A stretch of 64,000 bases of DNA from a virus (lineage: Duplodnaviria > Caudoviricetes), in the IMG/VR virus record IMGVR_UViG_3300017913_001833, positions 32,001 through 96,000 of that record; one strand, 5' to 3'. Within the stretch, counting starts at the first letter, position 1, and each line of letters begins with the position of its first letter. Shown here piece by piece: positions 1 to 64,000 of the stretch. The notes beneath the pieces were generated by a model. The model ran no database searches. It was not told the DNA's origin and saw nothing but the letters and a program-made list of their open reading frames with translations. A program made the translations under genes and the position numbers.

Positions 1-36
1 AAGTAGAATTAGAGAACTTAAAGGAGAAAATAAACA

Positions 37-708
37 ATGGGCGCCGTACGATTAGTAAGTTATTCAAAGCCAACAATTGAATTTATTGCAGACGGGATAA
101 GCAATGATAACATGCTTGATCTTGTAGCATACTGTGCTAGAGTAAGTAATCCTAGCAACCAGATGAATACAGAAACTAGTGAAAAACTTATCAAGTATTT
201 GATTAAACACGCACACTGGTCTCCACTTGAAATGGTTAACGCTTGTTTAGAAATTGAAACTACTAGAGACATTGCACACCAAATCGTTCGTCATAGAAGT
301 TTTGCTTTCCAAGAGTTTTCACAGCGTTATGCAGATCCAAAAGAAATGGGTGATATGTTTGTTGTTAGAGAAGCACGTTTACAAGATGCTAAAAACAGAC
401 AAAACAGTATAGAAACTGATGATACTGCACTCCAGGACAAATGGGAAGAAATGCAACAGGATGTCATGTATGCGGCAGGAAAAGCATACAAATGGGCTAT
501 CGATAATGGTATTGCTAAAGAACAAGCCCGTGCTGTTCTTCCAGAAGGATGTACAAAAACTAGACTATATATGAATGGTAGTTTGCGTAGTTGGATTCAT
601 TATATTGAACTACGTGGAGCAAATGGCACACAAAAAGAGCATATGGATATTGCTCATGCTTGTGCAGATGTCATTTCAAAAGTTTTTCCTTTGGCAAAAG
701 ATCTGTGA
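37..708 (+). CDS. thyX: FAD-dependent thymidylate synthase
   Basis: RHRSFAFQEFSQRY ThyX motif; AAGGAG SD upstream. Confidence 0.95.
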   Translation: MGAVRLVSYSKPTIEFIADGISNDNMLDLVAYCARVSNPSNQMNTETSEKLIKYLIKHAHWSPLEMVNACLEIETTRDIAHQIVRHRSFAFQEFSQRYADPKEMGDMFVVREARLQDAKNRQNSIETDDTALQDKWEEMQQDVMYAAGKAYKWAIDNGIAKEQARAVLPEGCTKTRLYMNGSLRSWIHYIELRGANGTQKEHMDIAHACADVISKVFPLAKDL

Positions 709-1823
709 TAGAAGAGCTACATAAAACATGGAACATACAAAACACACACATAGCCGGAGATGAATTCACTGGCTATGAGAGTGTGTACGACCAACTGAAT
801 TTTACTAAGGAAGATTATGATGCAGATCCGGAAGGTACTATTGACAGTGTTTTTAGCATTTATCGTAGTATTAATCTTGTTCCCATTGTTTACTACACAG
901 AGCAAGGACTTATCAACGCTGTCAGAGATTTTAGTCATTCAAAATATAATACAGTTCAGGGCAATGTTTTAGGCTTAGGCAATAACGCAGGCCAAACAAT
1001 TAATAGATTTTTATTTCCAAATATGATGACAGCTGAACCTAAAGGTAGGGGAAGCAACAGTTTAAAAGATAGATTTTACAATGATGCTAAATTACGCAGG
1101 GCTATCAGAATATGCTTCGAGTTTCGTGATGGTAATAATCTTGTACATCCTACTGCGATGCGTAGGGCACTTGAGCTTGTTACAGGTGAAAACGTCACTA
1201 ACTTCAAAGCACAAAATGCAAAAGCAATAGTAGAATACTTGTGTCCTGTACTGTGGGGTAATGTGTATGATTACAGTGCAGGATACGGTGGAAGATTACT
1301 TGGTATCACATCAAGTAATATGCGCTACAATTATGTAGGCATAGACCCAAACACTGAAACAGTAAAATACCTAAATTATCTACAGCAGATTATACAGGAA
1401 GCAACAGGAGTACAAAGTGAAATCTACTGCACAACAAGCGAAGAATACACGCCTACGTCCGCAGACTTGGCGTTCTCAAGCCCACCATACTTCAACCTCG
1501 AAAAATACACAGACGAACCAACACAGTGTATGGTCAGATACAGATCCCTTGACGAGTGGTTTGATGGCTACGTTACGCCGACCATATCCAATGCCTACAA
1601 AGGACTAAACAGTGACGGAATCTTCGCAACAAACATCGCAGACTACAAAAGCTACGGTAACAAGGAATATGAAGTTGTGGAACGTTGGATTGCAACTGCT
1701 GAAAAACTTGGCTTCAAGCATGTTGAAACCATTAAGATGATGTTGAATACACGTCCAGGTGTTGGAAACAACAAAACTGAAGGGCGTGAAAAATTTGAAG
1801 GCGTATACGTTTTTAAAAAGTAG
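705..1823 (+). CDS. DNA amino-methyltransferase (N4-C or N6-A)
   Basis: SAM-binding YDYSAGYGG and catalytic SPPYF motifs; likely GTG start at 705 overlapping the thyX TGA. Confidence 0.8.
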   Translation: MIEELHKTWNIQNTHIAGDEFTGYESVYDQLNFTKEDYDADPEGTIDSVFSIYRSINLVPIVYYTEQGLINAVRDFSHSKYNTVQGNVLGLGNNAGQTINRFLFPNMMTAEPKGRGSNSLKDRFYNDAKLRRAIRICFEFRDGNNLVHPTAMRRALELVTGENVTNFKAQNAKAIVEYLCPVLWGNVYDYSAGYGGRLLGITSSNMRYNYVGIDPNTETVKYLNYLQQIIQEATGVQSEIYCTTSEEYTPTSADLAFSSPPYFNLEKYTDEPTQCMVRYRSLDEWFDGYVTPTISNAYKGLNSDGIFATNIADYKSYGNKEYEVVERWIATAEKLGFKHVETIKMMLNTRPGVGNNKTEGREKFEGVYVFKK

Positions 1824-1839
1824 GGGAAAAATCCCCTAC
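1815..1839 (-). terminator. Intrinsic terminator between the convergent MTase and phoH
   Basis: GTAGGGGA-AAAA-TCCCCTAC 8-bp hairpin followed by U5 on the minus strand. Confidence 0.7.
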
Positions 1840-1842
1840 AAT

Positions 1843-2556
1843 TTATTCATCTCCATATACTTGAAGAACTTCCTTGACCGCTTGATGTCGTTCAATGTCT
1901 CCTTGTTCAAAATAGACTATGTCTAGGTGCTTGCTATTGTTTTTCTCAAGTAGTTTAGTAAAATCAATTAAGCCGTTATCTTTGATTCTATCAGCTTGAG
2001 CTAGGTCCCCTGTAACAGCCATTAATGAGCCTTCTCCTAATCTTGTGAGTAACATTTTCATTTGATTAGGTGTAGCATTTTGCATTTCATCTGCTATAAT
2101 ATAACTTTGTTTAAAAGTTCTACCCCGCATATATGCAAGTGGTGCTATCTCAACTATGCCTTCTGTAATCATACCTTCAATATCTTGTGTTGTAAAGTAT
2201 TCTCTAAAGACATCAAATATTGGTCTTGTCCATGGTGCCATTTTTTGCTCTAATGTACCTGGTAAAAATCCTAAGTCTTCGTCAACTGACACTGCTGGCC
2301 TTGTAACTATAATTTTATCGACTTTGCCTTCTTTGAAATATTTTACTGCCGCTTGCACTGCTAATAATGTTTTGCCCGTGCCTGCTGGACCAATACCAAA
2401 GACTATGTCCTTCTCTTGGTTTAGCAGTTTCAAAATATATTGTTCTTGATTTTTATTTCTTGGAATAAGTTGTACTGTTTGTTGTTTTTTTGGAAAGTTT
2501 ACTATGTTTGAAAATTGTGGAGTTGCGCGGTTGCGCTGTTTCCGTTTTGCACCCAT
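1843..2556 (-). CDS. phoH: PhoH-family ATPase
   Basis: GPAGTGKT, LGFLPG, YMRGRTF, DEMQN, GDLAQAD motifs; AAGGAGG SD. Confidence 0.95.
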   Translation of the reverse strand: MGAKRKQRNRATPQFSNIVNFPKKQQTVQLIPRNKNQEQYILKLLNQEKDIVFGIGPAGTGKTLLAVQAAVKYFKEGKVDKIIVTRPAVSVDEDLGFLPGTLEQKMAPWTRPIFDVFREYFTTQDIEGMITEGIVEIAPLAYMRGRTFKQSYIIADEMQNATPNQMKMLLTRLGEGSLMAVTGDLAQADRIKDNGLIDFTKLLEKNNSKHLDIVYFEQGDIERHQAVKEVLQVYGDE

Positions 2557-2622
2557 TAAGATTCCTCCTTATAATGGAATGGTCCCGTAGAGCGCACCCT
2601 TCAGGGCATTTGCCCTACACAG

Positions 2623-2656
2623 TATTTATCTCCTCTCTAGACAAAACTGCTAAATA
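2623..2656. promoter_or_regulatory. Divergent pair of T4-late-like TAAATA promoters
   Basis: TATTTA at 2623-2628 (minus strand, toward phoH) and TAAATA at 2651-2656 (plus strand). Confidence 0.6.
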
Positions 2657-2678
2657 CAATAGTAAAAAGGAACAAAAA

Positions 2679-3224
2679 ATGCAAGACGTTTACGACATCA
2701 TAAAAAATGTGGAGCAAATATACGAAAGCAACACTAGCTTCCAAGTACTTAAAGACAGTGAAAGAGTTCTAGATGAGCTTGATCTATATGTGTACGAAAA
2801 TTGGGGAGAAGGCGAACTAGCATACGGCCCTAAAATAGACAGACATTGGGTAACAGTAGGTCTTATGTGGCCAAGAGCAAAGATGCCAGATCCAATGGGC
2901 GGAAAGCGTTTGTTGGAATATGACTGTAAAGTAAGTTATAAGAAAGATCATTTAGTAGTTCCTAAAAAAATACGTAAGCAAGAGGACTTTCGTCCTGGCA
3001 CAAAAAAAGGTAAACTAGAACGTAAGCCTATTTGGCTTGTAGAAATACAGTTACCAAAGAAATTAATAGCAGATATGTTTGAAGGATTTGCAAAAGCAGA
3101 ACCTCAACTAAAAGAGCCACAAGGACAACAACCAGCTGATGCTGCCGCAGCACCTGCAGAAGGAGCGGCACCTGGAGTTGATGCTGGCGCAGCTGCACCT
3201 GCTCCTGCTCCGGAGGCAATCTAA
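2679..3224 (+). CDS. Hypothetical phage protein with Ala/Pro-rich tail
   Basis: ATG 2679 after AAGGA; TAATG coupling to the next gene. Confidence 0.75.
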   Translation: MQDVYDIIKNVEQIYESNTSFQVLKDSERVLDELDLYVYENWGEGELAYGPKIDRHWVTVGLMWPRAKMPDPMGGKRLLEYDCKVSYKKDHLVVPKKIRKQEDFRPGTKKGKLERKPIWLVEIQLPKKLIADMFEGFAKAEPQLKEPQGQQPADAAAAPAEGAAPGVDAGAAAPAPAPEAI

Positions 3225-3931
3225 TGACAATACTCGCAGGCGACCTACACGATTTAGTTGAAGACATATTCGAAATAGACAGTTACAAATCAAAAATGGG
3301 TGATGATGCAAACATCATAACAGTAGCATTCAGTGTAAAGAACAAAGACGCAGCAAATGACCTTAACGAATTTATTGAAAAAGGTTATGGCTTTGTGCTA
3401 GATAGTGATGTAACAGCAGGTGAACAAGCCGACGGCACATACAAAGTCTTTGTTGAGATAGAACGTAATAGACATGCACACGATAACATACTTGAAATGA
3501 TGGACGGTATAGGCAAGTTATCTGCACTAGAAAAATTTAAATTTAGATACTATAAAAACTTTCGTAGTGAAGAAATGACACTAGAAAATATTGCCAAGTT
3601 TGTTCCTACTGATCCAGATTCATATGGTATTAACACAAACGAAGCAAACATGAACAATTATAAAAACTTCTTCAGTAACAGTTATCTTGAAGAAAGTTAT
3701 ATGCAAGGCGATATCCTAACAGTTAAAAAAGCATTTGCAGATCCGCTTGCATTTAGATTTATAGATTTTGGGGACAGAGATAAAGTAGCAATAAATGAAG
3801 CATTTGATGTAGATGCATACCCTGAAATACTCTTTTTAACCAAGTATCTTGGTGACTACAATATAAGTAAGTATGGAGACAATCTAGTTTTCGAAAACAA
3901 GGGCAAAGCCCTAGTAGTCAAAAGGATCTAA
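3224..3931 (+). CDS. Hypothetical phage protein
   Basis: 235-aa ORF in the operon, GGAGG SD. Confidence 0.75.
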   Translation: MTILAGDLHDLVEDIFEIDSYKSKMGDDANIITVAFSVKNKDAANDLNEFIEKGYGFVLDSDVTAGEQADGTYKVFVEIERNRHAHDNILEMMDGIGKLSALEKFKFRYYKNFRSEEMTLENIAKFVPTDPDSYGINTNEANMNNYKNFFSNSYLEESYMQGDILTVKKAFADPLAFRFIDFGDRDKVAINEAFDVDAYPEILFLTKYLGDYNISKYGDNLVFENKGKALVVKRI

Positions 3932-3933
3932 AT

Positions 3934-4782
3934 ATGGCCAAAGAACATTTTAAATTTGATTTCCAGCCTTGGATGGCTGAGGAACTTATTCATCGTGATG
4001 ATTGGGAAGAATGGTATGAAGCAATGTGTGAAATACTTCCTTTATGGGAAATTGACACAATTGAAAGAGTATCAATGTTCATCGCACAATGTGGGCATGA
4101 ATCAGGCGGCTTCCGTGTATTAAGTGAAAACTTAAACTATAGCGCCTCTGCCCTAAACAGTATATTCCCTAAATACTTTGTAAGAGCAGGAAGAAATGCA
4201 CAAGATTATCATCGCCAGCCTGAAAAAATTGCTAACGTTATCTACGCTAATCGCATGGACAATGGAGATACTGAAAGCGGAGACGGTTGGAAATTCCGCG
4301 GAGGAGGCATTCTTCAACTCACTGGAAGATACAACTACACACAATTTGCAAAAGAAGTAGAAATGACAGCAGACGAAGCAGTAGATTATGTACGCACAAA
4401 GAAAGGTGCATTAGATAGTGCTTGCTGGTTCTGGGATACAAACAACATTAATAAGTGGTGTGATGCAATGGATGTAGTCGGAGCAACAAAACGTATTAAT
4501 GGTGGAACAATAGGTTTAGACGATCGTAAGAAACACTATTTACATGCTATAGATGTATTAGGTGGTGATTACACAGAACCTGAAATAGATTACAATCAAA
4601 CAATTCGTCAAGGATCACGTGGTCCATTAGTAGCTGAAGTGCAAGAAAAATTAAATATTTCACCTGCTGACGGAATCTTTGGTCCAGGTACAGCGAGGAT
4701 TGTCAAAAAATGGCAAAGCGACAACGGACTTGTTGCTGATGGCATTGTTGGTCCAAAAACGCTGGGAAAGTTACTAGGGTAG
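3934..4782 (+). CDS. GH19-family endolysin with C-terminal peptidoglycan-binding domain
   Basis: AQCGHESGGF, ENLNYS, FRGGGILQLTGRYNY, RINGG; C-terminal DGIFGPGT...DGIVGPKT. Confidence 0.9.
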   Translation: MAKEHFKFDFQPWMAEELIHRDDWEEWYEAMCEILPLWEIDTIERVSMFIAQCGHESGGFRVLSENLNYSASALNSIFPKYFVRAGRNAQDYHRQPEKIANVIYANRMDNGDTESGDGWKFRGGGILQLTGRYNYTQFAKEVEMTADEAVDYVRTKKGALDSACWFWDTNNINKWCDAMDVVGATKRINGGTIGLDDRKKHYLHAIDVLGGDYTEPEIDYNQTIRQGSRGPLVAEVQEKLNISPADGIFGPGTARIVKKWQSDNGLVADGIVGPKTLGKLLG

Positions 4783-4787
4783 GTGGT

Positions 4788-5285
4788 ATGGGTGCAAAAT
4801 TAGCATTAGTTATGTTTGTCTTAATGTGTGCAATGGGCGGCGGCGTCTATTGGTACTACACTGACACACAAGAACGTATTGCTATCTTGACAGAAAATAA
4901 CGCTAAACTAGAATCAGCAGTTGAAACTAATGAACAAGCGTTAGCGGCACAAACTGCCGCTTTCGAAAGTATGCGAGTAGAAAATGCTAAATTACAAGAA
5001 GAATTTGCATCTATAAATGATCGTAATAGAAATTTAGAAAATAAACTTTCTAGACATGATATTGGTGCAGCTGGTATTGCAAGAACAACACTTACAGAAA
5101 AAAGATTAAACAGTGGTACAGCAAACGTACAACGTTGCATGGAAATATTCAGTGGTGCAGAGCTTACTGAAAAAGAATTAAGTGCAACAAAGCCAAGTGA
5201 AATAAATCCTGAGTGTTGGAGAACAGCAAATCCAAACTTTGATCCAAATTTACAAAGTGATGCGTGGAAAAGGAAGAACTTATGA
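4788..5285 (+). CDS. Putative i-spanin (Rz-like)
   Basis: N-terminal TM helix plus coiled coil with two Cys, directly after the endolysin. Confidence 0.6.
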   Translation: MGAKLALVMFVLMCAMGGGVYWYYTDTQERIAILTENNAKLESAVETNEQALAAQTAAFESMRVENAKLQEEFASINDRNRNLENKLSRHDIGAAGIARTTLTEKRLNSGTANVQRCMEIFSGAELTEKELSATKPSEINPECWRTANPNFDPNLQSDAWKRKNL

Positions 5286-5737
5286 GATTAGTATTTGTAG
5301 CATTTATTGGATTATTATTCCTTACAGCGTGTAGCACACCGCCACGGGTAATTGAAATCAGTGCGAAACCTATTTCAAAACCAGAACTTATACTTCCGCC
5401 TGCTGAACAGTTAAGACTAAAAGATGTAGAATGGATTATTATTACAGAAGAAAATGCAGACGAAGTGTTTGCAAAATTAAAAGAAAGTAGAAAGGATCCT
5501 ATGCTTATCGGATTGAGTGACGATGGGTACGAAGTGCTAGGACTAAACTACAGCGATATAATGTCTTACATACAACAGCAAAACGCTATAATAAAAGCCT
5601 ACGAAAATTACTATGTACTAAGCGAAGAAGCATTAGAGCAAGCAAACAGTACAATAGAAGGCGCACAACAAGAAGTCAAAGATCAAAATTCAGCTCCACA
5701 AGAATCAGTACTAGACAAGCTCAATCCTTTCAAGTAA
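5282..5737 (+). CDS. Putative o-spanin lipoprotein (Rz1-like)
   Basis: Signal peptide with LTAC lipobox, Pro-rich segment, ATGA overlap with the i-spanin. Confidence 0.6.
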   Translation: MRLVFVAFIGLLFLTACSTPPRVIEISAKPISKPELILPPAEQLRLKDVEWIIITEENADEVFAKLKESRKDPMLIGLSDDGYEVLGLNYSDIMSYIQQQNAIIKAYENYYVLSEEALEQANSTIEGAQQEVKDQNSAPQESVLDKLNPFK

Positions 5738-5746
5738 ATCTATACT

Positions 5747-6508
5747 ATGGCAAATATAGATATTTTGAGAACCCCGCACTCTAAAGAAAGAAGTTTCTGG
5801 ATTGCAGGTGATGAAAAAAGTCAGTGGAAAAAACTAAGAAAAGAGCTTGGCGAAGATTGGCCCTATTATCATGTAAAAGATATTGTGTATTCACACAATG
5901 ATTATGGATATAGAGCAAACAACTTTGATTCGTATGAATGGTCAAAATGTGTTGCTTTTTTAGGTTGCAGTCATGTCTACGGTAAAGGGAACAAACTTGA
6001 AGATACAATACCTGCTATCTATTCAGAGTTATCTGGATATAAGGCAATAAACATGGGAATGAATGGTGGTGGTGTAGAGACAATACATCACAACACCCAT
6101 GCACTAATTGAAAAAAATTATATTCCAAAAAAAGTAATTATATTATGGCCTTCTATAAGTAGAACTATGTTTTATACAGGAAAAGACATAGGCAGTGTAA
6201 ACCCTCCTAAGTTAGTTGGAGTATGGAGCAATGGATACGAACAAGAACAACTTACTGCACATATACAACATCCAGAAAATTATATTACCAAAGCATACTT
6301 GATACAAAAAAGTATCCTTAGCACTTGGCGTGCAAATAATGTCGAAGTCCATAGTTTTCAACTAGGAACAACACGTTTACAAAAAAATGAATTTAAATTA
6401 GAATGTATCGAGCTTCCTGAATGTGTAGATAGAGCTAGAGATAACGCTCATTATGGTATGAAAACAAACAGGATATACGCCGAATATATACATAAATACA
6501 GTAGTTAA
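5747..6508 (+). CDS. SGNH/GDSL-hydrolase-like protein
   Basis: FLGCSHVYG block, INMGMNGG, ARDNAHYG (DxxH). Confidence 0.5.
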   Translation: MANIDILRTPHSKERSFWIAGDEKSQWKKLRKELGEDWPYYHVKDIVYSHNDYGYRANNFDSYEWSKCVAFLGCSHVYGKGNKLEDTIPAIYSELSGYKAINMGMNGGGVETIHHNTHALIEKNYIPKKVIILWPSISRTMFYTGKDIGSVNPPKLVGVWSNGYEQEQLTAHIQHPENYITKAYLIQKSILSTWRANNVEVHSFQLGTTRLQKNEFKLECIELPECVDRARDNAHYGMKTNRIYAEYIHKYSS

Positions 6509-6520
6509 TTGAGGTATGAT

Positions 6521-6814
6521 ATGTGGGATATGATAGAACGTATGGCTAGCGACAGACTGTGGATTTACACAGCTATTGCTGGTTCTTTATTTGGCGCAGC
6601 ATTTTTGTTTTGGTTTAAAGATACAAGAATGGCAACTTGGGCAGTTCGCAAGTTTGATGCAACTTTAGAATACTTAGCACTACGCTGGGGCTGGACTTGG
6701 TTACAAAATGATCCAAATGCATGGCGTGTAAAATATCCTAAGATTACGTCAAAAATTGATGAATTAGAAAGCCGTATTAAACAATTGGAGGAAGGCAATG
6801 CCAAAAAAGATTAA
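6521..6814 (+). CDS. Small membrane protein (holin/antiholin candidate)
   Basis: One TM helix plus coiled coil; TAAATA at 6493-6498 and GAGG SD. Confidence 0.6.
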   Translation: MWDMIERMASDRLWIYTAIAGSLFGAAFLFWFKDTRMATWAVRKFDATLEYLALRWGWTWLQNDPNAWRVKYPKITSKIDELESRIKQLEEGNAKKD

Positions 6815-6962
6815 TCAAACAACAATAGATCTTTCTAAGTTTGATAGGAATGCACCTAAAGTAAAACTTAATAGATTAATTGCTCGTCCTGGTAATTCAG
6901 GAGGAAAGGCAAATGTTAACTTGGGTAAAATTAAAGACGGCTCACCTAACGATAAGGAATAA
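6798..6962 (+). CDS. Small basic hypothetical protein (54 aa, absent from the ORF track)
   Basis: ATG 6798 after GGAGG, MPKKINQTTIDLSKFDRN...; fills the gap between neighbours. Confidence 0.6.
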   Translation: MPKKINQTTIDLSKFDRNAPKVKLNRLIARPGNSGGKANVNLGKIKDGSPNDKE

Positions 6963-6964
6963 AA

Positions 6965-7348
6965 ATGCCTAGAAAAAAACTTGAAGACTTAGATGCAAAG
7001 CCGGTAGAAAAAGCAGAACCAAAAGCAGACGCTGAAGTTACTGTTCCTGCTGCATCAGAGGGCGTAAGTAAGAAAGTAAAACTAGATTTAGAAGTAGATA
7101 CTAGTGTTAAAGACTTAGGTCCTAACCCATATGCAAAAATTATACATATGGCAAAAGCTGTAGATAGCTGGAGAATATTTCCACGTATCTTTATTACAAC
7201 ATACATTATACTTTTATATAAGTGTGTTATTTGGTATATGGAATTACCAGATCCAACAATGGAACAATCAGGTTTGATTAGTATTGTTGTAGGTGCTGGC
7301 GCAGCATGGTTTGGATTATACACCGGATCTAGCAAATCTAACAAATAG
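6965..7348 (+). CDS. Two-TM membrane protein, holin candidate
   Basis: Charged N-terminus then two hydrophobic helices; lies in the lysis region. Confidence 0.55.
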   Translation: MPRKKLEDLDAKPVEKAEPKADAEVTVPAASEGVSKKVKLDLEVDTSVKDLGPNPYAKIIHMAKAVDSWRIFPRIFITTYIILLYKCVIWYMELPDPTMEQSGLISIVVGAGAAWFGLYTGSSKSNK

Positions 7349-7365
7349 ACCCGCTAAGTAGTTGT

Positions 7366-8175
7366 ATGGACCATTACAACACGTTAGGTGTATCACGCAA
7401 TGCATCTGACTCAGAAATAAAATCCGCTTATAGAAGACTTGCAAAAGAACATCATCCAGATAAAACTGGTGGTGACGATACTCGTTTCAAACAAATAAAT
7501 GAAGCATATGATACTCTAAAAGATCCTCAGCGCAAAGCAGAATACGACAATCCTCAACCACAAGGATTCAATTTTAGATCTAGTGATGTACCTCCAGAGT
7601 TTCAAGATATCTTTAACCAAGCGTTTGGATTTAACAGGAGGCCTATGAAAAACAGAGATGTGCATATTGCACATACTTTGACTTTAGAAGAAGTATATAC
7701 TGGCAAAACTGTTATTGCAAATTACAGACTACGTAATGGACAAAATGAAACTATTGAAATGAATATACCGCCGGGCGTAGATAACAACAGCAGTGTAAGA
7801 TTCAAAGGTTATGGAGAAAATGAAATACCTAATATACCGAGAGGCGATTTAATACTAAAGATTAGAACAAAGCAACATGAAGTGTGGCAAAGAGACGGTA
7901 TGAATATTATGAAAGCAGAATATGTAAATGCTATTGATCTAATATTAGGCACAGATATTACAGTAGCATTGCCAAACAATAGGAGTATAAATTTAAAAAT
8001 TCCAACAGCAACAAAAACAGGCACAACTTTTAGTATTGGGGGATATGGTTTGCCAAATATCAAGACAGGCAAACAAGGGAATGTGTATATAAGAATAGAA
8101 GCAGAAATTCCTAAATTAAAAAGTAATAAATTGACAAAAGAACTTCGTGCGTTTAGAAACAAATTGGCTAAATGA
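7366..8175 (+). CDS. dnaJ: DnaJ/CbpA-like co-chaperone (no zinc finger)
   Basis: J-domain with HPD motif, DnaJ C-terminal domain; TAAGTA 5 nt upstream of the ATG. Confidence 0.9.
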   Translation: MDHYNTLGVSRNASDSEIKSAYRRLAKEHHPDKTGGDDTRFKQINEAYDTLKDPQRKAEYDNPQPQGFNFRSSDVPPEFQDIFNQAFGFNRRPMKNRDVHIAHTLTLEEVYTGKTVIANYRLRNGQNETIEMNIPPGVDNNSSVRFKGYGENEIPNIPRGDLILKIRTKQHEVWQRDGMNIMKAEYVNAIDLILGTDITVALPNNRSINLKIPTATKTGTTFSIGGYGLPNIKTGKQGNVYIRIEAEIPKLKSNKLTKELRAFRNKLAK

Positions 8176-8179
8176 CAAC

Positions 8180-8208
8180 TTGATTTTATGGCACAAATAT
8201 AGTATAGT
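8180..8208 (+). promoter_or_regulatory. sigma70-type promoter, leaderless
   Basis: TTGATT-N17-TATAGT, ATG 6 nt downstream. Confidence 0.55.
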
Positions 8209-8214
8209 AGCACA

Positions 8215-8766
8215 ATGAAACAATTAATGGATTATGTTAAAGTATATGATGTGTTTGATGCACAGTTTTGCGACGATGTTGTTGCACAACTGCAAGATGA
8301 TTGGATGAAGCATGGCTTTTACTTACATGATGAAAAGAAACGCATAAGCACAGACGACGATTTATATGTAAGTCATCAGGAAACTGAGCATAGTGCATAC
8401 ATAGGTAAAGAATTATTCAAACCTTTACGCAAGTATATAGATGATGTAGACTTACCTAGTTTACAAGGTTGGGACGGTTACTTGGGTATACGTTATAACA
8501 AATATGAAGTTGGACAAAAGATGCATTGGCATGCAGATCGAGTACAACAAATGTTTGATGGAGAAAGAAAAGGCATACCTACACTAAGTATTGTAGGTGC
8601 ATTGAATGATGATTATGAAGGTGGTGACTTTGTAATGCTAAAGGATGAAGTAGTAGCAATGCCTAAAGGTAGTGTGCTAATTTTTCCTAGTACATTTATG
8701 TATATTCACACAGTTACACCTGTAACAAAAGGGACTCGTTTTTCATACGTGAGTTGGTTATGGTAG
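8215..8766 (+). CDS. Fe(II)/2OG oxygenase (prolyl-4-hydroxylase-like)
   Basis: HAD...LNDDYEGGDF...HTVTPVTKGTR. Confidence 0.85.
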   Translation: MKQLMDYVKVYDVFDAQFCDDVVAQLQDDWMKHGFYLHDEKKRISTDDDLYVSHQETEHSAYIGKELFKPLRKYIDDVDLPSLQGWDGYLGIRYNKYEVGQKMHWHADRVQQMFDGERKGIPTLSIVGALNDDYEGGDFVMLKDEVVAMPKGSVLIFPSTFMYIHTVTPVTKGTRFSYVSWLW

Positions 8767-8788
8767 TAAATACAGTAAGAGGAAACAA

Positions 8789-11026
8789 ATGGTAGAACCA
8801 TCAAAAGAATTACAACTTGTATACGATAAAGCAGTAAAAGATGCTGTAAAGTTAAAGCATGAATATGTTACACTTGAGCATCTATTATTTGCTATGATGT
8901 GTAGTGATAACTTTTACAAGTTAATCAAAGGTTACGGTGCGGATGTTGATTACATTAAAAGTAATCTTGAACACTTCTTAAAAAATAACCTAGAAGATAT
9001 TGTCACTGATGCAGAAAAATACAAGCCTAAAAAGACAGCAACAGTGGAACGTGTTTTGAATCGAGCGTTTACACAAGTTCTTTTCAATGGACGTAGCGAT
9101 ATCCAACTGACAGATGTTGCTCTGAGTATGCTAAGTGAGCAAAAAACACATGCTAACTTTTTCCTAACCAAAGGTGGTGTAGAAAAAGAAGGCTTTGCTG
9201 ATTACGTAAGTGGTGAAAGTGCAGACATAGAAGATGGCCAACTTACTGGTGAAGCACAAAAAGCACTAAATGCGTTTACAACTAATCTTAATAAAAGCGT
9301 AAAGAAAGAAAAAATTGATCCTGTTATTGGTAGGCAAGAAGAACTTGAAAGTCTTGCACTAGCACTTGGACGTAGAGCAAAGAATAATGTTTTACTTGTA
9401 GGTGATCCAGGCGTTGGTAAAACTGCAATCGCAGAAGGACTTGCATGGAACATCGTAAATGATAATGTACCGGAATTTTTGAAAGAATACGAAGTATATA
9501 ATCTTGATATTGGTAGTATGCTTGCTGGTTCAAAGTATCGCGGCGACTTTGAAGAACGATTTAAACTTGTTCTTGCAGGCTTGCGTGGTAAAGGTAAAAC
9601 AATTATGTTTATTGACGAAGCACATATGATAAGTGGTGCTGGCTCAGGTGGAGGCAACAGTGCAAATGACCTTGCTAATATGTTAAAGCCTGCATTAAGC
9701 AAAGGCAATATTAAAGTTGTTGCAAGCACAACTTGGGAAGAGTATAGGAAGTACTTCGAAAAAGACCGTGCATTGATGCGCCGCTTCCAACGTGTTACTG
9801 TAGACGAACCTACACCCGAAGTAACTAAACAAATCTTAACTGGTATCAAAAAATATTATGAAGAGTTTCATAACGTTGGTATTACAGATGAAGCTATTGA
9901 TGAAGCAATCAAGCTGAGTGTAAAATATCAACCTGATAAGAAACTGCCTGATAAAGCAATTGACTTGATCGATGTAGCATGTTCGCGTTTTAATATTACT
10001 AAAACTAAAAAGAGAAGAGTGTATGTTAAGAACATACAATTTGAATTAAGTAAAATGGTAAAAATTGACGAAGAACAAATTGCACAAAAAGAAACACAAA
10101 ATCTTAAAAACCTTGAACGCACTCTCAAAGGTGTTGTGTACGGACAAGATGAAGCAATTGAAGGTATTGTAGATAAAATACTTGTTGCACAAGCAGGATT
10201 GAAACCAGATGATAAGCCTGTGGGTAGTTTTGTGTTTATGGGACCAACTGGCACAGGTAAAACAGAAACTGCAAAACAACTTGCTATTGCATTAGGTGTA
10301 GAACTTGTGCGTTTTGATATGAGTGAATATCAAGAAAAGCATAGTATTGCAAAACTTATTGGTTCACCTCCAGGTTATGTAGGACACGAAGATACAAGTG
10401 GCTTGCTGATCGAAAAACTACAAGAAAATCCTAACTGTGTGTTACTGTTAGACGAAGTAGAAAAAGCACATCCAGATGTATCACAGATCTTACTACAGGT
10501 TATGGACAACGGTAAAGTTACAAGTTCTAATGGTAAAGAAGCTGATGCACGTAATTGTGTTCTTATCCTTACAACTAATCTAGGAGCACAAGAAGCAGAG
10601 AAAAACTCTATTGGTTTTGACGCACCTGAGCGTGAATACGAAGATGAAGAACTAAACAAGTTTTTCAAACCAGAGTTCCGCAACAGACTTGATGCTACAA
10701 TTACATTTGCAAAACTTGGTAAAGAAGTAATGCTTAAAATTGTTGGTAAGTTTTTAGTAGAACTTAAAGACATGGTTAAAGATAAGAACGTCAATATAGA
10801 AATTACAGATGAAGCACTTGATTTGCTTGTAGAAAAAGGATTCAACAAGAAGATGGGTGCAAGACCTTTACAACGTGTAATTGACAAGGATATCAAACGT
10901 CCTCTTTCAAGAGAGTTATTGTTTGGTAAACTAACTAATGGTGGCAATATTAAAATTGATGTTGTAAAAGGTGAACTTGTAGTTAAGGCAACAAAGGAGG
11001 TAGTTAGTGAAGAATGTGGAGACTAG
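8789..11026 (+). CDS. clpA: ATP-dependent Clp protease ATP-binding subunit
   Basis: Clp-N domain, two AAA+ modules (GDPGVGKT, GPTGTGKT), IGF ClpP-docking loop; TAAATA at 8767-8772. Confidence 0.93.
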   Translation: MVEPSKELQLVYDKAVKDAVKLKHEYVTLEHLLFAMMCSDNFYKLIKGYGADVDYIKSNLEHFLKNNLEDIVTDAEKYKPKKTATVERVLNRAFTQVLFNGRSDIQLTDVALSMLSEQKTHANFFLTKGGVEKEGFADYVSGESADIEDGQLTGEAQKALNAFTTNLNKSVKKEKIDPVIGRQEELESLALALGRRAKNNVLLVGDPGVGKTAIAEGLAWNIVNDNVPEFLKEYEVYNLDIGSMLAGSKYRGDFEERFKLVLAGLRGKGKTIMFIDEAHMISGAGSGGGNSANDLANMLKPALSKGNIKVVASTTWEEYRKYFEKDRALMRRFQRVTVDEPTPEVTKQILTGIKKYYEEFHNVGITDEAIDEAIKLSVKYQPDKKLPDKAIDLIDVACSRFNITKTKKRRVYVKNIQFELSKMVKIDEEQIAQKETQNLKNLERTLKGVVYGQDEAIEGIVDKILVAQAGLKPDDKPVGSFVFMGPTGTGKTETAKQLAIALGVELVRFDMSEYQEKHSIAKLIGSPPGYVGHEDTSGLLIEKLQENPNCVLLLDEVEKAHPDVSQILLQVMDNGKVTSSNGKEADARNCVLILTTNLGAQEAEKNSIGFDAPEREYEDEELNKFFKPEFRNRLDATITFAKLGKEVMLKIVGKFLVELKDMVKDKNVNIEITDEALDLLVEKGFNKKMGARPLQRVIDKDIKRPLSRELLFGKLTNGGNIKIDVVKGELVVKATKEVVSEECGD

Positions 11027-11669
11027 AAAACTTTTCTTCGGAAAGTATCTCTACAAGATAACACTAATGAATGTTCTTGGCACAATATTCCGTGGCAAGA
11101 ACTTTACCAACGCTGGCGAAGTATTAGATCAATTACAACAAGATTATGAAAATGGTCAACCATTAAAACGTAAATCTTGGAGTAAGGAATATAATATCCC
11201 TGTTACACATTTTACAGATTGTCAAATAATCTATAATGTATGTCAAAAATGGGACGATTTCTTGTTTAGAATAGAAGGCCCTAACTTTGGTATCTACACT
11301 AACACAAAAGAAAACTTACTTAACCTAAGCACAAAACTAAAAACAATATCAGAGTTCCACGAACCAGATCCTGCTATTGTTGATCTACTAGACAACAACA
11401 TTTTAATTGTTGACGAAGAGCCCTTGTACAAATACAAAGTTTATTTAAGCGACAAAGCAACGCCAGGCTTTGCTAGATGGGCAGAAGCAAACAAAGATAA
11501 AATAAAACTAGGACACACCCTACAAAGAGAAATAGAAAACAGTGGTTATTTGCGTGGATTCTATTTTTGGGTAAAAGATGATAAGGTATTACTGTTAGTC
11601 AAGATGATAATAGGGGGCAATATACAGCGTATAGATAAACTTGTCTCCAAAGCAAATCTAGATAAATAA
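11007..11669 (+). CDS. Hypothetical phage protein
   Basis: GTG start with GGAGG SD, 220 aa. Confidence 0.7.
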   Translation: MKNVETRKLFFGKYLYKITLMNVLGTIFRGKNFTNAGEVLDQLQQDYENGQPLKRKSWSKEYNIPVTHFTDCQIIYNVCQKWDDFLFRIEGPNFGIYTNTKENLLNLSTKLKTISEFHEPDPAIVDLLDNNILIVDEEPLYKYKVYLSDKATPGFARWAEANKDKIKLGHTLQREIENSGYLRGFYFWVKDDKVLLLVKMIIGGNIQRIDKLVSKANLDK

Positions 11670-11673
11670 CAGT

Positions 11674-12039
11674 ATGCCGAGTACAAGTGAAACAATTTTA
11701 TCAAATCAAAATCATCCAGCTGATAGCACCACTAAAACAGTTACTGGTGACAAATTCAAAGGCGATGGTTATTATGGACGCAGTGATGGATTGCATACTG
11801 TGCAATACACTGTTGACGGGTTCCAAGGAACTATAGACATAGAAGCTACACTAGCAACTAATCCCACAGCAGACGACTATTTTGTAGTTACAAGTGCGCA
11901 ACATGTGAGTGCAAATGATAGTTCAGATAACGCAAACGGCAGTTTCATTTACAATTTCACGGGTAACTATGTTTGGGTTAGAGCTAAAATACACACTTGG
12001 ACAGATGGCAATGTAGACAGTATTACACTGAATCACTAA
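11674..12039 (+). CDS. Hypothetical beta-rich protein, likely virion
   Basis: TAAATA at 11663-11668, 5 nt before the ATG; Ser/Thr/Gly-rich. Confidence 0.65.
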   Translation: MPSTSETILSNQNHPADSTTKTVTGDKFKGDGYYGRSDGLHTVQYTVDGFQGTIDIEATLATNPTADDYFVVTSAQHVSANDSSDNANGSFIYNFTGNYVWVRAKIHTWTDGNVDSITLNH

Positions 12040-12050
12040 GGAAGGCACAA

Positions 12051-14183
12051 ATGCAAAATTTTGTAAGCGTTATTTTAAACACAAAAAAATTAGACGAACA
12101 TGCTGTTGTAGAAGCAATGCTGCAAAGTTTAGGTGCACCATTAGCAGAACGTGAAACTGAATATGGACTATTTGAAAGTGAAAACGAAAGCATAGTTGTA
12201 AGACTAGAAACACCCTACGAACTAGATGATGAAGAAAGTGATGCATTTGCACAAGCATTTGCTGATCGTATGTTTGAAATGGGTTATGATGACTTCGAAA
12301 TAGAAACAAGTTTAGAAGAAGCACTAGATGCAAAACTTAATGCTGCAATTAAGGCTATTAATAGCATGGGCAGTATGTGGAAGAAAGTAAAAAAAGGTAG
12401 TGTAAATAGTCCAGAAGTAAAAACAATACAACAAGCTCTAAATCAATTAGGTTTCAAAGCAGGTAAAGCAGACGGTTGGTTTGGTAAGAAAACAGCAAAC
12501 GCAGTAAGAGCTTTTCAAAAATCAAAAGGATTAACAGTAGACGGCGATCCAGGACCTATCACACTAAAGGCTATGTTGAACGCTGTGCTTACACCACGTT
12601 TAGATAAAAAAGGCGCAACACCAAAAGTAGTTACTAAGCCAGAAGTACCTGTGGGTGACTTATCAAATAAATTAGATGGAAAAGACGGCGAAATTAGAAA
12701 TCCTGGTTATAAAAAAGACATGGCAGATATTGCTGCATACAAAGTTGTAAAAGGCAGTGGACAAGGACGTAGATACAAAGTATTTGACAAAGACGGAAAT
12801 GAAATTGCAAACGGTAGAGGACCTGGTCCAACTAATGTTCCAACCAAAGACGAGTACGATGCTAAGAACACAAGTAATAATCCTAAGGCTATGACAGACA
12901 TAGGCGGTGGGTTTGGTTCAAGTATGGCTGGAATAGATGAGCCGCCAGTTGCAATAGCTGACTTTAGTAAAGTTAGCAAGCCAGAAGATTCAATTAAAAT
13001 TGCAAAAGATGCCATTGCTAAAGCAAGAGAAGATGGCAACTTAGAACAGATAGCGCAAATTGCAAGCGCAAGTTTAGCAAACATGCCAAACATCCAAACA
13101 CCAGTAGAAAAGGCCGAAATTGCAAAGAAAGTTATTGCACAAATTGACGACAGTGAATTAAGCAATCCAGCAGTACTAGCAGCTCTTGCTCCTGCACAAC
13201 TTGCAGTTGATGTAGTAGATGCAGGAACAGATGAAACAAAATTACAAGCCGCATTAGAAAAATTTACTGTAGATGTTTTCCCAGAAGCTATACCAGCACC
13301 TATAAGAAGTAAGGTGCCACCAGAAGAAGTTGCAGAACGCAGTGCAGAAGTTATTATAAAGAAAGCACAAGAAGAAGGCTTAATGAGCCAGTTTGAAGAT
13401 CCAAGTAAAGCAGTATCAATTATTCAAGCACAGGTTGAAGAATTAGCAAAAGCAGATGATAAGGCAGACGGAACACTTAGTTCAAGACTAGATAAAAAAG
13501 GTGAAACACCTGAAGAAGACCCAGACGCTAATGATCCTAGAAAAGGAAGTGACGACACTGGTTCAAGAGGTGAAAAACCAAAAGAAGGTCCAGATGTAGA
13601 TGAGCTTTCACAAGACCTAAGAGGTGCTATGAAAGGTATTGGTACTACAGAAGAAGAAGTTGCTGATGCATTAAGTCAAATCACAAGTGAAGAAGAATGG
13701 GAAGAACTTCAAAATGCATACGAAGATGAGTATGAAAGAGAATTACTTGCAGATTTAAGAAGCGAACTAAACAGAAGAGATTTTAAAAAGTATGTGCAAG
13801 ATGCACTTCCAGATGATATCGATGTACCTTACAGAATATCAAGAACTGAAAGCGTAGGAAACTTTGAAGAAACGTATGATGGAGACGAATTCTACGAAGT
13901 TTATGGTTGGATAGGTTCACCTGATGAAGACCAAGACTTATGGGAAGCAGAATATCGTGGACGTAAAGTTAAACTAAACAAACCTATGCGCGGCGATGTT
14001 AAGAAGTTTAAAGTATATGTTAAGAATAAAAAGGGTAATGTAATAAAAGTTAACTTTGGTGATCCTAACATGAAGATTAAAAAGTCTAATCCTGCACGTA
14101 GAAGAAGTTTCCGTGCTAGACACAACTGTGACAACCCGGGACCAAAGACAAAGGCAAGATATTGGAGCTGTAGAAAATGGTAA
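12051..14183 (+). CDS. Multidomain putative internal virion protein: acidic N-domain, peptidoglycan-binding domain, annexin-like repeat, basic C-terminal phage domain (DUF6321-like)
   Basis: QQALNQLG..DGWFGKKT..FQ..GLTVDGDPGP; LRGAMKGIGTTEEE..AYEDEYERELLADLRSEL; KVNFGDPNMKIK..SFRARHNC..ARYWSC. Confidence 0.75.
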   Translation: MQNFVSVILNTKKLDEHAVVEAMLQSLGAPLAERETEYGLFESENESIVVRLETPYELDDEESDAFAQAFADRMFEMGYDDFEIETSLEEALDAKLNAAIKAINSMGSMWKKVKKGSVNSPEVKTIQQALNQLGFKAGKADGWFGKKTANAVRAFQKSKGLTVDGDPGPITLKAMLNAVLTPRLDKKGATPKVVTKPEVPVGDLSNKLDGKDGEIRNPGYKKDMADIAAYKVVKGSGQGRRYKVFDKDGNEIANGRGPGPTNVPTKDEYDAKNTSNNPKAMTDIGGGFGSSMAGIDEPPVAIADFSKVSKPEDSIKIAKDAIAKAREDGNLEQIAQIASASLANMPNIQTPVEKAEIAKKVIAQIDDSELSNPAVLAALAPAQLAVDVVDAGTDETKLQAALEKFTVDVFPEAIPAPIRSKVPPEEVAERSAEVIIKKAQEEGLMSQFEDPSKAVSIIQAQVEELAKADDKADGTLSSRLDKKGETPEEDPDANDPRKGSDDTGSRGEKPKEGPDVDELSQDLRGAMKGIGTTEEEVADALSQITSEEEWEELQNAYEDEYERELLADLRSELNRRDFKKYVQDALPDDIDVPYRISRTESVGNFEETYDGDEFYEVYGWIGSPDEDQDLWEAEYRGRKVKLNKPMRGDVKKFKVYVKNKKGNVIKVNFGDPNMKIKKSNPARRRSFRARHNCDNPGPKTKARYWSCRKW

Positions 14184-14506
14184 AAATATTAGAATTTAGT
14201 CATGCGGATGATTTAGGTTACAATCTTGTAGATGATGCAATAGTCTACATGCAAAACAACCCAATGTTTTATCGTAAACATTACTTTCCTGCAATGACAA
14301 AATGTCAAGACGCCTATCGCGAAGGTAAGAAGATTGATATGGCAAGTGTTATAAAGCCTATGATTGAACAAGGCTGTACAGCATATTGCAATGCATATAA
14401 AATAGGTAAACATCCTGAAGAAGTATTCCGTCCTGAAGAAAGACAAGGCTTATACGACAGAATTTACGAATTAGAAATGCCAAGGATCGAAGCAGGTGAG
14501 TACTGA
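14177..14506 (+). CDS. Hypothetical phage protein
   Basis: Coupled ORF beginning MVKILEF. Confidence 0.7.
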   Translation: MVKILEFSHADDLGYNLVDDAIVYMQNNPMFYRKHYFPAMTKCQDAYREGKKIDMASVIKPMIEQGCTAYCNAYKIGKHPEEVFRPEERQGLYDRIYELEMPRIEAGEY

Positions 14507-15756
14507 TGTTTTTAAGAGAACTATTTGAAGCACCAACAAAAACTGCTGCATTTGCTCTAGGAAGATTAAATCCTGCTACAACAGGACATGAACTTCTTGT
14601 AAATGCCATCAAGCAAGCACCTGGTGATTCTTTTCTCTTTTTAACAGACAGAGCACCTAAACTTCCAACTGATCCACTAAGCGCAGAAGAAAAACTAGAC
14701 TGGGCTCGTAAGAGTTTTGATGGTATTAGTGTGGGAACTGCAAAAACAGTGTTGACAGCCGCTGACAGATTGTATAAAATGGGCTATAGACAAGTAACAT
14801 TTTTAGAAGGCGAGCCAAAACTGTTTAAACTATTACAACAATACAATGGCGTTGAAAAAGAACAGCACAATTTTACATTCGATAAGATAAACTATGTGCA
14901 ACTACAGCGTGATCCAGACGCAGAAGATGCTACAGGGATGAGTGCAAGTAAACTACGTCAAACTGTTGTAGACAACGACTTTGAATCTTTCAAAAAAGGC
15001 GTAACTCAAAGCGCACAACCTTATGCAGAAGAAATGTTTAAGAAGCTACAAGGCTATCTTGGAGTAGACAGTGTTCAAGAAAAGGTTGATCCTGAAATAG
15101 CTACACCAAAAACAATTAAGGTTATGAAACCTATCAATCCACCCAAAGCACCAGATGCAACTATTCCACGTTCAAGAGACGGTCATACAACAAAAGATGG
15201 CACAACATATGTCCAAGACAAATATGACGACAACCTAATGCATGTAAGTGACGGCGGAGGAACATATACATTTGATGGTGCTCGTATGGTAAAGTGGCAA
15301 ACACCTAAAATAGGAGGTTTGCGATACATATACGATTATGTACAACGTAAAATTTATTTAGATCATAATGGTGCTGTTGATATAGGTGACGGTGATGTTA
15401 ACTTTGGCCAACTTGCTGCCTATGATATGGAAGGTAAGCTAATTCAAGGAAGTGGTAGCATTTCGTTTAGTGCAGGCGGGCTTAAAGTAAGTGTTAAACC
15501 AAATGGTTTTGAAATGAGTTATACTGTATCTGATAGATTACAACTAAGAATCAAGAGCAATACAAAAGCACTATCACCTGAAGCACAACAGCAGATTAAA
15601 CAACTTGGACCTCAAATAGATGGAAAAAATCCTGAGCCCATGATTAAATTAGCAAAGATTGCAAAACAATTTGGTGCTAAAGCTCAATGGTTAGACAGTG
15701 GAAGAGCTATTCCATTTAATCAAGGAATAGAAATGATGAGGCAGGCAGGTGGATAA
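14506..15756 (+). CDS. Phage cytidyltransferase-like (HIGH-superfamily) protein with C-terminal extension
   Basis: FALGRLNPATTGHELL and GMSASKLR motifs; N-terminus MFLRELFE. Confidence 0.75.
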   Translation: MFLRELFEAPTKTAAFALGRLNPATTGHELLVNAIKQAPGDSFLFLTDRAPKLPTDPLSAEEKLDWARKSFDGISVGTAKTVLTAADRLYKMGYRQVTFLEGEPKLFKLLQQYNGVEKEQHNFTFDKINYVQLQRDPDAEDATGMSASKLRQTVVDNDFESFKKGVTQSAQPYAEEMFKKLQGYLGVDSVQEKVDPEIATPKTIKVMKPINPPKAPDATIPRSRDGHTTKDGTTYVQDKYDDNLMHVSDGGGTYTFDGARMVKWQTPKIGGLRYIYDYVQRKIYLDHNGAVDIGDGDVNFGQLAAYDMEGKLIQGSGSISFSAGGLKVSVKPNGFEMSYTVSDRLQLRIKSNTKALSPEAQQQIKQLGPQIDGKNPEPMIKLAKIAKQFGAKAQWLDSGRAIPFNQGIEMMRQAGG

Positions 15757-15977
15757 TGGATATTAGTACTTTAAAACGTCTTGCTGGTGTAAATGAATAC
15801 AAAGGTTATACAGAGTATAAGCTAGAAGAAAATCCTAGCATCACTGCTGACAAACTAAAGAAAAAAGAAAAGAAGTTGGGACTAAAGCCAGGCGATCCTG
15901 ATTGGTTTAAACTTTGGTTTTCATTACCATATATGACAGGTAACATGCCTGCAGGATTTAGAGGACGTAAAAAATGA
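15756..15977 (+). CDS. Hypothetical phage protein
   Basis: Coupled ORF with LKRLAGV and KPGDPDWFKLWF. Confidence 0.7.
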   Translation: MDISTLKRLAGVNEYKGYTEYKLEENPSITADKLKKKEKKLGLKPGDPDWFKLWFSLPYMTGNMPAGFRGRKK

Positions 15978-17029
15978 AGTTTTCTGAATTCAAAGAAGAT
16001 GGTAGAATTGTTAAAGGTGTAAACACTACAGCAGATGTAGGACCTAACGAAATAACAAAACAAGCAGCCAAATTAGGTTTTAAAGTAGATAAAGATGGAC
16101 GTCCTCCTGTACACAGTAAAAAGGTAAAAGGCGGAAGTGCAAACGTTGCTTTTAATTTAGGCCTTACAGAAGCAAAGGAACTTGCTAGTACTTCAGAAAT
16201 ATATGTCGACATGGACGGTGTACTTGCTGATTTCTTCACAGAATGGGGCAAGTTAATGGGCGTAAAAAATTGGTGGGACATTAACAAAGAATTCGACATC
16301 AATGATGCGCTACAGAAGATACGTGACACAGATAATTTTTGGTTAGACTTACCTCTTACAAAAAATGCAACAAACTTATTAAATTTGATTAAAGATATCA
16401 AAGGAAGTTATACTATATTAAGTTCACCTTTGCCAGGTGATAAAAATAGTGAGCCGCACAAAAGGCAATGGATAGAAAAGAATTTAAAATTCTTTCCTCC
16501 TAAAGAAATTTTGATTAGGCATGACAAGGATACGTTTGCAACACAGCCTGATGGCACACCTAACATACTAATTGACGACTACGGTGTTAATGTGCGTAAA
16601 TGGGAAGCAAAGGGTGGAGTAGGATTTAAGCACAAAGATCATAAATTTGAACGCACATCAAAAGCAATAAAACAACATATGCAGGAACCAGTAAAAAACG
16701 AAAGCTATACACGCGATCAACTTCCACAAATAAGGAAAAAAAATTTAAAAAACTTAAAACACACATTAGAATATGTGAATGTTGATAAAATTATTCCAGT
16801 ACAAAAAGAACGTATAATGGATAATTTTAAAACTCAAGTAGACAAAATTGTTGCTGGCGACTACTATCCTATTGTTGTAGATTGTGATAATAAGATTATT
16901 AATGGACATCATCGTTGGGAAGCTGCAAAACTATTAGGATTCGAAGAAATGGCTGTTGCTAAACTTCCTTACAAAATCAGCACTATAGTAGAAAATTGGA
17001 AAGCTCACTGTGCAGGACGTAAGAAATGA
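15974..17029 (+). CDS. HAD 5'(3')-deoxyribonucleotidase-like domain fused to a ParB/Srx-like domain
   Basis: YVDMDGVLADF, ILIDD; C-terminal PIVVD..IINGHHRWEA. Confidence 0.75.
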   Translation: MKFSEFKEDGRIVKGVNTTADVGPNEITKQAAKLGFKVDKDGRPPVHSKKVKGGSANVAFNLGLTEAKELASTSEIYVDMDGVLADFFTEWGKLMGVKNWWDINKEFDINDALQKIRDTDNFWLDLPLTKNATNLLNLIKDIKGSYTILSSPLPGDKNSEPHKRQWIEKNLKFFPPKEILIRHDKDTFATQPDGTPNILIDDYGVNVRKWEAKGGVGFKHKDHKFERTSKAIKQHMQEPVKNESYTRDQLPQIRKKNLKNLKHTLEYVNVDKIIPVQKERIMDNFKTQVDKIVAGDYYPIVVDCDNKIINGHHRWEAAKLLGFEEMAVAKLPYKISTIVENWKAHCAGRKK

Positions 17030-17367
17030 GAATACTAGACCTTACTGAAGAATTTGTAGATGTTGTTGTTAAAAAAGAACCAGCACCAAAGTTTACAAGT
17101 TATGAACTTGCTCTTATGGAAGGTGGACATAGTATAGAACAAGAGCCTGTAGAAAGATCACAGAGCGATTTGTATACACAATTAGAAAACTTTGCTGACG
17201 GTAAGAAGAAAGGCAAAAGTCGTCCAGGGCGTGTAAAACGTTCAGGTGCTAGTTGTAAAGGAAGCGTAACAAGCCTACGCAAGAAGGCAAAAAAAGCAAG
17301 TGGTGAACGTGCTAAAATGTATCACTGGTGTGCAAACATGAAATCCGGAAGGAAAAAGAAAAAATGA
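17026..17367 (+). CDS. Hypothetical protein with basic C-terminal module
   Basis: MRILDLTEE start; K/R-rich C-terminus. Confidence 0.7.
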   Translation: MRILDLTEEFVDVVVKKEPAPKFTSYELALMEGGHSIEQEPVERSQSDLYTQLENFADGKKKGKSRPGRVKRSGASCKGSVTSLRKKAKKASGERAKMYHWCANMKSGRKKKK

Positions 17368-17894
17368 AAATATTTGAAGTAACAGATAGTGCAGGTACTA
17401 ACCATGCAGGCAATATGACCAATGACCAAATGGTTCAAAAAGCAAAGACTGTAAAGGCAAAACTAGACAAAGCAGAGGCTACTGGAGATGCTGACCTGTT
17501 GTTTAGCACTGGAGCGGATTTGGGTGAACTGTTAATGAATAACCTGTATCCTAAAATGCTTAAATTTACAGATATTATGTTAATAAGAATGGAAAAAGAG
17601 GCACGTAAAAATCCTGATAATCCAGGATGGCAAGAATTTATGAAAGAACTAGGTCCTCTAAAAGCAAAACTAGCTCAACAAAAGAAGGAACTTATGAAGA
17701 AAGGCATGCCATTAGGACGTCAAGATGTAGGTGAAACAACAGCAGGTGCAGTAGCAAGTGTAGCACAGCCTATGGGCAAAATGATGAGCCGTAACATGTA
17801 TAACGCAGACGGTACAATGAAGAACGGATTAGATCACGGCAATATACTTGGTGGCCCAGCTAAGCCGAAGAAAACAAAAAAGCGCCGCGTGTAG
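17364..17894 (+). CDS. Hypothetical phage protein
   Basis: ATG 17364 (MKIFEV) overlapping the upstream stop. Confidence 0.7.
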   Translation: MKIFEVTDSAGTNHAGNMTNDQMVQKAKTVKAKLDKAEATGDADLLFSTGADLGELLMNNLYPKMLKFTDIMLIRMEKEARKNPDNPGWQEFMKELGPLKAKLAQQKKELMKKGMPLGRQDVGETTAGAVASVAQPMGKMMSRNMYNADGTMKNGLDHGNILGGPAKPKKTKKRRV

Positions 17895-17920
17895 CATAAA
17901 TATAGTAACAGGAGCATATT

Positions 17921-18241
17921 ATGAGAGACAAAGAGATAAAAGAAGGTTTAGCAGATCTAGCTCAAAAAGCTGAAATGGATCACGAAGTGCAAATGGCACG
18001 TTCAGATCTATATAAAATTGCCAAGTATGCTATTAAACTTCATGACATGTTAAAAGGTGTTAGTGAAGCACAAGGTTTAGAAGGCTGGCAACAGTCTAAA
18101 ATAACCAAAGCGGCAGACTATATGGGCAGTGTATATCATGCAATGGATTATGATATGCAGTTCGGTGAGCAAAACGAATCAGCAGAACCAACAGATTATA
18201 AAGACGGTTTAGCTAAGAAATTAGAAGAAACTAAAAAATAA
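17921..18241 (+). CDS. Hypothetical putative head protein
   Basis: TAAATA at 17897-17902, AGGAG SD; LEGWQQSKITKAADY. Confidence 0.7.
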   Translation: MRDKEIKEGLADLAQKAEMDHEVQMARSDLYKIAKYAIKLHDMLKGVSEAQGLEGWQQSKITKAADYMGSVYHAMDYDMQFGEQNESAEPTDYKDGLAKKLEETKK

Positions 18242-18507
18242 TGCGTATAGAAGATCTTTTAACAGAAGAAGACAAAGGCATTTTAGATGTAACCAAAGAC
18301 TTTTTCAAAGGTATTTGGGACAATAGAATCCCTGAAGAGCAATACAAAAAGTATTTAGACTATGCTGTTAAAAGAATGAACTATACTCGCGACAAAGATC
18401 TTGTTAAGAAGTTAGCAATTAAGTTTCCAGAACTTAAAGATAACAACACTGATCTTAATCGCATAATGAACGATATCAAACGTTTAAGACAACAAAGAGG
18501 AACATAA
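18241..18507 (+). CDS. Hypothetical protein
   Basis: MRIEDLLTEE start; TAATG coupling. Confidence 0.65.
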   Translation: MRIEDLLTEEDKGILDVTKDFFKGIWDNRIPEEQYKKYLDYAVKRMNYTRDKDLVKKLAIKFPELKDNNTDLNRIMNDIKRLRQQRGT

Positions 18508-19199
18508 TGACAGATTTGCATAAAATGAGTGCGATGATGAAGGAATTGTTTCCTAGTAATCCAGAACAAGACTTAGCAGCACTAAGGGCCGCAGCAAATG
18601 CTCCTACACAAGAAGTTGCACCCAGAGTTGACTATACAAAACAATCAGCGCAAGTACGTGATGGTTCGTTACCAATGGACAAAGACTACAGTGTAAGTGA
18701 CTTTGCTAAACTTGCCGGAGTAGTAGGCAAGCCAAGTGGTGCAGAATTACTACAGCCTGTATTTGAAGATAACACAAAAACAGCAGTAGCACATATTGAT
18801 AAAGAGCTAGAAGCTGGTGATCCTATGATTGCAGCTGGCGCACTTGAAAGAGCTGTCAAAGGCGATACTCTTACCACTATGGAAAGAGATGAACTTAAAC
18901 CTTACTTAGAATTATTTCAAAAATTAATTACCGATCCTAGTATGAGAGCAAGAATACTTGCTATGGCAGAACTACTTGCCGGAGAAGATAAAAAGACAGA
19001 TGAACGTACACTTACTAAAGGCGAAGAAAAGAAAAAAGAAAAGTATGTCAAAGGCATGAAAAGAGCCAAAGGCGACTTTCAAGATCGTTATGGTGATGAT
19101 GCTGAAGCAGTAATGTATGCAACAGCAACTAAAATGGCTAAGAAAAGTAATGAATCAATCAAACAACGTCTTTATAAAGAACTAGCAAAATACAAATAA
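18507..19199 (+). CDS. Hypothetical putative head protein
   Basis: FAKLAGV; FQDRYGDDAEAVMYATATKMAK module. Confidence 0.7.
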   Translation: MTDLHKMSAMMKELFPSNPEQDLAALRAAANAPTQEVAPRVDYTKQSAQVRDGSLPMDKDYSVSDFAKLAGVVGKPSGAELLQPVFEDNTKTAVAHIDKELEAGDPMIAAGALERAVKGDTLTTMERDELKPYLELFQKLITDPSMRARILAMAELLAGEDKKTDERTLTKGEEKKKEKYVKGMKRAKGDFQDRYGDDAEAVMYATATKMAKKSNESIKQRLYKELAKYK

Positions 19200-19203
19200 T
19201 GGA

Positions 19204-19704
19204 ATGCTCGCTGACAGTGTTAAGATATGGATTGAAAACTTTTTAGATAAAGCGTCACCGACACTTAATAACTTACCACCTTGCCCATTTGCTAAACAAG
19301 CACTACTCACAAACAAAATAAAAATACACGAAATCAAACCATTAGCTCATATCAGCATGAAAGATTACTTTGTTGCTGAGATGGAGAACTATACATACCA
19401 TTGGCCTAAGGGTAAAGAAGTAGTTGTACTAGGCTGTGATCCTAAATTAATATCAGCAGAAGATCTAGAAGAAAGTATTGATATAGCCACAGAAAGATTT
19501 TTAGAAAAACGCGGCTACATAGCACTAGAAGACCATCCAGATCATATAGAGCAAGTAAACGACTTGATTTTTAACCAAGGAGAGTATGCGCTTGTGCTAG
19601 TACAAGAGTTAGATAAACTTAGTAAAGCACGTAAGATATTGCAAAAACAAAATTATTACAAGAATTGGCCTGCAGAATATTACGAGGATGTAGTAGAAAG
19701 ATGA
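19204..19704 (+). CDS. Hypothetical protein (DUF1415-like PPCPFA motif)
   Basis: LNNLPPCPFAK...EDHP. Confidence 0.55.
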   Translation: MLADSVKIWIENFLDKASPTLNNLPPCPFAKQALLTNKIKIHEIKPLAHISMKDYFVAEMENYTYHWPKGKEVVVLGCDPKLISAEDLEESIDIATERFLEKRGYIALEDHPDHIEQVNDLIFNQGEYALVLVQELDKLSKARKILQKQNYYKNWPAEYYEDVVER

Positions 19705-20147
19705 TATGTAGAATAGATTTACATAAAACAAACTACAAGCAAATACCTTTTACTATGTTAACAGCAGAACACTGGCAAGAGTGCGAACAGATTTACAAAA
19801 AGTATATAGACTATCATGAAATGGAAAGTCCCCATCCTGTATTTGAAGAAGAATGGAGCCATGAATTGAAATCAGATGTGCTAGGTTACTATCATAAAAA
19901 TAAACTAGTGGCCTGGAGTTTGATTTATAAATTTCCTAGCAAGCAAACTGTGATAGCTGATCAGTTTGCTTGGGATTACGTAGACCCAAGTTTGAAATTA
20001 GGATACAAAAGCATAAGGAATGAATGTGCATATTATAAATCGCTCGGATATAGGTACTTCATACTCGGTGATGAAGATAAGTATAAACAAGAGCTTAAAG
20101 GATTTGAAATAATTACTAGGGAGTCCAATGGCGTTTTTAGTACATAA
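19701..20147 (+). CDS. Aminoacyl-tRNA-protein transferase (ATE1/Bpt) C-terminal-like GNAT protein
   Basis: GYYHKNKLVAWS...WDYVDPSLKLGYKSIRNECAYYKSLGYRYFILG..YK resembles the ATE_C pattern. Confidence 0.55.
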   Translation: MICRIDLHKTNYKQIPFTMLTAEHWQECEQIYKKYIDYHEMESPHPVFEEEWSHELKSDVLGYYHKNKLVAWSLIYKFPSKQTVIADQFAWDYVDPSLKLGYKSIRNECAYYKSLGYRYFILGDEDKYKQELKGFEIITRESNGVFST

Positions 20148-20775
20148 CCTTCCCCCTGTACATGTTCTTGTACGCAAAGAATATCTTTATGACTTAGAAA
20201 AAGGACACGGAGAATACACTCCTGGAATATGGATAAGTGTGAAAAGTGTGCAAGGAAAAGCATTTTATATAGAAACACTATTACCTGAATACGGAGCATT
20301 ATTTGACAAACTTCCGATATCTGCATTTGTTTGGAAAGAAGATCATGGTGATTTACCGTTAGATAATTTACAATTATGGGATTGCTTTGACTACAACTTA
20401 ACTGTAATAAAGAAACCATTACTTAGCAGATGTGAATATTATGGAAAAGATAAACAAATACATGCAGGAGAATACATGTTTACTATTGACACATGTCATA
20501 GCGAACACAGCACAATAGATATAAACTTCAGCGAACATGATCCTGAACACAAGACATTCAATATAATTAAATTAGACAACGGACAATTCGCTGCCCAGCC
20601 AAACAATAGAATACTATGGCGTGATCAAAGCCTCATACCAGATAAACTGCAACAGCCAGATTTTAAAGTATGTTCACAAAACTATACAGTTGAAACAACA
20701 CCTAAGTGGAGTGTAGGACATACTGAAAATTGGCAATATAAAACTGAGGATGAAGAAAATGGAACTGAGTCATAA
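20128..20775 (+). CDS. Hypothetical phage protein
   Basis: 215 aa, GGGAG SD; LQLWDCF, LDNGQFAAQPNNR. Confidence 0.75.
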   Translation: MAFLVHNLPPVHVLVRKEYLYDLEKGHGEYTPGIWISVKSVQGKAFYIETLLPEYGALFDKLPISAFVWKEDHGDLPLDNLQLWDCFDYNLTVIKKPLLSRCEYYGKDKQIHAGEYMFTIDTCHSEHSTIDINFSEHDPEHKTFNIIKLDNGQFAAQPNNRILWRDQSLIPDKLQQPDFKVCSQNYTVETTPKWSVGHTENWQYKTEDEENGTES

Positions 20776-20950
20776 AGAAGTCTATAAAATGTTTTGGTGC
20801 ATGAAAGGACATTTGGAATGCACAGAAAAAACAGCAAGAGATTGCTATGAAGGATACTTCCGCAGGGCTTGGGGAAACCACGAATGGGTATATCACGAAG
20901 ACGGTTTTGAAGAAGCATACACAAAAAAGTTCTTGACAAACAACGAATAA
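20759..20950 (+). CDS. Small hypothetical protein
   Basis: GAGG SD, overlaps the upstream stop. Confidence 0.55.
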   Translation: MELSHKEVYKMFWCMKGHLECTEKTARDCYEGYFRRAWGNHEWVYHEDGFEEAYTKKFLTNNE

Positions 20951-20961
20951 TCAACTATAAT
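20933..20961 (+). promoter_or_regulatory. Consensus sigma70 promoter
   Basis: TTGACA(20933)-N17-TATAAT(20956). Confidence 0.85.
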
Positions 20962-20983
20962 TGTAGAAACTAAAGGAGTAATT

Positions 20984-21244
20984 ATGAGTGATCGCACCTA
21001 CGGCACTGAAGAAAAGCAAAAGCTAGAACGTCTTGTAAATGAAGGCGTAACAGTGTTACAAGAAATAGAAGACTTACAAGCAGGTCTTAAAGAAACTGTA
21101 AAAGCAGTAGCAGAAGAACTAGATGTTAAACCTGCACTGATCAATAAAGCAATCAAGGTTGCTAAGAATTTGGATTGGGATAAGGTACAAGACGAATTTG
21201 AAGATCTTGAAACACTTGTTGTTACAGTTGGCAAGGACAAATAG
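20984..21244 (+). CDS. Small helical dsDNA-binding protein (T4 DsbA/GapR-like)
   Basis: EIEDLQAGLKETVKAVAEELDVKPALINKAIKVA pattern; AAGGAG SD. Confidence 0.55.
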   Translation: MSDRTYGTEEKQKLERLVNEGVTVLQEIEDLQAGLKETVKAVAEELDVKPALINKAIKVAKNLDWDKVQDEFEDLETLVVTVGKDK

Positions 21245-21246
21245 TT

Positions 21247-21528
21247 TTGAACAAGATCAAAGAGTTTTGGATAAACAGCTATAAGAGCGATAAGATTGCA
21301 TTTGCATTTGAACTTATTTCTTTTATATTCACAGTAGCGGCAAGCCTTACACTAGCATTTAATGCTAGAGATCCTAACATGTTTGTAATCTATCCGTTCT
21401 TTTTTGTCGGATCAGTTACACAATGTTATGCCGCCGTTCGTAGAGGAGCGGCTTGGGTAATGTTATTAACTGGCTACTTTGCAATTATTAATGTATTTGG
21501 TTTTGGTGTAGCAGGAGGATTTTGGTAA
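21247..21528 (+). CDS. Small three-TM membrane protein
   Basis: Three hydrophobic helices, TTG start. Confidence 0.65.
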   Translation: MNKIKEFWINSYKSDKIAFAFELISFIFTVAASLTLAFNARDPNMFVIYPFFFVGSVTQCYAAVRRGAAWVMLLTGYFAIINVFGFGVAGGFW

Positions 21529-22052
21529 TGCTTACAGTCAATGTGCATAAATTTAGACATCATGAACAACTTAAAGATGAAATTTTGCAGATGATTGAAG
21601 AGCGTCCAGATCCTGCAATCGATGCTAGTGATAAAATTAGCAAAAGCGATTGGCATCCTGACAAAGCAGGAATTTACACATCAAAAAACTATCAGCAGAG
21701 GTTACTACCTCTGCTTACAGAACATTGTCAGACAGCATACAAACGTGCAACGGGCTTTTGGATGAATGAAATGTGGTATCAGCAATATAGCACAGGTGAC
21801 AGCCACGATTGGCATGTACACGAGTTTTGTCATTGGACAAATGTATACTTTTTAGAACTTCCAAACGCAGATGAACGCACACAAGTATGTGATTTAGATA
21901 GAAATCCAATTGAGTATGAAGCTGAAGAAGGTGATATTATTTTCTTTCCAAGCATGTGGCTTCATCGTTCAAAACCTTTGACAGGTGGTAGGAAAACAAT
22001 TATTAGTTTTAACACTAACTTTACACATGATAGGAGATACAATCCGAGATGA
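21528..22052 (+). CDS. Fe(II)/2OG oxygenase-like protein
   Basis: WYQQY..GDSHDWHVH...EGDIIFFPSMWLHRS...KTIISFN. Confidence 0.8.
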   Translation: MLTVNVHKFRHHEQLKDEILQMIEERPDPAIDASDKISKSDWHPDKAGIYTSKNYQQRLLPLLTEHCQTAYKRATGFWMNEMWYQQYSTGDSHDWHVHEFCHWTNVYFLELPNADERTQVCDLDRNPIEYEAEEGDIIFFPSMWLHRSKPLTGGRKTIISFNTNFTHDRRYNPR

Positions 22053-22261
22053 AACCCTATCAATGGCTAGCATGGTTCAGCACAGCATGCCTTTTGGTTG
22101 CCGCAACACTAGCCGCCTTCAACGTATATCCTTATTACGTTTGGGCTTTTATTGTTAGTAACAGTTTATGGGTACTGATAGGTGTCCTATGGAAAGAAAA
22201 AAGTTTAGTGGTCCTCAATGCAGGACTAACTATTATATATGTAGCAGGTTTACTGTTATAA
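22049..22261 (+). CDS. Small three-TM membrane protein
   Basis: Highly hydrophobic 70-aa ORF. Confidence 0.65.
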   Translation: MKPYQWLAWFSTACLLVAATLAAFNVYPYYVWAFIVSNSLWVLIGVLWKEKSLVVLNAGLTIIYVAGLLL

Positions 22262-22324
22262 CGCCCAAAGCCAAATGGCGGGCATGAAGAAGGTTAAGTT
22301 GGCCACAAGCAACGAGGAGAAAAA

Positions 22325-24994
22325 ATGAGTTACGTAGACGCTTTCTTTGATCGCGATTCTGATATTATTCGTGTTGTAGAACGCAAAGATGGTAAAAGAC
22401 ATTTCCACGAATATCAAGCAAAATACACATTCTATTACAAAGACGAACGTGGCAAATACAAAAGTGTATATGGTGATCCACTAACACGTATCGTATGTAA
22501 AAACACCAAAGACTTCCGCAAAGAAGTTGCAATCAACAAAGATAAAAAACTTTTTGAAAGTGATATCAATCCAATCTTTCAATGTTTGAGTGAAAACTAT
22601 CTTAATCAAGATGCACCCAAACTTAACATTGCGTTTTTCGATATTGAGACTGACTTTGATCCAGAGCGTGGCTTTGCTGATCCAAGTGATCCTTTTATGC
22701 CAATTACATCAATATCTGTGTATTTGCAATGGATGGAAACAATGGTATGTTTGGCAGTGCCGCCTAAGTCACTAACAATGGATCAAGCAAAAGAAACACT
22801 TGCTGGCATAGACAATGTTGTATTGTTTGAAAAAGAAAGTGAAATGATTGACACGTTCTTAAACTTGATTGAAGATGCAGATATACTATCAGGTTGGAAC
22901 AGTGAAGGTTATGATATTCCGTATACTGTAAACAGAACAAGTCGCGTATTGAGTAAAGATGACACAAGACGTTTTTGTTTGTGGGGGCAGTTGCCCAAAA
23001 AACGTGAATATGAAAAGTATGGGAAAACAGCTGAAACCTATGACTTCATAGGCAGAGTGCATTTAGATAGTTTGGAATTATATCGTAAATACACATATGA
23101 AGAAAGACACACATATAGACTTGATGCTATCGGTGAAATTGAAGTTGGCGAAAACAAAGTCCCTTATGAAGGCACTTTGGATCAATTGTACAACAATGAC
23201 TTTAGAAAATTCATCGAATACAACATACAAGATACCGCACTACTGGACAAGCTGGACAAAAAACTAAGATTTATTGATCTTAGTAACAGCATTGCACACG
23301 AAAATACTGTGTTGCTACAGACCACTATGGGTGCTGTTGCAGTTACAGAACAAGGTATTATCAACGAAGCACACAACAGAGACTTGCGTGTTCCTAATCG
23401 TCCAAAGCGTGATGATGAAAGCACAGCGGCAGCTGGTGCGTATGTTGCGTTTCCTAAGAAGGGCTTGCACAAATGGATTGGCTCAATGGACTTGAACAGT
23501 CTGTATCCAAGTGTTATTAGAGCTCTTAACATGGCTCCTGAAACAATCGTTGCACAAATACGTCCAGAGATTTCCGAAGGGCGTGTACACGAAGATATAA
23601 CGCTTAAGAAGAAGTCATTTGCAGGCAGTTGGGAAGGACGTTTTAGTACAGAAGAATATGAAGCAGTTATGGAGCAACGCAAGGATATTGCACTAACTGT
23701 TGATTTTGAAAACGGCGACACTGAAGTTATGAGCGGGGCCGAACTATATAAAATAATCTTTGACAGTAACGTACCGTGGATGCTTAGTAGTAATGGCACA
23801 ATCTTTACAACAGAGTTTGAAGGTGTTATTCCGGGTATTCTAAAACGTTGGTATGCAGAACGTAAAGACATGCAGAAGATGTTAAAGAAAGCCAAAGAAG
23901 CAGAAAATCAAGCTGAGATTGAATACTGGGATAAGCGACAGCTGGTTAAGAAAATTAATTTGAACAGCTTGTATGGTGCTATTCTTAATCCTGGTTGTAG
24001 ATTCTTTGATAAACGTATTGGACAATCTACTACACTTACAGGTAGAACTATTGTTAAACATATGAGTGCTGAAGTAAACAAAGTTATCACAGGCACATAT
24101 GATCATGTTGGTGAAGCAATGATATATGGTGATACAGATTCTTGTTACTTTAGTGCATATCCAACACTACGCAGTGAAATTGACAATGGTAATATTCCGT
24201 GGAGCAAAGATAATGTAATTACACTGTATGATCAAGTGTGCGAAGCGGCTAACACAACATTTCCAGACTTTATGGCTCGTGCTTTTCATTGTCCAAAGAG
24301 CCGTTCAGATGTTATTGCCGCAGGTAGAGAAATTGTTGCTGAAAGCGGATTGTATATTACAAAGAAACGCTATGCGGCACTGGTGTATGATGTAGAAGGC
24401 TTCCGTTCGGATACAGATGGCAAGCCAGGCAAAGTAAAAGCAATGGGCTTGGACTTGCGTAGATCAGACACACCTGTGTTTATGCAAGAGTTTTTAAGTG
24501 AAGTGCTGATGATGGTACTGCAAGAAACGAGTGAAAAAGAAATACTTGATCGTATCACTGAGTTTCGTAGAGAGTTTAAACAGCGGCCTGGCTTTGAAAA
24601 AGGTGCTCCAAAACGTGCAAACAAGATTGGACACTATCAACGTCTTGAAGAGAAGCAAGGTAAAGCAAACATGCCTGGACATGTAAGAGCAAGTATCAAC
24701 TGGAACACACTCAAGCGTATGAATGGCGACAAGTATTCGCAAGAGATTGTAGATGGAATGAAAGTTATTGTATGCAAACTAAAACAAAATCCACTAGGCT
24801 ATACAAGTGTTGCGTATCCAACAGACGAACTACGTATTCCAGATTGGTTTAAAGAACTTCCATTTGATGATGACGCAATGGAGGCAACTATCATTGACAA
24901 CAAGCTAGACAACTTGATTGGTGTGTTGAACTATGATTTAGATAGCACAAAACAAAACAATACGTTTAGCAGTTTATTTGATTTTGGAGGTTAA
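22325..24994 (+). CDS. polB: Family B DNA polymerase (T4 gp43-like)
   Basis: Exonuclease DIETD, GWNSEGYD, YNIQD; polymerase DLNSLYPS, KINLNSLYG, YGDTDS, KKRY. Confidence 0.96.
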   Translation: MSYVDAFFDRDSDIIRVVERKDGKRHFHEYQAKYTFYYKDERGKYKSVYGDPLTRIVCKNTKDFRKEVAINKDKKLFESDINPIFQCLSENYLNQDAPKLNIAFFDIETDFDPERGFADPSDPFMPITSISVYLQWMETMVCLAVPPKSLTMDQAKETLAGIDNVVLFEKESEMIDTFLNLIEDADILSGWNSEGYDIPYTVNRTSRVLSKDDTRRFCLWGQLPKKREYEKYGKTAETYDFIGRVHLDSLELYRKYTYEERHTYRLDAIGEIEVGENKVPYEGTLDQLYNNDFRKFIEYNIQDTALLDKLDKKLRFIDLSNSIAHENTVLLQTTMGAVAVTEQGIINEAHNRDLRVPNRPKRDDESTAAAGAYVAFPKKGLHKWIGSMDLNSLYPSVIRALNMAPETIVAQIRPEISEGRVHEDITLKKKSFAGSWEGRFSTEEYEAVMEQRKDIALTVDFENGDTEVMSGAELYKIIFDSNVPWMLSSNGTIFTTEFEGVIPGILKRWYAERKDMQKMLKKAKEAENQAEIEYWDKRQLVKKINLNSLYGAILNPGCRFFDKRIGQSTTLTGRTIVKHMSAEVNKVITGTYDHVGEAMIYGDTDSCYFSAYPTLRSEIDNGNIPWSKDNVITLYDQVCEAANTTFPDFMARAFHCPKSRSDVIAAGREIVAESGLYITKKRYAALVYDVEGFRSDTDGKPGKVKAMGLDLRRSDTPVFMQEFLSEVLMMVLQETSEKEILDRITEFRREFKQRPGFEKGAPKRANKIGHYQRLEEKQGKANMPGHVRASINWNTLKRMNGDKYSQEIVDGMKVIVCKLKQNPLGYTSVAYPTDELRIPDWFKELPFDDDAMEATIIDNKLDNLIGVLNYDLDSTKQNNTFSSLFDFGG

Positions 24995-24995
24995 T

Positions 24996-25859
24996 TTGAA
25001 TATAGAAAAATTACATAATTTTGGAATATGCATTACTAATATAGATTATAATAGTAAAGAGCAGGCTCAGCAAGTAGGTAACTATGTAGCAAAAGAAAAA
25101 ATTGTTTGCATAAAAAACAGCGAAGCAGTAGATCCAGGTGTGCTAGTAAAATTTTATAAAAACATAGGTAGAGTTGCAGCACAAAATGAAAAAGTTACTG
25201 GAAGCGGAGTAGGCGGTTATGGAGAACTAGTTCAAGTAAAATCAGATGGCTTATTCCAAGGTAAGGATGACGGTGAATTAGTTTGGCATAACGCAATTAT
25301 GCAAAAGTCTGATGCAGAAAATGTTGTAGGTATGTATATGCATCATCTAGCAGAATCAGGTGGCGACACATATTTTAGTAATTCTCAACTAGCATACGAA
25401 GACTTAGATCAAACATTAAAAGAAAAACTAGATATAACAGAAAGTAAAACAATTTACTATCCTCTTAAAGATGATATACTTTCAGACCTTGCACAAAAAA
25501 GTCATATAAAAGAAATATTTCCTGACTTTGATACATTTAAAGAATGGAAAGATATAGATGGCAATTTAGTTTATACAAAACAAGTAAAATCAAAACCTCT
25601 TGTAACAGAACATCCAGTAACAAAATCAAAAGGACTGTATTTTCCTTTCCTTAATCTGAGAGGTTTTGTAGGAATGCCAAAGGCAGAAAGCAATGAGTTA
25701 TTTGACTTTTTGAAGAATCATATATTGAAAGAAAAATATGTGTACAGACACAAGTGGTCTAAATATGATATATGTTTAAGTGACCAAATACACAGTTTAC
25801 ACAAGCGTGATGCATATACAGGCTTTAGAGAATTATGGAGGGCTGGAATCTGGACATGA
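24996..25859 (+). CDS. TauD/TfdA-family dioxygenase with non-canonical H-N-A metal motif
   Basis: WHNA, GGDTYF, YRHKW..DICLSDQIHSLHKR, RELWR; TTG start after GGAGG. Confidence 0.75.
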   Translation: MNIEKLHNFGICITNIDYNSKEQAQQVGNYVAKEKIVCIKNSEAVDPGVLVKFYKNIGRVAAQNEKVTGSGVGGYGELVQVKSDGLFQGKDDGELVWHNAIMQKSDAENVVGMYMHHLAESGGDTYFSNSQLAYEDLDQTLKEKLDITESKTIYYPLKDDILSDLAQKSHIKEIFPDFDTFKEWKDIDGNLVYTKQVKSKPLVTEHPVTKSKGLYFPFLNLRGFVGMPKAESNELFDFLKNHILKEKYVYRHKWSKYDICLSDQIHSLHKRDAYTGFRELWRAGIWT

Positions 25860-26101
25860 GTGAAGAACAGAAACTGATACTGATTACTGACTTCATTGAG
25901 CAGAAGTTACGTAAAGAAAAAGAATTAGAATTTTATCTCAAAGAGCTCGAAGAATTGCAACGAAAGATAGGATACTTGCGTCAAGAAGTTAGTCTTACAA
26001 ATACAATTATTACAATGATCAAAACAGAACAAGTATATGATATAAAAGAAAATATGATAGAAAGAGATAACATTATAAAATTGCCAGAGGAAGATAAATG
26101 A
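25856..26101 (+). CDS. Coiled-coil hypothetical protein
   Basis: Coupled ORF with heptad pattern. Confidence 0.65.
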   Translation: MSEEQKLILITDFIEQKLRKEKELEFYLKELEELQRKIGYLRQEVSLTNTIITMIKTEQVYDIKENMIERDNIIKLPEEDK

Positions 26102-26505
26102 AAGTAGGATTTACATGTAGTACATTTGATTTGTTACACGCAGGACATGTAATTATGTTACGTGAAGCAAAAGAACAATGCGATTATCTTATATGCGGAT
26201 TACAAGTTGATCCAAGCATAGACAGAGCCGAAAAAAATGCTCCTGTACAAACTATAGTTGAACGTTACACACAATTAAAAGCAGTAGGCTATGTAGATGA
26301 AATAGTGCCTTATGGGACTGAAAAAGATCTAGAAGATATTCTAAGTATGTATCCTATAGATGTACGTATACTAGGAGAAGAATATCGCGATAAAGATTTT
26401 ACTGGCAAGGACATTTGCCGTAAGCGTGATATTGAACTGCACTTTAACAAAAGAGAACACCGTTTTAGTTCAAGCGATTTAAGGAAGAGAGTCTGTGAGC
26501 GATAA
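26098..26505 (+). CDS. TagD-like cytidylyltransferase
   Basis: TFDLLHAGH and FSSSDLR motifs. Confidence 0.88.
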   Translation: MKVGFTCSTFDLLHAGHVIMLREAKEQCDYLICGLQVDPSIDRAEKNAPVQTIVERYTQLKAVGYVDEIVPYGTEKDLEDILSMYPIDVRILGEEYRDKDFTGKDICRKRDIELHFNKREHRFSSSDLRKRVCER

Positions 26506-27217
26506 ATTTATTTTTGATGTAGACGGAACACTTACACCTAGCCGACAAGCAATCGATAAAAGATTTGCAGTATGGTTTAGAAAATTTTGTCTAAACAATT
26601 CTGTTTATCTTGTTACTGGTAGTGACTACCCTAAAACACTAGAACAGATAGGCGGCACTTTAATTACAACAGTACAACGTGTTTACAACTGTAGCGGAAA
26701 TGACGTTTGGGAAAAAGGAGTGCATATAAGAACAAATCCTTGGAAGTTACCGGACGAAGCAGAAGCATGGTTGCGTGAAGAATTAGATGCAAGCAAGTTT
26801 CCTTTGCGTACAGGATTACATATTGAAGATAGACCTGGTATGGTAAACTTTAGTGTTGTTGGTAGGAATGCCACACTAGGTGAAAGAAAATTATACGCTG
26901 AATATGATACTAAGCACGAAGAACGACACACTATTGCTAGATTCTTTAAACAAAAGTTTCCAGGCATTGAAGCAGTAGTAGGTGGCGAGACAGGAATAGA
27001 CATATATCCTGTAGGAGCAGACAAGAGTCAAATCCTTAAAGATTTTAAAGAAGATGATTTTATATACTTCTTTGGCGATATGTGTCAACCTGGCGGTAAT
27101 GACTTTCCTATTGCAAACGCAATAAGAGAAGGTGAACGCATGGGTGTTCCTATAAATGTAGACGGCTGGAAAGATACTTGGAGTAAATTACATGCATATA
27201 ATGTTAACGGGGCATAG
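26495..27217 (+). CDS. HAD-type (eukaryotic PMM-like) phosphomannomutase
   Basis: FDVDGTLT, VTGSD, NFSVVGRNA, FFGDMCQPGGND. Confidence 0.85.
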   Translation: MSDKFIFDVDGTLTPSRQAIDKRFAVWFRKFCLNNSVYLVTGSDYPKTLEQIGGTLITTVQRVYNCSGNDVWEKGVHIRTNPWKLPDEAEAWLREELDASKFPLRTGLHIEDRPGMVNFSVVGRNATLGERKLYAEYDTKHEERHTIARFFKQKFPGIEAVVGGETGIDIYPVGADKSQILKDFKEDDFIYFFGDMCQPGGNDFPIANAIREGERMGVPINVDGWKDTWSKLHAYNVNGA

Positions 27218-27968
27218 AGGTTACATAGGTAGCCACTTATTAAAACGCCTTAAGAAAAATCACAGTATAGTTGGTTTCGATTTACAAGATGGTTGGGATC
27301 GTGACAAATTAAACAACAGTCAAGATTTAATGACGTGTGAATTGCCTGAAGAATTTGATTTAATTATTCACTTAGCAGGTAAAAGCGGAGTACGTGAAAG
27401 CATTAATGATCCTGCGGCATATTGGCGTAACAATGTTGAAGTGAGCAAACGCTTGTTCGAAAGATATCCAAACACACGTATTATGTATGCAAGTTCTAGC
27501 AGTGCTTACGAACCAGATCTAAATCCTTATGCGGCAAGCAAGTATTGTGTAGAAGAAGCTGCTGAACGTAATGTTGACACACTTGGTATGCGTTTCCATA
27601 CAGTGTATGATCACAATCCGCGCAAAGGTATGTTTGTACAAAAACTAATTGATGGTGAATTAGAATATGTTACAGACCATTATAGAGATTTCATCCACAT
27701 AGATGATTTGTGTGATGCAATAGAACTACTCATGCAGAGTAGATATTCGGGAACAGTTGACATAGGCACAGGACAACCTTTCCTTATCCGTGATTTTGCA
27801 CCAGACTTACCCATCCGTCTAAATACACCGAATGAACGTAAATGGACATGTGCAAATATGGAAAGGATGAGAACTTTAGGCTTTAATCCTAAACATTCAA
27901 TAGAAAAACTCTTGACAAACAACAAGTTAGGCAATATAATAAACTTTACAAATGGAGAAACATTATGA
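27192..27968 (+). CDS. NAD-dependent epimerase/dehydratase
   Basis: TGHRGYIG, HLAG, ASSSS, YAASK, RDFIHIDD. Confidence 0.9.
   Translation: MHIMLTGHRGYIGSHLLKRLKKNHSIVGFDLQDGWDRDKLNNSQDLMTCELPEEFDLIIHLAGKSGVRESINDPAAYWRNNVEVSKRLFERYPNTRIMYASSSSAYEPDLNPYAASKYCVEEAAERNVDTLGMRFHTVYDHNPRKGMFVQKLIDGELEYVTDHYRDFIHIDDLCDAIELLMQSRYSGTVDIGTGQPFLIRDFAPDLPIRLNTPNERKWTCANMERMRTLGFNPKHSIEKLLTNNKLGNIINFTNGETL
27912..27940 (+). promoter_or_regulatory. Consensus sigma70 promoter inside the 3' end of the epimerase gene
   Basis: TTGACA(27912)-N17-TATAAT(27935). Confidence 0.85.
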
Positions 27969-28693
27969 AAGATATCTTACAAGACATGGTAGCTCATACA
28001 CACTCGCTGGGCTTCCTATCATTAGTAAAAGTTACTAATGAAGATGGCACACAGATTGACAGCATGGCTGAAGATCGCAGTGTTATTTTAAGTGCAGAAA
28101 CACACGCACCTGTAGCAGAGTTCAAAGGTACGTTTGGTATGCCAAACTTAGATAAACTAAGTTTGCATTTGAAAAATCCTGAGTATCAAAAAGATGCAAA
28201 GATTGATGTTGTTGAAGCAGATCGCAACGGTGAAGTTGTTCCAACACACATACATTTTGAAAACGCAACAGGCGATTTCCAAAATGATTATCGCTTTATG
28301 AACAAAGCAATTATTGAAGAAAAACTTAAAACTGTAAAGTTCAAAGGTGCTAACTGGAACGTAAGTTTTTCTCCTAGTGTTGCGGCAATTGGTCGTATGA
28401 AGTTACAAGCACTTGCACATTCAGAAGAGCCTACATTTAACGTAAGTTCAAACAATAATGATCTTGTGTTCAGCTTTGGTGATGCAAGCACACACGCAGG
28501 AAGTTTTGTATTTGAAGCAGGTGTTGAAGGTACACTTTCACATACATGGAGTTGGCCTGTAGCACAAGTACAAGCAATCTTGAATTTAGATGGTGATAAA
28601 ACAATGAGCATTTCAGATCAAGGTGCAATGCAAATCACAGTAGACAGTGGCATGGTCAAGTATGATTACATACTGCCTGCACAAAGTAAGTAA
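27965..28693 (+). CDS. Putative DNA sliding clamp (gp45/PCNA-like)
   Basis: 242 aa, alternating beta/alpha pattern ending YDYILPA, near the polymerase; fold inferred only. Confidence 0.45.
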   Translation: MKDILQDMVAHTHSLGFLSLVKVTNEDGTQIDSMAEDRSVILSAETHAPVAEFKGTFGMPNLDKLSLHLKNPEYQKDAKIDVVEADRNGEVVPTHIHFENATGDFQNDYRFMNKAIIEEKLKTVKFKGANWNVSFSPSVAAIGRMKLQALAHSEEPTFNVSSNNNDLVFSFGDASTHAGSFVFEAGVEGTLSHTWSWPVAQVQAILNLDGDKTMSISDQGAMQITVDSGMVKYDYILPAQSK

Positions 28694-28902
28694 TGACACC
28701 TAGAGAAGTAGCACAAAAGCAAGCCGAAGAAGCAATGGATGGATTTATCCTTTGGAGTAAACGGGGAACTTTGTGGGCCGCTCTCTTTTTATGTGTTGTT
28801 GTATTTGCTTGCAACAACGGTGTAGAAACAGGACCAAACGCAACAGGAAGTGGCTATAATGGTGAACAATATAGTCCAAGTAATTTAAATGTCAAAAAGT
28901 AA
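28693..28902 (+). CDS. Small membrane or lipoprotein
   Basis: One TM ending VFAC; TAATG coupling. Confidence 0.55.
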   Translation: MTPREVAQKQAEEAMDGFILWSKRGTLWAALFLCVVVFACNNGVETGPNATGSGYNGEQYSPSNLNVKK

Positions 28903-29311
28903 GATGCAAAAAGGAATTACAGGTAAACTGCACTGGACAACGTTCTGGAGTGAAAAAATACTCTTGGCTATCATTGGTGCATTGACTGTACTTGCGGCAG
29001 GTCTTGACATCTTTGATATGGTCATTAGTCTGAATGTAGAACTTGGTGACTTGTTCCTGTTGTTCATCTATGCAGAAATTATTGGCATGGTTGGTGCTTT
29101 TTATGTTAGTAATAGAATACCTGTTACACTGCCAATTATTATTGCAATGACTGCACTTTGTAGATTGATTGTTCTACATTCGAAAGAAGCAGATCCTTGG
29201 ATGCTTATTGCAGAAGCAGGTGCTATTGTACTGTTAGGCGGCGCCGCTTACATAATGAGTCACAAAGATAAACTAAGTTTGGAAAAAGAAAAACTACGTG
29301 ATGATAACTGA
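28889..29311 (+). CDS. psiE: Phosphate-starvation-inducible PsiE-family membrane protein
   Basis: LFLLFIYAEIIGMV..IPVTLPIIIAMTALCRLIVLH pattern, 4 TM. Confidence 0.75.
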   Translation: MSKSKMQKGITGKLHWTTFWSEKILLAIIGALTVLAAGLDIFDMVISLNVELGDLFLLFIYAEIIGMVGAFYVSNRIPVTLPIIIAMTALCRLIVLHSKEADPWMLIAEAGAIVLLGGAAYIMSHKDKLSLEKEKLRDDN

Positions 29312-29456
29312 AAAACAGGCCAGAAGCGATTATAGGCAAATGCGAAAAGATGATCCAGTGTTTGCTGAATGTTGGCCTGACAAAGATAGAAGTTTTTATG
29401 AATGGTGCTCTCAATATTTAGATTACCAACATATTAAGGATAAAAATGAAGACTGA
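29301..29456 (+). CDS. Small hypothetical protein (51 aa, absent from the ORF track)
   Basis: MITEKQARSDYRQMRKDDPVFAECWPD...; fills the gap and overlaps both neighbours. Confidence 0.55.
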   Translation: MITEKQARSDYRQMRKDDPVFAECWPDKDRSFYEWCSQYLDYQHIKDKNED

Positions 29457-30900
29457 TTTAACCACTGAACAAAAAGATTATGCACGTTTCCTTCCTGCAC
29501 TAAGTGGCTTTTATGCTACGTATGTTGGTAAACAACGGCATGATGAATACGTGGAAAAGTCCAGAATACCTAGCAATCTTACCCATGGTGTCGAAAGTTT
29601 AAACTATCTTAACGCACAACAAGGACAGTTCCAATACAAATGGAGTTTGTATAGTGCTGGACATGCAGATTTAGATACAACTAAATTTGTAGCAAAAGAA
29701 GATATGGTGCGTAACAGAGATAGAGACAACACTTGGTTACTTGGTGACTCAGGTGGATTCCAAATTGGTAAGGGTGTTTGGGAAGGTGACTGGAAAGATC
29801 CAAACTGTCCAAAGGCACAAAAGAAACGTGATGGCGTTCTTAAGTGGATGGACGCATACATGGACTATGGAATGATCCTTGATATTCCGGCTTGGGTTTC
29901 ACGTTCACCAGAAGGTGCAAAAGCAACAGGGATTAGCACATATGCAGAAGCAGTAAAAGCAACACGCATTAATAATGATTATTGGATGAAGCACAGAACA
30001 GGTGCTTGTAAGTTCCTAAATGTTCTCCAAGGGGAAAACCATGCTGATGCAGATGATTGGTATCAGCAGATGAAGGATTATTGTGATCCTAAAAAATATC
30101 CAAATGATCATTTTAACGGTTGGTCAATGGGTGGGCAGAATATGTGTGATGTTCATCTTGCACTCAAGCGTCTTGTTGCACTACGCTTTGACGGATTACT
30201 AGAGAAAGGCGTACATGACGTTATGCACTTCTTGGGTACATCTAAATTAGAGTGGGCTACACTACTTACAGATATTCAACGTGCCGTAAGGAAATATCAT
30301 AATGAAAACTTTACTATCACATTTGATTGTGCTTCGCCTTTCCTCGCAACCGCTAATGGACAGATCTACTGTGAACTTGAAACTCAGGACAGAACTAAAT
30401 GGGTATATAGAATGGTTCCGAGTATCGATGATAAGGCACTTGCAAAGGACACGACACCATTCGGACAAGCATTTGTTAGAGAAGGTAAACATCCGAGCTT
30501 CATGGACAGCCCAATAACAGCTGAACTTATGGCTAAAGATATTTGCATATATGGACCAGGCGACCTAAATAAAATAGGTAAAGAAGGTAAAACATCATGG
30601 GATAGTTTTAGTTATGCAGTTATGATGGGACATAATGTATGGATGCATATCAATGCAGTACAAGAAGCAAACAGACAATACGATGCAGGTGTATTGCCTG
30701 CAATGCTTGTAGAAGAACGCTTTGATAGATTGTATTTTAAGGATGTTGTAGAAGCAATATTTGCAACATCAAACAGAGACGAAGCAAACGCAGTCATTGA
30801 AGAATTTAGTAAGTTTTGGATGAGCATCATTGGTACACGTGGTGCAACTGGTAAGAAAACTGTAAACGCACAGACAAAATTTGGGGAGTTGTTTGAATGA
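29446..30900 (+). CDS. dpdA: TGT-fold DNA 7-deazaguanine transglycosylase (DpdA-like)
   Basis: GDSGGFQIG, ILDIP, NVLQG, GWSMGG, MHFLG, TFDCAS, HN motifs; folE/queE context. Confidence 0.75.
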   Translation: MKTDLTTEQKDYARFLPALSGFYATYVGKQRHDEYVEKSRIPSNLTHGVESLNYLNAQQGQFQYKWSLYSAGHADLDTTKFVAKEDMVRNRDRDNTWLLGDSGGFQIGKGVWEGDWKDPNCPKAQKKRDGVLKWMDAYMDYGMILDIPAWVSRSPEGAKATGISTYAEAVKATRINNDYWMKHRTGACKFLNVLQGENHADADDWYQQMKDYCDPKKYPNDHFNGWSMGGQNMCDVHLALKRLVALRFDGLLEKGVHDVMHFLGTSKLEWATLLTDIQRAVRKYHNENFTITFDCASPFLATANGQIYCELETQDRTKWVYRMVPSIDDKALAKDTTPFGQAFVREGKHPSFMDSPITAELMAKDICIYGPGDLNKIGKEGKTSWDSFSYAVMMGHNVWMHINAVQEANRQYDAGVLPAMLVEERFDRLYFKDVVEAIFATSNRDEANAVIEEFSKFWMSIIGTRGATGKKTVNAQTKFGELFE

Positions 30901-31085
30901 CACAAGAAACTTATCTTGAAAGCCTATATCGGAAACATAGAACACTTGACGATGAGATAAAAATGTTGTATAATAAGTTTGCAAGTGATGATTTAATAAA
31001 TCGTAAAAAAACACAAAAACTTTGGTTAAAAGATGAGATACACAGGATAGAAAATGAAACGGGATTATCAAGACGGCATTCATGA
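30897..31085 (+). CDS. DUF465-like small coiled-coil protein
   Basis: KHRTLDDEIK...KKTQKLWLKDEIHRIE. Confidence 0.65.
   Translation: MTQETYLESLYRKHRTLDDEIKMLYNKFASDDLINRKKTQKLWLKDEIHRIENETGLSRRHS
30946..30974 (+). promoter_or_regulatory. sigma70 promoter inside the DUF465-like gene
   Basis: TTGACG-N17-TATAAT. Confidence 0.7.
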
Positions 31086-31587
31086 AAAAATGTGCTACTT
31101 CACTGGCTATGAAGTAGAAAAGACTCCTGCCTATGGAATGAAGACATTGTTTGTCGAAGGTGTACAAGACACTGACGAAATAATGACATTTTTAACAAAA
31201 GAAAAATGCACACATCTATTCTTTGGCGCTAATCACAGTTTCAATCCTGGAACTAACTTTCCAGATGATGGTGATGAATGGCGTGAATGGGAAGACATGA
31301 TCGAAGAGTTTCTTCGCGAAGGATATCTTTGTTCACTTGATATTCCTATTGCACTTGCTGAAGCATTTTTAGAATCAGGCTTAACAGAGTATGACAATTT
31401 TATTCCGCAGTTGCGTGTTCCGGTGCCTTACATCCGACAGTGGAATTACAACACTATGTTGAAAATTGACGACAAAGACTTTAAGGCATCTAATCCAGGC
31501 GTCTGGTGTCATAGACTGCACAATCTACAAGATGATGAAAAATTCACTGATTGGGCAAAGTATGGCCTTGACAAGCCGCTATTGTGA
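31054..31587 (+). CDS. Hypothetical protein of the deazaguanine locus
   Basis: 177 aa between the dpdA-like and QueD-like genes; GYEVEKTPAYGMKTLFV, HLFFGANHSF. Confidence 0.7.
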   Translation: MKRDYQDGIHEKMCYFTGYEVEKTPAYGMKTLFVEGVQDTDEIMTFLTKEKCTHLFFGANHSFNPGTNFPDDGDEWREWEDMIEEFLREGYLCSLDIPIALAEAFLESGLTEYDNFIPQLRVPVPYIRQWNYNTMLKIDDKDFKASNPGVWCHRLHNLQDDEKFTDWAKYGLDKPLL

Positions 31588-31596
31588 GCGTATAAT
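31568..31596 (+). promoter_or_regulatory. Consensus sigma70 promoter
   Basis: TTGACA(31568)-N17-TATAAT(31591). Confidence 0.85.
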
Positions 31597-31627
31597 GAAC
31601 AATAACAATGAACGATACTATGAAGGT

Positions 31628-32074
31628 ATGTTACGTATGATGAGAGAAGAAGATGCAAAAGTTGCACAGGAAAATGTGATGCTAAAAGCAAACAGAAGTA
31701 TCTGGGTAACATTTGCTAAAGAAGGTGTACACATGTACCCAGGGGCAGACAAAGACCCTAAACTAGCAACAGGCGATTGGGATGACGTAAGTTTCTTAGG
31801 TATTCCGCATCGTCATATTTTCCACTTTAATGTCCGTATTGAAGTATTCCACAACGATAGAGACATTGAGTTTATCCAGTTTAAACGCTGGATGCAAAGG
31901 CTTTATGACGTCGAAGGCGTACTAGAGCTTAACCACAAGAGCTGTGAAATGATCGCAGATGACTTGTATAATGAAATCTCTAACAAATATCCTGGCCGGT
32001 TTGTGGAGATCAGTGTCGCAGAAGACAACGAAAACGGCTGTAAAATCTTTTATCCAAATCCCTCTAGTGTATAA
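31628..32074 (+). CDS. QueD-like T-fold protein (LxxxHRHxF, DpdL-type decarboxylase candidate)
   Basis: LGIPHRHIFHF, DRDIEF, SCEMIA, VAEDNENG; start uncertain (31595, 31628 or 31637). Confidence 0.7.
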   Translation: MLRMMREEDAKVAQENVMLKANRSIWVTFAKEGVHMYPGADKDPKLATGDWDDVSFLGIPHRHIFHFNVRIEVFHNDRDIEFIQFKRWMQRLYDVEGVLELNHKSCEMIADDLYNEISNKYPGRFVEISVAEDNENGCKIFYPNPSSV

Positions 32075-32089
32075 GGAACTTATGAAAAA

Positions 32090-32302
32090 ATGGATATTAA
32101 ATTCAATCGTGAAGCGTATACGAAAGTATTCAACGACTTGGAACGTTATCGCGACTATTGTCGCTTTGAAGGTAAAGTGTTTGATGAAAAAGCACTTTAT
32201 AAAAAGGAAGACCCCAACTGGGAAGCCTATCAAAAATGGCAAGGTTGGATGCGGGCTAAGGCTCGTAATGCAGGACGGAAGTTTAATAATCGGAGAAACT
32301 AA
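32090..32302 (+). CDS. Small hypothetical protein
   Basis: 70-aa ORF with basic C-terminus. Confidence 0.6.
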   Translation: MDIKFNREAYTKVFNDLERYRDYCRFEGKVFDEKALYKKEDPNWEAYQKWQGWMRAKARNAGRKFNNRRN

Positions 32303-33364
32303 ATGACTATCTATATTGTAGACATCGAAGCAGTAGACACACGCTATACAAAGCAATGGAAGGAACATCTTCCACGTCAACTGCAACGAGCTACAAATGA
32401 AAATGTAGAAGTTATTAGTGGAGGAGATACACCTCAGGCTACTACGCCTGGGGCGTTTCTCAATTTCGGAGGTACAAATGTTTACAAGTCTAATCAACTT
32501 GAACAGATTGGCAAAATGTTCTGTGAAGGTAAAGTCAAGGATGGCGATTACTTTCTCTATACTGATGCTTGGAACCCCACTGTTATTCAGTTACGCTATA
32601 TGGCTGCACTCTTGGGTGTTGATGTTAGTATCGGTGGCTTATGGCATGCTGGTAGCTATGATCCTCAAGACTTCCTTGGTAGACTGATTGGTGATGCTCC
32701 TTGGGTACGTCACGCTGAATATTCTATGTTTGAATGTTATGATGACAATTTTTTTGCTACTGAATTCCATTGGGATCTGTTTGCAGAAACGTTTGCATTA
32801 GACATGGGAGTTGTTGATCAAAACAAAATGAAACGTGTTGGTTGGCCCATGGAATACTTACACACAAGTTTAGATCAATACAAAGGAATGGAAAAACGTG
32901 ATCTTATTTTGTTCCCACATCGTATTGCTCCAGAAAAACAAGTAGACATTTTTCGCGATTTGAAACAACGTTTACCACAGTATGAATTTGTTGTGTGTCA
33001 AGAACAAGAACTTAGCAAGCACGAATATCACAACTTGCTAGGAGAAGCAAAATTAGTATTCAGTGCAAACTTACAAGAAACACTTGGCATTAGTTGGTAT
33101 GAAGGTGCATTAGTAGATGCTATTCCAATGGTGCCTGACAGACTAAGTTACACAGAAATGGCTAGTGCAGAATTCAAGTATCCTAGTAGATGGACAGAAG
33201 ATTACACATCTTATGCAAAACATAGAGGTGATGTAATGAACAAGATTGTTGACTACATGGAAAACTATGAAGACTATCTTCCAAGCCTTCGCAAGCAAAC
33301 ACAATTTTTGCACAAAGAGTTTTTCAGCGGTACAAAATTATACGGAGACATTAAGAATGGGTGA
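32303..33364 (+). CDS. GT-B glycosyltransferase-like protein
   Basis: FPHRIAPEKQ, ETLGISWYEG, PDRLSYTEM (GT4-like C-domain); WHAGSYDP. Confidence 0.75.
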   Translation: MTIYIVDIEAVDTRYTKQWKEHLPRQLQRATNENVEVISGGDTPQATTPGAFLNFGGTNVYKSNQLEQIGKMFCEGKVKDGDYFLYTDAWNPTVIQLRYMAALLGVDVSIGGLWHAGSYDPQDFLGRLIGDAPWVRHAEYSMFECYDDNFFATEFHWDLFAETFALDMGVVDQNKMKRVGWPMEYLHTSLDQYKGMEKRDLILFPHRIAPEKQVDIFRDLKQRLPQYEFVVCQEQELSKHEYHNLLGEAKLVFSANLQETLGISWYEGALVDAIPMVPDRLSYTEMASAEFKYPSRWTEDYTSYAKHRGDVMNKIVDYMENYEDYLPSLRKQTQFLHKEFFSGTKLYGDIKNG

Positions 33365-33692
33365 TGATGATAACGTTCTAAGCATCAATGACTTAGAATT
33401 AAATCTTCCAGAGCTAGAAAATACATCAGATGCTGTCACTATTACATTAGGTGATACCACGTTTAGTGATAGTGTATATACAACTGATACAGGTTCAGAA
33501 TACACATTTAATGTGTATGGTGAAGAAAAAGAATTTGAACAAACTATGCCTAGCGTACATAAAATTAACAATATGTGTAAACATTATCCTGCACTTGCTA
33601 AGGCTTATGAAAACTTTAAGACAATCTACAAAATGGTAGATCAAGATTACAAAGGTAACCACGAGGAGGCAGATAATGAAATCCCTTTCTAA
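33357..33692 (+). CDS. Acidic hypothetical protein
   Basis: ATG 33357 after GGAG; YPALAKAYENFKTIYKMV. Confidence 0.65.
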   Translation: MGDDDNVLSINDLELNLPELENTSDAVTITLGDTTFSDSVYTTDTGSEYTFNVYGEEKEFEQTMPSVHKINNMCKHYPALAKAYENFKTIYKMVDQDYKGNHEEADNEIPF

Positions 33693-34218
33693 AAAAATAT
33701 ACACTTGGAAAGATATTGAAATTATGTGTACAAGTATTGTTGCACAGATGTACAAAGACAACTGGCGTCCTGATTACATTGTTGGTATCACACGAGGTGG
33801 TAATGTTCCTGCAACAATAATTTCAAATATGACTGGTATTCGTTGCGAAGCACTCAAGGTTGCATTGCGAGACGGTGAAAGTCATCAAGAAAGCAACTGT
33901 TGGATGGCTGAAGATGCCTTTGGTTATCCTAATCAAGATTCAGGTGGACAAGGAAAAAATATCCTTATTGTAGACGACATTAACGATACAGGTGCTACAT
34001 TTAATTGGATCATGCAAGATTGGCAAGCAGGTTGTTTGCCTGGGCATGAACATTGGAAAGATGTTTGGGGTAATAATGTTCGCTTTGCTGTTCTTACAGA
34101 TAACCTAAGTAGTGAGTTTGATCAATGTGTAAACTATTGTTGCGACTCAGTAAACAAAGCAGAAGAAGATGTTTGGTTAGTTTATCCCTGGGAGAATGTC
34201 GGTGAATACCATGCGTGA
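33676..34218 (+). CDS. Type I purine phosphoribosyltransferase (Gpt-like)
   Basis: IVGITRGG, ILIVDDINDTGAT PRPP loop, WLVYPWE. Confidence 0.88.
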   Translation: MKSLSKKIYTWKDIEIMCTSIVAQMYKDNWRPDYIVGITRGGNVPATIISNMTGIRCEALKVALRDGESHQESNCWMAEDAFGYPNQDSGGQGKNILIVDDINDTGATFNWIMQDWQAGCLPGHEHWKDVWGNNVRFAVLTDNLSSEFDQCVNYCCDSVNKAEEDVWLVYPWENVGEYHA

Positions 34219-34612
34219 TGACCTAATGGTCCAACAACAGGTAGATAATGTATGGCAACACATGGTCGGTGTGATGTGCCTTAATCTTACAGGTCGTAAA
34301 CAAGTAAAAGCAGTATTACCTAAGTTTTTTAAAAAATGGCCAACACATGAAGCACTACTCCATGCTACACGTTCTGAAATTGAGAATGTCATAGAGCCTT
34401 TAGGCATGAAACGTGTAAGAGCAGAAAGACTATATCGTATGAGCGAACAGTTCGGAGACTGGGACGGCGAAGATGCTACAGATCTACACGGTATTGGTAA
34501 GTATGGCTCAGACAGTTACGAACTGTTTTACAAAAAACGTGTACCTAAAAACGTAGGTGATCATGAACTTCAACGCTATGTTAAGGAAGAGTTTTATGAA
34601 ACCTTGGACTGA
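34211..34612 (+). CDS. MBD4-like HhH-GPD DNA glycosylase (stand-alone catalytic domain)
   Basis: WQHMVGVMCLNLT, PLGM..RA, LHGIGKYGSDSYELF, DHEL. Confidence 0.8.
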   Translation: MRDDLMVQQQVDNVWQHMVGVMCLNLTGRKQVKAVLPKFFKKWPTHEALLHATRSEIENVIEPLGMKRVRAERLYRMSEQFGDWDGEDATDLHGIGKYGSDSYELFYKKRVPKNVGDHELQRYVKEEFYETLD

Positions 34613-34931
34613 TGTAGTTATTGAATGTAAAGAATATACAGTTTACAAAGACGGCTTCCCTGTTACGGAAGGGCATATTCTTTTTGTGCCTAAAGAACAA
34701 ACTTGGGAATATCTAGAGAAGTGTTACAAAGCAGCATATGCTTGGGGATACGATTGGGTGCAGTCAGGTTACTGCGATGCATATAATATTGGACAGAACG
34801 TAGGAACAGAAGCAGGACAAACTGTTGATTATCCTCATGTTCATTTAATCCCTCGCCGTAAGGGTGATATGAAAGATCCTCGAGGAGGAGTACGGCATGT
34901 TATACCAGAGAAAGGAAATTACCGTGTCTGA
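34596..34931 (+). CDS. HIT-family nucleotide hydrolase
   Basis: PVTEGHILFVP, AGQTVDYPHVHLIPRR. Confidence 0.88.
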   Translation: MKPWTDVVIECKEYTVYKDGFPVTEGHILFVPKEQTWEYLEKCYKAAYAWGYDWVQSGYCDAYNIGQNVGTEAGQTVDYPHVHLIPRRKGDMKDPRGGVRHVIPEKGNYRV

Positions 34932-35382
34932 AGGTGTTGATAAAATTGAAGTAGGTAAGTCCTACGAAGTGTGTGCATACTACAAAAAAAGTATGGTTGA
35001 AATTGAAATGTTTAAGCATGAAGATGGACGTATGTTAAATACTGAAGTTGTTTGGCGTAATGGCACCTTTATTATTCATGTGCAAAATGAAGAAGAGGCA
35101 GATACATTACAAGCATGCCTGGGTGAAGATGGCGACATCTGGGACTTTGAAGATTATGAAGAAATTGAAATGGACAGTACCTTTGACGGAGTACAAGAAG
35201 AATTTGTATTCTATGGTAAACATTTTACAGATGATGAACAACAAGCACTTGAAGAAGAATATGAAACACAACTTGAAAGTGATGATTGGCAAAGCCGTTA
35301 CGAGTTTTTAGAAGAACGTGGTTTTGAATCACAAGGCTGTAACTGGCAAGTTGAAGGGGGAATGATTGCAGAAGAACATTAA
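34924..35382 (+). CDS. Acidic hypothetical protein
   Basis: GTG start; Asp/Glu-rich 152 aa. Confidence 0.65.
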   Translation: MSEGVDKIEVGKSYEVCAYYKKSMVEIEMFKHEDGRMLNTEVVWRNGTFIIHVQNEEEADTLQACLGEDGDIWDFEDYEEIEMDSTFDGVQEEFVFYGKHFTDDEQQALEEEYETQLESDDWQSRYEFLEERGFESQGCNWQVEGGMIAEEH

Positions 35383-35955
35383 CATAGATTACTCACAAGA
35401 AGAAATACTGAAAGAAATTATTTCTTGTAGAGAATTTATGACTGATATTCCTGCGACAAAGAGCAACATCATGTCAGCTTTGACAGGTGAGTATTTTATG
35501 TCTGAAAGTAAAGATCTTTACAGTAAGATTAACGAATTACCAAATCCTAAATCACTTTACTTAAGAAATACTTTGGACAATCGTAGTGGTTACAAGTATT
35601 CAAAAGGACAAAACAAATATGTTTGGATTGAAAAGGTCATAGAAAAACTTCCTTATACAAAAAAGGTAATAGATAGTCTGCCAATTCAAAAAAAAACTTA
35701 AAATGTGTACGAGCAATAATAACGGAGAATACTTTTTTGCCTAGTCATCACGATAATTATACAGACGATATCACAGATAACTTAGGTATAAGTTTGGTTG
35801 CAAAGAATGTTGATTCACCGTTATTGGTAAGTATCAATAATACCATTGAACGTATAGAACACGATTGTTTTTGGTTTGATGATTCATATGTTCATGGCAT
35901 TCCGTTTTGCGATGGAATAAGAGTAGATATAAGAATATTTGGAAAGGATAACTAA
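35366..35955 (+). pseudogene. Fe/2OG oxygenase-like gene split by a frameshift at an A9 run
   Basis: ORF 35366-35701 joins 35737-35955 in the -1 frame at A9 (35688-35696), restoring CVRAII..HHD..FDDSYVH..RIFG. Confidence 0.65.
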
Positions 35956-36090
35956 ATGTCTTGTACTTGCGGAAGATCGCCAACTGGTAAATGTGTAGGT
36001 TGGCATTCACTGACTGAAGATCAGTACAAAGAAAAACTAGCTCAATATGAAGCTAGACAACAAGCTAAAAAGGAGAAAGAAAATGGCTAA
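35956..36090 (+). CDS. 44-aa CDGSH-like Cys3His metal-binding miniprotein (absent from the ORF track)
   Basis: MSCTCGRSPTGKCVGWH...; AAGGA SD. Confidence 0.7.
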   Translation: MSCTCGRSPTGKCVGWHSLTEDQYKEKLAQYEARQQAKKEKENG

Positions 36091-36295
36091 AGCTGGAGAC
36101 TTGTTAATTGAAGCTGCACGTAAGCAAGCAGAAGGAGAACTTGCTGTTCATCGTGCAAATATTGAAGTATATCGTACTATGCCTGCTGGTATTGGTGAAC
36201 ATGCCGATATTACAGAAGCAGTAATTGAAGAACTTAATAAAATGGCTTCTGCTCAAGATCGTTTAGATATGATCGAAAAATATTTTAATGGTTGA
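36083..36295 (+). CDS. Small hypothetical phage protein
   Basis: AAGGAG SD; PAGIGEHADI. Confidence 0.7.
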   Translation: MAKAGDLLIEAARKQAEGELAVHRANIEVYRTMPAGIGEHADITEAVIEELNKMASAQDRLDMIEKYFNG

Positions 36296-36320
36296 CAAAA
36301 ACCTAAATAAACAGTATAAT
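36292..36320 (+). promoter_or_regulatory. Consensus sigma70 promoter with TAAATA in its spacer
   Basis: TTGACA(36292)-N17-TATAAT(36315); TAAATA at 36304-36309. Confidence 0.85.
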
Positions 36321-36363
36321 AACAACATAATAGACATCCTCGTCTATAACTCGGAGAATATAA

Positions 36364-37053
36364 ATGAGCAAAAGTAAAGAACTAAAACAGCGCCTTGAAG
36401 AATTAGGTGTACGTTATTGGGCAGGTGATAACATTTCATATGTTATGCAAAAAGGTGACAAGGAAGCACTTATAGAAGAACTTACACCCAAGTTTGAAAG
36501 CGTCCTTGAAAGCCTGTGCATTGACATTGAAAATGATCCTAATAGTATGGACACTGGTAGACGTCTTGCAAAGATGTATATCAATGAACTTATGGCAGGA
36601 CGTTATGATCCAATGCCTAACGCAACTGCATTTCCTAACCATGTAGATGATGGTTACAAAGGTATGCTAGTTGTAAGAAGTGAACTAAAAAGCATGTGTT
36701 CGCATCATCATCAGCCAGTTAATGGTGTAGCATACATTGGCATTATTGCCGCTAACACACTTATTGGACTTTCTAAGTATACACGTATTGCACAATGGTG
36801 TGCTAGACGTGGTACACTACAAGAAGAACTTAACAATGTTATTGCAAATGAAATACAGAAAGCAACTGGTTCAGAAAACGTAGGTGTATATATTCAAGCA
36901 ACGCATGGTTGTTGTGAAAACAGAGGTATTGGCGCACACAGTAGTCTTACACAAACAACTGTACTACGTGGTGCATTTGCTGATGATCCTAGCACTAAGA
37001 AAGAGTTTATGGATAATATCAAATTGCAACAACAGTTTGCATGTGGAGCATAG
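36364..37053 (+). CDS. folE: GTP cyclohydrolase I
   Basis: SMCSHHHQP, IGLSKYTRI, LQEEL, HGCCENRG. Confidence 0.95.
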   Translation: MSKSKELKQRLEELGVRYWAGDNISYVMQKGDKEALIEELTPKFESVLESLCIDIENDPNSMDTGRRLAKMYINELMAGRYDPMPNATAFPNHVDDGYKGMLVVRSELKSMCSHHHQPVNGVAYIGIIAANTLIGLSKYTRIAQWCARRGTLQEELNNVIANEIQKATGSENVGVYIQATHGCCENRGIGAHSSLTQTTVLRGAFADDPSTKKEFMDNIKLQQQFACGA

Positions 37054-37054
37054 T

Positions 37055-37948
37055 ATGAAACTTAGATATTCAGAAGCGTTTTACAGTGTACAAGGCGAAG
37101 GTAAATTTGTAGGAGTACCTAGTGTGTTCCTACGTACTTTCGGTTGTAATTTCCGTTGCATGAACTTTGGTGTTGATACTAAAAAAGATCGTTGGGAGCA
37201 ACATAAAGAAGGTCAACGATACAATGCAGAAGTAAAAGCACTTATTGATGCAGGCGTTCATGAAACTACAGAAAAATTTGAAGACTTGCCTATCATTCAC
37301 ACAGGTTGTGATACATACGCAAGTATCTATCCAGAATTCAAACACTTTAATAAACTAGCAGAAGTTGACGAAGTTGTAGATCATCTTATTAGTTTATTAC
37401 CCGAGGGTAAATGGACCATGGACAATGGTCAAGATATCCATTTAATTTTAACTGGAGGTGAGCCATTATTGGCTTGGCAACGTTTATACGTTGAGCTGTT
37501 TGAACACCCTAAAATGAAGGACTTAAAAAATGTTACATTTGAAACAAATACTACACAACATTTACACAAAGATTTCTTCAACTATCTCGCAGACCAAGAC
37601 AGATTTGAGGTTACTTGGAGTTGCTCCCCAAAACTTAGTGTCTCAGGAGAACCTTGGGAAACTGCTATACTGCCTGATGTTGCTAGTGAGTATAGCAACG
37701 TTGACGGTAGTGACCTTTATCTTAAGTTTGTTGTGGCTACTAACGAGGACTTTGACGAAGTTACAAGAGCTGTTGACGAGTATCGCAAAGCCGGGATTAA
37801 TTGTCCAGTATATCTTATGCCGTTGGGAGGACGTTCAGAAGAGTACAGTCTCAACGTTAAGGACGTGGCAGAAGCGTGTATGGAAAGAGGATGGCGATTC
37901 ACGCCAAGACTCCACATCAGCTTATTCGGAAATGCCTGGGGAACTTGA
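37055..37948 (+). CDS. queE: 7-carboxy-7-deazaguanine synthase (radical SAM)
   Basis: EAFYSVQGEG, FLRTFGCNFRC...GCDT, LTGGEP, FETN, SPKL, PRLH. Confidence 0.92.
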   Translation: MKLRYSEAFYSVQGEGKFVGVPSVFLRTFGCNFRCMNFGVDTKKDRWEQHKEGQRYNAEVKALIDAGVHETTEKFEDLPIIHTGCDTYASIYPEFKHFNKLAEVDEVVDHLISLLPEGKWTMDNGQDIHLILTGGEPLLAWQRLYVELFEHPKMKDLKNVTFETNTTQHLHKDFFNYLADQDRFEVTWSCSPKLSVSGEPWETAILPDVASEYSNVDGSDLYLKFVVATNEDFDEVTRAVDEYRKAGINCPVYLMPLGGRSEEYSLNVKDVAEACMERGWRFTPRLHISLFGNAWGT

Positions 37949-38039
37949 TGAGTATATTAACGCAACTCACAAAAAGGCAATGAAAAAGCCGATAGAAAAA
38001 AACTTAGACGAAGAACTAAGAGAAAAAGGACTAATATGA
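37932..38039 (+). CDS. Small hypothetical protein (35 aa)
   Basis: MPGELDEYINATHKK..., bridges queE and the next gene. Confidence 0.4.
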   Translation: MPGELDEYINATHKKAMKKPIEKNLDEELREKGLI

Positions 38040-38440
38040 AGGATCTAATAAAAAAACTAGTTGGACTTGATAAACAAGAAGAACAACTTAAAAAAGAACG
38101 TGAAGAAGTAGCAAAGCATGAAGAAGAGCTTCTTAAAAAACGTGATCCTAAAGCATATGCTACACGCAAGAAAGAACCTTGGGTTGGTGTATTAGATGTC
38201 AAAGTGAACGAAAAGAACGTTCGTAATGGATTCTTTGAACTAGATTGGAACAAATATTTTATTGAACAACTTATTAATGCAGGCTACGGCGTTGCTAATG
38301 ATGAGGAAGAAGAAATTGTAGATCGCTGGTTCAGAGACATCGTTGGAAACATTTTGGATGAAGAAGGACTTGACAAAGAGCGCGGATCAGGGTATATTAA
38401 TGTAGTACCAATAAGCAAAGGGAAGAGTGAAATATCATGA
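38036..38440 (+). CDS. Hypothetical phage protein
   Basis: EPWVGVL..NGFFELDWN..IVDRWF. Confidence 0.72.
   Translation: MKDLIKKLVGLDKQEEQLKKEREEVAKHEEELLKKRDPKAYATRKKEPWVGVLDVKVNEKNVRNGFFELDWNKYFIEQLINAGYGVANDEEEEIVDRWFRDIVGNILDEEGLDKERGSGYINVVPISKGKSEIS
38370..38398 (+). promoter_or_regulatory. sigma70 promoter for the exonuclease gene
   Basis: TTGACA-N17-TATATT inside the upstream CDS. Confidence 0.7.
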
Positions 38441-39420
38441 GTACATACGTCCTTGTAGACACTGCAAACACTTTCTTTAGAGCTCGTCATGTAGTACGTG
38501 GCGATATCGATACGAAAGTAGGCATGGCGATACATATCACACTTAACAGTATTAAGAAAGCATGGAATGACTTTGATGCAGACCATGTTGTATTTTGTTT
38601 AGAAGGCCGCAGTTGGCGCAAGGATTATTATGAGCCTTACAAGCGTAATAGGCAAGAAACACGTGATGCAATGACACCGCGTGAAGCAGATGAAGATAAA
38701 GTGTTTTGGGAAATCTTTGATGAGTTCAAAGACTTTATTGATACAAAGACAAATTGTACAATGATACGTCATCCACAATTAGAAGCAGATGATCTTATTG
38801 CAGGTTGGGTGCAACGGCATCCTGATGACAATCATGTTATCATTAGCACTGATGGCGACTTTGCACAACTGATTGCGCCTAACGTAAAACAATATAACGG
38901 TGTTAGCAATACAACTATTACACACGAAGGTTACTTTGATGACAAAGGTAGGCGTGTTGTAGATAAGAAAACAGGCGAAGATAAGCCTGCTCCTGATCCT
39001 GCATTTATGTTGTTTGAAAAGTGTATGCGTGGCGACACTAGCGATAATGTTTTCAGTGCGTATCCAGGTGTACGCAAAAAAGGTACACGCAACAAAGTTG
39101 GCTTGATCGAAGCATTTGCTGACAAAGACACAAAAGGTTACAACTGGAATAACATGATGCTACAACGCTGGGTAGATCACAATGGTGAAGAGCATCGTGT
39201 GCTAGATGATTACAATCGCAACGTAACACTCTGTGACTTAACTGCACAGCCACAAGAAATTAAAGAGATAATTAACAATACCATTAGCGAAGTAGAAAGT
39301 AAAGATATCAATCAAGTTGGTATGCGTTTACTTAAATTCTGTGCTAAATGGGATATGCAACGTATCGCTGATCAAGCGGCACATTATGCACAACCACTAC
39401 AGGCGAGGTACCCACAATGA
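38437..39420 (+). CDS. 5'-3' exonuclease/flap endonuclease (T4 RNase H-like)
   Basis: LVDTAN, YKRNR, EADDLIA, STDGDF, GDTSDNV. Confidence 0.9.
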   Translation: MSTYVLVDTANTFFRARHVVRGDIDTKVGMAIHITLNSIKKAWNDFDADHVVFCLEGRSWRKDYYEPYKRNRQETRDAMTPREADEDKVFWEIFDEFKDFIDTKTNCTMIRHPQLEADDLIAGWVQRHPDDNHVIISTDGDFAQLIAPNVKQYNGVSNTTITHEGYFDDKGRRVVDKKTGEDKPAPDPAFMLFEKCMRGDTSDNVFSAYPGVRKKGTRNKVGLIEAFADKDTKGYNWNNMMLQRWVDHNGEEHRVLDDYNRNVTLCDLTAQPQEIKEIINNTISEVESKDINQVGMRLLKFCAKWDMQRIADQAAHYAQPLQARYPQ

Positions 39421-39881
39421 TAAAGGCAAAAGAAGTATTAAAAGATAAGTTTTGGATTGTAGAAGAAGGTGGCGAAAGTTTTGCTACTATTTCTTGGGAT
39501 AAAGAAAACTATATCGTTAACAATAGAGGCGTAACAAAACTGTTTCAAACACAAAATGAAATCAGTCAAGATTTAGGCAAACAAATATTCTTTGATAAAC
39601 TAGATATCAAAGAAGCTATCGAACATGAAGTACATGGTTTTCCAACTAGTTGTACACCATATAATACAGTGTTAGATGTAAGACGTAAACTGCCATTATT
39701 TACAAAAAGTAATAAAAGTAAAAGTTTGTACTGTGCAGGTTATTATATTATTCATTTTGACAAGGGCTGGGTCAAAAGTTTTTGTCCTAAGCTAATTACT
39801 GTTGAACGTTACGATACACAAGGTCCTTTCAAAACAATATTAGAAATGAAAACAGCACTAAGTAATGCAAACAAAAATTGA
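39417..39881 (+). CDS. Hypothetical phage protein
   Basis: Coupled ORF; KSLYCAGYY..SFCPKLIT. Confidence 0.72.
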   Translation: MIKAKEVLKDKFWIVEEGGESFATISWDKENYIVNNRGVTKLFQTQNEISQDLGKQIFFDKLDIKEAIEHEVHGFPTSCTPYNTVLDVRRKLPLFTKSNKSKSLYCAGYYIIHFDKGWVKSFCPKLITVERYDTQGPFKTILEMKTALSNANKN

Positions 39882-40497
39882 TAATTTTCCATTCCAATAT
39901 GTGGAGTGGTTAGAATATGATAGTGAAAAACTTTTAGAGTTAGTTACAAGTATACCAGAAACATTATGGCGTGGACAAGGTCCAGGTGAATATACAGCAG
40001 ACACTCCTCTAAACAAGAGGCCTGCACATGAATATGGTATGAATACTGCACTGAATCTTGACCACGATTATGATCAATATCCAGTTATTCAAGATCTTAA
40101 AAAACAATTAATGTTAGGAGGACAGTGTCTTTACTACACAATTAATTGGAAACGTTCCAAAAAAGATTATTTTTCAGACTGGAATACAATGATGAATAAT
40201 GAAACTCAAAACAAAAGGTTCAAGATTGAACGTACATTCGATATTGTTGTACCTGTAGTTGGAGACTTTCGTGAAAATCCCGTGGAGGCAAAAAGAGTAA
40301 GCACAGGGGAAGAGTTTGTATATGAACCTAAAGGCACTGCCATGGCTATTCAAACAAGTTCAGATTGGCATTATAGATGGTGTGAGAAAGGAAACCCTTA
40401 CAGATATACACTACATTTACGTAGTCGTAAACCTGTAACATGGCGTTTGTTAGAACAAATATCAAACGAAAAAAGGAACAAACATGCAAACAAATGA
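39865..40497 (+). CDS. Hypothetical protein, possibly a degenerate oxygenase-like beta-helix fold
   Basis: C-terminal DWHYRW..RYTLHL resembles the oxygenase family here; no HxD. Confidence 0.55.
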   Translation: MQTKIDNFPFQYVEWLEYDSEKLLELVTSIPETLWRGQGPGEYTADTPLNKRPAHEYGMNTALNLDHDYDQYPVIQDLKKQLMLGGQCLYYTINWKRSKKDYFSDWNTMMNNETQNKRFKIERTFDIVVPVVGDFRENPVEAKRVSTGEEFVYEPKGTAMAIQTSSDWHYRWCEKGNPYRYTLHLRSRKPVTWRLLEQISNEKRNKHANK

Positions 40498-40723
40498 ACC
40501 AATAAACACTGCAAGCATACAAGCGTTTATACAACAAGTAAAAGGCGCAGATGCAAGTAAAGCCAAAGACATACGTATGGACATAACACAAGCAAAAAAT
40601 CTAGCGTTTACATTAGGTATTGTAATGTCTAGACTAAATGGCGACTTAGAACAACTGCTTGTAAATAAAAGCAACACAGAAGAAACTGTTGAAGTTCAAC
40701 TAGATGGCGGTACTGGCTGGTAA
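40484..40723 (+). CDS. Hypothetical phage protein
   Basis: AAGGA SD, ends LDGGTGW. Confidence 0.7.
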   Translation: MQTNEPINTASIQAFIQQVKGADASKAKDIRMDITQAKNLAFTLGIVMSRLNGDLEQLLVNKSNTEETVEVQLDGGTGW

Positions 40724-40764
40724 AAAGAGATAAATATATGCGTATATAACTAAGGATTACGCAT

Positions 40765-41052
40765 ATGAGTAGGCCAAAGCCCACCGTACTATTAGAAACA
40801 ATAGACAAGAAAACATATAAATCAGATCAAGTTTTAAAGGCTGAAGCTATCTGGGCAGTGTTTTACCAAGGTGCACCTTTTAATCTAAAAAGCAGTAACA
40901 TTTTAACAAACTATCCTGGACCTAAATATAAAAAAGTTAGTTTCTCTAACCCAGGACACGCCCTAAATTTAGCAAAAAAATTAAATGAAACATTTAGCAC
41001 TGATGAGTTTTCTGTGGTAAAACTTACAGAAGGCGAAACTGTTAAAGAATGA
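40765..41052 (+). CDS. Hypothetical phage protein (late, hairpin-gated)
   Basis: MSRPKP; TAAATA at 40731-40736. Confidence 0.75.
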   Translation: MSRPKPTVLLETIDKKTYKSDQVLKAEAIWAVFYQGAPFNLKSSNILTNYPGPKYKKVSFSNPGHALNLAKKLNETFSTDEFSVVKLTEGETVKE

Positions 41053-41432
41053 ACTGGAAAGAAACCTATACAAAAGTTTTCTTAAAACAAAAAGATATTG
41101 CAATAAGTGAAGTTACACTAAAGCAATATATGAGTAAATGGTGGCAAAATACCAGAGCAAAAGAAACAGGAGGATTGCGTCTTACAGATGCAGGATACCA
41201 ATTTGTGCGTGAAGAACTAGATTTAACAACATACGATATTCCTTTTCCAAAAGATTTTGAACTAACAACCAACACTATTATTTGGTTAGATCAATTTATC
41301 ACTTGTCCGTATTATCTTTTCCGTCATAGTATTGTTGTACTAGATGAAAGAAAAGCAATGGAATTGCACTTATTCAGTGGAGATATAACAAAGTACGGAC
41401 TTACAAAAGCAATGAATAGACATAAAAAATAA
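41049..41432 (+). CDS. Hypothetical phage protein
   Basis: ATGA overlap; GGLRLTDAG. Confidence 0.72.
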   Translation: MNWKETYTKVFLKQKDIAISEVTLKQYMSKWWQNTRAKETGGLRLTDAGYQFVREELDLTTYDIPFPKDFELTTNTIIWLDQFITCPYYLFRHSIVVLDERKAMELHLFSGDITKYGLTKAMNRHKK

Positions 41433-41442
41433 CCAAAAGTGG

Positions 41443-41471
41443 TTGACCTTTGTACTTATTGATAGTATATT
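41443..41471 (+). promoter_or_regulatory. sigma70-type promoter
   Basis: TTGACC-N17-TATATT. Confidence 0.7.
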
Positions 41472-41520
41472 AATAGAGTAAGTTAAACATTAGCACTGAT
41501 TAACAAGAGAGGAATACACA

Positions 41521-42606
41521 ATGGAAGCAGTAGCAACACGCACAGTCTCGCCCAATAGAGCAAAAAAATCTATTCAAAGAGCTTTTAAGAAAAAACGTCC
41601 TATTTTTATTTGGGGTCCCCCAGGTATTGGTAAGTCAGATATTGTACACCAAATCGGTTACGGTATTGAAGCTCATGTAATTGACGTTCGTCTTTCACTT
41701 TGGGAACCTACAGATATTAAAGGTATCCCTTATTATGCCGCAAATGACAATAAAATGATGTGGGCGGCACCAGCAGAACTTCCAACTGCTGAAATGGCTA
41801 AGAAACATAAATGGATTATTTTGTTCTTAGACGAAATGAATTCTGCGGCGCCAGCAGTACAGGCGGCCGCTTACCAACTTATTCTAAATCGTAAAGTAGG
41901 GCAATACGTACTGCCAGACAATGTTCTTATTGTAGCGGCAGGTAATAGAGAAGCTGACAAAGGTGTTACTTATAGAATGCCTGCACCGTTGGCAAACCGT
42001 TTTGTACACTTGGAACTTGCAGTTGATTTTGATGACTGGTTTCAGTGGGCTGTAGATAACAACATCCACAAAGACGTTGTTGGTTATTTGCAGTTTAGCA
42101 AAAAAGACTTGTATGACTTTGATCCTAAGTCACCAAGTCGTTCGTTCGCAACACCTCGTTCATGGTCTTTTGTATCGGAACTGATCGAGGATGAGGACGA
42201 CGAAGAAACACTTACAGATCTTGTTTCAGGTTCTGTTGGTGAAGGATTAGGAGTGAAATTCATGGCGCACCGTAAAGTTGCCGCACAAATGCCTAACCCT
42301 ACTGACATTCTAGCTGGTAAGGTTAAAGAGCTTAAGGCAACGGAAATCAGTGCTATGTATTCCTTAACTGTCTCGCTTTGTTATGAGCTTAAAGAAGCAC
42401 ATGACAAAAATAGCTCGAAGTTCGATGACATGGTCAACAACTTTTTGCGTTTTGCGATGGACAACTTTGAAACTGAACTGGTTGTAATGGGTATCAAACT
42501 TGCTCTTACGCAATATGCTCTGCCTATTGATCCAGATGAAGTTGAGTGCTTCGATGAGTTTCACGAGCGTTTTGGCAAGTATATTACTGCCGCACAGAGC
42601 GCATAA
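41521..42606 (+). CDS. MoxR-like AAA+ ATPase
   Basis: GPPGIGKS, LFLDEMN, AAGNR, PLANRF, TPRSW. Confidence 0.88.
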   Translation: MEAVATRTVSPNRAKKSIQRAFKKKRPIFIWGPPGIGKSDIVHQIGYGIEAHVIDVRLSLWEPTDIKGIPYYAANDNKMMWAAPAELPTAEMAKKHKWIILFLDEMNSAAPAVQAAAYQLILNRKVGQYVLPDNVLIVAAGNREADKGVTYRMPAPLANRFVHLELAVDFDDWFQWAVDNNIHKDVVGYLQFSKKDLYDFDPKSPSRSFATPRSWSFVSELIEDEDDEETLTDLVSGSVGEGLGVKFMAHRKVAAQMPNPTDILAGKVKELKATEISAMYSLTVSLCYELKEAHDKNSSKFDDMVNNFLRFAMDNFETELVVMGIKLALTQYALPIDPDEVECFDEFHERFGKYITAAQSA

Positions 42607-42617
42607 TCCTAAAGAGT

Positions 42618-42645
42618 TGGGCGATCTCTCCAAAACGCCCATTTT
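42618..42645 (+). terminator. Intrinsic terminator
   Basis: TGGGCG...CGCCCA stem followed by TTTT. Confidence 0.6.
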
Positions 42646-42648
42646 CTC

Positions 42649-42677
42649 TTGACTTTTATCGTAAATAGTACTATATT
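42649..42677 (+). promoter_or_regulatory. sigma70-type promoter
   Basis: TTGACT-N17-TATATT. Confidence 0.65.
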
Positions 42678-42709
42678 AGTAGTATAGAAACAGAGATAGG
42701 TAGCACACT

Positions 42710-44020
42710 ATGTCAGCAAAAGATACACAAACTAAACTAAAGCATTGGCAACCAGACCCAGATATTACGCAAGAACAACTTGAAGAAATGCGTGTCGAAG
42801 TTGTTGATCGTATTATCGTAGCAAGGGTAGGACTGTTACTACGCCATCCATGGTTTGGTAATATGGCAACACGTTTACGTATTGTTGCCGCTGACGATTG
42901 GTTAATGACTGCCGCAGTTGACGGGCGTAACTTATTTTTTAATACACAATTTTTCAATGCAATGTCTAACAAAGAAATTGAATTTGTTATTGCACATGAA
43001 ATCCTACATCTTGTATTTGATCATTTAGGACGTAGAGATAACCGTGATCCAATGTTGTATAATATCTCCGCGGATTATAAAGTAAACAATACACTTGTTC
43101 GTGACCGTATTGGCGAGAAGCCTAAGATTGTTGATTGTTTCCAAGACTTCAAATACGAGTCACATACTTCAGAAGAAATCTATGACGAATTGTACGAAAC
43201 TGCTAAAAAGAACGGCGAGCAGTTTTTGAAAGAACTTGGCGAACTGCTTGACGAACACTTAGACCCAGAAGGCGAAGAAGGTGAACAAGGTGCAGATCAA
43301 GATGGCAAAGACAAGAATGGCAACAATGTAAGCAAAGGCAAACCAAAGTATACCAAAGAAGAAATTGCAAAAATTAAAGACGAAGTTAAAGAAGGTATGA
43401 TGCAGGCGGCACAGAGCGCAGGCGCAGGTAACGTTCCTGCAGAAGTTGCACGTATCATTCAACAACTAACAGAACCTAAAATGAACTGGCGTGAATTGTT
43501 GCGTCAGCAGATCCAATCAACAATTAGAAATGACTATACATTTAGTCGTCCATCACGTAAAGGCTGGCACACAGGTGCAGTATTGCCAGGCATGAACTTT
43601 ATGGATACTATTGATATCTGTGTTGCAATTGACATGAGTGGTTCAATTGGCGACGATCAAGCAAAAGATTTCTTAGGCGAAGTTAAAGGTATTATGCAAG
43701 AGTTCAAAGACTACAATATTAAACTTTGGACTTTTGATACTAATGTTTACAATGAAGAAGACTTTAGTGCAGATGACGGTAAAGATCTGTTAGACTATGA
43801 AGTATTTGGCGGTGGCGGAACTGACTTTGATTGTAACTGGAATTACATGAAAGATCAGAACATTACTCCTAAAAAGTTTCTTATGTTTACAGATGGCTAT
43901 CCATGGCAGAGTTGGGGTGATGAAAATTATTGTGATACTATCTTTGTTATCCACAGTAATCATGATAAAAACTTAGAAGCACCATTTGGGATTACAGCTC
44001 ATTACGATAAAGCGGCATGA
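42710..44020 (+). CDS. Metallopeptidase-like plus VWA domain protein (DUF2201-type)
   Basis: AHEILH; MIDAS DMSGS, GGGGTDF, FTDG. Confidence 0.85.
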   Translation: MSAKDTQTKLKHWQPDPDITQEQLEEMRVEVVDRIIVARVGLLLRHPWFGNMATRLRIVAADDWLMTAAVDGRNLFFNTQFFNAMSNKEIEFVIAHEILHLVFDHLGRRDNRDPMLYNISADYKVNNTLVRDRIGEKPKIVDCFQDFKYESHTSEEIYDELYETAKKNGEQFLKELGELLDEHLDPEGEEGEQGADQDGKDKNGNNVSKGKPKYTKEEIAKIKDEVKEGMMQAAQSAGAGNVPAEVARIIQQLTEPKMNWRELLRQQIQSTIRNDYTFSRPSRKGWHTGAVLPGMNFMDTIDICVAIDMSGSIGDDQAKDFLGEVKGIMQEFKDYNIKLWTFDTNVYNEEDFSADDGKDLLDYEVFGGGGTDFDCNWNYMKDQNITPKKFLMFTDGYPWQSWGDENYCDTIFVIHSNHDKNLEAPFGITAHYDKAA

Positions 44021-44295
44021 TTAAAGATAAACCAAACGCATTGAATTTTTTTGATATACGTAAAATGAAGGTGCCGCCACCTCATTTTGAATATATGGTG
44101 ATTCCGCAGAAGTATAATTTAGAAACTAGCCTTGATAAATGGATTAAAAGTCATTTAAAAGGCAGATATTATCTAGGCACAACTATAGCAGTTGGACATG
44201 TAAATGGCCTAGATACTAGGCTCAAAGTGGGGTTTGAAGACGCAAAAGAACTCAGTTATTTCACTTTGGCATGTCCACTTTTGAAGTACAATTAA
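44017..44295 (+). CDS. Hypothetical phage protein
   Basis: ATGA overlap; VGFEDAKELSYF. Confidence 0.68.
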   Translation: MIKDKPNALNFFDIRKMKVPPPHFEYMVIPQKYNLETSLDKWIKSHLKGRYYLGTTIAVGHVNGLDTRLKVGFEDAKELSYFTLACPLLKYN

Positions 44296-44330
44296 ATAAT
44301 ATACACATATATAAAGTATAGGAGTTACTT

Positions 44331-44585
44331 ATGGCAGAAGAAACTATTGAGAAGGCAGCTGAACAAAAACAAGCAGCACCTGCTCAACCAGAACAAAACG
44401 GTATGGATCTCACCGTAAATGATCTTAATAACATCAAACAAATCATTGATGTTGCAAGTTCACGTGGTGCATTCCGTCCAAACGAAATGATGACTATTGG
44501 ACAAGTGTATAACAAACTTGAAACATTCTTGGGAACAGTAGCGCAACAACAGCAACAAGCACAACCTACTGCAAAAGGAGAGTAG
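44331..44585 (+). CDS. Hypothetical phage protein
   Basis: TAAATA at 44293; AGGAG SD; IIDVASSRGAF. Confidence 0.72.
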   Translation: MAEETIEKAAEQKQAAPAQPEQNGMDLTVNDLNNIKQIIDVASSRGAFRPNEMMTIGQVYNKLETFLGTVAQQQQQAQPTAKGE

Positions 44586-44586
44586 A

Positions 44587-45213
44587 ATGGCGTTAAAACA
44601 CGTTGGTCGTATCAAAGATACGAAAAAGAAATGTGCTGTAGTTTATAGGGTCGTACCCGGTGAACCAAACAGTGCAGTCATTGTTATGACAGAAAGTCTT
44701 GCCGCAGAAGAGCATGATTCACTTATTAATTTAATTGAATCGCCTGCAGGACAAGATGCATATGAGCTTGGAGAAGCTATGGCAAGAGCAACACTACCTG
44801 ATGGTAGAGTAATGCTTGCGGCTTTCCATGCAACAGGCAAAATGAATAAAGTAAATGCAGATAGAATTGAAATGATTCCTAATGCATCAACTACTATTTC
44901 ATTAGATTCATTAAACAGAAGCATCGCAGAACAACGCGGTGTAAGTGTAGCAGATCTTGCACTTAAAGGACCAGACGGAGAAACAGTTCCGGATCAGACA
45001 CCTGAAAAGGTAGATGCAACTGCAATGTACGGTGGTGAAACAACTACACAGGCAGCTGATGACGGTGTACTAAGCGATGAGCAATTAGCAGCATCATACC
45101 GCAGTCAAGCGGATAGGCTTTTCAAGGAAGCAAAGGCCCTACGTGAACAAGCAGAAGAGCTAGTTCCGACTAAGCGTAAGAAAGCCACTGCTGATGCCAC
45201 CCAAGAAGGATAA
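44587..45213 (+). CDS. Hypothetical phage protein
   Basis: AAGGAG SD; LKHVGR start. Confidence 0.72.
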   Translation: MALKHVGRIKDTKKKCAVVYRVVPGEPNSAVIVMTESLAAEEHDSLINLIESPAGQDAYELGEAMARATLPDGRVMLAAFHATGKMNKVNADRIEMIPNASTTISLDSLNRSIAEQRGVSVADLALKGPDGETVPDQTPEKVDATAMYGGETTTQAADDGVLSDEQLAASYRSQADRLFKEAKALREQAEELVPTKRKKATADATQEG

Positions 45214-45514
45214 ACTTTCTAAAGGTGTACAAAATACATGGCCGGAAGTACTTGGTGATATCAAAGTAGATGTTATCCCCTTACAGTACCTTATAAGCGT
45301 TAGAGTAAGTTTCAAAGATAAAAAAATCTGGGAAATCGACATGCAATCATCACGAAAGAAACTAGGTGATGATGGAAAATTAGAAGATGTACTAGAAGAG
45401 CTATTTGAAGAATACAATGACGCTATTGAGCATATTGACTTTAGATTAGATACAGAACGCCTAAAAAATGACGTACAAAGGCGTACTAGATCATTTATGA
45501 AGAAAGGCAAATGA
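45194..45514 (+). CDS. Hypothetical phage protein
   Basis: Overlapping ORF, WPEV. Confidence 0.65.
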   Translation: MPPKKDKLSKGVQNTWPEVLGDIKVDVIPLQYLISVRVSFKDKKIWEIDMQSSRKKLGDDGKLEDVLEELFEEYNDAIEHIDFRLDTERLKNDVQRRTRSFMKKGK

Positions 45515-45563
45515 TTCCTAAAGGCATAAATATACATAGTAGAACGAATCCAGGAGTATATAA

Positions 45564-46748
45564 ATGGCTTTACAGATAAGACGTGGTAGCGACGTAGATA
45601 GACAGGGTATTACACCTAAAGCAGGTGAACCAATCTTTACAACTGATACTAAAAAGTTGTACATAGGCGATGGTACAACTGTTGGTGGTATAATTGTTGA
45701 TACCACTGCTGGACTTACAAACATTGTTGAAGACACAACACCGCAACTAGGTGGTAACTTAGATCTAAACAATAACACTATTAACGGTTCTGGTAACATT
45801 ACCATTACTGGACAAATTTCTGCTACTAGCATTGACTTAAAAGGTTCTATATTTGCTGATGATTCTGCTCTACTAGTTGATGGTATAAATGGACGTATTG
45901 TTGGTCCAGTATTTGCAAACGTAACAGGAGATGTTACAGGAAACCTTACTGGTGATGTTACAGGAGATGTTACAGGAGATGTTACAGGTACGCTAACTGG
46001 TGATATGTCAGGAAGCGTTTTTGCTGATGACAGTACAGTTCTTGTTGATGCTGTATCAGGAACAATTACAGCACCTGTTAACACAACTGGTAATGTTGAA
46101 ACCACAGCTGCCGTTACAGCTGGAACAATAAGATTAAATCCTCCAGGACTAGACCATACTATTGCTGTTCACGACACAAGTGCAACACAAATGACTCTTA
46201 CAACATTTAACACTTCAGGTGAAGTTGTATCAGCTCGTCCTTTTAGAATTGGTGGTACAAGCGGCACAATTAGTGAAGGAACACTGAAAGTATTCAATGC
46301 TAACGGAAATGTTGCTCTTGTAGATTTGTTTGATTATGCAAATGATGCTACTGCCGGTCTTGTTATGCATAGCAAATCAAGAGGAACAAAAGCAAGTCCA
46401 ACTGCTGTGCAAGATGCAGATGCATTAGGTTCATTCTTAGCAAATGGATATAACGGTGCAAACTATAGACTAGCAGGTGGAGTGTCAGTACAAGTAGACG
46501 GAACACCAGCTGCAAACTATATTCCAGCAAAAGTTGTTTTATTAACTAGTAACAGTAGTGGTTCAAGCACTGTGCAATTTAGTGTTGACAAAGATGGTAT
46601 TGCAGAATTTAATGGTCCTGCACAACTTAAAAGCTATGACACATCAGGAAGAGACGGCGTTTCAGCAGTCAACGGCATGATGATTTACAATAGCGACACA
46701 GACAAAGTCCAAGCCTATGCAGGCGGTTCTTGGGTAGACTTACATTAA
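45564..46748 (+). CDS. Tail fibre/virion structural protein (Mtd-N-like N-terminus)
   Basis: LQIRRG..GEPIFTTDTKKLYIGDG; DTTPQLGGNLD; G(D/N)(V/L)T repeats; TAAATA at 45527. Confidence 0.8.
   Translation: MALQIRRGSDVDRQGITPKAGEPIFTTDTKKLYIGDGTTVGGIIVDTTAGLTNIVEDTTPQLGGNLDLNNNTINGSGNITITGQISATSIDLKGSIFADDSALLVDGINGRIVGPVFANVTGDVTGNLTGDVTGDVTGDVTGTLTGDMSGSVFADDSTVLVDAVSGTITAPVNTTGNVETTAAVTAGTIRLNPPGLDHTIAVHDTSATQMTLTTFNTSGEVVSARPFRIGGTSGTISEGTLKVFNANGNVALVDLFDYANDATAGLVMHSKSRGTKASPTAVQDADALGSFLANGYNGANYRLAGGVSVQVDGTPAANYIPAKVVLLTSNSSGSSTVQFSVDKDGIAEFNGPAQLKSYDTSGRDGVSAVNGMMIYNSDTDKVQAYAGGSWVDLH
45921..46004 (+). repeat. 12-nt tandem repeat encoding (V/L)TG(D/N/T) in the tail fibre
   Basis: GTTACAGGAGAT-type units, about 7 imperfect copies. 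Confidence 0.8.
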
Positions 46749-46760
46749 TCCAAAAAACGG

Positions 46761-46789
46761 TTGACGATTTTTCCATTCTATAGTATACT
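46761..46789 (+). promoter_or_regulatory. sigma70 promoter, leaderless, for the panD operon
   Basis: TTGACG-N17-TATACT, ATG 6 nt downstream. Confidence 0.75.
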
Positions 46790-46795
46790 ATAAGT

Positions 46796-47149
46796 ATGAA
46801 AGAATATGTGCAGTCTAAACTTCACAACATAAATGTAACATCTAAAGCACTTGACTATCATGGCAGTGTTACAGTTTGTAGTGAATTATTAGAAAAATCT
46901 AAAATTGATGCTTATCAAAAAGTAGATGTTGTAAATTTAAACACTGGCAACAGATGGACAACATATGCTGTTCCAGGTTCTAAAGGCAGTTTTGAACTCA
47001 ATGGTGGAGGTGCTCGGCTAGGAGAAATAGGCGACAAGTGTGTTGTGATAGCCTATCAGAGTGCTAATCAGTTCCCAGGTGCTAGTGTAATTTTCTGCGA
47101 TAAGTACAATCATATAGAGTCAACATTAGATTACCCTCAGGAGAAGTAA
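46796..47149 (+). CDS. panD: Pyruvoyl-dependent aspartate 1-decarboxylase
   Basis: SKLH, YHG|SVT cleavage site, GNRWTTY, LNGGGAR, GD. Confidence 0.85.
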   Translation: MKEYVQSKLHNINVTSKALDYHGSVTVCSELLEKSKIDAYQKVDVVNLNTGNRWTTYAVPGSKGSFELNGGGARLGEIGDKCVVIAYQSANQFPGASVIFCDKYNHIESTLDYPQEK

Positions 47150-48082
47150 ATGAAATTAAATAAAATAGAAGGTTTTGGTAACCTCGGTGTTAAAATAAGT
47201 GATATTGATCTTAACACAGCATCTGATGAAGAGTTGATGGAAGTAGGACATGAAGTTCTTCATAAACTAGTTGTAGTAGTGGATAAAGAATGTGCAAATG
47301 TGCCTGTAGAAAGATTTCACTATATACAAACTCTTTGGGGTGACCCTGTAAGATCATATGCAAGTGATAGACTGAAAGAGCGTGTAGAAAAAGAGGGTTG
47401 GAGCAAACTATATCTCGAAACAGCAAAAGACATGAAAGCAATGACTAAAGATCTAAATCATTTGCCAGGCATGATAAGAGTTACAGGCATCAAAGATGAC
47501 AAGGGAAATCGCACTGGAATGTTTGCTGATGGTGAACTAGATTGGCATAGTAATCAACAAAGTGATAATGATGGACATGCTCCTTTAATTGGATTACAAG
47601 GTGTTGAAGGCACATCAGGATCTAGCACAGAATTTTTGCAAACAGTAGATGCATTTAATGAATTAGATAGCGACACTCAAAGTGAAGTTGATCAATTAAT
47701 TGCAATACACAAGTTTGAAAAAGATCGTGTTAGTAGAGGTACAAGTGATTCACAAGCACTTATTACAAATCTACAACTTGTACCAGAAGATAATGTTGAA
47801 ATGAAAGTTACAGTGAAAGCACCTAATGGCGTAAAAGGTATGCATTTTCCATGGACAAGTATTGTAGGCTTTAAAGATTACACACAAGAAGAATTTGAAA
47901 AACTATATAACTATCTTGTAGAACACCTATGGCAAGACAAATACGTTTATAAACATCAGTGGCAAGATGGTGATATTGTATGGATGGATCAGATAGTAAC
48001 ATTACATAGACGTCCTGGTAACGATACAAGCACAAGACTATTACACAGAATGTGTAGTAACTGGAGCAAAATGAGTGTATAA
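47150..48082 (+). CDS. TauD/TfdA-family dioxygenase (H-S-N motif)
   Basis: LDWHSN, YKHQWQDGDIVWMDQIVTLHRR, RLLHR. Confidence 0.82.
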   Translation: MKLNKIEGFGNLGVKISDIDLNTASDEELMEVGHEVLHKLVVVVDKECANVPVERFHYIQTLWGDPVRSYASDRLKERVEKEGWSKLYLETAKDMKAMTKDLNHLPGMIRVTGIKDDKGNRTGMFADGELDWHSNQQSDNDGHAPLIGLQGVEGTSGSSTEFLQTVDAFNELDSDTQSEVDQLIAIHKFEKDRVSRGTSDSQALITNLQLVPEDNVEMKVTVKAPNGVKGMHFPWTSIVGFKDYTQEEFEKLYNYLVEHLWQDKYVYKHQWQDGDIVWMDQIVTLHRRPGNDTSTRLLHRMCSNWSKMSV

Positions 48083-48770
48083 GATAAAGTTAGATGAAAC
48101 ATGGCATGTAAATTTACTTGACAAATTATTAGAACACGGACTAATAATTGTAAAATGCAATGCAAGTGTTTCTCTAGACGACTTTAAATTATTAGGTAAA
48201 AGATTAGGCAAGCCTTTAATTGCAAAAAAACATACACTAGATGAAGATAGACATGTACAGTATGTAAGTGACAAAGGTTTGTTTAGCAATGATGATGTTG
48301 ATTGGCATAACGACTGGAGTTACGGTGAAGGAAATTATTTCGGTACAATGTTATACAACAATAAGAATGGTCATTTAAGTACAACTGATTTTATTGATAT
48401 GCGTAAAGCATATGATGACTATCCTGATAAAGAATTTTTACATAGAACAGAAGGAACTTACTTTCCCCCACAATATTTACACGAAACTTGCTTTACACCT
48501 AGAATGTTAAAAATTTTAGAAAAAGCAAAAGTAACAAGGAAGTTTGCACATTTACATCATGCTACAGGTGATCACGTTATGTATATTTCTCCAGGTACAT
48601 TACAGAATGACATAGATGTAAATAGTTTAGTTGAACATTGTGAAAAAGACATATACGAACATCACTGGCAAAGCAATGATATTTTAATTTATGATAATAT
48701 TAGATATATGCATAGACGGCATGCATTTGAGGGAGAAAGAGAATTATGGCGAACCCAATTCTGGATCTAA
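48075..48770 (+). CDS. TauD/TfdA-family dioxygenase
   Basis: DWHND, HHWQSNDILIYDNIRYMHRR, RELWR. Confidence 0.85.
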   Translation: MYKIKLDETWHVNLLDKLLEHGLIIVKCNASVSLDDFKLLGKRLGKPLIAKKHTLDEDRHVQYVSDKGLFSNDDVDWHNDWSYGEGNYFGTMLYNNKNGHLSTTDFIDMRKAYDDYPDKEFLHRTEGTYFPPQYLHETCFTPRMLKILEKAKVTRKFAHLHHATGDHVMYISPGTLQNDIDVNSLVEHCEKDIYEHHWQSNDILIYDNIRYMHRRHAFEGERELWRTQFWI

Positions 48771-49471
48771 GCACTAATTTTAAATTACGTTCTATTTTAT
48801 TGTTTAATCATTTACTAGCCATTTATGCGCTAATATATCATTTTAACTTTGGGCTACTTGCTCTATCATATCTATTAGGTTTCTTGCTAGGAGGTATAGG
48901 TATAAGCATAGGATATCATAGATACTTTGCACACTATAGTTTTAAGACAAACAAATTTTACAAATTAGTGTTAACTGCAATAGGACATTTTTGTTCTGTA
49001 GGTAGTGCAATTACGTGGGTTGGTATACACAGAGATCATCATGCTCATAGTGATACAAAAGAAGACCCTCACAGTCCTATATACAATGGTTGGTTAAGAA
49101 CACTAGTGCATGTATGGGAAAAGAATACGATTAATCCAATATATGTAAGACATTTGTTAAAAGATAAAACACTAAAATTTCAGCATAGATATTACTTTCA
49201 TATTTTGCTAGGAGCAATAATAATCAGTTTGTTATTGTTAGGACCAGTAACTACAGCATACATTTATAGTATTCCTGCTATTCATGTATTCTACGCAACA
49301 GGAATTGTTAATAGTATTAACCATTGGGGCGGGAAACCAAACAACATTCCTTTACTAAACATTTTTACGAGCGGCGAAAGTTATCATGCTAATCATCATG
49401 ATAATGTTGCCAATTGGCGCTTTGGATCGTTTGATCCGATGGCTCCTATTATAAGGTTAATCAAAGAATGA
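48746..49471 (+). CDS. Membrane fatty-acid desaturase (delta-9-like)
   Basis: His boxes HRYFAH, HRDHH, HANHH; DPHSP. Confidence 0.88.
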   Translation: MANPILDLSTNFKLRSILLFNHLLAIYALIYHFNFGLLALSYLLGFLLGGIGISIGYHRYFAHYSFKTNKFYKLVLTAIGHFCSVGSAITWVGIHRDHHAHSDTKEDPHSPIYNGWLRTLVHVWEKNTINPIYVRHLLKDKTLKFQHRYYFHILLGAIIISLLLLGPVTTAYIYSIPAIHVFYATGIVNSINHWGGKPNNIPLLNIFTSGESYHANHHDNVANWRFGSFDPMAPIIRLIKE

Positions 49472-50376
49472 AATATTACGAACAAAGACCAGAAGAAAAT
49501 ACATTCAAAGTTATATTTGTAGATCTCACACATAGATGTAACATGGATTGTTTCAATTGTTATCTGCCTAATAGAACAATACCAGACATGGACGAAAACA
49601 TGTTATACGATGTTTTAGAACGATTACCTGAAAGAACTTATATAAGACTTATAGGTGCAGAGCCTACTCTACGCAAAGACTTAACTGATATTATAAGAAA
49701 AGTTTTACACTATGGTCATAAGCCTAGTGTCACTACAAATGGATTAAAATTAGCAAGTTTAAAATATTGTCAAGAACTACGTGATGCTGGGTTGCGTATG
49801 GTATTACTAAGCATGAATGGTGCTGACGAACAGAAGATATATGAAAAAATAGATAATCATAGCCACGCACATGATCTTAAAATGCAAGCATTAGAAAATT
49901 GTTTCAAAACAAAAGGCTTTATAATCAACACAGGTACTATTATCGCCAAGGGTGTGAACGAACATACACTTAGAAGGCAAGCAGATATTGTATCAGACCT
50001 AGCAGAAAAATATAAGCCAAGAGTGAAACCAGTATTACGTGTAAAAAACATAGGCGACCTAGGCCGTTACATGCAAGGCAACACTATGAGCTTTGAAGAA
50101 TTAGTAGATGTTGCAAGCAATCAGTTAGGTATACCCAAAAGTACAATAATGGCAGAACGTGTAGAAGCAGGCACAAATAAAATTACTACAAATAATTACG
50201 GAGAAAGTTATTTGTTTGAATACAAAAACGTATATGTAAGATTAATCAACTGGAATGAAGAAGATGATCTAAACGACAGTGGTATAAATGGAAGCAAAAA
50301 CAGAGGACGTCTTACTGAAGATGGTATGATAGCACCTTGTTGGGAGCATATAAAACTAAATGAGTACGGTTACTAA
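49468..50376 (+). CDS. Radical SAM enzyme
   Basis: CNMDCFNC; GAEPTL; TTNG. Confidence 0.88.
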   Translation: MKYYEQRPEENTFKVIFVDLTHRCNMDCFNCYLPNRTIPDMDENMLYDVLERLPERTYIRLIGAEPTLRKDLTDIIRKVLHYGHKPSVTTNGLKLASLKYCQELRDAGLRMVLLSMNGADEQKIYEKIDNHSHAHDLKMQALENCFKTKGFIINTGTIIAKGVNEHTLRRQADIVSDLAEKYKPRVKPVLRVKNIGDLGRYMQGNTMSFEELVDVASNQLGIPKSTIMAERVEAGTNKITTNNYGESYLFEYKNVYVRLINWNEEDDLNDSGINGSKNRGRLTEDGMIAPCWEHIKLNEYGY

Positions 50377-50974
50377 ACTAGATCAAACGCACAAAGGTTT
50401 ATTTAACAATTTTGTAAATGCAGAAATAGCACAGAGAAATTTGCATTCAGATCCCTTGTGGCAAAATATTTTGTTTATTGAACCAGATAGAGATATATTT
50501 GCCATAATAGAAAATGAGAATATAAAAGCATGTATGGCAGTTGAATACATCCAAACAATGCCTTGGTGTATACACAACACATTTATTATGCATTATGAAC
50601 TAAATGCTTTCACTGGAATCAAATATACAAAAAAATTATATGAGCATGTTTTAAATTACGCTGAAACTAAAGGTATATGGAGCCATTGGTATGCAAGAAC
50701 TGACAAAATAGATCAAGCATTAAAAAGTGAAAAATATGAATATGAAGGAATAAAACAAATGTCAAGATATGGAAATATGTTGGCGAAAGTTATAGGTGAT
50801 AGATATACTATTGCAGATAGAGCATATGTCAAAGCAGGACATTTAACAGGAATACCTCTATACGATAGGCTAATGATAGGCAAACCACTTCCATATGATG
50901 TAACACTACGGCAGATAACTATTAAACAATCAGCAGTAGCAGAAGGTTTTGGCGAGCGTATTACCTATGGCTAA
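50360..50974 (+). CDS. Hypothetical protein, possible GNAT fold
   Basis: beta-beta-helix pattern FAIIENENIKACM..LYEHVLNYAETKG. Confidence 0.5.
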   Translation: MSTVTKLDQTHKGLFNNFVNAEIAQRNLHSDPLWQNILFIEPDRDIFAIIENENIKACMAVEYIQTMPWCIHNTFIMHYELNAFTGIKYTKKLYEHVLNYAETKGIWSHWYARTDKIDQALKSEKYEYEGIKQMSRYGNMLAKVIGDRYTIADRAYVKAGHLTGIPLYDRLMIGKPLPYDVTLRQITIKQSAVAEGFGERITYG

Positions 50975-52106
50975 CATATTAATAAATTATCAAAGTTCAA
51001 GTCTAAGACATACAACTCAAGAATTAAACGAGCATAATCTATATTCATGGAGAGTGCTTAATAAAGATTTCACAAAACGCACTGCTAGAGAAATACATCC
51101 TAGCTTTATTGATAATATTGACATATATGATGACCCTAGACCTATTGTTGCAAAAAAGATCAAAGCCTATATGGCAGAAAAAAATATTGATCTAATTTTT
51201 CCTTTGTACAATGATATGATGTTGCCTTACTTGTATGACAAAGTAGGCATAACTAAGAAACAGGCTAGTATTTTATCAAACAAAGAATACTACAGTAAAT
51301 TAGCCCGCCAATTGCATATTCCTGTGCCTAAAACTTATACCAACGTCCATGATGCTACATTTCCTATAATTGCTAAGCCAGTTAATGGTACAGGCAGTAT
51401 AGGCATAAAGGTCTTAACTGACTTTGATGATTTTGCACAATTTGTATCTGGCAAAGACTATCAGCATAATGATTTAGATCAATACTACATCTTCCAAGAA
51501 TTTTTACAAGGTAAGACTGTAAGTTGTGCAGGTAGGATTGTAGACGGAGAATTGCTTTATGATATATCATATGAAATAGAATCAAGTGCTTTACCTTATA
51601 GAGCAGAGACTGGATTTATCTTTTCTGCTGATATGGATCATGATAGTACATTACAATATTATATAGAAAAACTAGTTAAAGGATTAGGCTTAGATAACTG
51701 TTGCTGGATGGCTGACTTTTTATACAGTGATGGCGAATACTATTTGGTTGACTTTAGTGCCAGGCTTAGCACCAGTGCTCAAACACTTATTAAATATAGT
51801 GCTAATGTTGACTATAATAAAATTGTTGTTGATAGTTTACTATACAAAGACAAAACAAAAGTAGACTGCAAAAAAAGTGTAGTGTATAGGCATTTTAATT
51901 TACCAATGAGCGAATACAACACTGATATAGATGAGTGGCTTGTTGATGAAATACAATTACCTGCATACACTACATACCAAAATAGGATAGACATGTTGGT
52001 ACAATATAATGGTTACGCAATAACTAGTGCAGAATCATTAGCAAAAGCAGAACATAAGCATAAAAAAGTAGTTCAAACTTTAGTAAAATCTCTTAATGTA
52101 ATATAG
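50967..52106 (+). CDS. ATP-grasp ligase
   Basis: NKEY..IPVP, FPIIAKPVNGTGSIGI, FQEFLQG, YLVDFSARL. Confidence 0.82.
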   Translation: MANILINYQSSSLRHTTQELNEHNLYSWRVLNKDFTKRTAREIHPSFIDNIDIYDDPRPIVAKKIKAYMAEKNIDLIFPLYNDMMLPYLYDKVGITKKQASILSNKEYYSKLARQLHIPVPKTYTNVHDATFPIIAKPVNGTGSIGIKVLTDFDDFAQFVSGKDYQHNDLDQYYIFQEFLQGKTVSCAGRIVDGELLYDISYEIESSALPYRAETGFIFSADMDHDSTLQYYIEKLVKGLGLDNCCWMADFLYSDGEYYLVDFSARLSTSAQTLIKYSANVDYNKIVVDSLLYKDKTKVDCKKSVVYRHFNLPMSEYNTDIDEWLVDEIQLPAYTTYQNRIDMLVQYNGYAITSAESLAKAEHKHKKVVQTLVKSLNVI

Positions 52107-52777
52107 TCGGGGCGCAGATTTTTTGTGACTTTATTATCCAATCTATTGTAACAAACAAACAATACAGTCCTGTCATCATTGCTTAAATTAGCGTCACTAG
52201 CATGTAGAGTATTGGCATGCATTACTATGCAGTCTCCGGCATTAGCCACCAGCTGTAGGGCTTTATACGCTGTTTTAGACGCCATTATTCCAAGGTTTTC
52301 GTCCGCACTATGTTTAATAGTCCATGAATCTGTTTCGAATTTTTCAACAGGTAAAGTATGTGATTCTGGCAATATTTGCAATGGTCCATTATTGTCATGC
52401 ATATCATCTAATATATACAGTACACTTATAGCATGAGGATTCGGCATGCCATCCATATTATGCCAATAAGTGTAATCGCTATGCCAAGCAAACTCTCCGC
52501 CTGTTTGTGATTTTTTATAATTGAAATGACACTGGTGTATGTAAATATCATCACCTAATTGTTCTTTGATATATGGTATTGCAGGATTGTCGTATAGAAA
52601 ATCATTTATTATTTCACTACGCCAATGCGGAGCAAATATGCTTCTAAGACTACCGTTGTTTTCTAGTATGTAAGTGTCATCAGCAGTACTGTATTCTAAA
52701 CGTTTTGCTTCTGCTTTAAGTGGTGTGGGATCAAAAATTCTTTGTAGAATTTCAAAGTCTTTATTCATGCAAGCCAT
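52073..52777 (-). CDS. PhyH/EctD-like dioxygenase
   Basis: FAWHSDYTYWHNMDGMP, NGPLQILPESH, HANTLHAS..N..R. Confidence 0.85.
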   Translation of the reverse strand: MACMNKDFEILQRIFDPTPLKAEAKRLEYSTADDTYILENNGSLRSIFAPHWRSEIINDFLYDNPAIPYIKEQLGDDIYIHQCHFNYKKSQTGGEFAWHSDYTYWHNMDGMPNPHAISVLYILDDMHDNNGPLQILPESHTLPVEKFETDSWTIKHSADENLGIMASKTAYKALQLVANAGDCIVMHANTLHASDANLSNDDRTVLFVCYNRLDNKVTKNLRPDYITLRDFTKV

Positions 52778-52794
52778 TCCAAGTCAGTAGTAAA

Positions 52795-52825
52795 AGTATT
52801 TATTGATAAATATATTTAGGAGACA
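52795..52825. promoter_or_regulatory. Back-to-back TAAATA promoter cassette
   Basis: AGTATTTA-TTGA-TAAATA-TATTTAGGAGACA. Confidence 0.65.
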
Positions 52826-52829
52826 TGAT

Positions 52830-53204
52830 ATGAAAAAAGTTACCGTTAAATTTACTTCAGCTACAGATGACATTGAAACATTTGTCACTGGGAAATTTGA
52901 TAGCCTAGATGATGCAACTTTAGCAAGTCTGCATTCAACAATAGGTACAAACACAACTAATGGAAATATTTGGTTAAGACATTATTGCATTGAAGGTAGT
53001 CAAGCTCATATGATTTATATCCTAGATGATGCTGATGCAGTGACAGCAGTACAGCCTGCTCTAACACTAATGGCAGGTATTGAAGGATATGTTGAAACTG
53101 TAACTGAAGATATGACTTTTGATGAATTCAGTGCTTATGCAGCAGATCACAGAGAAACTGAAATCGTACATGCACGTAAAACTGCATTAGATGAGGCTAG
53201 TTAA
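52830..53204 (+). CDS. Acidic hypothetical protein (124 aa)
   Basis: AGGAG SD, own TAAATA; no enzyme motif. Confidence 0.7.
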   Translation: MKKVTVKFTSATDDIETFVTGKFDSLDDATLASLHSTIGTNTTNGNIWLRHYCIEGSQAHMIYILDDADAVTAVQPALTLMAGIEGYVETVTEDMTFDEFSAYAADHRETEIVHARKTALDEAS

Positions 53205-54041
53205 TAGCTCTTTAACTTCTATTTCGTAAACACCATTATACAGTAATCTTACATCTTCAATACTAGAAAATACCTGTTCCATTATAGGAGATTCTTCTAG
53301 CATTTCCCATCCTGTATATTTTTGTCTAGGAACAAAATTATAATTAGTAGAATAAAGTTTATGCTTGCTAGTCCGTGTGCTTAGTTTACCCGGACGTTGG
53401 TTGTTAACAAGTTCTTGTATTATAGGATCTCTCGCGAATGCAACTACCATTTCGGGAGTGTAACGTAAAAAGTCTGGTGTGCCGTCTATGTTGTTTATTT
53501 CATACCAACGGTTATAAGAATTTACTCTTTCAGTTTCTTGCCATTTCCATATACCGTCATAATTTTTGAAGTACGGTTCACCATTGGCCATAATCACAGT
53601 CCCAGACACTTTAGTAATACCTTTCATAACAGGAATCATTTGATAAGCGCAACATTGAGCTTTGTGTGCAATGTCTTTAAATTCTCCGCTGTATACTAAA
53701 TCTTCAACATCAACATTTATTACTTGTGGAGTAATGCCATTAATTTTACAAAAATCATATGCATAATTTGTATCATGCTCGTTCCAGTGTCCGTAATCTA
53801 TTATTGCTACATCAAATTGTATGCCTGCAGACTGGAAAACTCTGATCATAAACTCGCTGTCAATACCTCCGCTAAATAGAATAGTAAGAGAGTGTAGTGC
53901 AGTTTGCTCAACAAGTTTTGCGGATCTGATACATTCATTAGTAAATGAATCTATTATATTGTTTTTACACTTGTCCAAATGAACTGTCCAGCTACTGCCA
54001 TTACCTGATTGTTTGAAATAATTATTATAAGAAAGATCCAT
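53187..54041 (-). CDS. PP-loop adenine-nucleotide alpha-hydrolase (asparagine-synthase-like)
   Basis: ILFSGGIDSE; C-terminal PRQKYTGWE. Confidence 0.7.
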   Translation of the reverse strand: MDLSYNNYFKQSGNGSSWTVHLDKCKNNIIDSFTNECIRSAKLVEQTALHSLTILFSGGIDSEFMIRVFQSAGIQFDVAIIDYGHWNEHDTNYAYDFCKINGITPQVINVDVEDLVYSGEFKDIAHKAQCCAYQMIPVMKGITKVSGTVIMANGEPYFKNYDGIWKWQETERVNSYNRWYEINNIDGTPDFLRYTPEMVVAFARDPIIQELVNNQRPGKLSTRTSKHKLYSTNYNFVPRQKYTGWEMLEESPIMEQVFSSIEDVRLLYNGVYEIEVKELLTSLI

Positions 54042-54713
54042 ATGAAAGCATTTAGTCCAATAGATTATAAGTTCGACAAAGAAGCAATTTACAAAGACTT
54101 AATGGAAATGAAAATCTTCGACAAAAGTTTCCTTGCTACAGTTATTTACAAAGACGGCAGGAGTAAGTATGATAAAGCTGGTGTGTTTGACAAGTATGAA
54201 GATGTAACACATTATGATGAGGAGGGCGAACTTGTAAAAGGCGATTACAATACCTTTGTAACATATAACTTTACACAGTGTCCTGATATTCCTGAAACAG
54301 CAGACAACAGTTTTACAGAGACTGAAGATGGTAGAAAACCTGTTTGGCATGTGTATGATCTACCGTGGTTCTGGAAAAGCAACACTCCAAAAAGTATAAA
54401 AGAGGCTGTCAACAATTTAGGATTATCTTATATAACTTGTGTAAGGCTAGTAGGACAAACACCTCCTAGTAAAGGCATTGTTCATGTAGACGCAGATTAC
54501 AAAGACAATTTACGTTACTACAAAAAAGGCGGAGTAAGTATTACTCTTAACATAAGCGATGGTGGTGGACATCTACAATACCTTACTCCTCAAGGTATGC
54601 AAGAAGTAGATGAATCTTTATACGACTGTTGGCATTTCAATGATGCACTACAACATAGGACTACAGAAATTACAAGCCCTAGAATACAAATTAGAGTATT
54701 TGGAAGAAAATGA
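54042..54713 (+). CDS. Fe/2OG oxygenase-like protein
   Basis: HVD...FNDALQH..RIQIRVFG. Confidence 0.65.
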   Translation: MKAFSPIDYKFDKEAIYKDLMEMKIFDKSFLATVIYKDGRSKYDKAGVFDKYEDVTHYDEEGELVKGDYNTFVTYNFTQCPDIPETADNSFTETEDGRKPVWHVYDLPWFWKSNTPKSIKEAVNNLGLSYITCVRLVGQTPPSKGIVHVDADYKDNLRYYKKGGVSITLNISDGGGHLQYLTPQGMQEVDESLYDCWHFNDALQHRTTEITSPRIQIRVFGRK

Positions 54714-55420
54714 CAGACTGGCGCAATTTAGTTTTTTCACCATTAGACTTGCCAAGTCCACCCGAAGTAGATATGGATGCTTTTATCGAGTGGCATGCTA
54801 AACAGAAAAAGTTTATGCTACAACATAATCAAAACAAAGTCAACAGTACAAATATATACGGAGGCTATTGTTGGCACATAAGTTGGGCAATCTGGTGGAA
54901 TACATATAAATTAGACAACCCTTGGATTTGCGGCTTTGAGAAATATTTTCCTGAGCTAGTCGACTATATAAACATGTTTCCTTTTACGCAAATAAAAAGT
55001 ATCAGTTTCCTTAATCAGATAGGAGGCGCAAAAGTTGAACCTCATAGTGATCCTGATAAAATGTGGGGTATGCGTTTTTACTTAAAAAATAAAACCAAAG
55101 ATGCTCTATACTTTAGTAGAATGAAAGAACCTCGTAATGAACGCATAGCAACAATGGAAGATGCAGATGGCAATCCTTTAAGCAAACGTAGAGATCATTT
55201 AGATTTTTGTAGAGATGAAAAAATTTATGCACGTTTTCCTAAAGACGAATGTGCTTGGATGCTTAACAGTTACAGAGCATGGCATGGTTTAGATGAAAAC
55301 GCTTCACCAACAGGAAGCAGAATTACATGTGCTATAATCGGCGACTACGACAAAGACAAACTTTTTAACTTGCTAGACTCAAGCACAAAAGAATATAAAG
55401 ATTATCAAATTTGGTTTTAA
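54710..55420 (+). CDS. Fe/2OG oxygenase-like protein
   Basis: PHSD...LNSYRAWHG..RIT. Confidence 0.65.
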   Translation: MTDWRNLVFSPLDLPSPPEVDMDAFIEWHAKQKKFMLQHNQNKVNSTNIYGGYCWHISWAIWWNTYKLDNPWICGFEKYFPELVDYINMFPFTQIKSISFLNQIGGAKVEPHSDPDKMWGMRFYLKNKTKDALYFSRMKEPRNERIATMEDADGNPLSKRRDHLDFCRDEKIYARFPKDECAWMLNSYRAWHGLDENASPTGSRITCAIIGDYDKDKLFNLLDSSTKEYKDYQIWF

Positions 55421-55421
55421 C

Positions 55422-56042
55422 ATGACAATACTATACACACCTTTAGATTTACCAGCACTAGACTTTGACAGAGAAGAATTTATAAAATGGCACGAAGCAA
55501 AAAGATGGCGTAACAGAGATAACATTAATTACGACACAAAAGATTTTATTGCTCCGTGGTTAGTAAGTTTTGCGTATCATAAAGACTATGGTTGGTGTAA
55601 CAGATTTATGAAAGTCATTCCAAACTTTCAAGACATATTGTACAATCATCTTCCATACTATGATATTACATATGTAAACTTTTTAGAACAAAAGATTCCT
55701 TGTCAACTACATCAAGATGTTGGCAGTCGTCCTGAAAGAGAAGACGAACCAGGTGCATACAAAGCATTTATGGTTTATGATGCACCATTAATGTATTTCC
55801 AAGTAGGAGAAGATAAGAAAAATCTTAGTGAAGAAAAGTTATATATTCAACATCCTAATGAACTTACGAAATGGTTTGCAATTAATAACTATGATGCATA
55901 CCATGCAGCTGACTTGCCAAGCAAGGGTCAACGCAAAATTATAATGACAATATTAGGAAAATTAGATAAAGAAAAACACAAACAGATACTAGATAGAAGT
56001 TTAGAAAAGTATAAAGATTATCTAATTACCTGTAAAACTTAA
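55422..56042 (+). CDS. Fe/2OG oxygenase-like protein (paralogue of the upstream gene)
   Basis: Shared PLDLP..F.EWH N-terminus and LD.S...YKDY C-terminus; HQD...NNYDAYHA. Confidence 0.65.
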   Translation: MTILYTPLDLPALDFDREEFIKWHEAKRWRNRDNINYDTKDFIAPWLVSFAYHKDYGWCNRFMKVIPNFQDILYNHLPYYDITYVNFLEQKIPCQLHQDVGSRPEREDEPGAYKAFMVYDAPLMYFQVGEDKKNLSEEKLYIQHPNELTKWFAINNYDAYHAADLPSKGQRKIIMTILGKLDKEKHKQILDRSLEKYKDYLITCKT

Positions 56043-56634
56043 TTAGATCAAATTGGTCGGGCTTTTTATTTCTACTGCTTATTGCAATATCAGGTTTTAC
56101 ATTAGCATGATCCCAACCTAGTTCTACTCCATCCTTATATACTTTTCTAATTGGATCTGTGTCTAATTGATCTATATATCCTATACCAAGAATAATGGCG
56201 GCTGTTTTTCCAGACCTATCTAATTTTTTTGCAACTTTACCAGGTTCAATACATCCACAAAAGCCTGTTTGTAAACCTATTTCTTCGGCGGCAACCATTG
56301 CTATTGTTGCACTTACTATACAGTCTGCATATGTTTCTTTATCTTTATCAGATGCTATCCATGTTAAAATCACAGGAGCAAGAACTTGTCCGTTGTACCT
56401 TCTTACACCATCGCCTTCTGCGCCTCTTACTCCATTTAGGCAACAGGTATTTTTATAGTATAACCAATTTTTAAATTCTTCTGATTTAGAAACAAAAACT
56501 TCATATTCAAAATTTCCATTTTTAGATGGAGCATTGTAAAGACAATCTAGAACGTATTTTAATTTTTTATCCTCAACTTGAGAATCACTCCACCATTTTG
56601 CAGTTATACGTTTTTGTAAAAGGTCTTTTATCAT
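56026..56634 (-). CDS. Nitroreductase-family flavoprotein
   Basis: RITAKWW, APSKNG, AAEEIGLQTGFCGC, LGIGY. Confidence 0.8.
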   Translation of the reverse strand: MIKDLLQKRITAKWWSDSQVEDKKLKYVLDCLYNAPSKNGNFEYEVFVSKSEEFKNWLYYKNTCCLNGVRGAEGDGVRRYNGQVLAPVILTWIASDKDKETYADCIVSATIAMVAAEEIGLQTGFCGCIEPGKVAKKLDRSGKTAAIILGIGYIDQLDTDPIRKVYKDGVELGWDHANVKPDIAISSRNKKPDQFDLIKFYR

Positions 56635-58100
56635 GCTAGTGTCTTTTGTAAATAATCTTGTATAGCTTTACGCTTTGTATTCTTCAAGTATTTATGAGGT
56701 AATTTTTTGCGTAAGCCCGAGTAGTCTTGGTAGTGCTTTTCTAAATCTAATCCTAAACTAGTCACACTACCACATACCCAGCCTGCTACTTTTTGATAAC
56801 TGTCATCCATCTGTCTTAATTCTTCTGCAAGTTTTCCTGCTTTTATAGCATTCATGTGTTCATTTTTCCATACTGTCATCCATGCATTTGTTTTACTTGC
56901 AAGTGTATTTTTTAGTAGACGTTTTTGCTTATGTACTTTATACCCATACTTTTCAGGATTACGATCAATTGGGCTATGATATTCGTGATGTTCTTTTGAA
57001 TGTATTAGTAATGGATACCATTGCCAAAAGTCTATATTAGGATCTGAAACTACACGTTCTCTACTTTCTCTAATACTTGATTCGCTTTCATGAGGTAATC
57101 CAACAATTAAGTTTATCTGTGTTTTTACTTGCCCTTTACTTTTTTGCTTCATATCAGCTATAGCATCTAGCACTTTGTCTACTGTATAGCCTTTTTGCAC
57201 TGCTTGTCTTGTTTGTTTGTTATAACTTTCAATACCGAAACTTGCTCCTCGTAATCCTGATTCAACTAGTAAATCTATTTGGTCGGGCCACCTTACTAAC
57301 AATTCTGGTTTGATATATGTATCAAAATTTATGTTGAAAGGTAAACTACTTATAACTTCGTGCATAAGTTCTAATTTAACCATACTATCGTTATATGTAT
57401 CGTCCATAAACCAATAATTTGTTGTACCAAATTTTTCATAGTTACGCATAAATTCTGTATACATATCTTCTTTAGCACGGATATAATCAAACTTATTTTT
57501 GTTGTTAAGCGGAAAATTACAGAAACTACAATTAAAAATGCATCCTCTGGCTATTTCCATAGGTAAACTTTGATGCGGTGTGATGTAATCTTCTGCTTTC
57601 CATAGAACAGGTATATTACTAATATCTTTTCTATCATAATTGTGATTACTATCAACTATTTTCTTACCTTTGTAGTCTCTAAATTTTAGATTTGTATCTT
57701 TGCCGTCAAGGTATTTTGTTAATGCTACTGTTGCATCGTCTGCATATCCTGTAACGAATATATCTGCAAAGTCTAAAAATTCTACCATTGCTTTTGCACC
57801 GCCAATTACAAATGGTACTTTATATTGTTGGCGAAGATTTGTAAAGAATAATTTTCTTTCTTGTAATAGTTGAGATGTGTTAAAAAATGTTGTGCTGAAT
57901 CCTACCCATAGTGTATCTTGACTAACATATTTGTCAAACGCTTGTTGTATATTTTCATTAGACATGCTATGGAAATGGTCAATTACTTTGACTCTGTATC
58001 CATTCATCTCTAATTCTGTGCGTATCCTGTACGCTCCTAAAGCTCGAAAATATGTAGACTCTGATAAATCAATACCAGTAAAGATTACAGCATGATACAT
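56631..58100 (-). CDS. B12-binding-domain radical SAM enzyme
   Basis: N-terminal VGFSTTF/IGGA domain; EIARGCIFNCSFC, MDDT, FGIES, IVGLPHE; start at 58100 by TAATG coupling. Confidence 0.85.
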   Translation of the reverse strand: MYHAVIFTGIDLSESTYFRALGAYRIRTELEMNGYRVKVIDHFHSMSNENIQQAFDKYVSQDTLWVGFSTTFFNTSQLLQERKLFFTNLRQQYKVPFVIGGAKAMVEFLDFADIFVTGYADDATVALTKYLDGKDTNLKFRDYKGKKIVDSNHNYDRKDISNIPVLWKAEDYITPHQSLPMEIARGCIFNCSFCNFPLNNKNKFDYIRAKEDMYTEFMRNYEKFGTTNYWFMDDTYNDSMVKLELMHEVISSLPFNINFDTYIKPELLVRWPDQIDLLVESGLRGASFGIESYNKQTRQAVQKGYTVDKVLDAIADMKQKSKGQVKTQINLIVGLPHESESSIRESRERVVSDPNIDFWQWYPLLIHSKEHHEYHSPIDRNPEKYGYKVHKQKRLLKNTLASKTNAWMTVWKNEHMNAIKAGKLAEELRQMDDSYQKVAGWVCGSVTSLGLDLEKHYQDYSGLRKKLPHKYLKNTKRKAIQDYLQKTLA

Positions 58101-58852
58101 TATGTTTTGATTAGTTTGATTACCCAAGCACTTGGGTCTAATTCCCACCATTTGTGTTGAAAGTTCCATCTACCAGGTTTAGCATGATGATTGTTATGCC
58201 AACCTTCACCCCATGTAATAAGTGCAAGCCACCAAGTGTTACGGCTGTCTTCTTTTGTTTCGTAGTTTCTATATCCCCACATGTGATTTATGTAGTTGCT
58301 TAGAACACTGATCCAAATTTGTATTCCCATTGGAATAATACCTGCAAATATTAAAACATTTATGCCGCCTGCAATGTATAAAACTGCAAGCCATACAAGT
58401 AGTATAGCATAATAATAATTATGAAGCAAGAGATGAAATTTATCAGTGATAAGTTTTCTTACTGACCATTTATTCATTTCAAATTCATACTTAGGTATTA
58501 ACACATTCCACACACCGAGATGCGGACTATGTGGATCTCCATCTTTATCAGCATTTTTATGATGATCATTGTGTATAGCAACCCATCCAATACTACTCCC
58601 TGTTCCGCCTATAGCACCAAAAAAGGAAAACAAATATTCCATCCACTTATATCTAAATTTAAATGATCTATGTGTCAGATAGCGATGAAATGTAACTGTA
58701 ATACCTAAACATCCTGTTAAAAAATAGACAGCAATACTTAATGCCCACCATGATAGACTAGGTGCAAAGAACAGCATATAAACAATAGCCAATGTTGCTA
58801 CTGCCTGTATGTATGGGAAGTAGGTTGTATTTGCTCTAAAAATGTCTCTCAT
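58100..58852 (-). CDS. Membrane fatty-acid desaturase (delta-9-like)
   Basis: HRYLTH, HNDHH, GEGWHNNHH; TAAATA 5 nt upstream (58858-58863). Confidence 0.9.
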   Translation of the reverse strand: MRDIFRANTTYFPYIQAVATLAIVYMLFFAPSLSWWALSIAVYFLTGCLGITVTFHRYLTHRSFKFRYKWMEYLFSFFGAIGGTGSSIGWVAIHNDHHKNADKDGDPHSPHLGVWNVLIPKYEFEMNKWSVRKLITDKFHLLLHNYYYAILLVWLAVLYIAGGINVLIFAGIIPMGIQIWISVLSNYINHMWGYRNYETKEDSRNTWWLALITWGEGWHNNHHAKPGRWNFQHKWWELDPSAWVIKLIKT

Positions 58853-58871
58853 GATAATATTTATCCTGGTT

Positions 58872-59708
58872 TTATAGGGTTATCATATGATCAGGCAATA
58901 TATCGCCTTCTAGCAACATGTCAAAAGGATGTTTTACTCCAAAGAACTTGTTTGTTGCCCATGTTTTTTCAATAGGATCATAGTCAAACCAAGGACTACA
59001 TCCTATTACAAGATGTGTTCTAGTGTTGTCAGTTTTTTCTGTGCTAAAAACTTTGTGTGCTACATTTGTATCCCATGTATACAAGTTACCTACTTTTAAA
59101 TTGTAAGGATCTTTGTTTTCCATTTGAAAATAAAATTCTTTACTAGTTGTAAGCGGAATGTTCAATCTAAGATTTATAAAAATACTTTCATCCCTATGCC
59201 AACCTACCTTAGGATCATCTGGAAAGTCTTTTGCAACAAGTGTGCTTATTCTACTTCTAACTATAGTAGGTTTAATTTGTGCAAGTAGATTTCCTAACTC
59301 TCCTTCTATACTACAAGGTGTAGGTTTTACAAATCCAAATGTGTCGTAATAACTGTCTTTTACATATTCATGATTGTGCGTTTGTGCATAAAAGAATTCA
59401 CCTGTCTTATTCTTAGGTGTACCTATACTGTTAACATTTTCATCTATATTATCTTGATGATTTGGATTACTACGCAAACTTAAACTTTTATAAAAATTTA
59501 CGTTTTGATTTTTAGTTTGCCAACCAACTGGATTGTATTTTTGTAAAATCTCTTGTACACTATTTTTTAACGCTTCAATATCATAGTTAAACTGTAAAGA
59601 TAAGTCACTATGTTTTGATTCAACTAAATGTTTGTTAAGTTTAGTTGCTTTTGTTAACCATTCGTGGACAGTAAATGCCTTAGGACATAATTCAACTGGG
59701 TACTTCAT
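58872..59708 (-). CDS. Aspartyl/asparaginyl beta-hydroxylase-like oxygenase
   Basis: RSRI..WHRD..LNIPL..WDTNVAH..RTHLV. Confidence 0.72.
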   Translation of the reverse strand: MKYPVELCPKAFTVHEWLTKATKLNKHLVESKHSDLSLQFNYDIEALKNSVQEILQKYNPVGWQTKNQNVNFYKSLSLRSNPNHQDNIDENVNSIGTPKNKTGEFFYAQTHNHEYVKDSYYDTFGFVKPTPCSIEGELGNLLAQIKPTIVRSRISTLVAKDFPDDPKVGWHRDESIFINLRLNIPLTTSKEFYFQMENKDPYNLKVGNLYTWDTNVAHKVFSTEKTDNTRTHLVIGCSPWFDYDPIEKTWATNKFFGVKHPFDMLLEGDILPDHMITL

Positions 59709-60271
59709 AGACTTTCCTTGTATTGCTTGATATTTAATTCAGCAACTGTTTGAAGTGTATATTGTACTTCTACTTTTTGATCTAGCCATGTTAGATTATT
59801 ATATATTTTTCTTGGGCCACCAAACGTACTTGCTTTGCCTTCACTCATACGTCTTAGAAAATTAACAAGTCGATGATTATAATCATTAAAAGTCATCCAA
59901 ACTTTTTCATAACCTTGTGCATGCCAATAGTCTATCTGCAAAGGGAATATATTTCTTGCTTGACACCAGTGGCCTCCTCCTCTATAATCTGGATGAGTAA
60001 ATGCCCTAACTCCAATAATAGGTATATCTTTCCACAAATACGTGCCACTCATAGCAATAGGTTTAACATCACGTACGATGTTAAACATATCAAATCTTTG
60101 CTTTTTATGTATTAGATGCAACAAAGTATAAGATTTGTTTTCCCAGCCATTAATATCATAATTTTTATAGGCATTTTCTTTTAGACTATATGCATACTCA
60201 CTTAGATATTGTAAATCTAAATTTTGAATATCTGTAATTTTTCCGCGGTATAACGAATCAGTTTTGATCAT
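59705..60271 (-). CDS. GNAT-like acyltransferase
   Basis: RAFTHPDYRGGG acyl-CoA motif A; MTFNDYN. Confidence 0.65.
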   Translation of the reverse strand: MIKTDSLYRGKITDIQNLDLQYLSEYAYSLKENAYKNYDINGWENKSYTLLHLIHKKQRFDMFNIVRDVKPIAMSGTYLWKDIPIIGVRAFTHPDYRGGGHWCQARNIFPLQIDYWHAQGYEKVWMTFNDYNHRLVNFLRRMSEGKASTFGGPRKIYNNLTWLDQKVEVQYTLQTVAELNIKQYKESL

Positions 60272-60274
60272 AAA

Positions 60275-60772
60275 CTAGATTGCTCCTACACTAACCAACT
60301 TCTTAAATGTGTAAGGAAATTTGCATTGTAGCACAAATGCACTACGCCAGCCATCTGTGTTATTTTCATAACCATGCCAAGAGCTACAATCAAATGCAGT
60401 AGGACAATCTATCAGCACACTATCAATTTTTTTGCCGTCAATACTCTCATAAAAATCTAAAGGTGTGCTATAGTTGTCTAAAGGAAAAAGTATATTGACT
60501 GTGCGTTTAATTTCACCCGCTGCACTATCTTCGTGTGCTTCTACAATACTATTAGCTTGTGTTCTTATAAAACTACAACTATAGAATATTTTACTCATTG
60601 CAAATTGATCTAATATCTCTTTAACATAATAATTTTTCATATCATATGCACTATGAACTTGCTGAGGAACTTTTCGTCCTATTTCTTTATATCCATCACT
60701 ATAGGTTAAACTTTGTGCAATCTCTAACAATGCATCTTTAGAATATTTTATATGAGGTAATTGTTTATACAT
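60275..60772 (-). CDS. Fe/2OG oxygenase-like protein
   Basis: AHED..NILFPL..FDCSSWHG..R. Confidence 0.65.
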   Translation of the reverse strand: MYKQLPHIKYSKDALLEIAQSLTYSDGYKEIGRKVPQQVHSAYDMKNYYVKEILDQFAMSKIFYSCSFIRTQANSIVEAHEDSAAGEIKRTVNILFPLDNYSTPLDFYESIDGKKIDSVLIDCPTAFDCSSWHGYENNTDGWRSAFVLQCKFPYTFKKLVSVGAI

Positions 60773-61491
60773 TAACTTTCAGCCGCTTCTAGAATGTTCA
60801 AAACTCTTAATACATTTTCATAAGTCTTAGGAATGTTGAGAACTAAATGTATACTGCCGTGCTGATAACTATGTGTCCTATGTTGTTTACGGGTATCAAT
60901 ATAGTAACACCGGCCTTCTTCAATACTGCGTATACTGTAATCATGCTCCCATTGATAACTTTGATGTCCTGTATTTGTTAAAAATGCTACTATACGAAAA
61001 CATTTGCGTTGTAGTAACACACCATCTCTATGGCTTGGAAACCATCCACCTTTGTTAACTTTTACAAGTGTGCAACGTCCTAACTTAGGAAAGTAATCTA
61101 ATATAGGATGTAAGCTAGGAGTATCATGATATAATTGTGTAGGTGTATCGAAGTCAAGTTCATTTAATTTACGACCAGCTCGTTTTTGTGCTTCTGGCAT
61201 ACTAATACTATCTTGTGGTGTATCACCAGGTAACCCTACCATGTTAAGTCCGTCTCTATCATTAAGACTACCTTCACGGTGTAAGTAAGGAACCCACTGT
61301 CCGTCATATTTAGAAATTTCTTTTCTAAATTCACTTAGGTTAATTTTAATTGAAAGAGGAACAAAATCACCAATTGCATCAAGTTGCATTTCAGTAGCAA
61401 TATCCAAAAGTTTTGGATGTGAAAACGTACCGTCTTTAAATGATTGTAAATAATCAATTTTAAGTTTTTTCTTTTCTTCTTCTGTTATCAT
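60772..61491 (-). CDS. Aspartyl/asparaginyl beta-hydroxylase-like oxygenase
   Basis: GGWFPSHRD..YIDTRKQH..IHLVLN. Confidence 0.72.
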   Translation of the reverse strand: MITEEEKKKLKIDYLQSFKDGTFSHPKLLDIATEMQLDAIGDFVPLSIKINLSEFRKEISKYDGQWVPYLHREGSLNDRDGLNMVGLPGDTPQDSISMPEAQKRAGRKLNELDFDTPTQLYHDTPSLHPILDYFPKLGRCTLVKVNKGGWFPSHRDGVLLQRKCFRIVAFLTNTGHQSYQWEHDYSIRSIEEGRCYYIDTRKQHRTHSYQHGSIHLVLNIPKTYENVLRVLNILEAAES

Positions 61492-62180
61492 TGTATCTCC
61501 GTAAAAATACTTAGTCCTATTTTTCTGTCAACCCCTAGCTTTGTAAAGTCACTTGAACAATGTATTCGTAAACTATCAAAAGCAATTATACTTCCTATAG
61601 TCCAAGGAAAAAATCCTTTCACACTTAATCCTTCAAGCCAATTATCTTTCAAATGAGTTAAGACATTTCTAATAGGTTGCGGTATTCCATTTTTATTTGT
61701 GTTTTCTACTTCACTATAATCATATAATGGTTGATTGTAATAAAATGGTATATCTAAATCTTGTTCACCGTTGAACAATTTTACAGGACCGCCATAATAG
61801 TATTGGTCAAACATAACTAGTTTTATTTTGTTACAATCTCCTTTATCTACCCATAAAGGTATAGTAAATGCTTTGTACACATCTGGATATTCAAAACTAT
61901 CATCTATGTGTAGCACATGAGGACTAGTAACATCAAAATAATGTGCAGACCTTACTTTGAAATTTCCAAACTGTTTACGTAACAAATCTAGTATGTCATC
62001 AATTACGTCTTCACCTTCTTCAACATACACAACTTTAGGACCTGTATTCTTTTCTATCTTTTCACTTGCATGATAATATTCAAGCAAACTTGTAATTTTG
62101 TCTTGATTAATTACATTTAATAATTGTGTAGATTCAGAATGTGTTTTCTTAATCCTGTTTATCTGCTCTGTTGTTCTCAT
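61488..62180 (-). CDS. Fe/2OG oxygenase-like protein
   Basis: HID..FTIPL..FDSLRIH..KIGLSIF; likely start MRTTEQ at 62180. Confidence 0.62.
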   Translation of the reverse strand: MRTTEQINRIKKTHSESTQLLNVINQDKITSLLEYYHASEKIEKNTGPKVVYVEEGEDVIDDILDLLRKQFGNFKVRSAHYFDVTSPHVLHIDDSFEYPDVYKAFTIPLWVDKGDCNKIKLVMFDQYYYGGPVKLFNGEQDLDIPFYYNQPLYDYSEVENTNKNGIPQPIRNVLTHLKDNWLEGLSVKGFFPWTIGSIIAFDSLRIHCSSDFTKLGVDRKIGLSIFTEIQ

Positions 62181-63288
62181 CTTTAACTTTCGGTATCTTA
62201 CTATCTGCAGAACTAACACAGCTCTTAGTAATACACGTTTTTGGCTCTTTAAACAGTTTAAAGCCTGTCTCGATGTTACCAAGGGGTGCATCATGGCAAG
62301 AATAACTTCTTTTTACCGAACCGTCAGGCTCCCGTATTATTATTCCGCTAAAACCGGCGTTACACCGCCATCCTTCGAATTTATTAAAATTAAAGGCATT
62401 AAAGCGTTCTGCTTGGTCCATATACCACTTTTTACCTGTAGAGTCTTTTAGCTCTACTTGCATGTGCCATGGAACACTTGCATCATTCTTACCTGTTACT
62501 CCTGCAGGGATTTGGAATGTTGGTTTTGGTCTGCCTTCCCATTGCCTTTTGCTTTCTGTATAGGCTCGCTGGGGCATTCCGTTCCAGAGTCTGTCGAGTT
62601 GGTCTTTTGTGTATCCTTCAACAACTCGTGATGCTGTTGGATCAGACTGGGGTTTGAGAGTGACATTAATGCCTCTGGAATGGAAAAATAAGGCATTGCT
62701 CCAGTCTCGTTCAAACCATTCTGGAACCATGACCATATTGATCGTAACTTGGATATCATGTTCTTGACATAGGATGAGTTTATTTGCAAACTCTTCCATC
62801 CTTTCAGTAGTATTTACATGTTCTGTGTGTAAACTAGCTGTAATAGAGGCCCTATGGAAAGGTTTTGCATACTCTACATATGTTTCAAACCACTTCATAG
62901 GCCTGCTACAATTACTTGTCATATGTATGCTTGTATAATTTGTATTTCCTACATCATCTGCTAGATGTTTTAATATGTCCAAGTATCCAGGATGGAAAGT
63001 AGGTTCTCCTCCCGACAAGGAGAAATGGAAAGAATTGAAGCCGTTGAGTCTGGCTTGACGTTTGATTTCATCCACTGTAAGCAAGCAGAGCTCGGTAGGA
63101 CGGTGGTCTTTACGATCACTTCTTGCGTAAGGCCAACAGTAGGAACATCTGTAGTTACAGAACCTTCCGAGTAACCAGGATACAGTAAATAGATCGCGAT
63201 AAAGCAGAGTACGTTGACCCACAGAGACAATGTCATCAAAAGGGATCTTAGTAAAGTCATAATTACTCCATTTCAAATCTTCATTCAT
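62149..63288 (-). CDS. Radical SAM enzyme with C-terminal SPASM/twitch-like Cys cluster
   Basis: CNYRCSYC, SGGEPT; CNAG..SCHDAPLGNI..CITKSC. Confidence 0.88.
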   Translation of the reverse strand: MNEDLKWSNYDFTKIPFDDIVSVGQRTLLYRDLFTVSWLLGRFCNYRCSYCWPYARSDRKDHRPTELCLLTVDEIKRQARLNGFNSFHFSLSGGEPTFHPGYLDILKHLADDVGNTNYTSIHMTSNCSRPMKWFETYVEYAKPFHRASITASLHTEHVNTTERMEEFANKLILCQEHDIQVTINMVMVPEWFERDWSNALFFHSRGINVTLKPQSDPTASRVVEGYTKDQLDRLWNGMPQRAYTESKRQWEGRPKPTFQIPAGVTGKNDASVPWHMQVELKDSTGKKWYMDQAERFNAFNFNKFEGWRCNAGFSGIIIREPDGSVKRSYSCHDAPLGNIETGFKLFKEPKTCITKSCVSSADSKIPKVKDENNRADKQD

Positions 63289-63293
63289 AATAT

Positions 63294-63322
63294 ACTATAA
63301 CACCACTACAGCTATTTGTCAA
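63294..63322 (-). promoter_or_regulatory. sigma70 promoter, leaderless
   Basis: Minus strand TTGACA-N17-TATAGT, ATG 5 nt downstream. Confidence 0.75.
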
Positions 63323-63323
63323 T

Positions 63324-63351
63324 AGTATTTACGATAAATATTTAGGAGACA
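63324..63351. promoter_or_regulatory. Back-to-back TAAATA promoter cassette (second copy)
   Basis: AGTATTTA-CGA-TAAATA-TTTAGGAGACA. Confidence 0.65.
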
Positions 63352-63358
63352 GTACAAA

Positions 63359-63940
63359 ATGACTTTGCTAGACTACGCAAAAACTATAGAACCTTGTCAA
63401 AGGAACTGGGACGAAGATTACGAAGTTCCAGATGAACATATAGATTACATATTAGACGTATGCACAACAGTTCCCACAAAACAAAACCTAAACACCTATA
63501 GCTTAGTTACTATTACAGACAGAGAAACTATAGAAAATATATATAAAAAGTGTGCTTTTGATCCACAAGGCTATGCAGCAACTTATCTAAAAAACAGCCA
63601 AGTAAATGCAAATGCTTTGTTCATATGGTGCAATGGCACAGACAAGGCTGAATTCAAAGATGATGTAGATATTGCAGTTGGTATAAGTTCTGGTGCTGCT
63701 GCACTTGCGGCAGCTGAACTAGGTTACAAAACAGGTTTTTGCAAATGTTTTGAACCAAGACCTCTAAGAAAAATTCTTAGAAAAGCAGGTGTAAAAGATT
63801 ACAATCATGGTATACTAATGTTAGGGGTAGGTAAACCTAACGAGGATTTTCCTAGACATTACATTGTACGTGATGGAAGATACGCAGGTTTGCAACCTCC
63901 TAAAGGTGACAAAAATATTTTGCGTCAAAGGATTAAGTAG
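63359..63940 (+). CDS. Nitroreductase-family flavoprotein
   Basis: CQRNW, PTKQN, AAELGYKTGFCKC, LGVG. Confidence 0.8.
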   Translation: MTLLDYAKTIEPCQRNWDEDYEVPDEHIDYILDVCTTVPTKQNLNTYSLVTITDRETIENIYKKCAFDPQGYAATYLKNSQVNANALFIWCNGTDKAEFKDDVDIAVGISSGAAALAAAELGYKTGFCKCFEPRPLRKILRKAGVKDYNHGILMLGVGKPNEDFPRHYIVRDGRYAGLQPPKGDKNILRQRIK

Positions 63941-64000
63941 ATAATACACCTACGTCAAAATGATTAGCAACAACAGATTTATAATTTTCTTTATACCTAC

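Follow-up and report, generated by a model that had tools for sequence, protein, structure and literature searches.

A jumbo-phage locus of radical-SAM and other tailoring enzymes that may build a glycan-type decoration

Giant-virus glycan gene clusters are one of two examples of virus-encoded glycan decoration that bear on the locus described here. In addition, T4-like cyanophages (cyanomyophages) have variable hyperplastic regions, rich in 2OG-Fe(II) oxygenases, near their tail-fibre genes. The second example of glycan decoration comes from mycobacteriophages, whose virions are glycosylated by phage-encoded glycosyltransferases (GTs) (Freeman 2023, PMC10527164, as cited in PMC12619734). In such systems, GT and methyltransferase genes lie beside structural genes, as they do in our phage. 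In bacteria, the polymerase-ruler-terminator enzymes WbdA/WbdD of Escherichia coli O9a (PMC3482155) and those of the WbbB type (PMC11231755) function in ABC-transporter-dependent O-antigen synthesis. In the HS:2 capsule of Campylobacter jejuni, the decarboxylase Cj1436 and the ATP-dependent amidoligase Cj1438 decorate glucuronate after its entry into the chain (PMC11800397). The only mention of high radical-SAM gene counts found in our literature search was for TARA_ERS488813_N000010, a T4-like marine environmental viral genome with 12 such genes (Nishimura 2017, PMC5332604). That report notes the count alone and treats the genes solely as viral Fe-S assembly clients, without locus architecture or function.

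Here, we describe a locus in a marine jumbo phage, abundant and uncultured, that has Atu_ph07 and Rak2 among its relatives and whose likeness to TARA_ERS488813_N000010 is that of a marine T4-like genome with a dozen radical-SAM genes. The window is the whole 64,000-nucleotide stretch that was analysed (positions 32,001 to 96,000 of IMG/VR record IMGVR_UViG_3300017913_001833); coordinates past its end are window-equivalent (L004 + 63000). The whole locus occupies ~31 kb (46796 to ~77870) between two convergent tail-fibre modules, and joins 11 radical-SAM enzymes, many iron oxygenases and a beta-alanine (panD) operon to a GT/methyltransferase enzyme (Table 1). We give roughly even odds (about 0.5) to the reading that this late-expressed locus builds and tailors a glycan-type decoration. 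It has three layers: a lineage-wide core, a fast-changing set of extra radical-SAM genes between the anchors of that core, and an optional tailoring arm. We know of no radical-SAM array, Fe/2OG expansion or panD operon in the mycobacteriophage or giant-virus glycan systems.

The original prediction, a 17-kb island of 22 contiguous genes at 46761-63940, corresponds to the optional outer arm. The region has 23 ORFs across 46796-63940 that overlap or abut in an operon-like manner. The left edge of the island held. The right edge was merely that of the window, and the island continues, as had been suspected, for ~14 kb more to ~77,870, adding 8 radical-SAM genes.

Table 1. Features of the locus and its flanks (coordinates past 64000 are window-equivalent).
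Feature	Position	Strand	Evidence or remark
Tail-fibre gene with Mtd_N domain (left boundary)	45564..46748	+	Pfam Mtd_N E 1.5e-11; PHROG tail fibre
panD operon: PanD, TauD, TauD, membrane desaturase, radical SAM (302 aa), 204-aa GNAT-like candidate, ATP-grasp ligase	46796..52106	+	Pfam, NCBIfam
EctD-like PhyH Fe/2OG dioxygenase	52073..52777	-	Pfam PhyH E 2.3e-25
133-aa protein	52803..53204	+	no Pfam/PHROG match
PP-loop ATP pyrophosphatase, QueC-like solely at PP-loop	53187..54041	-	sub-threshold QueC and ATP_bind_3 matches
Three candidate Fe/2OG oxygenases (234, 236, 206 aa)	54009..56042	+	HxD...H motifs
Nitroreductase-family flavoenzyme	56026..56634	-	Pfam E 3.2e-5
B12-binding-type radical SAM enzyme, 512 aa	56631..58169	-	Pfam Radical_SAM; NCBIfam
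Membrane di-iron desaturase/hydroxylase, 250 aa	58100..58852	-	Pfam FA_desaturase E 7.5e-21
Five small genes: 278 aa (2OG-like), 188 aa (GNAT-like), 165 aa (Asp/Arg-hydroxylase-like), 239 aa (2OG-like), ~230-268 aa (2OG-like)	58872..62294	-	faint Pfam, motifs, protein-atlas neighbours
Anchor radical SAM 3, 379 aa; last conserved gene of lineage-wide array	62149..63288	-	Pfam
Second nitroreductase-family gene, paralogue of 56026	63359..63940	+	Pfam E 2.7e-7
Radical-SAM gene crossing window edge	63933..65192	-	last ~22 codons and stop within window (63933..64000)
Second PP-loop gene	65089-66057		
Radical-SAM genes past window	66054, 68009 (anchor 2, N-twitch), 69440, 70468, 71409, 72458, 73516 (anchor 1)		
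169-aa gene	between anchor 1 (73516) and 74-aa gene		
Conserved 74-aa protein gene	75093-75317		
854-aa GT-A + GT-A + 23-aa-repeat + methyltransferase enzyme	75304-77868		followed by minus-strand fibre operon
Fibre-associated and fibre genes (right flank)	77868 to ~102167	-	fibre operon

The Mtd_N fibre gene is the final gene of the plus-strand structural block. Its position is unchanged in L094, L096 and L098, with just 35-37% identity in diverged relatives. At the other end, the radical-SAM array is co-directional with the right-hand fibre operon. Both flanks are syntenic in relatives, indicating that the locus is phage DNA and not a join to bacterial DNA. Codon usage of the arm is close to that of the core (cosine 0.967), with GC contents of 33.5% in the arm vs 37.9% in the core, and the frequent strand switches seen originally are real.

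The lineage-wide core consists of the GT-A/GT-A/repeat enzyme with its C-terminal SAM-dependent methyltransferase, the 74-aa protein (73-82% identity to homologues across relatives) and three anchor radical-SAM enzymes. Alignment of the 854-aa enzyme revealed two tandem DxD-type domains, the repeats and a methyltransferase motif. Foldseek searches with its model (pLDDT 74.6) matched the two-GT-A chondroitin polymerase K4CP (E 4e-6), LH3 and many class-I methyltransferases. The 23-residue repeats are helical and variable in number, and homologues range from 843 to 1222 aa, the difference in length following repeat number. Like WbdA/WbdD and WbbB, the enzyme has two GT domains, a variable-length spacer and a terminal methyltransferase, here in a single polypeptide. 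The likeness is one of architecture, not sequence. In contrast to those systems, the phage spacer is a short-helix repeat and not a demonstrated coiled coil, and a kinase domain, a Wzm/Wzt ABC exporter and a polyprenol-linked initiation enzyme were not seen in the phage. A virion-protein acceptor would make an exporter unnecessary. By analogy, the phage enzyme might function as both ruler and terminator.

The contig's 11 radical-SAM genes are all confined to this single locus, and each retains the CxxxCxxC motif. Three of them, past the window edge, have a Cys-rich N-terminal domain before this motif and pass NF033640 (N_Twi_rSAM, twitch domain-containing radical SAM; 203-429 bits vs a cut-off of 170), an uncharacterised subfamily with no known substrate. 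The other eight, including all three in the window, fall under that cut-off and belong to other subfamilies. None had a close characterised relative: NCBIfam equivalog matches were far under their cut-offs and the best PDB sequence matches were marginal. Every one of the 38 related contigs with a full set of anchors retained their order. Anchor 3 has a median identity of 83% over 59 loci, and the distant relatives L089 and L092 hold all three anchors. In distant relatives, the anchors adjoin GT-like and methyltransferase-like genes with nothing intervening. The number of radical-SAM genes per locus is 5-12. Those between the anchors are fast-changing and of the twitch/SPASM type; 175 such variable genes fell into 47 clusters, giving 27 architectures among 38 loci.

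The third layer, the arm, holds oxygenases, desaturases, nitroreductases, PP-loop enzymes and methyltransferases and, in the source phage, the conserved panD operon. Much of the predicted content was borne out: PanD (46796), two TauD (47150 and 48075), two desaturases (48746 and 58100), three radical SAM enzymes (49468, 56631 and 62149), ATP-grasp (50949) and two nitroreductases all scored above the Pfam gathering score. PanD has an intact Gly-Ser self-cleavage site (HGS), and the ATP-grasp protein best matches PylC and DdaF in NCBIfam. A B12-type radical SAM enzyme had been proposed, and the NCBIfam matches of 56631 are best to B12-binding families, every one below cut-off; its CxxxCxxC motif is at residue 210. 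For the proposed EctD-like gene (52073), the PhyH family likewise passes the Pfam gathering score, and the best NCBIfam match, ectoine hydroxylase, is under its cut-off (123.6 bits vs 336). The PP-loop ATPase (53187) is supported by a sub-threshold Pfam match and the PP-loop region; it had no NCBIfam or PDB match. The desaturase at 58100 has four TM-like segments and HxxHH boxes. One more TauD gene is located away from the island, at 24978.

Family models did not confirm the predicted two GNAT-like genes and about seven more Fe/2OG oxygenases, and ten ORFs of 46796-63940 had no Pfam or PHROG match. HxD...H motifs are present in 54009, 54710, 55422, 58872, 60275, 60772 and 61488. The 54710 and 55422 genes are paralogues (hhalign probability 97%), and the top 50 structural matches to the poor model of 54710 (pLDDT 48.8) were all Fe/2OG (DSBH) dioxygenases (Z <=6.2). 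There were faint 2OG/Asp_Arg_Hydrox matches for 58872 and 60275. Among language-model neighbours, Asp_Arg_Hydrox was found in 11% of members for 60772 and Acetyltransf_1 in 20% for 50360; the L099 homologue of 59705 has a weak Acetyltransf_1 match. The five-gene block that includes several of these is co-directional with the radical-SAM array and packed tightly against it.

The arm is conserved in order where it occurs. The panD operon is retained in L094 (93-99% identity), L096/L097 (50-88%) and L098/L099 (32-62%), and the order panD-TauD-TauD-(desaturase)-rSAM-204aa-ATP-grasp-PhyH-...-B12 rSAM-desaturase persists in relatives whose ATP-grasp proteins are 93%, 55% and 45% identical, with the panD block invariably behind the Mtd_N fibre gene in relatives that have it. 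Over these relatives, the adjacent fibre gene itself falls to 35-37% identity. Thus, the genes are not shuffled at random among relatives, and the synteny suggests that the arm is a selected unit. Identities in relatives are 53-58% for PhyH, 33-41% for positional homologues of the 133-aa protein, 53% for the PP-loop protein, 62-86% for the oxygenase trio, 65-78% for the B12-type enzyme and 81-85% for the 58100 desaturase. The five-gene block is common to L035 and L088 (64-82%), and L099 homologues are 35-64% identical. In L072, L078 and L046, the arm is absent and anchor 3 is joined directly to the left flank. The core function can therefore do without the arm, which may contribute to a different product.

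TAAATA, a late-type promoter motif, is ~9-fold over-represented between genes, where 2.2% of bases hold 20 of the 98 sites. In line with the claim that the island uses it, the motif precedes fibre genes and the island genes starting at 52777 (PhyH), 63288 (anchor 3) and 74598 (anchor 1). In the motif listing, it was not before PolB or DNA-metabolism genes. Sigma-70 promoters were also reported originally; sigma-70-like sites were at chance frequency overall (83 found vs 85.8 expected), although two good sites are in gaps, before panD (46761-46789) and before the 62149 anchor (TTGACA-17-TATAGT).

Glycan-type chemistry is indicated by the two-GT-A and methyltransferase enzyme and by the UDP-glucose dehydrogenase, cytidylyltransferase (CTP_transf_3) and sulfotransferase genes in relatives' arms and arrays, whose repertoire also includes several methyltransferases; in L025, the UDP-glucose dehydrogenase gene is directly upstream of the GT gene. 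A bacterial array of the same radical-SAM family that has a StrB1-like amidinotransferase (detailed below) also counts for this reading. The original prediction listed a small molecule, a lipid and decoration of virion or host surface as outcomes, without a choice among them. We infer the glycan product, the order of steps and the acceptor, which could be a virion fibre or capsid, the host envelope or another. Late in infection, the GT-GT-repeat-methyltransferase enzyme would assemble a sugar chain, with the repeat spacer setting chain length and methylation capping the chain, by analogy with WbdA/WbdD and WbbB. Radical-SAM and Fe/2OG enzymes would edit the sugars or activated precursors through reactions such as oxidation, epimerisation, C-methylation or decarboxylation. 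Beta-alanine would come from the panD operon, to be modified by the TauD-type hydroxylases, radical SAM enzyme and acyltransferase, and the ATP-grasp ligase could attach it as an amide, with a uronic-acid carboxylate as one conceivable site. The logic is that of Cj1436 and Cj1438: an amino-acid decarboxylase yields an amine that an ATP-dependent ligase could link to a sugar carboxylate post-polymerisation. Unlike in the C. jejuni pair, the decarboxylase PanD is of the pyruvoyl type and has aspartate as its substrate, and the ATP-grasp protein is likened to Cj1438 by logic alone. Several points argue against the glycan reading. The radical-SAM enzymes lack a close characterised relative, the island of the source contig has no nucleotide-sugar synthesis gene, such genes coming from relatives, and the two integral-membrane desaturases point to lipid substrates rather than soluble sugars; a lipid component is possible.

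It is also possible, although unlikely, that the convergent late-operon junction simply tolerates insertions of unrelated auxiliary metabolic genes, each with an independent role in host metabolism: membrane lipids for the desaturases, CoA supply for PanD, and stress or nutrients for the oxygenases and nitroreductases. The optional arm, frequent strand switches, GC below that of the core, the TauD gene away from the island and the widely differing content of relatives (175 non-rSAM clusters) are all consistent with this, and many small oxygenase genes in a variable region by tail-fibre genes recall the cyanophage hyperplastic regions. However, unlike those regions, the conserved backbone here is the GT/methyltransferase enzyme and radical-SAM anchors, and the arm is in part an operon with strict synteny, the panD-to-desaturase block holding order and orientation down to 45% identity. 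A few enzyme families recur at the locus across the lineage (nitroreductase being the commonest non-rSAM family in relatives' arms, with 8 clusters), and the operon-like overlaps and the concentration of all radical-SAM genes here also argue against independent insertions. We consider it quite improbable that the enzymes form a protein-modifying or RiPP-like system that cross-links, hydroxylates or acylates either an unrecognised peptide or a protein of the phage itself (fibre, capsid or 74-aa protein). Peptide and protein tailoring is just as typical a setting for SPASM/twitch radical-SAMs, Asp/Asn hydroxylases, nitroreductase-fold dehydrogenases, ATP-grasp ligases and GNATs, and the partial NCBIfam matches include many peptide maturases, of the sactipeptide, ranthipeptide, cyclophane and anSME types. 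Relatives' arms repeatedly hold Asp_Arg_Hydrox-type oxygenases, fibre genes flank the locus, and the conserved 74-aa ORF is near anchor 1. That protein is too conserved to explain the varying enzymes, and the conserved partner of the anchors is the GT/methyltransferase enzyme. At the locus we found no PqqD/RRE domain, leader peptidase, transporter, precursor peptide or hypervariable small ORF, and the fibre proteins (0-0.8% Cys, without collagen-like repeats) argue against thioether cross-links or collagen-type hydroxylation of the fibres.

DNA hypermodification, in which GT domains and tailoring enzymes build complex glycan or amino-acid adducts on modified bases, along the lines of thymidine hypermodification and DNA glycosylation by viruses, seems very unlikely. 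Phage hypermodification clusters do pair radical SAM with other tailoring enzymes (PMC8989533), and glycan hypermodification of DNA by viral GTs is known (Pyle 2024, as cited in PMC12619734). However, the locus lies among fibre genes with a late-type motif, away from replication genes, its PP-loop proteins do not match QueC, and no thymidylate-synthase-type hydroxymethylase was found on the contig, which is only 39% complete. Least probable of the readings considered is a diffusible small molecule, peptide-like with beta-alanine or aminocyclitol-like, used for host takeover or competition during infection. The panD operon, whose ATP-grasp protein has PylC and DdaF as best matches, resembles amino-acid-ligase natural-product cassettes. 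In addition, a bacterial array of the same radical-SAM family, on a 917-kb Bdellovibrionia MAG contig, has an inosamine-phosphate amidinotransferase (E 1e-29) like StrB1 of streptomycin biosynthesis. In contrast, an exporter, a resistance gene and a scaffold synthase are absent, in keeping with the original prediction that the locus has no NRPS/PKS core or transporter, and the two-domain GT with a spacer, as the conserved partner, fits a polymer better.

We found that the island continues past the edge of the window, as had been suspected, and that it does so on the minus strand. The ~17 kb originally noted (46796-63940, here called the arm) is part of a locus of ~31 kb that reaches to about window-equivalent 77,870. 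All 11 radical-SAM (rSAM) genes of the contig are in this single locus, and CxxxCxxC is kept in 11 of 11. Three of them, starting at 73516, 68009 and 62149, are conserved among relatives and are called anchors 1, 2 and 3. The curated cut-off for NF033640 (N_Twi_rSAM; 170 bits, whole protein) was passed by w66054 (212 bits), w68009 (anchor 2; 429 bits) and w71409 (203 bits). None of the three rSAM genes within the window reached it (at most 43 bits). In w68009, CxxxCxxC is at residue 150 and there are N-terminal Cys residues at 13, 31, 32, 94 and 97 ahead of the motif; the Cys-rich N-terminal (twitch-like) pattern of w66054 and w71409 is similar. PDB sequence searches with the three anchors gave no useful match.

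Features of the locus beyond the window edge (L004-L006 are stretches of the same contig beyond the window; an L004 position plus 63000 is the window-equivalent position)
Feature	Location	Strand	Remarks
Eight further rSAM genes	beyond window edge	-	3 of 8 pass NF033640 (N-terminal twitch type)
Second PP-loop gene, 322 aa	L004:2089-3057, window-equivalent 65089-66057	-	SGGADS; C-terminal CxxCxxC
74-aa gene	L004:12096-12317, window-equivalent 75093-75317	-	invariant ATNNNI..FN..AHHNS..WY motifs
854-aa gene, then fibre-associated genes	beyond window edge	-	after the array
Three paralogous fibre genes	beyond window edge	-	Collar and intramolecular-chaperone domains
4971-aa ORF	L005/L006, window-equivalent 87252-102167	-	almost Cys-free; upstream of fibre paralogues

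The order of the anchors (73516, 68009, 62149) was constant in every one of the 38 loci with the full set. What lies between them was variable, with 5-12 rSAM genes per locus. The 175 variable rSAM genes fell into 47 sequence clusters, and the 38 loci had 27 architectures. In distant relatives (54-58% identity, on Bdellovibrionia-binned contigs), the three anchors abut glycosyltransferase (GT)-like and methyltransferase-like genes with no intervening genes, which looks like the minimal module. The same Bdellovibrionia MAG has a 917-kb contig (GC 40%) with ~17 rSAM genes in ~30 kb (G002:C1:736001-790000). Most of these pass NF033640, and they are interleaved with uncharacterised proteins of 400-680 aa and with a StrB1-like amidinotransferase; three of these neighbours had no useful PDB sequence match. 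Thus, arrays of this rSAM family also occur on an apparently bacterial chromosome.

Two genes accompany the anchors. The 74-aa gene lies between anchor 1 and the 854-aa gene in 62 loci. No other small ORF is conserved. The 74-aa product shares 73-82% identity with homologues in relatives and matched no known family. When its complex with anchor 1 was predicted, the score was 0.01, which speaks neither for nor against binding. Alignment and a structural model (pLDDT 74.6) indicate that the 854-aa protein carries a tandem pair of GT-A-like domains with DxD motifs, a series of 23-residue helical repeats and a methyltransferase domain of class I. Foldseek matched it to the chondroitin polymerase K4CP, which has two GT-A domains (E 4e-6), and to many class-I methyltransferases (E ~1e-4). 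Its homologues are 843-1222 aa long, and the length differences reflect repeat number: there are two or three copies here and at least 12 in one relative (locus L016). In its predicted layout this GT-methyltransferase enzyme resembles WbdA/WbdD and WbbB, combining two glycosyltransferase domains with a terminating modification domain. In those systems the spacer is a coiled coil that sets chain length; the candidate counterpart here is a helical 23-aa repeat of variable copy number. The GT-spacer-methyltransferase arrangement is reminiscent of the polymerase-ruler-terminator system of O9a O-antigen synthesis (PMC3482155), by analogy only.

The arm is filled by 23 ORFs. Pfam bore out most of the enzymes recognized earlier by eye: PanD, two TauD, two FA_desaturase, three Radical_SAM, ATP-grasp, PhyH and two nitroreductases. 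NCBIfam placed the 512-aa rSAM protein among B12-binding types and gave ectoine hydroxylase as the nearest model for the PhyH protein, in agreement with the B12-type and EctD-like labels; nothing reached an equivalog cut-off. The PP-loop ATPase was visible by Pfam, but below threshold. The product of panD is PanD-like by sequence: it scored 99.3 bits against PF02261 (cut-off 25) and keeps the Gly-Ser self-processing site (...DYHGSVTV...), and its score against the NCBIfam equivalog (77.8 bits) was under the cut-off of 106. Both desaturase-like proteins have 2-4 membrane-spanning segments and HxxHH boxes. Ten ORFs had no match in Pfam or PHROG. For the seven additional 2OG oxygenases and two GNAT-like proteins of the original prediction the evidence is weaker: HxD...H motifs plus faint family matches for the 2OG-like candidates, language-model neighbours for both groups, and weak family marks on homologues. 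The 50 best structural matches to the model of 54710 were all Fe/2OG dioxygenases (Z up to 6.2); these fold matches are suggestive only, because the model is poor (pLDDT 48.8). Single-sequence hhalign comparisons of the island proteins with each other found obvious paralogues only.

A scan of the gaps for ORFs found one missed PP-loop gene and nothing else. The 322-aa gene overlaps the end of the neighbouring rSAM gene by ~100 nt and is overlooked by simple longest-ORF calling. Judged from its motifs, its product would be the second QueC-like ATPase of the locus. Identity of the two PP-loop proteins with QueC was rejected: neither matched NCBIfam QueC models or a PDB sequence, and the matches found (E 5e-4 to 0.05) covered only the PP-loop region or the C-terminal Cys motif.

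We found that the arm is an optional yet coherent unit. In three relatives (L072, L078 and L046) it is missing, and anchor 3 abuts homologues of genes from the left flank (44587, 44331, DUF2201 and the MoxR ATPase). Where it is present, its order is kept. The ATP-grasp ligase has ~95 homologues, and contexts examined at 93%, 55% and 45% identity all had the order Mtd_N fibre, PanD, TauD, TauD, (desaturase), rSAM, 204-aa protein, ATP-grasp, PhyH, small ORF, PP-loop, three 2OG-like genes, B12 rSAM, desaturase. Individual arm genes were 32-88% identical in these contexts, and the fibre gene was down to 35-37%. That is, the expectation that the gene set is conserved beside a fibre gene held, as fixed-order co-occurrence next to the Mtd_N fibre gene. 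Codon usage in the arm matches that of the core (cosine 0.967), although GC content is lower in the arm, 33.5% versus 37.9%. Nothing suggests a chimeric join.

The TAAATA motif is genuine. There are 98 copies on both strands of this 36%-GC contig, fewer than expected overall, but 20 of the 98 are in intergenic DNA, which makes up 2.2% of the contig, so that the motif is enriched ~9-fold there. Copies precede the fibre genes and several island genes, at 8-60 nt before structural genes, and the motif is likely the core of the late promoter of this lineage. Sigma70-type promoters, also proposed, occur overall at the frequency expected by chance, although two good sites do precede panD and the anchor rSAM gene.

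Based on these results we infer, with a probability of roughly one half, that the locus encodes a system, expressed late, for assembling a glycan-type decoration and then editing it heavily. The rSAM anchors have as their invariant partner an enzyme that joins a two-headed glycosyltransferase to a methyltransferase, and sugar-nucleotide enzymes recur at the locus. Among 148 representative non-rSAM proteins from the arrays and arms of relatives, the sugar-linked families were CTP_transf_3, sulfotransferase and UDP-glucose dehydrogenase, and in one relative (L025) the UDP-glucose dehydrogenase gene is immediately upstream of the GT gene. Through its late-type motif and co-orientation the locus is linked to the structural genes, in support of late expression. 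As remarked earlier, no scaffold synthase or transporter was seen, and no precursor peptide was found either; these absences fit the same reading. Neither a Wzm/Wzt ABC exporter nor a polyprenol-phosphate initiating transferase was found among the island proteins scanned, on a contig that is 39% of the estimated genome, and host enzymes could take their place. There is precedent for virions glycosylated by phage-encoded GTs (Freeman 2023, PMC10527164, as cited in PMC12619734).

The same enzymes could be unrelated auxiliary genes collected at a hot-spot, and the optional, variable arm is what such a site would produce. The internal synteny of the arm argues against pure accretion, as does the recurrent pool of families among the 148 proteins (nitroreductase, Asp/Arg hydroxylase, QueC-like PP-loop, methyltransferases, desaturases and TauD), and we consider this explanation unlikely. 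Modification of a protein or a RiPP-like peptide, with which the enzyme classes are compatible, seems less probable still. No Pfam family for an RRE/PqqD domain, leader peptidase or exporter was present among the ~40 proteins scanned, no variable precursor was found among the ORFs covered (in relatives, those of at least 60 aa), and the 74-aa protein is too conserved to be one. The fibres, inspected for both features, have no collagen-like repeats and are not Cys-rich. Hypermodification of DNA has viral precedents (PMC8989533; Pyle 2024, cited through PMC12619734), but the genomic context is wrong and PF00303 (thymidylate-synthase homologue, hydroxymethylase) was not found on the 39%-complete contig, making this quite improbable. 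A diffusible metabolite is slightly less probable again.

If a glycan is made, a modified beta-alanine substituent would come from the panD operon and be attached by the ATP-grasp ligase. This proposal parallels the capsule of C. jejuni, in which glucuronate is decorated by a decarboxylase and an amidoligase (PMC11800397). More tentatively, the locus may be a combinatorial editing array, in which a conserved glycan synthase, its spacer of repeat-dependent length, builds a chain, and fast-exchanging rSAM and Fe/2OG enzymes and cassettes write a strain-specific chemical pattern on it. The pattern would be on virion fibres or the infected-cell surface, and the beta-alanine operon would be one such cassette. 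If so, enzyme turnover would drive host recognition or evasion of defence, as variation in tail-fibre sequence does, and several rSAM carbohydrate reactions not yet known would emerge.

The literature that we found only counts rSAM genes, for a single marine T4-like virus and in the context of Fe-S assembly (PMC5332604). New here are the three-anchor architecture with its numbers, the variation in repeat number of the GT-methyltransferase enzyme, the arm as an optional but strictly syntenic cassette headed by panD, and the negative results on QueC identity and fibre composition. The locus has ~35 enzymes, none with a known substrate, yet belongs to a very common lineage. If it builds a decorated glycan, no virus-encoded glycan pathway seen so far in a phage would have as many enzymes; the locus would also be a large natural library of uncharacterised rSAM and Fe/2OG chemistry, and would add to the fibre proteins another, new axis of phage-host specificity. 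The three-anchor core and the syntenic panD operon are small, defined gene sets that can be directly expressed and assayed.

The virus contig is 146,380 bp in IMG/VR, with the window at its bases 32001-96000 and a CheckV completeness of 39%. Its closest PolB relatives are in the jumbo phages Sinorhizobium Phosso and Agrobacterium Atu_ph07 (46-50% amino acid identity), followed by Rak2-like phages. Megablast against a phage collection gave no nucleotide match to the island or the core in cultured phages, and tblastn of anchor 3 against phages gave none. The sole tblastn match of the GT-methyltransferase enzyme among phages was in Ralstonia phage RsoM2USA, where all neighbours are annotated 'hypothetical'. 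Counterparts of the N-twitch rSAM (470 aa) at 80-86% identity occur in 206 IMG/VR contigs and number more than 2,000 among metagenome proteins. With so many close relatives of an anchor enzyme in ocean metagenomes, the locus is part of a very common marine phage lineage.

Two short contigs (L087 and L088) carrying the array at 85% identity were binned to Flavobacteriales MAGs (Arcticimaribacter, Crocinitomicaceae). This binning, with a compatible GC of 35-37%, is a weak hint at Flavobacteriales as the host group. On the other side of the contig, a 2495-aa ORF (genome 8384-15871) has short segments in common with the fibre genes. Just upstream of the fibre gene at the arm, genes for a MoxR-type AAA ATPase and a DUF2201 metallopeptidase/VWA protein are paired (window 41521-44020, plus strand); the pair keeps this position in relatives and is also on a Dojkabacteria-binned contig (L091). 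A third TauD-family gene, outside the island (window 24978-25859, plus strand), adjoins the DNA polymerase gene and is paralogous to 47150 (24% identity over 305 aa).
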